Below are positions 1 through 36,815 of a stretch of DNA of 36,815 nt, one piece after another. Origin of the DNA: Seison nebaliae (Eukaryota). The notes under the pieces were generated by a model. It did no database searches. It was not told the DNA's origin and worked only from the letters and a program-made list of their open reading frames with translations. A program made the translations under genes and the position numbers. Where the stretch lies: positions 1 to 36,815 of the forward strand of contig JALJEE010002092.1 in assembly GCA_023231475.1 (NCBI GenBank), read 5' to 3'. Each line of letters starts with the position of its first letter. Within the stretch, counting starts at the first letter, position 1.

Positions 1-500
1 GCGATTCTATTACTTTCGTTGAGTTCGCGGAGGACGCCGTCGATATCCAAACCAAATAACCAGGGACCAAGGATCGTACCTTGACGGACTCCTGAGTTAA
101 TTTAGAAATGAATACTGGAGCAGTGATCGTGAACAACACACCCAGTGGAATTACAAGAGAGGTGAGCGAAAAATCTGAGGATGGGATATTGGACGAGTTG
201 ACGCACTAGATAATCAAAAGCATAAGAAACGTTAACGGAATCGAATGCCTTTGTAGCATCAAGAAAGAGAAGATGTAAAGATAGTTTCATTTCCTTGGCA
301 ATACTTATAGCCGAACGGAGAATGAGAAGGAGAGGATAGGTGCCACGACATGACGATCGATAGGCGAATTGTTATGATGACGAAAAGAGTACATTCCGAT
401 ATCGGATCAAAATGAGGTTCTCGAATACTTTCAGTAGGAACGAAGAAATGCAGATCGGTCTGTATGAATTTAACGAGGTTTGATCGATATTCGGTTTCTT
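1..500 (-). mobile_element. Degenerate non-LTR (LINE) retrotransposon reverse transcriptase fragment, running off the left edge of the window
   Basis: Minus-strand translation KKPNIDQTSLNSYRPICISSFLLKVFE..SSS*QFAYR..LFLDATKAFDSV..HF*INSGVRQGTILGP contains the YRPI, QFAY, LDxxKAFD and GVRQG motifs, with in-frame stops. Confidence 0.9.
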
Positions 501-1312
501 ACTATAACTATAACGGTTTTAATTATAACTCTTACTAATGATATCGTTTAATCTAGAAATACAGAAACTATATCAGTGGTAATTATGGAATCGTTTACGC
601 CTGAATATTTCTCTAAGCACATTCTGCTTTTAAAATTTAACCCTTTTACATAATACTGTGATTAAATTGGAACAAACCTTTGATGTTTTATATATGTAGT
701 ATACTATTAATAATAATCAAGATGTGTTTGTTATATTAAGTTGTTAATTAGTAGTTTATTTATAAATAATAATAAATTAATTGTTATAAAAAATAATAAA
801 TGTAAACTGTTCAATATACTACTTTCACTAACATCGTAATAAAAGTACAACATTATTAAGAGATACAAATGAAGTTATAGTACTGTGAAAAGAATACAAC
901 GGAGAACTAACTTTTTCGACTTTAACCGATTTCTACATTTCAGTTTGAAACTAAATTAATGAAAGAAGAACTACATATCTAATGATTATCAAATAATATT
1001 TTAAGTAGTTAAACTAAATGTTAATCCGAAAATTTTCAATGTTATGCGCAACAATTGAACATGAACTGATTATTTTTCCACCTTGAATTAGACAATTGAA
1101 ATAACTTATAATTTTACTAAATAATTGTAGAATTTGCCATTGGAAGTTTTTAAGCTTTTACGCAGTATACTATTTTTCGTGTAAATTATATAAGAGGAGA
1201 ATATGGAAAAATATTACGACAATTCCCAAGCTTAGAAGTTTGTCAAATTTTCACGTTTTTTTTAATTTCCCCAATTTGTCAATCTATCTCATTAGATCAA
1301 GATCAATCAACG

Positions 1313-1895
1313 ATGGTTACATTTCCTAATTTTTTGATACTAATAAAAGTATGTTAGGCAGAGGAAGCTAAAGTTAATCCAAAAGCATTTCCTTTGGCAG
1401 ATGCCACTTTATCAAAGGAAATTCTTGATCTTGTCCAACAGGCCAATAATTACCATCAATTAAAGAAAGGAGCGAACGAAGGTTTTCATTTAATTTGAAA
1501 TTTATTTCTTTTCTAACGAAATTTACCATTTCATTTAAATTAGCAACGAAAACGCTAAATCGAGGAATATCAGAAGTAATTGTTATGGCTGCGAATACGA
1601 ATCCAATAGAAATTCTTATGCATCTTCCCCTGTTGTGTGAAGATAAAGTTAAATTTTGAAAATGTTAATTAAAACTTTTATTTTATTTAAAGAATGTTCC
1701 ATATGTTTTCGTTACTTCTAAACAAGGTTGGTTTTTTTTTCAATAGATTTATTTTTAATTTTCTTCTTAGCTTTGGGTCGAGCGTGTGGTGTTAGCCGAT
1801 CAGTGATGGCATGTAGTATCACGAAGAATGAGGGCTCTCAACTCAAAAATCAATTACAAGCACTCCAAACGAATATTGAGAAATTATTAATTTGA
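1313..1895 (+). CDS. SNU13: SNU13/15.5K (NHP2L1), L7Ae-family U4/U6 and box C/D snoRNP protein; 5 exons
   Basis: Exons 1313-1315, 1358-1481, 1544-1647, 1693-1726 and 1771-1895 give [68 protein letters not shown]. Confidence 0.96.
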
Positions 1896-1963
1896 ATGAA
1901 AATATTTAAGGAATTGTATTTTATTATATATATTCATTAATTGTTTTTTCATAAATTTCTTTT

Positions 1964-3668
1964 TTACATTATAATATCAGAAGATGGTGTGATACTTCCA
2001 GTAATAACATTAAATATCCAATTACTATAATCCATCATATTAGTTAATCGACCTTTACCAATATCTTCACGCACTTCATAATCGGTAAAAGAGACCATTC
2101 CAATCATTCGCCAAGTTCCAACTTTTCCATTATAACTGACAATTGGAGATCCGATATCATACTTGGAAATTTAAAAGTAAAATATTTAGAAAAAATAATT
2201 TTAAGGAAAAATATCTAACTCGACAATTTTGTTCTAGTTGATCGTTGATGGATGGCTGTTTTTCCGATTTCGAACAAAATTCATGTTTGCTTAAATAAAA
2301 TTTACATTTAGAACGTTCCACTACAGTTATTGGATAAAATCGTTTTAAGAGATTGGTTATGGTAACTGTGGGTCGTCCTATTAAAAAATTGAGGAATTTT
2401 AATAATTATTTAGAAATGGAGATTATACGTTTAATTTTAACTTGTACCTTTCCATCCAACAACAAATGCCTCAGTTCCCTTTTCTGGTAATCGAGTGAAT
2501 GGCATCTCTGGAATATTGGGAGGAGTAATTGTCGGAATTTCGATACATACTGGACTCATAATTTGAGGAGGTACCGATTCGCTAACTTTTAAGATAAGAA
2601 TATCATTTTGAATGTTCTCATGAATTCGTGGTAACTGAATGAATGGATATTATTCCGTTTAAATTAGAGAAAATTCAATAACATGATACGCTTTCGATAC
2701 CGTTGAATATTTTTTATTGGAATTGTAAGAAATATCATTTCCATCTTTAACATCTGTATATATTCTCCATTGTAATTCAGATTTAGTTTTAGGAAAATAT
2801 CGATTGATTATGGATAAGACATTCGCATAACACGAGTAGGATGTCAGAAAATAATCTGAATGAATCATTGTGGCAACACAATGAGTTAATTTCAGCGTCA
2901 TTAAATCATTCGGTGTTCGTTCAATTCGTCCCTTATAGAATGAAATTTTTTCGATTAAAAGTTATCAATCAGTTCATGAAAAGAAAAAATATGAATATTT
3001 ATTAACATAGATGACTAATATTCCCAACCAAGGGAAACCATCTTTAGCTTGATAGCCACAACTTGTTGAATCTATTAAACTGAATCCATTTTCTTTTACA
3101 CCTACGCCACATTCTCCGACAATCGTTTGCAAATCTTAAGAACAAACGAAAAAAACTACAAATGTAATTGAAATGTAGTTGAATTAACATAGTTCGTGAT
3201 TGTTTTCGGTACCATCACATTCTCTAAACGTTTGATGAAAGAGATAATCGTAATAAATTGAACACCAATAATACCCACCCGCTACACAGGAGAACATCAA
3301 TTGTCCTTCACGTTCAAATGGAAACTGGCAAGTTGAATCTACGATATTTGTTGATGAAGGAAATCATAAGAATTTTAATAACTTCGACAATATAAATAAT
3401 TGTTGGATCCAGGAACATATGTTTCATCTAAACTACACCACGGTTCTCTAGCTTCACCTCCATTCGTACAATCATGTAATTGAGCATCTCCATAATTAAA
3501 TGGAATTTTACATTCCGCTATGATGTATAAAATATAATAATTTAATATATATATATATATATTTATAAATAAGTTTGTCAAAAAAGAATAAAACGAACGT
3601 GGAATTACTGATTTGGTAGAAAATGGTTTCCAAATTAGAAAGAGAATTAATAAAAAAAATATTTTCAT
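1964..3668 (-). CDS. Secreted protein with two fibronectin type II-like repeats and a catalytically dead trypsin-like domain; 8 exons
   Basis: Signal peptide MKIFFLLILFLIW; FN2-like motifs CKIPFNY..PWCS and CQFPFE..YWCS; trypsin-fold motifs FPWLG, CVATMIHSDYFLTSYSC, NDILILK, PVC, VVGW, CRYDIGSPIV. Donors at 3598, 3382, 3188, 3006, 2682, 2441 (or 2447) and 2219. Confidence 0.8.
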
Positions 3669-3813
3669 TTTAAAATTTATTCAAAATTAAAAGAAAAGTA
3701 AAAAAATATGTCTTTGGAGAAGAAAACTTTCATTAAAGTCCTCCATAAATATTGTCTGATGTTGGCATGAGAACACCATAAAATAATTTTTACTGGTCTT
3801 TTCTCACCATCTC

Positions 3814-5304
3814 CTACGAAAATAAATAGGCATACTTGAACGAAAAATGACGATCGATCGGTGTATTATTAATTGTTCCATTTATACTTCCATTAATCCA
3901 TCCATTATAATCGACGACTTTCGTTAAACTAATTTTTATTGAACAAAAACAAATTTCATTTTACACTGAGAAAAACATTTGTAGGGCAGAAAAATAACCG
4001 AGCATATTTACAATCGAATGTAAATTGTATGATAATTCCGATGACACTAAACCGTTTTGATGATGAATCATAAATGATGAAACTATTTCCTAAGTTATTC
4101 TGGGAGGCGATAGAATAAAAGAAGACGTTTGAGAAAACTAACGAAACATAAATTTTTATTAATTTCATGATCAGATAACCAGTAGTCGGATGTTATGCAA
4201 AATTCATGAGAGTAAAGAGTTAAGTGGCCACATTTCTCATTCGGAATGACTCGGTAACTCGTAAACTTAATCGATTGATTCTTATCAGTTTTTGTCCATT
4301 CTTTTTAATAGAATTTAATCGAAAAATTAAAAATTTCTTAATAGTTATCTAACTGAATAATCCTTTGCCAACAAGATATCCTTCGGTATTAGGTGAAGGA
4401 ATATTGGAAGAAATGATAAAATCTCTGTCGTTTGGAACATCTTCAGTTTTAATTAAACAAATCGGAGTAATCTCTTCTGATGAATAATATTTGATTAATG
4501 CGATTTCATGATATCGGTTATTGTAAAGTGGATGCTGAAAAAATAATACATTGTAATAATTAAGAGAAAATGACGAACGATAATCACCGTCTGGACTTGG
4601 GAATTTTTCCCATTAATCGAAATGTAAAGATAAGAATTAGATGATGAAATATTGGAATAAATTAATTGCTCATCCGCATCTCGGAAACATTTGACATTTG
4701 TCATTATCCATTCTTTATCGATAACAATTCCATCGCATCGATTGACATTGGTGGAAATTGTTTTATTATTATTTAATGTAACAGAAGCCATAATTGTAAT
4801 AGAGACGAACCATTTCCAAACTCCATCAATCTCACCATATTTCTTCACCGGTTTTATTTCAATATCTTCCTTACCACAATTCTCGTTGACATAATGGAAA
4901 ACTAATTCTATCAATATCATTCCAATCAACATTTATATGTAACCTTTTCTTGGACAGTCATCGTTGGCAAATGAGAGATAAGGCGAAACATAATCGATAA
5001 AATATGATGTGGATGAACACCAATTATCAACACAATCAAAGAAATATTTATCTTTGTAATAGAATGGAAATTGACATTTCACTTCACAAGCCAATTCCTC
5101 CTCTTTCGATGATAAACAAACTGCCGTTTCATCAACAGATCTCATGCAAATTGATTGCATTCTGTTATTCCCAGAGAAAATTGACTTACAATCATCTTCA
5201 ATCGAAAATGATTATAATTGAAGTAGGAATTGAGAGTACTAACTATTAGTAACTAATTCACCTTTAACGACGAATAAGAAAAAATAGATGAAAAAAAAAT
5301 TCAT
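3814..5304 (-). CDS. Tandem paralogue: secreted FN2-like plus inactive trypsin-like protein; 7 exons, 3' end less certain
   Basis: Signal peptide MNFFFIYFFLFVVKG; CQFPFYYKDKYFFDC..WCS; WKWFVSI, CDGIVIDKEWIMTNVKC, HPLY..EIALIK, PICL, CFNNLGNSFII, TKVVDYNGWI. Donors at 5243, 4943, 4578, 4353, 4142 and 3998. Confidence 0.75.
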
Positions 5305-5380
5305 GTTCCTTCTTAAATAAATTGTTGAAGAAAAAATGAGAGAAAATAATTTTATTTCCAGAAAACAAAAAGAAAAACGA

Positions 5381-5925
5381 TTATTGTACAATAAATGATT
5401 GACGAACCATTTTAACACATTTATCATAATATTCTCCAATATCGTCACTTCGTTCAATCAACAAAATACAGGAAGTCTTCTTTGAACCAATTGCAACGCC
5501 CATGTCCTATTTTGAACAGTTGAACGGTTTTAATGAGAACAAAAAAAAACAAACTTTTCTAGATGGCAAATAAATGTAGGGAATATCTCTGTCCTCTAAA
5601 TATATGGGAACGTGGGAATATGTATCGATTGGAGAGACATCACCAGCAAGCACTACTAGACCTTTTCCACCTTTCTTTATCGATTTGAGACAATCTCTCA
5701 ATCCTTGTGTTACTAAATGCTCCTCATTGGCTATTCATCGAAATATTCAAGATATGTCTACAATTAACACAAAAATTAACCTGCTGTTATCAGTTTATAC
5801 AACCGTTTCGACAATTTCTTCGTAGCCAACGGACTTGCAATTTCATTTATATGCTCAACTTTTTCTTCATATGTTAAATTGAGTGTGTCTTCAGTAACTT
5901 CAGTCTCGTCCTCAACTTGTCCCAT
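5381..5925 (-). CDS. NHP2: NHP2, H/ACA snoRNP subunit (L7Ae family); 3 exons
   Basis: Spliced product MGQVED..TYEEKVEHINEIASPLATKKLSKRLYKLI..KGGKGLVVLAGDVSPIDTYSHVPIYLEDRDIPYIYLPSRKDMGVAIGSKK..; introns 5731-5780 and 5507-5554. Confidence 0.93.
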
Positions 5926-6479
5926 TTTTCAACATATGCTTTTTTGATATAAAACTAAAAATTTAAAATTCAAAAATTTACAATCTATCTTATACTTCAT
6001 CTTAATATCAAATTGACAGTACAATATTTCCTAATCTTTTTAAAGTATTGGAGGAAGATTGAATATCAAATTTGATATATTATAAGATACTGCATTTTTT
6101 ATGAATTAACCAATCGATCATAGGTTTTTTTACTCTTTTCTTTATACATACTATGGTTTGTATAATGTATTGTTAGCTATTATTCGCATACGTTCACAAA
6201 ATGACCTAATGTTACCGAAGATATTATCAAAAAAAGGAAGAAGTTGGTCAAACGACCACAGAAATTAAATTCATTTACCTCGACAACCTATGAATTAGCG
6301 CTTAAAAGTGCATAGATTTTTGAAGTAACTATGTAGAAAAAATTCATTATTAATTGTTAACCTATATTCAAAAAATCAAACAGTTTGGATCAATATTCAT
6401 GATTTTATCAAGTAAAATGTAACGAGCATTTTTTAGTTTTTTCTCAATTTTTCTTGAAAAAATACGCTTACTACTATCG

Positions 6480-6805
6480 AAGGATTCCACCGGTCGAATA
6501 AAAATCAATGGGCACATTGGAAACGAATATGGAATTAATAAAGGCGTACGTCAAGGTTCCGTCCCCGCCCCTTGGATATTTGGGAAAATATTTGATGATG
6601 TAATAATTCCGTGTAATAACCGATTCTCGTTTTCATTGGAAAACTATAATTATCCCGCAGTTCTTGCATATGCTGATGATATAGTCATCCTCGCAGCCTC
6701 ATCAAAAAATCTGAAAATGGTTTATGATGTAGTGGTGAGAAGAATGAGCCAGTGCGGAATTGAATGTAACAACAGGAAGTCCAAAATCATAACTAATCGA
6801 ACGAT
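6480..6805 (+). mobile_element. Isolated non-LTR retrotransposon RT fragment (GVRQG to YADD region)
   Basis: Translation STGRIKINGHIGNEYGINKGVRQGSVPAPWIF..LAYADDIVILA..GIECNNRKSK, with no flanking full-length ORF. Confidence 0.88.
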
Positions 6806-6930
6806 TTTACCTCGCTTATTCTTTATAAAATTTCTAAACGATATTTTCGAAACATGCAGGAGAGAGAAAAATGAACTCTTATGCAAAATGCCCTGTTAAT
6901 GCATGAAATATTTTAATTTTTTAAGATTTT

Positions 6931-7017
6931 TTTGCACTATCTTTAAGAGCTTGAATAGGGCTATTTTGTGATATCTACCCTTACAAAAGATACTACATAG
7001 AACAGAAGTTATGACCT
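6931..7017 (+). repeat. Dispersed repeat copy 1 (partner at ~36005-36091)
   Basis: 6951-7017 aligns ungapped to 36025-36091 at 49/67 identities by hand count, with similarity extending about 20 nt upstream. Confidence 0.75.
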
Positions 7018-7295
7018 GTTTTATAAGAACGTAAAAGTGTCCGATTACTTTAAATTCCTACTGTATTATGTATAACTGGTAAATTGAAAAGCTCGAAACG
7101 AATATAATAAAATTCACTTATCATATCGAATAGTGAATTAATGTAAATTTTCCAATAATTTCAAAGTTTTCTTCACTCCTTTTATATAAATATTTCAATT
7201 AATTTTTTAAATTTATTAGAAATTATATATATATATATATAAGAATAATAATAAAGACGAATAAATTTAGTCGTATTGAAAATATAATAAAAATA

Positions 7296-8174
7296 TTAAT
7301 CATAATAATCATCCAGTGAAGCGTCATTAACAGTAACTATAACATGAGTCATTGGAATGACTTCAGTGTCTGATTTATTATGGAAAAAATTATTTCCAAT
7401 AGCATAAAGTAGAGCAGGCTCTTTAAACCAAAAACCAAAGCCATATTTTTTCGCCAATTCATTAGTATCATATGCTCCAAAAGAAGTTTGCATTTTAGAA
7501 ATGTGTTTATCTATTAAATTGTGTGAATGAATAATAATTGGATCTAATTTATAATTCGTCTCACATGTTATCGGAGAGGAATGTGCGAACGTATACACTT
7601 GCTCATTATCTTCCTCAGTGTCAGTTAGAAAACGTATCACAAAGGTAAGATTTGAATATTTTTTCGATAACTCAGATAATTTGATTAATCCTCCGAAATA
7701 CTTATAATTATTTTCATAGAAACCATGCTGATATTGAACAAATGAATAATTTAGTGGATGTTTCATCGAAATAAATAATGGGCTGTTTGATGCTTCTTCC
7801 GGTAATGTTATTGTTTCATATTTTTGTAAAATTTTACCGTTTTCACTTTTGACGAATGCTTTTGACTTCGATTCGATATTGTTCAGCAGATAAATAACTA
7901 CATCTTGTGAATTTTGTCTGTCAAAAAATTTTTTATTACAATTCTCATACGACATGAGATAAGATACATCTATTGAATGATTATTGATTAGTTCTAGTTT
8001 AAAACCGAGACAATCAACCATTTTCAAACATCTAACAGCCACCAGAGAGATATACCAGTCACCACATTTATCATTTCTCCAATTATTGTAATAACTCTGA
8101 AATTTTATAACATTTTTAACACCAACTATTCCCTCCAAAGTGCATAACGATAATATAATTAATGATAATAACAT
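7296..8174 (-). CDS. Intronless 292-aa predicted secreted protein of unknown family
   Basis: Long ORF in AT-rich DNA with a hydrophobic N-terminus MLLSLIILSLCTLEG and an N-terminal Cys cluster; no family recognised. Confidence 0.7.
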   Translation of the reverse strand: MLLSLIILSLCTLEGIVGVKNVIKFQSYYNNWRNDKCGDWYISLVAVRCLKMVDCLGFKLELINNHSIDVSYLMSYENCNKKFFDRQNSQDVVIYLLNNIESKSKAFVKSENGKILQKYETITLPEEASNSPLFISMKHPLNYSFVQYQHGFYENNYKYFGGLIKLSELSKKYSNLTFVIRFLTDTEEDNEQVYTFAHSSPITCETNYKLDPIIIHSHNLIDKHISKMQTSFGAYDTNELAKKYGFGFWFKEPALLYAIGNNFFHNKSDTEVIPMTHVIVTVNDASLDDYYD

Positions 8175-8679
8175 CTTGGAAAAAGGGTAAGTATTTAATT
8201 AGTAAATCAGAAAGTGAGTGTATAGAATGAAACAAAAATTTTCGACTATCCTTATTAAATTGAAAATATAATTGAAATTTATATTTACATTTAACAAATA
8301 AGAGTGATGAGATTTCGATATAACGAATAATCTAATTTGTCCACAAAACTCTATTAATAGTTAATTGAATTAGTTATGTCCATTGATTGTAATCAATATG
8401 CAGATAAAACGTTTACAGATGGAAATGGGTAGGGAATGAATCTGTCAAAAAACCACATGAAAATGACCTTTGGAGAAAAGTGATATAAAACGGAGAAATA
8501 ATTGCGATTTCTATAGAACAAAAAAATCACATTAGGTTGAAGGAAAACTATAGTTTTTTATGAAACCTGTAAAAATCATGAAAAGTTACTGAAATTAGTT
8601 GAATTTTACTATATGAACTAATTTTTTTCAGGAAATTTATGCATTGAATATGGTCTTTTTACTATGATAAATACTAGAA

Positions 8680-9300
8680 TTTACAAAAGTACGTTAATGG
8701 TTGAATTTTATCCATAAACTTTGACAAAATTGCTCATTAAATGTGCATCGCATTTTGTGCCATATCAAACGAAACAAGAGAAATCCCAAAATTCTTAAAG
8801 ATTCTCAACATTTGAAATTGTTTACAATTTTTTTCCGAACGAATTATAGAACATACTCTGCTTGAATATAAAATTTTTGAACAAATTTTACCAAATTGTT
8901 ATAATCTCCTGGACCATGTTATTAATAAAAATAGATTTCCTGTCACGCACTCACGTCGTAGAAAAATTTGATATCAAAGGGAAATTTGGAAGTTTATTCA
9001 AAGTTCTACATGTCTGCCGATCTAAATAAGAACGGAAATTCGCATCAGTTCTTAAACTGTTTCTAAATAGCATAATTGTTCCTTACAAAATTGTTTATAT
9101 TAAATTCGATCATCGATTAACAAATTGCATTTTGTTCGACACAATTCATAATCAACCTATTTTATTCATTAATATTTTTCTCGAGCAACAGGAAGATGGG
9201 GAGTTATAAAAATTAATTTGATCATACTTTATATTATTTCGGAAACATATTGTGGAGGAAAAAATGCTTCACAGATTTCAATGTCGAATAATTGAGGAAA
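8680..9300 (-). mobile_element. Possible highly decayed CACTA/EnSpm(CMC)-like DNA transposase relic
   Basis: Broken frames read LRTDANFRSY..LNKLPNFPLISNF, NNMVQEIITIW and LMSNFVKVYG*NSTINV. These resemble the RTDxxF / DxMH..LG..W / FVxLYG..TxNVH blocks of animal CMC transposases, from memory only. Confidence 0.4.
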
Positions 9301-9423
9301 GCATTAAAATTGAGAATTATTCAAAGAAAGATCGAGGAGGAGGTATTTCATAGCCAGTATGGTCTTTATTTTGTTTTATAAGTTCTTCAGACGTGTTGAA
9401 TATAATAGTAGAGTCTAGGACAT

Positions 9424-9480
9424 AAGAGCCACGATACAAAAGAGCCGCCGACAAAAGGGCCACCGACAAAAGAGCCACGC
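9424..9480. repeat. Four imperfect 14-15 bp direct repeats (AAAAGAGCCACCGAC-like), probably a transposon subterminal array
   Basis: aagagccacgatac / aaaagagccgccgac / aaaagggccaccgac / aaaagagccacgc; GC-rich relative to background and adjacent to the MULE relic. Confidence 0.8.
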
Positions 9481-9659
9481 AGACTTTGATTTTCTTCGAA
9501 CAGGAGAAACATAAAAAGCCAGGTTCATGATTTGACTCGAGCCCGGTCATGAATTGGAATGGATTCCTCTCAAAGTGAAGTAAAATAAGTAAAACACAGT
9601 ATAGGACTGTACAGGATTATCATGCACGGATTTTTGTTATCATAAATTTACAGAGAAAT

Positions 9660-10050
9660 TTACAGATAATGTTGAACCCGAGTTAAAAAATTTTCATCAC
9701 AATGCTCCGTTAATTTTGGATCCGATTTTTAATTATTTCCATCAACAATTCATTGGTTATCGGGATATTCGGAATAATTTGATAAATAACCATTTTCCCA
9801 TTCATGTCTCGAACAATTTCGAAGCAATGCGGAAAAACAGCACTCCTTCTATTACTAATAATATTGCGGAAATTTTCAATAATTATTTCAATTGAATATC
9901 CTCGGGTTAACAGGTAGATATATTCCGATTCTTGGACAACATCGAAGACGTTGAAACATACATTGAGATAAGGATTTTGGAAGCAGAAAGGAATAAAAAT
10001 CTAAAAATGAAGAAAACACTTACTGCTCATTTGAAAAACTTAACTGACGC
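9660..10050 (+). mobile_element. Decayed Mutator/MULE transposase C-terminal fragment
   Basis: Translation PIFNYFHQQFIG..HFPIHVSN..ITNNIAEIFNNYFN*..DIFRFLDNI matches the MULE pattern YF..xIG / FP..WN / TNNxxE / IxxFI; contains stop codons. Confidence 0.6.
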
Positions 10051-11078
10051 ATTTGATACGATGGAGTTTTCATCAAATTTCGAAGAAATAAAGAAAATTG
10101 TATGAACTATCTATATATAGTAAATTTTTTATTTATTTTCTCAAAGTTGCATATCCGTTTATGTATTCAGTTGATATTCTGTTTATGGTAACATTTAATC
10201 AACTTTACATTCAACGTACATGTCTTTATAGATTAACAAATAAGTTTCTCGACTTGCTAAAATTGCATAAATTATCTTCGTCGGAGAATCAAATTCGTGG
10301 TTATGTCGATAAATTATGCAGTTCTGGAAGCATTTCTTCTCACTCTTCATTAGGACCATCTTATCTAATTGTAAGAATCATTAACCACAGAAAGTTAGTC
10401 AACTCGTAGTAGTCAACTTATGTTCGTAAATATTCGATTGTCGAAATATGCACGACTTAGCAGATAATTCAGCCAAAACGAACATTCAGCATATAAAATT
10501 AGTAAATTAATGATTAAATGAACTTATCTAATGCTATACAAATTTTTAGTGAAAAATAAATTTTAGATCCTAATATATGAGATATGGTTTGAGGTCTCTA
10601 AATATTATTGATTTTTTGACAATAGCAATTGAATAATTATTATCGAAAAAAAAATTTGAAATTTTAACATTTGTTTGTGTATATTTCGAGTAAATTTTCA
10701 AATATGAAATTTGAAAACTTTATTTCGATTTTCAAAAAATGTTCAATCATGTTGTAAATTTTCATAATTTTACAGTATGATTAAATTATATTTAATAAAT
10801 TAAATTAAACTTGACCTTCATTACATGAGAATTGCAGCAGCTTACTATTTTTCTGAAATATTTTCTAAAAACAACAATATTTTAGAAAAGATTATAAATG
10901 TTCTACAATTTCGAAAGAGAGAGAAGTTATGTAATCTTATTTGTAAATTGACGAATTTATCAAAATATCTACTTCTTTTAGCAAACAACTGATGTCCGTT
11001 TGTTTTGAAACAGTCGAATTATAGAATTATATTTATCTGTTAGAATATCTATTTGTAACTGTAAGTTTAGCTATCGTG

Positions 11079-23100: not shown

Positions 23101-26100
23101 CTCACGTTTTCATCATAATAAATCTGATTGGAAAGAAGGGTGTGGGAAATAGGAAGAAAGTATGGAATAAATTCGGATATCAAACTATTTTGTTTTGTTC
23201 GAATCGATTTCGATGATGGTGAATGATTCAAAATAATTAGAAATACATATATTTTTAGATATCGTATACATCGAATAAAACATTCGATAAACAATAGATT
23301 AAATTGAGAAGATTAATAATGGATTGAACGAAATGAATTATAGAAAGAAGATTATTTTCACGATAAATTTCTTCTTTTTTATCAATCAAAATGACAAATA
23401 AGAATGTTACTCTATTAATATCAGTAGACATTTGGTAGATGATTTTCGTAGATTGAGAAGCATTTCGTATGATCGTAAGAAGAATGATGTCATGTTTATG
23501 CATGCACAGAGGAAGATATGTCAGTTTTTTGATGGTGAGGAGTTCGAGGAACGAATATTAATTCATTCAGTTAATTGCATTTCGAGACACTAATCGAATG
23601 TATTGGCGGGGTAAACAACGTGAGGAGGAAATCGTATGAATAGGAGGTTGGAGAAAAATAATATAAGAGAACATTTCTATTCAATCGAACAGACCTAATA
23701 TCAGTTTCTGATGGATAGAACGGTTAGAGAACGATATTTATTTGAATTGAGAAAATTAGATAATCCAGTTAATCGTAGTGGAAACAAAATGTAATTGAAA
23801 ATTTGTTTAGTTATATTATTTTTACTCGTCTCCAATTTCACTGGCTAATGGCATTGTTTGGTGAATGAAAATGAAATTAAATGAATTACCACCAAATTCA
23901 AGAAATTTTTAGTTCGATATTCCTCGTTCGTAAAATATACCGATTATTATAAGTCATAATAATAATATGTAAGAAGCGAACTCCATCTATCGGACATAGA
24001 AAAGCAGAGCAAACATAAATTCTAGGAAGCCAAATAATATTTTTTGGTGGAATCGAAAAATTATCGTTTTCGATGTGTACATAATTTGGTGGGACCTTGG
24101 CATTTCGAATTTTTACATACAATAAACTACTTCTGTTCAACTGAAGTTGAGGAATTTCATAAAAATTCTACTATGATGGAATAAAAAATACATACATATA
24201 TATATATATCTATCATATATATCTTATATGATATATTATCCATATTAAGTTCAATTCCTTTAAAGTAGAATTTAATGGTTGGTTTTCCTGGAGTATTCCT
24301 ATGTCTGAAGTATATGAATAAATTATTAGAATTGCGTATAAAATCTTTCACAATAATCATAAAAAATGAATTTAGGGGAAGATGAATGGAGAAACATATT
24401 TACGAAAATTTTCGACCAATTGATAATCGGTTCGAAACATTCATATTAACCATTTTTATGAATTACTCAATTTTCATTGGTGAATATAGAGAACAATATG
24501 ATCTTCTGATCCTACTCGATGTTCAACCAGCTAGATGTCATAAATAACTCATCGAGGATTATTGAGAATAATTCAGCGAAATTTGAAATTGAGCGAGAAA
24601 ATAAGGAAGAGAGGAATATTGAAGAATGAATAAAATTGATTTGATGGGGAAATGATGAATTGAGAATCTGTTCACGTTTTCTTCTGTCGTTTACTATTTA
24701 TCGATCGATTGACATGGAAAAAGATTTTCGTGAAAGAGAAAAGAAAGTTGTATGGAAATAAACGATTATCATTAAGATAATATAAATTTTAAGTGAATTC
24801 AACTATCTCACTTAAAGTGTCTTCATTGTTTCCAATTGTCGATCGTTGTCGAGGAGGAATTAAACCAGATTTTCATCAAACTTGTATACTTATATATTCA
24901 ACATAAATATAGAAATTTATTTGACTATAATGGAAGATACATCTCCCAATCATCATCATCATCAATATTGTTGTTGTTGTTGTCGTTGTTATTATTAATA
25001 TTTAATATTATTATCTCAAATGAAAGTATGTGACAATGCAAGAAATAAAACAACATTTCAATGATGAGTGATACAATTGGAGTTGTATTGTTCTCCTAGT
25101 TTAACCGGTTGAGAAAAACGGTTCTCTACCTTCTTTCCTGGACTATCAATTCGATTACACTTAATAGTTGGTGAGAGAATTTTTGTGTTATTCAGATAAT
25201 TCAGAATAAGAAAGAATATTGCTCATCGTTTCTTACTAGAACAATAATGATTGATTCGACTAAATTAAAATAATTATTATGGCGAACAAATAGATACATT
25301 ATGGATGGATACATTAGGGAAAGCATGTTAAATCGATTAAATTTGTCAACAAATTCTCATGAAGATAAATGGAATCTCATATGTCGAGTAAATTCGTTCT
25401 CGATCATACACCTCCTTACCATTGGCTTAGGGATCCAAAAAATTATTTTTTTAGAAACTAATTACGTCAGTAGTTCGATCAAGTGGAAATTCCATCATCG
25501 CCTTCCACCATTTCTAACGACATTGCTTACTGGATTAATATCTTGTGATAAATTTAGTGTGTCGCCTGATTTTTATCACAATCCGATGTTACTCGATTCT
25601 GATTATCTGAATAGTGATAGATGAGGACGATTATGAGATGATCTCTTCCGCATGAAAGAAATGAAATTTTGTCAAATATTTTCCATTCTTTTTTTGAACA
25701 TGAGAAACGAACTCTCTTTTTTTCTTACTCGTCAACTTGTTATCTAAAGAGAAGAAGAAAGAAAAAAAGATAAAAAGAAATGTTCAACTAAACAAAATAA
25801 GGGACAGATATGGATGACGTAATGATGAAAGTGATACCATCGAATTGATGAGTATTTTGATTTCCTTATCTCTTATTATGAGGTAGTTACCTGAATTCGA
25901 TTCTTCTGTGTATCTTATTTCTCATTCATTTCTGTTAAACTTCTCCATATTTCTTTGTATTCATACGTCATCTGTCAACATTGGGATCGACGAGTATTCG
26001 TTAACAAACTTCGAAGTTGTAGTTAATGTAAAAGGAATGAAATAGAGGAAGATGTGTGGAGGTATAAGGATGAAATTGGATAAATGGCAACATCATTACA

Positions 26101-29100
26101 AGTTGATATCGTTATTATCATTTTCAGAATCGATCAAATTGTCTTTTTTTGGGTGTTTCCTTTTCTTCTGATTATCACTCAACTATTTAATTATTGTTCG
26201 TAAGAGAATCATTGAATTATTAAATTCAATCAGTTATTTTTGAAAGAATTTTATGAAACAAAAATTGACCAAAAAATTGTGTACAAATTCTATTTGTCTA
26301 GCATTTGTAGATGAATGATCATCTTAATCAATCAATATGAATATAAATAACAAATAAATATTAAATACAAATAACTATTCGTTCCAATACTTTATTATTT
26401 ACATATTATCACTGTCGCTATTGTTACGATGATAAGTTCACATTCGCTTTCACTTGTCGATTATGGATGGAAGGTGATGGAAAGGAAATAATTTTCATTA
26501 TTTGCTTTCAATAAATAATTTCAATTAAAAAAGAAAACGAGTAGAAACATTTTTTATTGTTTTCATAATATAATTGAATTCTTTTTCTCGTGAATTTGAA
26601 GATGAAACCAGAACGAAAGGAAATTTGATGGAAAAATGAGAAAAGAATTTTCAGAATTTTACAAAGTTTTTTCGGGAAGAACAATAAGTTTTTGGTGGGG
26701 AAGAATGAGAATGAAACGGAAGAAAGCTCTTCCCGAACATTTTCATAATTAGAATATCAGTCAAGTGAAAAAACGAAGAAGAATGAAAAAGTGGAAGTTC
26801 TAGTAGTTGAGAATCGATTAAATTGGAATAAAATTAAATGGAAGAATAGCAATTTCATTTAGTAATGAAAATTCATTTTCAGAAATGAGAAAATTGAATT
26901 GCTTCCTTCAAATCTCGTTCGTTGAACTTCACTTTAATATTTATGACAATTCTCACTTTTGTTATTGGAAGAAGGAGAAGTTGAAATAAAATCGAATTGA
27001 TCGATTGGAGGGAAAGGAAAGAAAGCGAAAGTTCATTCGAATGACTGATGGAAACTTAATGGAACTTTGAAAACTAAGAAATTTTGAAGAAACTTTCTTC
27101 AAGAAACTTATGAAATAGTTTCTTTTTTAATCTTCAAGTCACGTTTAATAGCAACGTTCATATTTTCATCGTTTTCATCGTCGACATATATCGTGAAAAA
27201 GGTGGAGGAGATGTGAGAAGTTAGTTTGGCAGAAATTGGAAGAATTAACGAAACATTAAAGATTTATTATAGAGAAAGTCGAGTTTCTTGTGTTTTCACG
27301 GAATATATATACGGTATATACATAATAAGATTGACATCAGTAACGAACGATCAGATATAACGGAATTAATTGAAAGTGTTGAACGAAGAAGAGAAATCTA
27401 AATGAGAATACATTTGTTTTTCATATGACAATGAGAATAATTCTCATTTTTATGATAATGATAATAATATTCAAAAGATTCTTTTTTAGCTATTGTTTTT
27501 ATGCAAATCGAACATCAAATCTATTCATCATCTATTCGATTTTTTTTTGATGAAAATCTTTACAATTGGAATACGATGACGAAAAGGAGGAATATGGCAA
27601 GGAACTTTCCCTCATCATTTCTCGTTATTAATAATGTTAATCGTTCCACTTACACCTGTCAGTCATCACATTGGAATTTGATGGAACAACAAACGATTAA
27701 ACTGTAAGAGAATTTCTCTTTATGGGAAAATGGAACATTTTAATTATTCAAATGTTTATCGATAAGTACTTCTGTTTGAGTCCCCAATCGTTCCCACTTT
27801 CATAACAAGCTCATTATATTAGAATCAGAAATTACATGAAAATTATAATGAAGTGAATATGGAATAAATCTTTACTTTCCCCTTTTTTGAATGACAAATA
27901 TTCGTGACGATATTCTTCAGATCAGAAAAATATCATTTTCTTTCATACAATCGAATCGAAGAAAGTCGGAACGGCATAATAATTATTAATTATAAAGTTA
28001 GTTGATTTGCATAAACTCATTTGGAGGAAAGAAGAAGTACTGATATGTATTTATATGACAATGCGCATATCATTTTCATATCATGTATCTTACCAGTCAA
28101 TCCCTCCATTTATTAGGTTGACGACTCTATATTTCCTATTGGGGTATAGAGTACCCAGAATGGGAAAGGCCAAAATCGAATAGATGACTGAGTATAAATT
28201 ATGTTGATCTATTCCTTTTCCTGATTGAGAATAAAAACATCAAAAATATTAATGATGACATCGACGTTGAGTAGCAATAATAGAAAGGAGAAAAACATTA
28301 TTCCAATGAAGAATGCATCAGTTCTATCTCAATCATCATTCGTATAAATCATAATCTATGAATATACGGTATTAGTCATGGATACACTATCCGACATCAC
28401 TCTACTTTCCACTTCGTCAAATGAAGAGAAATATAAAAATAATGAAAGATATTAATAGGAAACTGATAATAATTATCATCACCATCATCATAGTTCCACT
28501 CATCTTATCAATAAAAACATAACATCAGTATCAAGTTGAAAATGATACATAAAAATTTAAAAACAAAAAAATAATATCAAAATAATTCGGAGTTGTTCAT
28601 AATTAATCATCATTCATTTATTTTTCTATTATTCATCCATATCATTTCCATATTAGATGAAATTAGATTTCTAACGACTTTCATTGGAATTGATAAAACT
28701 TTTTCATCTACTTACTTATTCACTTTTCAATGAATATATTCCATCCTTTCCACGACGTTCATCTGACGACCAGGAAAATAAATAACTTTCTTTCCACTCT
28801 CTAATGATCGATGCACGTAACAAATGGAGAATAAAGTGAATTTTTATTATTATACATGACTCTTCTTTCATTTTTTATCATATCATTTATTACAAATAAG
28901 ACATCAAATCTTCAATTTTCACTACGTGGTTGAGAAAGTTCTTTCTTCTTATTCGAACTAATAATCTTTACCATTCTTTTTTTATTATTATTGCTTCGTA
29001 TCATAAAACCGATAGGTTGTTCTCCCTCTCAAAATACCCCCAACAAAATCCACCATCAAAAATTTGAGTATTTTAATGATTTTCTTCTTCGTGTTTCTTG

Positions 29101-29595
29101 CCAAGAAATTTTTTTAACTTCGCCAAATTGATAAGGAGAAATTATAATTAAATTATTCTCCAACATTCAGGAACGACAAAACAATTATTCTTTCGCAAAT
29201 TTCCTTCAACAATTCCTGTTAGGATATCAAAATTTTAAGGAGTTTATTTATTGAACACGCGTGACACCTCAAACATTTTTGTCAGACACAACCTCCAAAA
29301 CAAATTCTTGTGCCCCATATCAAACTACGATGATCAATTCTATAAAAATATTTCAAATCTTCTCAAATGTGTCTCATCACAATACATTATCTAACGTTCA
29401 ATGAATTTCAAGTTTAATAAATAGTTTTGAGAATAATGTTGGGGAAGTTGATGTTCTTGCTAGGAAACAACTAATTCTAAATATTTATCAATTAAACTGT
29501 ATGATTTGTAATAAGTTTTTGTCTAATACGAATAATAATTAGATATCACATGGAAAATTTAATAAGTTCTTTGAAAATTCTTTAAAGAGTTGGCT

Positions 29596-30172
29596 ATGGA
29601 GAAAGTAATGTCAAATTTATTAGTTCGTAATTTCCGAAGAATCATAATAAACAACAATACAAATATAAAATGTTATGGAAATCATTTGAAGATATTGAAA
29701 ATAAACATTAATTCGCATCGAACATACAGTACAAAAGGACGGGAAGAGAAGAAGGAAACGTTATGGGAAAAATTTAAGCAATCTTATAAACAGAATGGGA
29801 GAACTTTTCTTATTGTTCATCTTTCCTTAACATCAATGTATTTGGCATCATTCTACATCTTAATCTCAAAGTTCGTTAAGTTTTATTTGATTTGTCTTCT
29901 AATCGTTTCACGAACAAAATAGTGGACTAATGAAAGTTACCGACATTTTGACATGGCTACAGTCGAATGGCGTCATCACAGATTCGTTATATACCAGTTT
30001 AAAGAATAGAGTAGAAAGTGAAAAACAGACGGATAAAAGTCATCAGTTGAAATCGTTTGTTGCTGCATATATCGCTTACAAGAGTATCACTCCGTTTCGA
30101 TATTTGACAACGATTGGAGTAACAACAATTGTGGTTCGTTATTTGAAAAAATATCGATTTCTATTGAAATAG
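29596..30172 (+). CDS. FAM210: FAM210/DUF1279 family mitochondrial membrane protein; 2 exons
   Basis: Basic presequence-like N-terminus, KFKQSYKQNGRTFLIVH, intron 29871-29922, FVAAYIAYKSITPFRYLTTIGVT..VRYLKK. Confidence 0.88.
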
Positions 30173-30616
30173 AACGTTCGTCTCAGTATTCGTATCAATG
30201 AAATTTTGTAATTCTTTCTCTACTTTATCTTTCAGTTCAACAGGAACCATTTCTTTAAAGGAAATTAATTTTCATTTCCAAATAAAAAGTTCAACTTCGT
30301 GCTTTCGGTGTTATTTGCTCGACTAATTTGTCAACTGTCAAATTACTGAATCCTTCTTTCTTTACAATTTCTATGAATATTATTATTATTATGAAATTTG
30401 AATTGATGAAAGAGTCAAATAAAAACCATTACAATATGTTCTCATTTCATCACGCCATCCACTTTCATAGAGACCCTGACGAACGATATCCATCAATCGT
30501 TCTTTTTCTCCCGTATCTTTCAATGAAGATAAAATTTTTGATTTTAACGCTGCATGTGAACTGTTGAAGACATGGAAATAGAAGAGAGAAGATAATGGAT
30601 GAAATATAAACTCCAT
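30161..30616 (-). CDS. ENY2: ENY2/Sus1, SAGA DUB and TREX-2 subunit; 4 exons
   Basis: Introns 30561-30611, 30371-30426, 30253-30295. Product MDSHAALKSKILSSLKDTGEKERLMDIVRQGLYESGWRDEMRTYCNEIVKKEGFSNLTVDKLVEQITPKARKMVPVELK..VLFQ*. Confidence 0.93.
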
Positions 30617-30846
30617 TTCGTTTCGTGTGATTGGAAGAAAGTTACGAAATGTAATTGGAACTTTATTATAGAAGAAATGTTACTTTGAAGTGGATCATTA
30701 AAAGAGAAAGTAAGTTCACCTAAATTAGAGGATGTTTTGAAAATTGGAAATTAATTTCGTATGAAATATTCAGCTAAAAATTCAAAAATCCAAAATCGGT
30801 ATAGTTCAACAATTAATTTTGTGATAGCTAATAAATAGCACTGTTT

Positions 30847-30860
30847 GTTTCCATAGTGAT
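30847..30860. promoter_or_regulatory. Candidate RFX X-box upstream of IFT27
   Basis: GTTTCCATAGTGAT (reverse complement ATCACTATGGAAAC) fits RTHNYY-WT-RRNRAC and lies 35-48 nt before a ciliary gene ATG. Confidence 0.65.
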
Positions 30861-30894
30861 TATAGTTAAAAACGTAAAAATTCTTTAAAGTAAA

Positions 30895-31446
30895 ATGGTT
30901 CATCTTCGTGCAAAGTTAGTTATAGCTGGTGATGGAGCCGTTGGGAAGACTACTCTTCGACGTATGATTACTTCGGATGGGGCCGATTTAGTAAAAGCAT
31001 ATAAACCGACAATAATGACAGAATTATCTCAAAAGAAAATGCGACTTTCTCGATCGGAAGATGCTGTTGAATTCCATATATATGACAGTAGTGGATTGGC
31101 AATCTTTACGAAGTTCAATCAACTAGTTTGGCATAATCCAGACATCTATTTCCTCGTTTATGATGTGACGATGAAGAATTCATTGCGACATTGTGGTTAT
31201 TGGATGCAAAGACTATTAGAGAGTTGTAAAGATCGAGATGCTGTTGGATTCCTGATAGCAAATAAGATAGACCAAGAACAAAAACGTGAAATAACTTATA
31301 ATGTCGGGGATAATTTGGCAAAGAAACATAATTTGATTTACAAAGAAATTTGTTGTTTCGATATCTCAACGATTAATGACTTATTATCAGAAGCGGCAGA
31401 TGTTTATCTTCAACGCTATAAAACGTTCATTAGATATCTTCAATAA
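30895..31446 (+). CDS. IFT27: IFT27/RABL4 small GTPase, intronless
   Basis: MVHLRAKLVIAGDGAVGKT..SDG..K.Y N-terminus typical of IFT27; VEFHIYDSSG and ANKID motifs; no C-terminal prenylation motif. Confidence 0.9.
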   Translation: MVHLRAKLVIAGDGAVGKTTLRRMITSDGADLVKAYKPTIMTELSQKKMRLSRSEDAVEFHIYDSSGLAIFTKFNQLVWHNPDIYFLVYDVTMKNSLRHCGYWMQRLLESCKDRDAVGFLIANKIDQEQKREITYNVGDNLAKKHNLIYKEICCFDISTINDLLSEAADVYLQRYKTFIRYLQ

Positions 31447-31601
31447 CATTACATTGTTCTCTAAATTTATTGTGTATTTACAAAGATGTTCTTTCTTTAA
31501 ATTTCTAAAAGCTTTTTCAAATATTTATATCTTTCCGTATATAACATTTCCCATAAATTTTTTTCTTCACTAAATTCAGAATTCTTTCTTAGTTGATTAT
31601 C

Positions 31602-31614
31602 GTTACTGGACGAT
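31602..31614. promoter_or_regulatory. Possible RFX X-box at the CFAP70 start
   Basis: GTTACTGGACGAT (reverse complement ATCGTC-C-AGTAAC), a 13-bp X-box-like site abutting the ATG. Confidence 0.4.
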
Positions 31615-34600
31615 GACAGATGAAAATAAACGAATTTTGATCAATATCGATTCTATAAAGAATTTGGTTAATATCTTAAATCGAAATTTACTGATAAGTT
31701 TTTCGATTGAAGTACATCCAAAAAACGGAAGGGATCACTTTGGTTTTAAAATTGGAATGGAATGATAAAATTATTGGAGAAACACAAAAAGTTATGTGTA
31801 ATCCGTCGGTGGATGAACAGTATGACCAATTGTTGTATGAGGAGAAACCGATCAATCAGGAGTTTTTCTTAAATATACAAATTAATGATTTGTCATTCTT
31901 TAACGATATTGCTTCTAAACCATTGATCAGTTGAGATATTATTAAAAAATCTAAAATATTCAATTTAATCATTATAGTGACAATTTATGAAATAATACCG
32001 AAAGAAAAAAAACAAAAAGAAGATAAGAGTACTCCTATCGGTCAAATGATAATTTCTTTACTGCCATTCATTATGGGACAAAATCGATTAGATATTCTAC
32101 AACCAATTATTCCCATTGGAAGTAATCCAATTTTACAAAACACTCCCGACAACGAACCTGCAGCTATGTCACTCGTTCTCGAAAGTTTCCAAGATATTGC
32201 TGTCAGATCTTTTCCAACTTCCACCAAACTAACACCTCAGCAACAATTGTCCCCGTTCATAAATGGAAATCTCATGAAAGTTTTTGTTGATTCCTTAAAT
32301 AATCTTCCCGAACAAACTGGTCCCAATGGTGTTTTCACTCTATTTACTAAATTCCCGTTGGGCAAAGATGTTAGTTCTTCACTTTTCCTTCCAATTGATA
32401 TATCTCCAAAAAGAAATGGTCTCTTAATATCATCACAAATGGAGTTCTTCGATCATTTGTCGATTCACAAACTGATCCAAAAGAATTTCGATATGATAAT
32501 ACAAGAACTATTTTGGAGAAATCGGGCTACTACATCACGTTAATATTTTTTCGTTCTTTTAAAGATTACTTATTATTTCGTTTTTAAGAGGAGCGATTCC
32601 ACCACCACCAACCATCGTTACTTCACCAACAGTTAAAAAAGTTGCAGGAAATGAAAGTCCGATGCCTGAAGAAGATTCATTACGTGTTAGTTGGAGAGTA
32701 TTGAAGAATGTTTTCGTCGATAAATTAGGAATGAGCAGGTAGTTTTTGGTTTAACTCTCTATTCACTGAATATGAAATTGAACGTTTGTAGATTGAAACA
32801 ATTCTTACAAGTTAATCGATATTGGCCTTTTGAAGTTATTAAGACATTCCCTACTACCAATAATCGTTTACGAAAAGTTTCATTTTCTTTCCAATAATTA
32901 TTTTTTATTACATTTTCAATTTTAGGATGAGGATGTTATAATGCATTCTGTAATAAAGGTTGATATGGCTCAATTAATATATCCTGGATGTTCATTTTTT
33001 AATTTTAAAAATCATTTCGTTTCATCGAGTTCCATTATTTAGCAACTGTTTTACAAGGTGCTTATCCATTGAAGACTCCATCCGGTAAATTGGATGAGAA
33101 AACCCTTGCGCCAACAGGTAGTTCATTGAACGAAGTTCTCGGTTTGTTGCCGTCGTTGTTTGATAGAAGTATCATTTCAACCGGCTTCGGTTCCAAAAAC
33201 CAACCTTCTCAAGCCAAGGAGAAACTCCCCCCAAAAAAAGTTCTATTACTTACAAAAATATTGTTTAGGTAATATTTATATAATAAAAATTGTTAGTTGA
33301 AAACCGGTGAAGCTCGTTTGACGACTACTGGTGACAAGACAGCTCAACAATCAGGTACTGAGCAGGAGCAAAATGATTATGAAGAATCAGGATGTGTAAT
33401 ACAACTGACAATTGCCATATTATTTCCTATAGTTGAAGAGAGGACCACGGTAGACTATGTGAAAAAAATTGCTGAAATGATTCCACCCAGACCAAAAATT
33501 CCTCTAGCCGTCGCAGATGGAAAGCGAGCTGTTGATGAATTCCACGAACAAATACGGTCAATTTTAGGAACTTTAGTCGCACAATATAAGTTAAATATGT
33601 GTAATATTTGAGTGTTTAAGAAATATATTTCGCAGATCGTTATTCGCAGAACAGAACAAGCTATCTACTGAATATTCAGAGATAATGCAAAGGTTCATAT
33701 TATCATTTATGTTTTAATCTTTTGTCTTATACTGTTAATTTAACAAAGGAAAGAGAAATTACTGTTCGAACTGAACACAAATGGACGATATTTTGCTTTC
33801 AAAGAACAACTAAAATTAACAATAATACGAATCGTTAGAGAGAAATATGGAAATACGAAAAAATTTGCAAACGACGACGAATTACATCGATTTATTGTAG
33901 ATTTATATATCTTCTTAATTGATGAAATGCAGAGTGCCCTCAATAATGAACTAACTGATGAAGAAAAGGTGTTTTTCCTTAATTTCACAATATTCTTATA
34001 GTTCTTTAGAGAAAAACCAATCATTTAGACATACAACGATTGTTGTTATTTGCAAAAGAAGCGGAGTGGAGTAAAGATTACAAATTAGCACATTATTATT
34101 ATAAAGAGGTTAAGAAGTTAAAATCTTTGACATTTTGAAAAGTCTTTTAGCGAATTTTACATGATGAAACTAATCCTGATCTGTGGGTGGATTATGCTCG
34201 AATGGCTCTCGATATTAATGATTATTCAATGGCAGAACAATGTTTTCGCGAAGCGATTTCTTTAGACCAAACACATATTGTTGCATTAACATTACTAGGA
34301 GTAGTATTAATGACAAGACATCGTGTAGAGGAGGCTCAAACATGTCTAGAACGAGCAGTATCATTAGATCCGGAATCTCCTGTAATCATTTGCCTCTTAA
34401 GTTTATATTAATAAGAATCATTGTCGTTATATCGGTTTGTAAGGTTTATTCTTTGAACATGTCAATGATGTGGTTATGGCGGAAATGACGGTAAAGAAAA
34501 GTAGAAAGATTGCCAAAAAATTGTACAGAAAAGAAGTTGTAGAGGCAAATAAAGAATCACAAGAAGTACAAAGTCTCCAAAATTTAACAGTTACTCCTGG

Positions 34601-35803
34601 TTCTCGTCCAGATTCTGGAAAAATTTCGCCTAATCAACGTGCGAAATCCAGTAAATTAGATCGGAAAAGTTTTATTCATTTTGCATATATTTCAACCCGA
34701 TTATAAATAGATCGACCGATTTCCAGAAGTAAAAAGCGACTTGACAAAACTGATAACAGACATATTTCACCAGATGAGAAAGAGATGGAAGTAAAAATGG
34801 AAAATCAAATAGAAGTTGAAGCGGTGAACATTATGTATAAGAAAACTGCACAATTCCTGATTAAGAATCAACTCACTATCGTTATTTTTTAAGATATCAA
34901 ATAAATATCACCAATTCTCTCATTAGTTAATGGAAAGAGCATTAGCACATCGTTTAGTTCCAATGAATCAAGATGGCGATGAGGAAATCTTCAAAGATCA
35001 ACCTTTCCCAAAAAAGCGAACAAGAGAATATGCCATAGAATATTGGTTGATAGTAACCCAAGCAAAATTGCTGAAAAGAGAATGGCAAGAAGCCATGGAA
35101 TCCGCCAATAAAATTTTGAATTTGGATTATACTGTTAATCTAACTAATTGCTTATCATATAAATTATTTTATTTATTTTTTCAGAATCCAGACGCTTGGG
35201 CCTACTTGGGACATGCTCATTTTGGATTAAATGAGATCGACGAGGCTCAAAGTTGTTATGTACGAGTATTGAAATTTAACAAAGATGCAACCGACGATCA
35301 TTTTCTACGAATTCGCTTGGGAAACATATTGTTACAAAAGCAACAGGTTAACATGACGGAATAATTATTAAATTCTCTTATTCTTTCTAACAGTATGAAG
35401 AAGCTAAAGAAACTTTCTTAGCATGCTGTTTCAAAGAACCTACATGTTCCACTTGGTTAGGTGTCGGCATAGCTTGTTATCGAGTTTGATTTTCCTGTTC
35501 TCTTATCATTTCACGATATGTTATTAAGCTCGAATGTTTAACAGATGCTGAAGATGCATTAAGCGAAGCGAATGTTCTAAATAACCGTGAGCCTACGGTC
35601 TGGAGTTATCTCTCGATGATATGTTTGAGACAAAACCGTATTGAAGAAGCACAACAGGCCTTTAAATATTGCACAGATGTTTTATTTATTTGCAAAAAAC
35701 TTTCTAATCAAAGCTTTTAAACTAGATCCAGGAAGATAATCCGGAAATATGGGAAGAAATTGTAGAATTACAAGATACTCTCGGTTTAGAAAAGAAATTT
35801 TAA
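31613..35803 (+). CDS. CFAP70: CFAP70/TTC18, TPR protein of motile cilia; 20 exons
   Basis: A 19-intron model keeps one open frame. Motifs [59 protein letters not shown] repeats and [30 protein letters not shown]. Confidence 0.93.
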
Positions 35804-36004
35804 TCTGTTGCTAAATCATTTGCAGTTATTTATTTAGTTATCATTTATTAAATAAATAATATTTAAATAATTGGAAGTGTCCTCATCTTTCCTTTTACCA
35901 AACAATTTCTAATCCTCGCACAATTTTCATCCACTTCAACTCTTCGTCACTTACTCCTGTTTTTCTTATTTATTTCCATCTAAATCTCATCTATCATCAA
36001 ACTC

Positions 36005-36091
36005 TTTGTATCATCTAAAAGAATTTGAATAGGGTTATTTTATGATATCCTAAATTATAAAAAATACGTAATCGGCCGATAGTTATGACCT
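36005..36091 (+). repeat. Dispersed repeat copy 2 (partner at ~6931-7017)
   Basis: ttgaatagggttattttatgatatc...agttatgacct versus ttgaatagggctattttgtgatatc...agttatgacct. Confidence 0.75.
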
Positions 36092-36373
36092 AATTTTGAA
36101 AATTCATTTAAAACTCAAACTGTCAGATTATTATAAATTTTATTATATACTCATCATTGACAATCGTTTTTACAACGATATACTTGTTGTTTAGGAAAAT
36201 AGTTAGTTACTCTTGTTAGTTTATGAAGAAAATTATAATAACTTAAAGCGTGTTGAACTGAAATATTGAACTTCAAACGGCTAGTTATTTTGTTTCTTTT
36301 TGCTTTTCGCTATTTTTCGGTTGTGTTTTTTTTTTCATTTATTTACTCCGTATTCTGATCAATTTAGTTAGAC

Positions 36374-36815
36374 ATGAATACAGTGAAGTCTCTTTGTTTT
36401 AACAATGTTTTTCGAGTCGACAAAGGATTATTCGCCTATCAGGATTTTGACACTAAATTTGATAAAGGCTATTGGTGCTGGGGTAATACATCGTCAGAAC
36501 TTAAAAAAACCTCTTTCAACTTCCTGGGTACATGTGTATTTATTTCATTAATTTCATTGATGCGATCAGCACCATATTTGATGTATTACATCTATTCCAA
36601 TCATCAGAATGACAATTGGGAAAATATAACCAGAATGGTGGATGAAAGAATCAGTCAACCAGGTGTTAAATTACAATCAAGTCCAACATTAGCTGGAGAT
36701 TACTTAGCAATGGAATTACTAAAAACAAGTAGATTTAATTCATCACAAAATCGAGGTATAACAAAATTATTTCGACGGAATTACTTGGAATATTTTTCGT
36801 GGCTTGTTGGTTATG
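36374..36815 (+). CDS. 5' part of an unknown protein, open to the end of the window
   Basis: ATG at 36374 opens 147 codons without a stop (MNTVKSLCFNNVFRVDKGLFAYQ..NFLGTCVFISLISLMRSAPYL..). Absent from the ORF track because it has no stop in the window. Confidence 0.6.
   Translation, partial: MNTVKSLCFNNVFRVDKGLFAYQDFDTKFDKGYWCWGNTSSELKKTSFNFLGTCVFISLISLMRSAPYLMYYIYSNHQNDNWENITRMVDERISQPGVKLQSSPTLAGDYLAMELLKTSRFNSSQNRGITKLFRRNYLEYFSWLVGY

Follow-up and report, generated by a model that had tools for sequence, protein, structure and literature searches.

Across animals there is almost no variation in the donor consensus GTRAGT or in the end of U1 snRNA that recognizes it, and introns usually start with GTA or GTG. 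Shifted and bulged U1 registers have reportedly been described at atypical human donors by Roca and Krainer in 2009 and by Roca et al. in 2012. Among the papers covered, in the portions available, Entamoeba is the one lineage with U at donor position +3 whose U1 has been examined: its donors, GUUUGU(U), have co-evolved with a matching U1 (ACAAAC), 88-90% of them are a single hexamer and the genome is intron-reduced (bioRxiv 10.1101/2022.06.08.495308). A standard U1 is instead kept despite changed donors in Saccharomycotina, Giardia, Trichomonas, Thecamonas and Mamiellales, as reported in the available parts of two papers (bioRxiv 10.1101/2022.06.08.495308; PMC10581693). In the portions of text accessible, our literature searches met with no mention of GTT donors, whether for Seison, for rotifers or for any other animal. 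In the passages of text searched, a donor logo for these taxa is given neither by the paper on the S. nebaliae genome (PMC8351084) and its supplementary file 1, nor by those on the Pomphorhynchus genome (PMC7310846) and on lamin (PMC10125929), nor by the intron surveys PMC10639083 and PMC11347168. Protein searches for rotifer or acanthocephalan sister taxa found no close relatives.

The window analysed here is a contig of the marine rotifer Seison nebaliae (assembly GCA_023231475.1, JALJEE010002092.1, positions 1 to 36,815). From frame, homology and annotation, 53 introns were predicted in 10 genes on both strands, an intron-rich set with a median intron length of 48 nt; 39/53 derive from NCBI protein models mapped back onto the window, which are themselves predictions of unknown method, and 14/53 were read by frame and homology. 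The genes and the two exceptional donors are the following (the slash marks the exon-intron border).

1313..1895, plus strand: SNU13 gene; 4 introns (1316-1357, 1482-1543, 1648-1692, 1727-1770), GTT 4/4, with only GTT donors feasible
1964..3668, minus strand: fn2 and trypsin-like protease homologue; 7 introns (donors 3598, 3382, 3188, 3006, 2682, 2441, 2219), all GTT
3814..5304, minus strand: trypsin-like protease homologue; 6 introns (donors 5243, 4943, 4578, 4353, 4142, 3998), all GTT; NCBI model mapped
5381..5925, minus strand: NHP2 gene; 2 introns (5780-5731, 5554-5507), GTT 2/2; NCBI model mapped
11079..12448, plus strand: macroH2A gene; 6 introns (donors 11172, 11290, 11445, 11770, 12003, 12226), GTT 6/6; NCBI model SNEBB_004056
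12834..13287, minus strand: Ly6-like secreted protein, labelled from the earlier note and the cysteine pattern; 1 intron (13089-13044), GTT 1/1
17700..20132, minus strand: SALL-like C2H2 zinc-finger gene, 5' end uncertain; 4 introns (donors 19970, 19697, 18613, 18294), GTT 4/4
29659..30172, plus strand: FAM210 gene (Pfam FAM210A-B), start codon not fixed; 1 intron (29871-29922), GTT 1/1
30161..30616, minus strand: ENY2 gene; 3 introns (donors 30611, 30426, 30295), GTT 3/3
31613..35803, plus strand: CFAP70 gene; 19 introns, GTT 17/19; NCBI model SNEBB_004063 mapped
32739..32791, plus strand: CFAP70 intron with exceptional donor CAG/GTAGTT; GTA is the only feasible class and the junction is gap-free against 9ijj_k
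33969..34009, plus strand: CFAP70 intron with exceptional donor AAG/GTGTTT and a TAG acceptor; NCBI uses the GTG at 33969

All 53 modelled introns have GT...AG termini and restore the frame on removal, and the open spliced frames match homologues. As to RNA, five sequencing data sets contain positions 10600-20500 at a share of 1.00, none of them recorded as RNA, and the reads of four runs placed on the CFAP70 gene covered it hardly at all and gave no splice joints, which speaks neither for splicing nor against it. In particular, the spliced SNU13 model is 69% identical to P0042 over 118 aa without gaps, and its junctions 43, 78 and 89 are gap-free in 137/141, 132/133 and 66/88 homologues, respectively, as are the two of NHP2 in 81/107 and 90/101. 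The macro-domain junctions of macroH2A are gap-free against 1yd9_A, the CFAP70 model aligns to CFAP70 (9ijj_k) with an E value of 8e-132, and the protease homologue at 1964..3668 has the Pfam domains Trypsin and fn2 and is covered by NCBI model SNEBB_004054 for 6/7 introns. Two introns of the SALL-like gene split zinc fingers; a SALL N-terminal exon was looked for upstream of it and not found, and an exon-by-exon Pfam scan of the Ly6-like protein gave no match. When the whole window was scanned for genes blind to +3, nothing convincing emerged beyond these spliced genes that could have served as a held-out test; the scan also proposed low-scoring additional calls and extensions of gene ends, which had mixed donors and were left uncounted.

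The donors of the 53 predicted introns are GTT in 51 cases, GTA in one (32739) and GTG in one (33969), and only 2/53 show the +3 purine of the standard consensus (GTR). The two protease homologues together have 13/13 GTT, and NCBI's own models use GTT at 39/43 junctions. The U12-type donor motif, GTATCC/ATATCC, is present in 0/53 donor hexamers. These counts agree with the earlier note on this DNA, which had claimed that almost every intron begins with GTT: the donor positions that it named and the per-gene numbers of introns are as it described, and the one GTA that it recognized, at 32739, is forced by the frame. It had also left two donors as ambiguous, each with a GTT option: the one at 2441, with an in-frame GTA alternative at 2447, is indeed the GTT used by NCBI, whereas the other is the GTG at 33969, since the GTT at 33971 would need a GAG acceptor, which is used by 0/53 introns. 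In the FAM210 intron a second GTT, at 29880, fits too.

It might be argued that GTT was picked among several options by readers and gene finders, or that this contig is atypical. In 21/53 introns a feasible donor of another class lies no more than 30 nt away, and a leave-one-gene-out parser blind to +3, which recovered 48/53 reference introns exactly and called GTT in 49/54 cases, placed a non-GTT donor in 3 calls outside the 53-intron set. However, 32 introns admit a single GTN class if the frame is to be kept, GTT in 31 of them, 36/53 introns have no GTA or GTG option at all, homologue alignments run gap-free across the junctions, and the pattern is shared by 10 unrelated genes on both strands; an artefact or a local oddity of this kind is very improbable. 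Similarly, we consider it highly unlikely that recognition is unchanged and that selection at +3 has simply lapsed, leaving T-rich short introns to fill the position. Intron interiors are 47% T, positions +8 and +9 are T-rich (37/53), and GTT is the favoured Val codon, its avoidance in the coding sequence of the spliced genes having been looked for and not found (GTT 99 vs GTA 49). In the window (both strands), the base after GT is T in 1421 cases and A in 764, contrary to the earlier premise that AT richness alone would favour A as much as T. The background share of T after GT is about 0.41-0.60, with 0.436 in the window and 0.603 in intron interiors, and against these two values 51/53 GTT has a binomial P of 2e-16 and 1e-9, respectively; T reaches 96% at +3 against a background of 47-60%, and the adjoining +4 is T in only 11/53 donors. 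It is well supported that donor recognition on this contig departs from the animal norm, and the claim that it has been reprogrammed genome-wide stands as far as these 10 genes on both strands, its wider scope being an extrapolation from 36.8 kb.

Outside +3, enrichment is observed on both sides of the border. On the exon side (n=53), A at -2 (36 vs 19.2 expected) and G at -1 (19 vs 9.9) are enriched, and A at -1 is not (21 vs 18.9); on the intron side of the 51 GTT donors, A at +4 (28 vs 17) and G at +5 (13 vs 3.5, that is 25%) are enriched, A at +5 counts 22 vs 17, T at +4 is depleted (10 vs 24) and G at +6 is not enriched (3 vs 3.5). A predominant +4A and a weak +5G had been noted earlier; GTTAGT, proposed as the best site, is well over expectation (5 vs 0.55) and yet second to GTTAAT (8/53); GTTTGT occurs in 1/51 GTT donors. 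Matches to the consensus trade off between exon and intron (Spearman -0.33, P 0.02), and the non-GTT donors are preceded by AG in 2/2 cases, the GTT donors in 12/51 (P 0.07). At the other end of the introns, AAG acceptors are found in 15/53 and a CTRA branch-point motif upstream of the acceptor in 12/53 (7.5 in shuffles, P 0.054).

The register of these signals bears on the possibility that the pairing of a standard U1 is displaced by one base, through a shifted +1 register or a bulged +3U, the true motif being GT-T-AAGT. Human sites with such registers are described in the available part of PMC9311317; the pentamer seen most often is GTTAA (14/53), the hexamer GTTAAG is found 2 times vs 0.39 expected (P 0.06), the count of A at +5 points the same way, and a model with +3U bulged separates real donors from decoys among GTT sites with an AUC of 0.60. 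Nevertheless, the G lies at +5 and not at +6, the A at -1 that a shift would call for is not enriched, and -2A, -1G and +4A are in register, which argues against a shifted U1, as does the shifted-register model itself (AUC 0.49-0.51; 0.51 among GTT sites); out-of-step pairing is improbable.

In the comparison of real donors with decoy GTs, the standard U1 end gave an AUC of 0.55 (0.47-0.63) and a U1 with A at nucleotide 6 an AUC of 0.79 (0.72-0.85), the best of 15 duplex models; the test is partly circular, any model that likes +3U being rewarded, and cannot separate this model from those with AA at nucleotides 5 and 6 (0.79) or G at nucleotide 6 (0.74). The pattern, in which only +3 is switched, fits a U1 change better than a shifted register or a double change of the Entamoeba type. 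The cause that we favour for the +3T rule, with a probability of roughly 0.5, would be a change of U1 nucleotide 6 from U to A. Seison introns, presumably spliced by the major spliceosome and following the +3T rule genome-wide, if one contig is a guide, would then be read by a U1 with ACUAAC, whose A6 would have +3U as its partner in place of +3A/G and would form three stacked Watson-Crick pairs (G+1:C8, U+2:A7, U+3:A6). Beyond this core, pairing would continue on one side or the other, into the exon (AG/) or into the intron (+4A, +5G, +6U), and the rare GTA and GTG donors would persist through full AG/ exon pairing. An A at this position would leave no room for wobble pairing, and this would account for a single base occupying 96% of sites, as A and G together do elsewhere. 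Two findings count against the model: +5G is found in only 25% of donors, and its perfect match is not the most frequent hexamer, which is GTTAAT. Furthermore, in published lineages whose donors changed, U1 has often remained standard, and for this reason the odds are put at about even. In its full form, as judged from sequence, the proposal has an equal chance of being right or wrong: S. nebaliae would be an intron-rich animal in which the donor code of the major spliceosome was switched genome-wide from GTR to GTT through this single U1 change, with tens of thousands of donors converted, and would provide the first animal case of U1-donor co-evolution.

The main rival is a U6 or protein route, in which the +3U rule is real and genome-wide, U1 is standard and +3U is chosen at a later or protein step; candidates are the ACAGAGA box of U6, pairing a G with +3U, a changed U1C, LUC7, PRP8 or SNRNP27K, and snRNA modification. 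We regard this route as a tentative but serious possibility. According to the available parts of the papers, 230 yeasts switched their donor at +4 with no change in U1 or U6 sequence, a shift that tracks METTL16/SNRNP27K (PMC10581693), Fritillaria changed its intron ends with the U1 5' end conserved and m6A altered (bioRxiv 10.1101/2025.08.15.670264), and +3U can add pairing to a standard U6 (Roy and Bowser, bioRxiv 10.1101/2022.06.08.495308). These precedents, however, concern +4 or intron ends and not a clean +3 switch. U6 pairing as a filter predicts strong +5G and +4U, whereas +5G is found in 13/51 donors and +4T is depleted; moreover, with a standard U1 real donors would hardly stand out from decoy GTs, and their early recognition would have to draw its specificity from elsewhere.

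No snRNA gene is present in the window, where an Rfam scan returned nothing at E up to 1. Metagenome contigs were scanned by motif for a U1 carrying A as its sixth nucleotide; of the 59 loci found, none was U1-like on reading, and 20 that were scanned against Rfam gave 0 matches. The loci were rejected as chance matches with no bearing on Seison.

The likely change in the U1 that reads intron starts would be a rare rewrite of a near-universal signal. The matched +3 change published so far, as found in the portions of the literature covered, belongs to an intron-reduced amoeba with uniform signals; a U1 change in Seison would mean that the U1-donor code is rewritable in an intron-rich animal, despite the great number of introns to be converted. 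The path can be dated with the genomes of rotifer relatives, whether two U1 genes served as a transition or a protein changed first, and Seison offers a natural experiment on the factor that reads +3. A standard U1 would be equally interesting, as a near-absolute +3U rule would be enforced against a U1 mismatch. In practical terms, gene finders with a training set from other animals will put donors at the wrong place in the Seison lineage.

In comparison with known systems, the donors of Seison share with the standard U2-type AG/GTRAGT the GT-AG ends, -2A and -1G, +4A and +5G in register and exon-intron compensation (PMC1779574, PMC9311317, in the parts available), and differ in having T instead of A/G at +3 (51/53), +5G in only 25% and AAG acceptors in 15/53. 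Human donors of the shifted or bulged register also begin with GUU, but their AAGU is displaced by one base, while in Seison the G is at +5, not +6. Entamoeba is alike in its +3U donors in the canonical register, with +5G and +6U, and the workings would be the same if the Seison U1 has changed; it differs in having U at both +3 and +4, whereas Seison is switched at +3 only, with +4A kept and +4T depleted (10/51 vs 24), and in being an intron-reduced amoebozoan with one dominant hexamer, in contrast to a degenerate signal (top hexamer 8/53) in an intron-rich animal. Mastigamoeba (U1 ACGUAC) and the Saccharomycotina with +4U offer, in the sources as available, a comparable switch of a single donor position, which occurs at +4 and mostly without a U1 change, and not at +3 as in Seison. 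Finally, Fritillaria borealis is, like Seison, an animal with a genome-wide change of splice signals, but there, according to the accessible part of the report (bioRxiv 10.1101/2025.08.15.670264), the terminal dinucleotides changed and the U1 5' end is conserved, whereas Seison keeps GT-AG and has switched one internal position.

In the window, 51 of 53 predicted introns start with GTT, i.e., with T at +3, the base after GT of the donor (5' splice site). The set covers 10 genes (SNU13, NHP2, two protease homologues, macroH2A, Ly6-like, SALL-like, FAM210, ENY2 and CFAP70) and consists of 39 introns taken from NCBI models and 14 for which reading frame and homology were our guide (in SNU13, SALL, ENY2, FAM210, the Ly6-like gene and one protease); it reproduces the intron numbers per gene of the earlier note. 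The labels SALL, SNU13 and NHP2 are partly our presumption, with Pfam domains backing these three families, and so is the Ly6 label. Three NCBI protein models of the seisonid rotifer Seison nebaliae are identical to the window letter for letter, which places the contig in this species. They were mapped onto the DNA without any splice-site assumption, and the GT/GC-AG junctions that yield each protein sequence were listed:

30895-35803, + strand: SNEBB_004063, fusing an intronless Ras-family GTPase (30895-31443) with CFAP70; 20 junctions, 18 GTT, one GTA (32739) and one GTG (33969)
1964-5925, - strand: SNEBB_004054, fusing NHP2 with two protease genes; 16 junctions, 14 GTT, one GTC (5403) and one unresolved gap
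SNEBB_004056: 7 junctions, 7/7 GTT

In total, GTT is found at 39/43 of these junctions, four of which (31402 GTT, 10998 GTT, 5403 GTC and the gap) were dropped as gene-fusing links or 5' end extensions; the GTC donor is used in one gene-fusing link. These models are independent of the earlier note, yet they are no proof of splicing. The 53 predicted introns are 41-81 bases long (median 48).

The window has a G+C content of about 30%, and the genome of S. nebaliae is described in PMC8351084 as compact (about 46 Mb, 31.9% G+C). The earlier note had assumed that such composition would favor A as much as T, which is wrong, as T follows GT 1421 times and A 764 times. Nevertheless, the GTT excess that it had claimed survives correction for composition (P ≤ 1e-9): measured against the share of T after GT window-wide (0.436), in coding sequence (0.409) and in intron interiors (0.603), 51/53 has a P of 2e-16, 8e-18 and 1e-9, respectively. 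Furthermore, the choice of junctions was removed by listing all GT-AG pairs up to 30 bases from each intron end that were 35-100 bases long, kept the frame and were stop-free: a single GTN class was feasible in 32 introns, of which 31 are GTT and one is GTA (P = 2e-6 under the most demanding of these backgrounds), and 36/53 had no GTA or GTG option. A gene parser blind to +3 was applied to each gene, with start and stop fixed, after training on the other nine; of the 54 introns that it called, 49 were GTT, 3 GTA and 2 GTG, and 48 were identical to ours.

Spliced models align with homologues gap-free over most testable junctions, as seen in SNU13, NHP2 and the macro domain; in CFAP70, judged by eye, about a dozen junctions pass and two show small gaps. 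In the latter gene, a 44-base GTT intron (32370-32413, +) lies within a stop-free frame of 202 codons, which is misleading, since the spliced, frame-shifted form aligns gap-free to CFAP70 9ijj_k. In macroH2A, three introns interrupt a highly divergent histone-fold part (11079-11520, +), while the macro domain gives a close alignment with vertebrate macroH2A1.1. We consider the +3T rule real and lineage-wide with a probability of about 0.9, and its reach is presumably genome-wide.

Outside +3T, the donor signal is weak but ordinary. On the exon side (n = 53), -2A occurs 36 times (19.2 expected) and -1G 19 times (9.9 expected); among the GTT donors (n = 51), +4A is found 28 times (17 expected), +5G 13 times (3.5 expected) and +4T 10 times (24 expected), and +6T (29 against 24) is not significantly enriched. 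GTTAGT occurs 5 times (0.55 expected), and the commonest hexamer is GTTAAT (8 against 2.7). AG precedes both non-GTT donors and 12/51 GTT donors, a weak difference (P = 0.07). Acceptors (n = 53) read TAG (27), AAG (15), CAG (11) and never GAG, AAG thus being commoner than CAG, and no branch motif was clearly enriched in the 53 introns. Read on the opposite strand, the best-match donor GTTAGTA gives TACTAAC, the branch-point motif, so the U1 end proposed below would itself carry a branch-point-like sequence. The predicted introns resemble major introns in their GT-AG ends and in the enrichment of exon-side AG, +4A and +5G, lack the +3 purine, and are probably removed by the major spliceosome. 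Exon-side and intron-side matches are inversely related (Spearman -0.33, P = 0.02); a like trade-off between AG|GU and GURAG donors in other animals is reported in PMC11347140.

How +3U is read was addressed by scoring duplexes with the U1 end for 52 real donors (all but the first SNU13 donor, whose exon letters are lacking) and, as decoys, for 250 of the roughly 610 other GT sites that these genes contain, pseudouridine being outside the model. Standard U1 would hardly separate these donors from other GTs (AUC 0.55), and values rise to 0.79 with A at nucleotide 6, 0.79 with AA at nucleotides 5 and 6, and 0.74 with G at nucleotide 6, a partly circular comparison, as it would favor whatever reads +3U. 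Of 15 U1 models scanned, only those changed to a purine at nucleotide 6 brought improvement. A shifted register of U1 would instead predict +6G and -1A. These bases show no enrichment (+6G 3 against 3.5 expected), in contrast to +5G and -1G; the AUC of the shifted register is 0.49, and that of a +3 bulge 0.59. When the comparison is restricted to GTT sites (50 real, 264 decoys), signal remains in the canonical register (0.66-0.73) and to some extent with the bulge (0.60), but not in the shifted register (0.51). The pairing register at the donors is therefore unchanged.

U1 nucleotide 6 faces donor +3, according to PMC1779574, and its change from U to A, which would allow +3U to be read by pairing, is the likeliest route, to which we give an even chance. 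As far as the accessible portions of published work go, most lineages with altered donors retain a standard U1, which speaks against this route, but their changes are at +4 or terminal, and the one +3U lineage examined for U1, Entamoeba, has changed it. A route through U6, a protein or a modification that reads +3U is a less probable, still serious alternative. Should U1 be altered, the +4A preference argues for one change rather than the two of Entamoeba.

An Rfam scan of the window gave no matches. The contig is very compact apart from about 9 kb (20200-29500) upstream of the SALL-like gene, in which no gene could be placed convincingly, possibly regulatory DNA or a long first intron; AG precedes the SALL-like reading frame at about 20143. 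Reverse-transcriptase fragments at 105-371 (-) and 6423-6896 (+) are likely decayed LINE-type elements. A frame of 300 codons at 7299-8198 (-), without introns and hydrophobic at its beginning, has no Pfam match, and three neighboring genes at 13366-17144 (eIF2B-family subunit, TMEM17-like and UTP18-like) lack introns among intron-rich genes.

No literature on GTT donors in Seison, rotifers or other animals was found in a search that excluded figures and most subscription journals; an unnoticed or unindexed earlier report is possible, as the donor logo can be derived from public annotation. The +3 switch, seen here in one contig of one species, may be older than Seison. In C. elegans and Arabidopsis, tandem donors show more GTT with U1 unchanged, as stated in PMC1779574; there, however, GTT is a minority class. 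The closest likeness in the donor itself, +3U in register, is with Entamoeba, whose +4U and uniformity are missing from the Seison set, and, unlike Entamoeba, Seison is an intron-rich animal.
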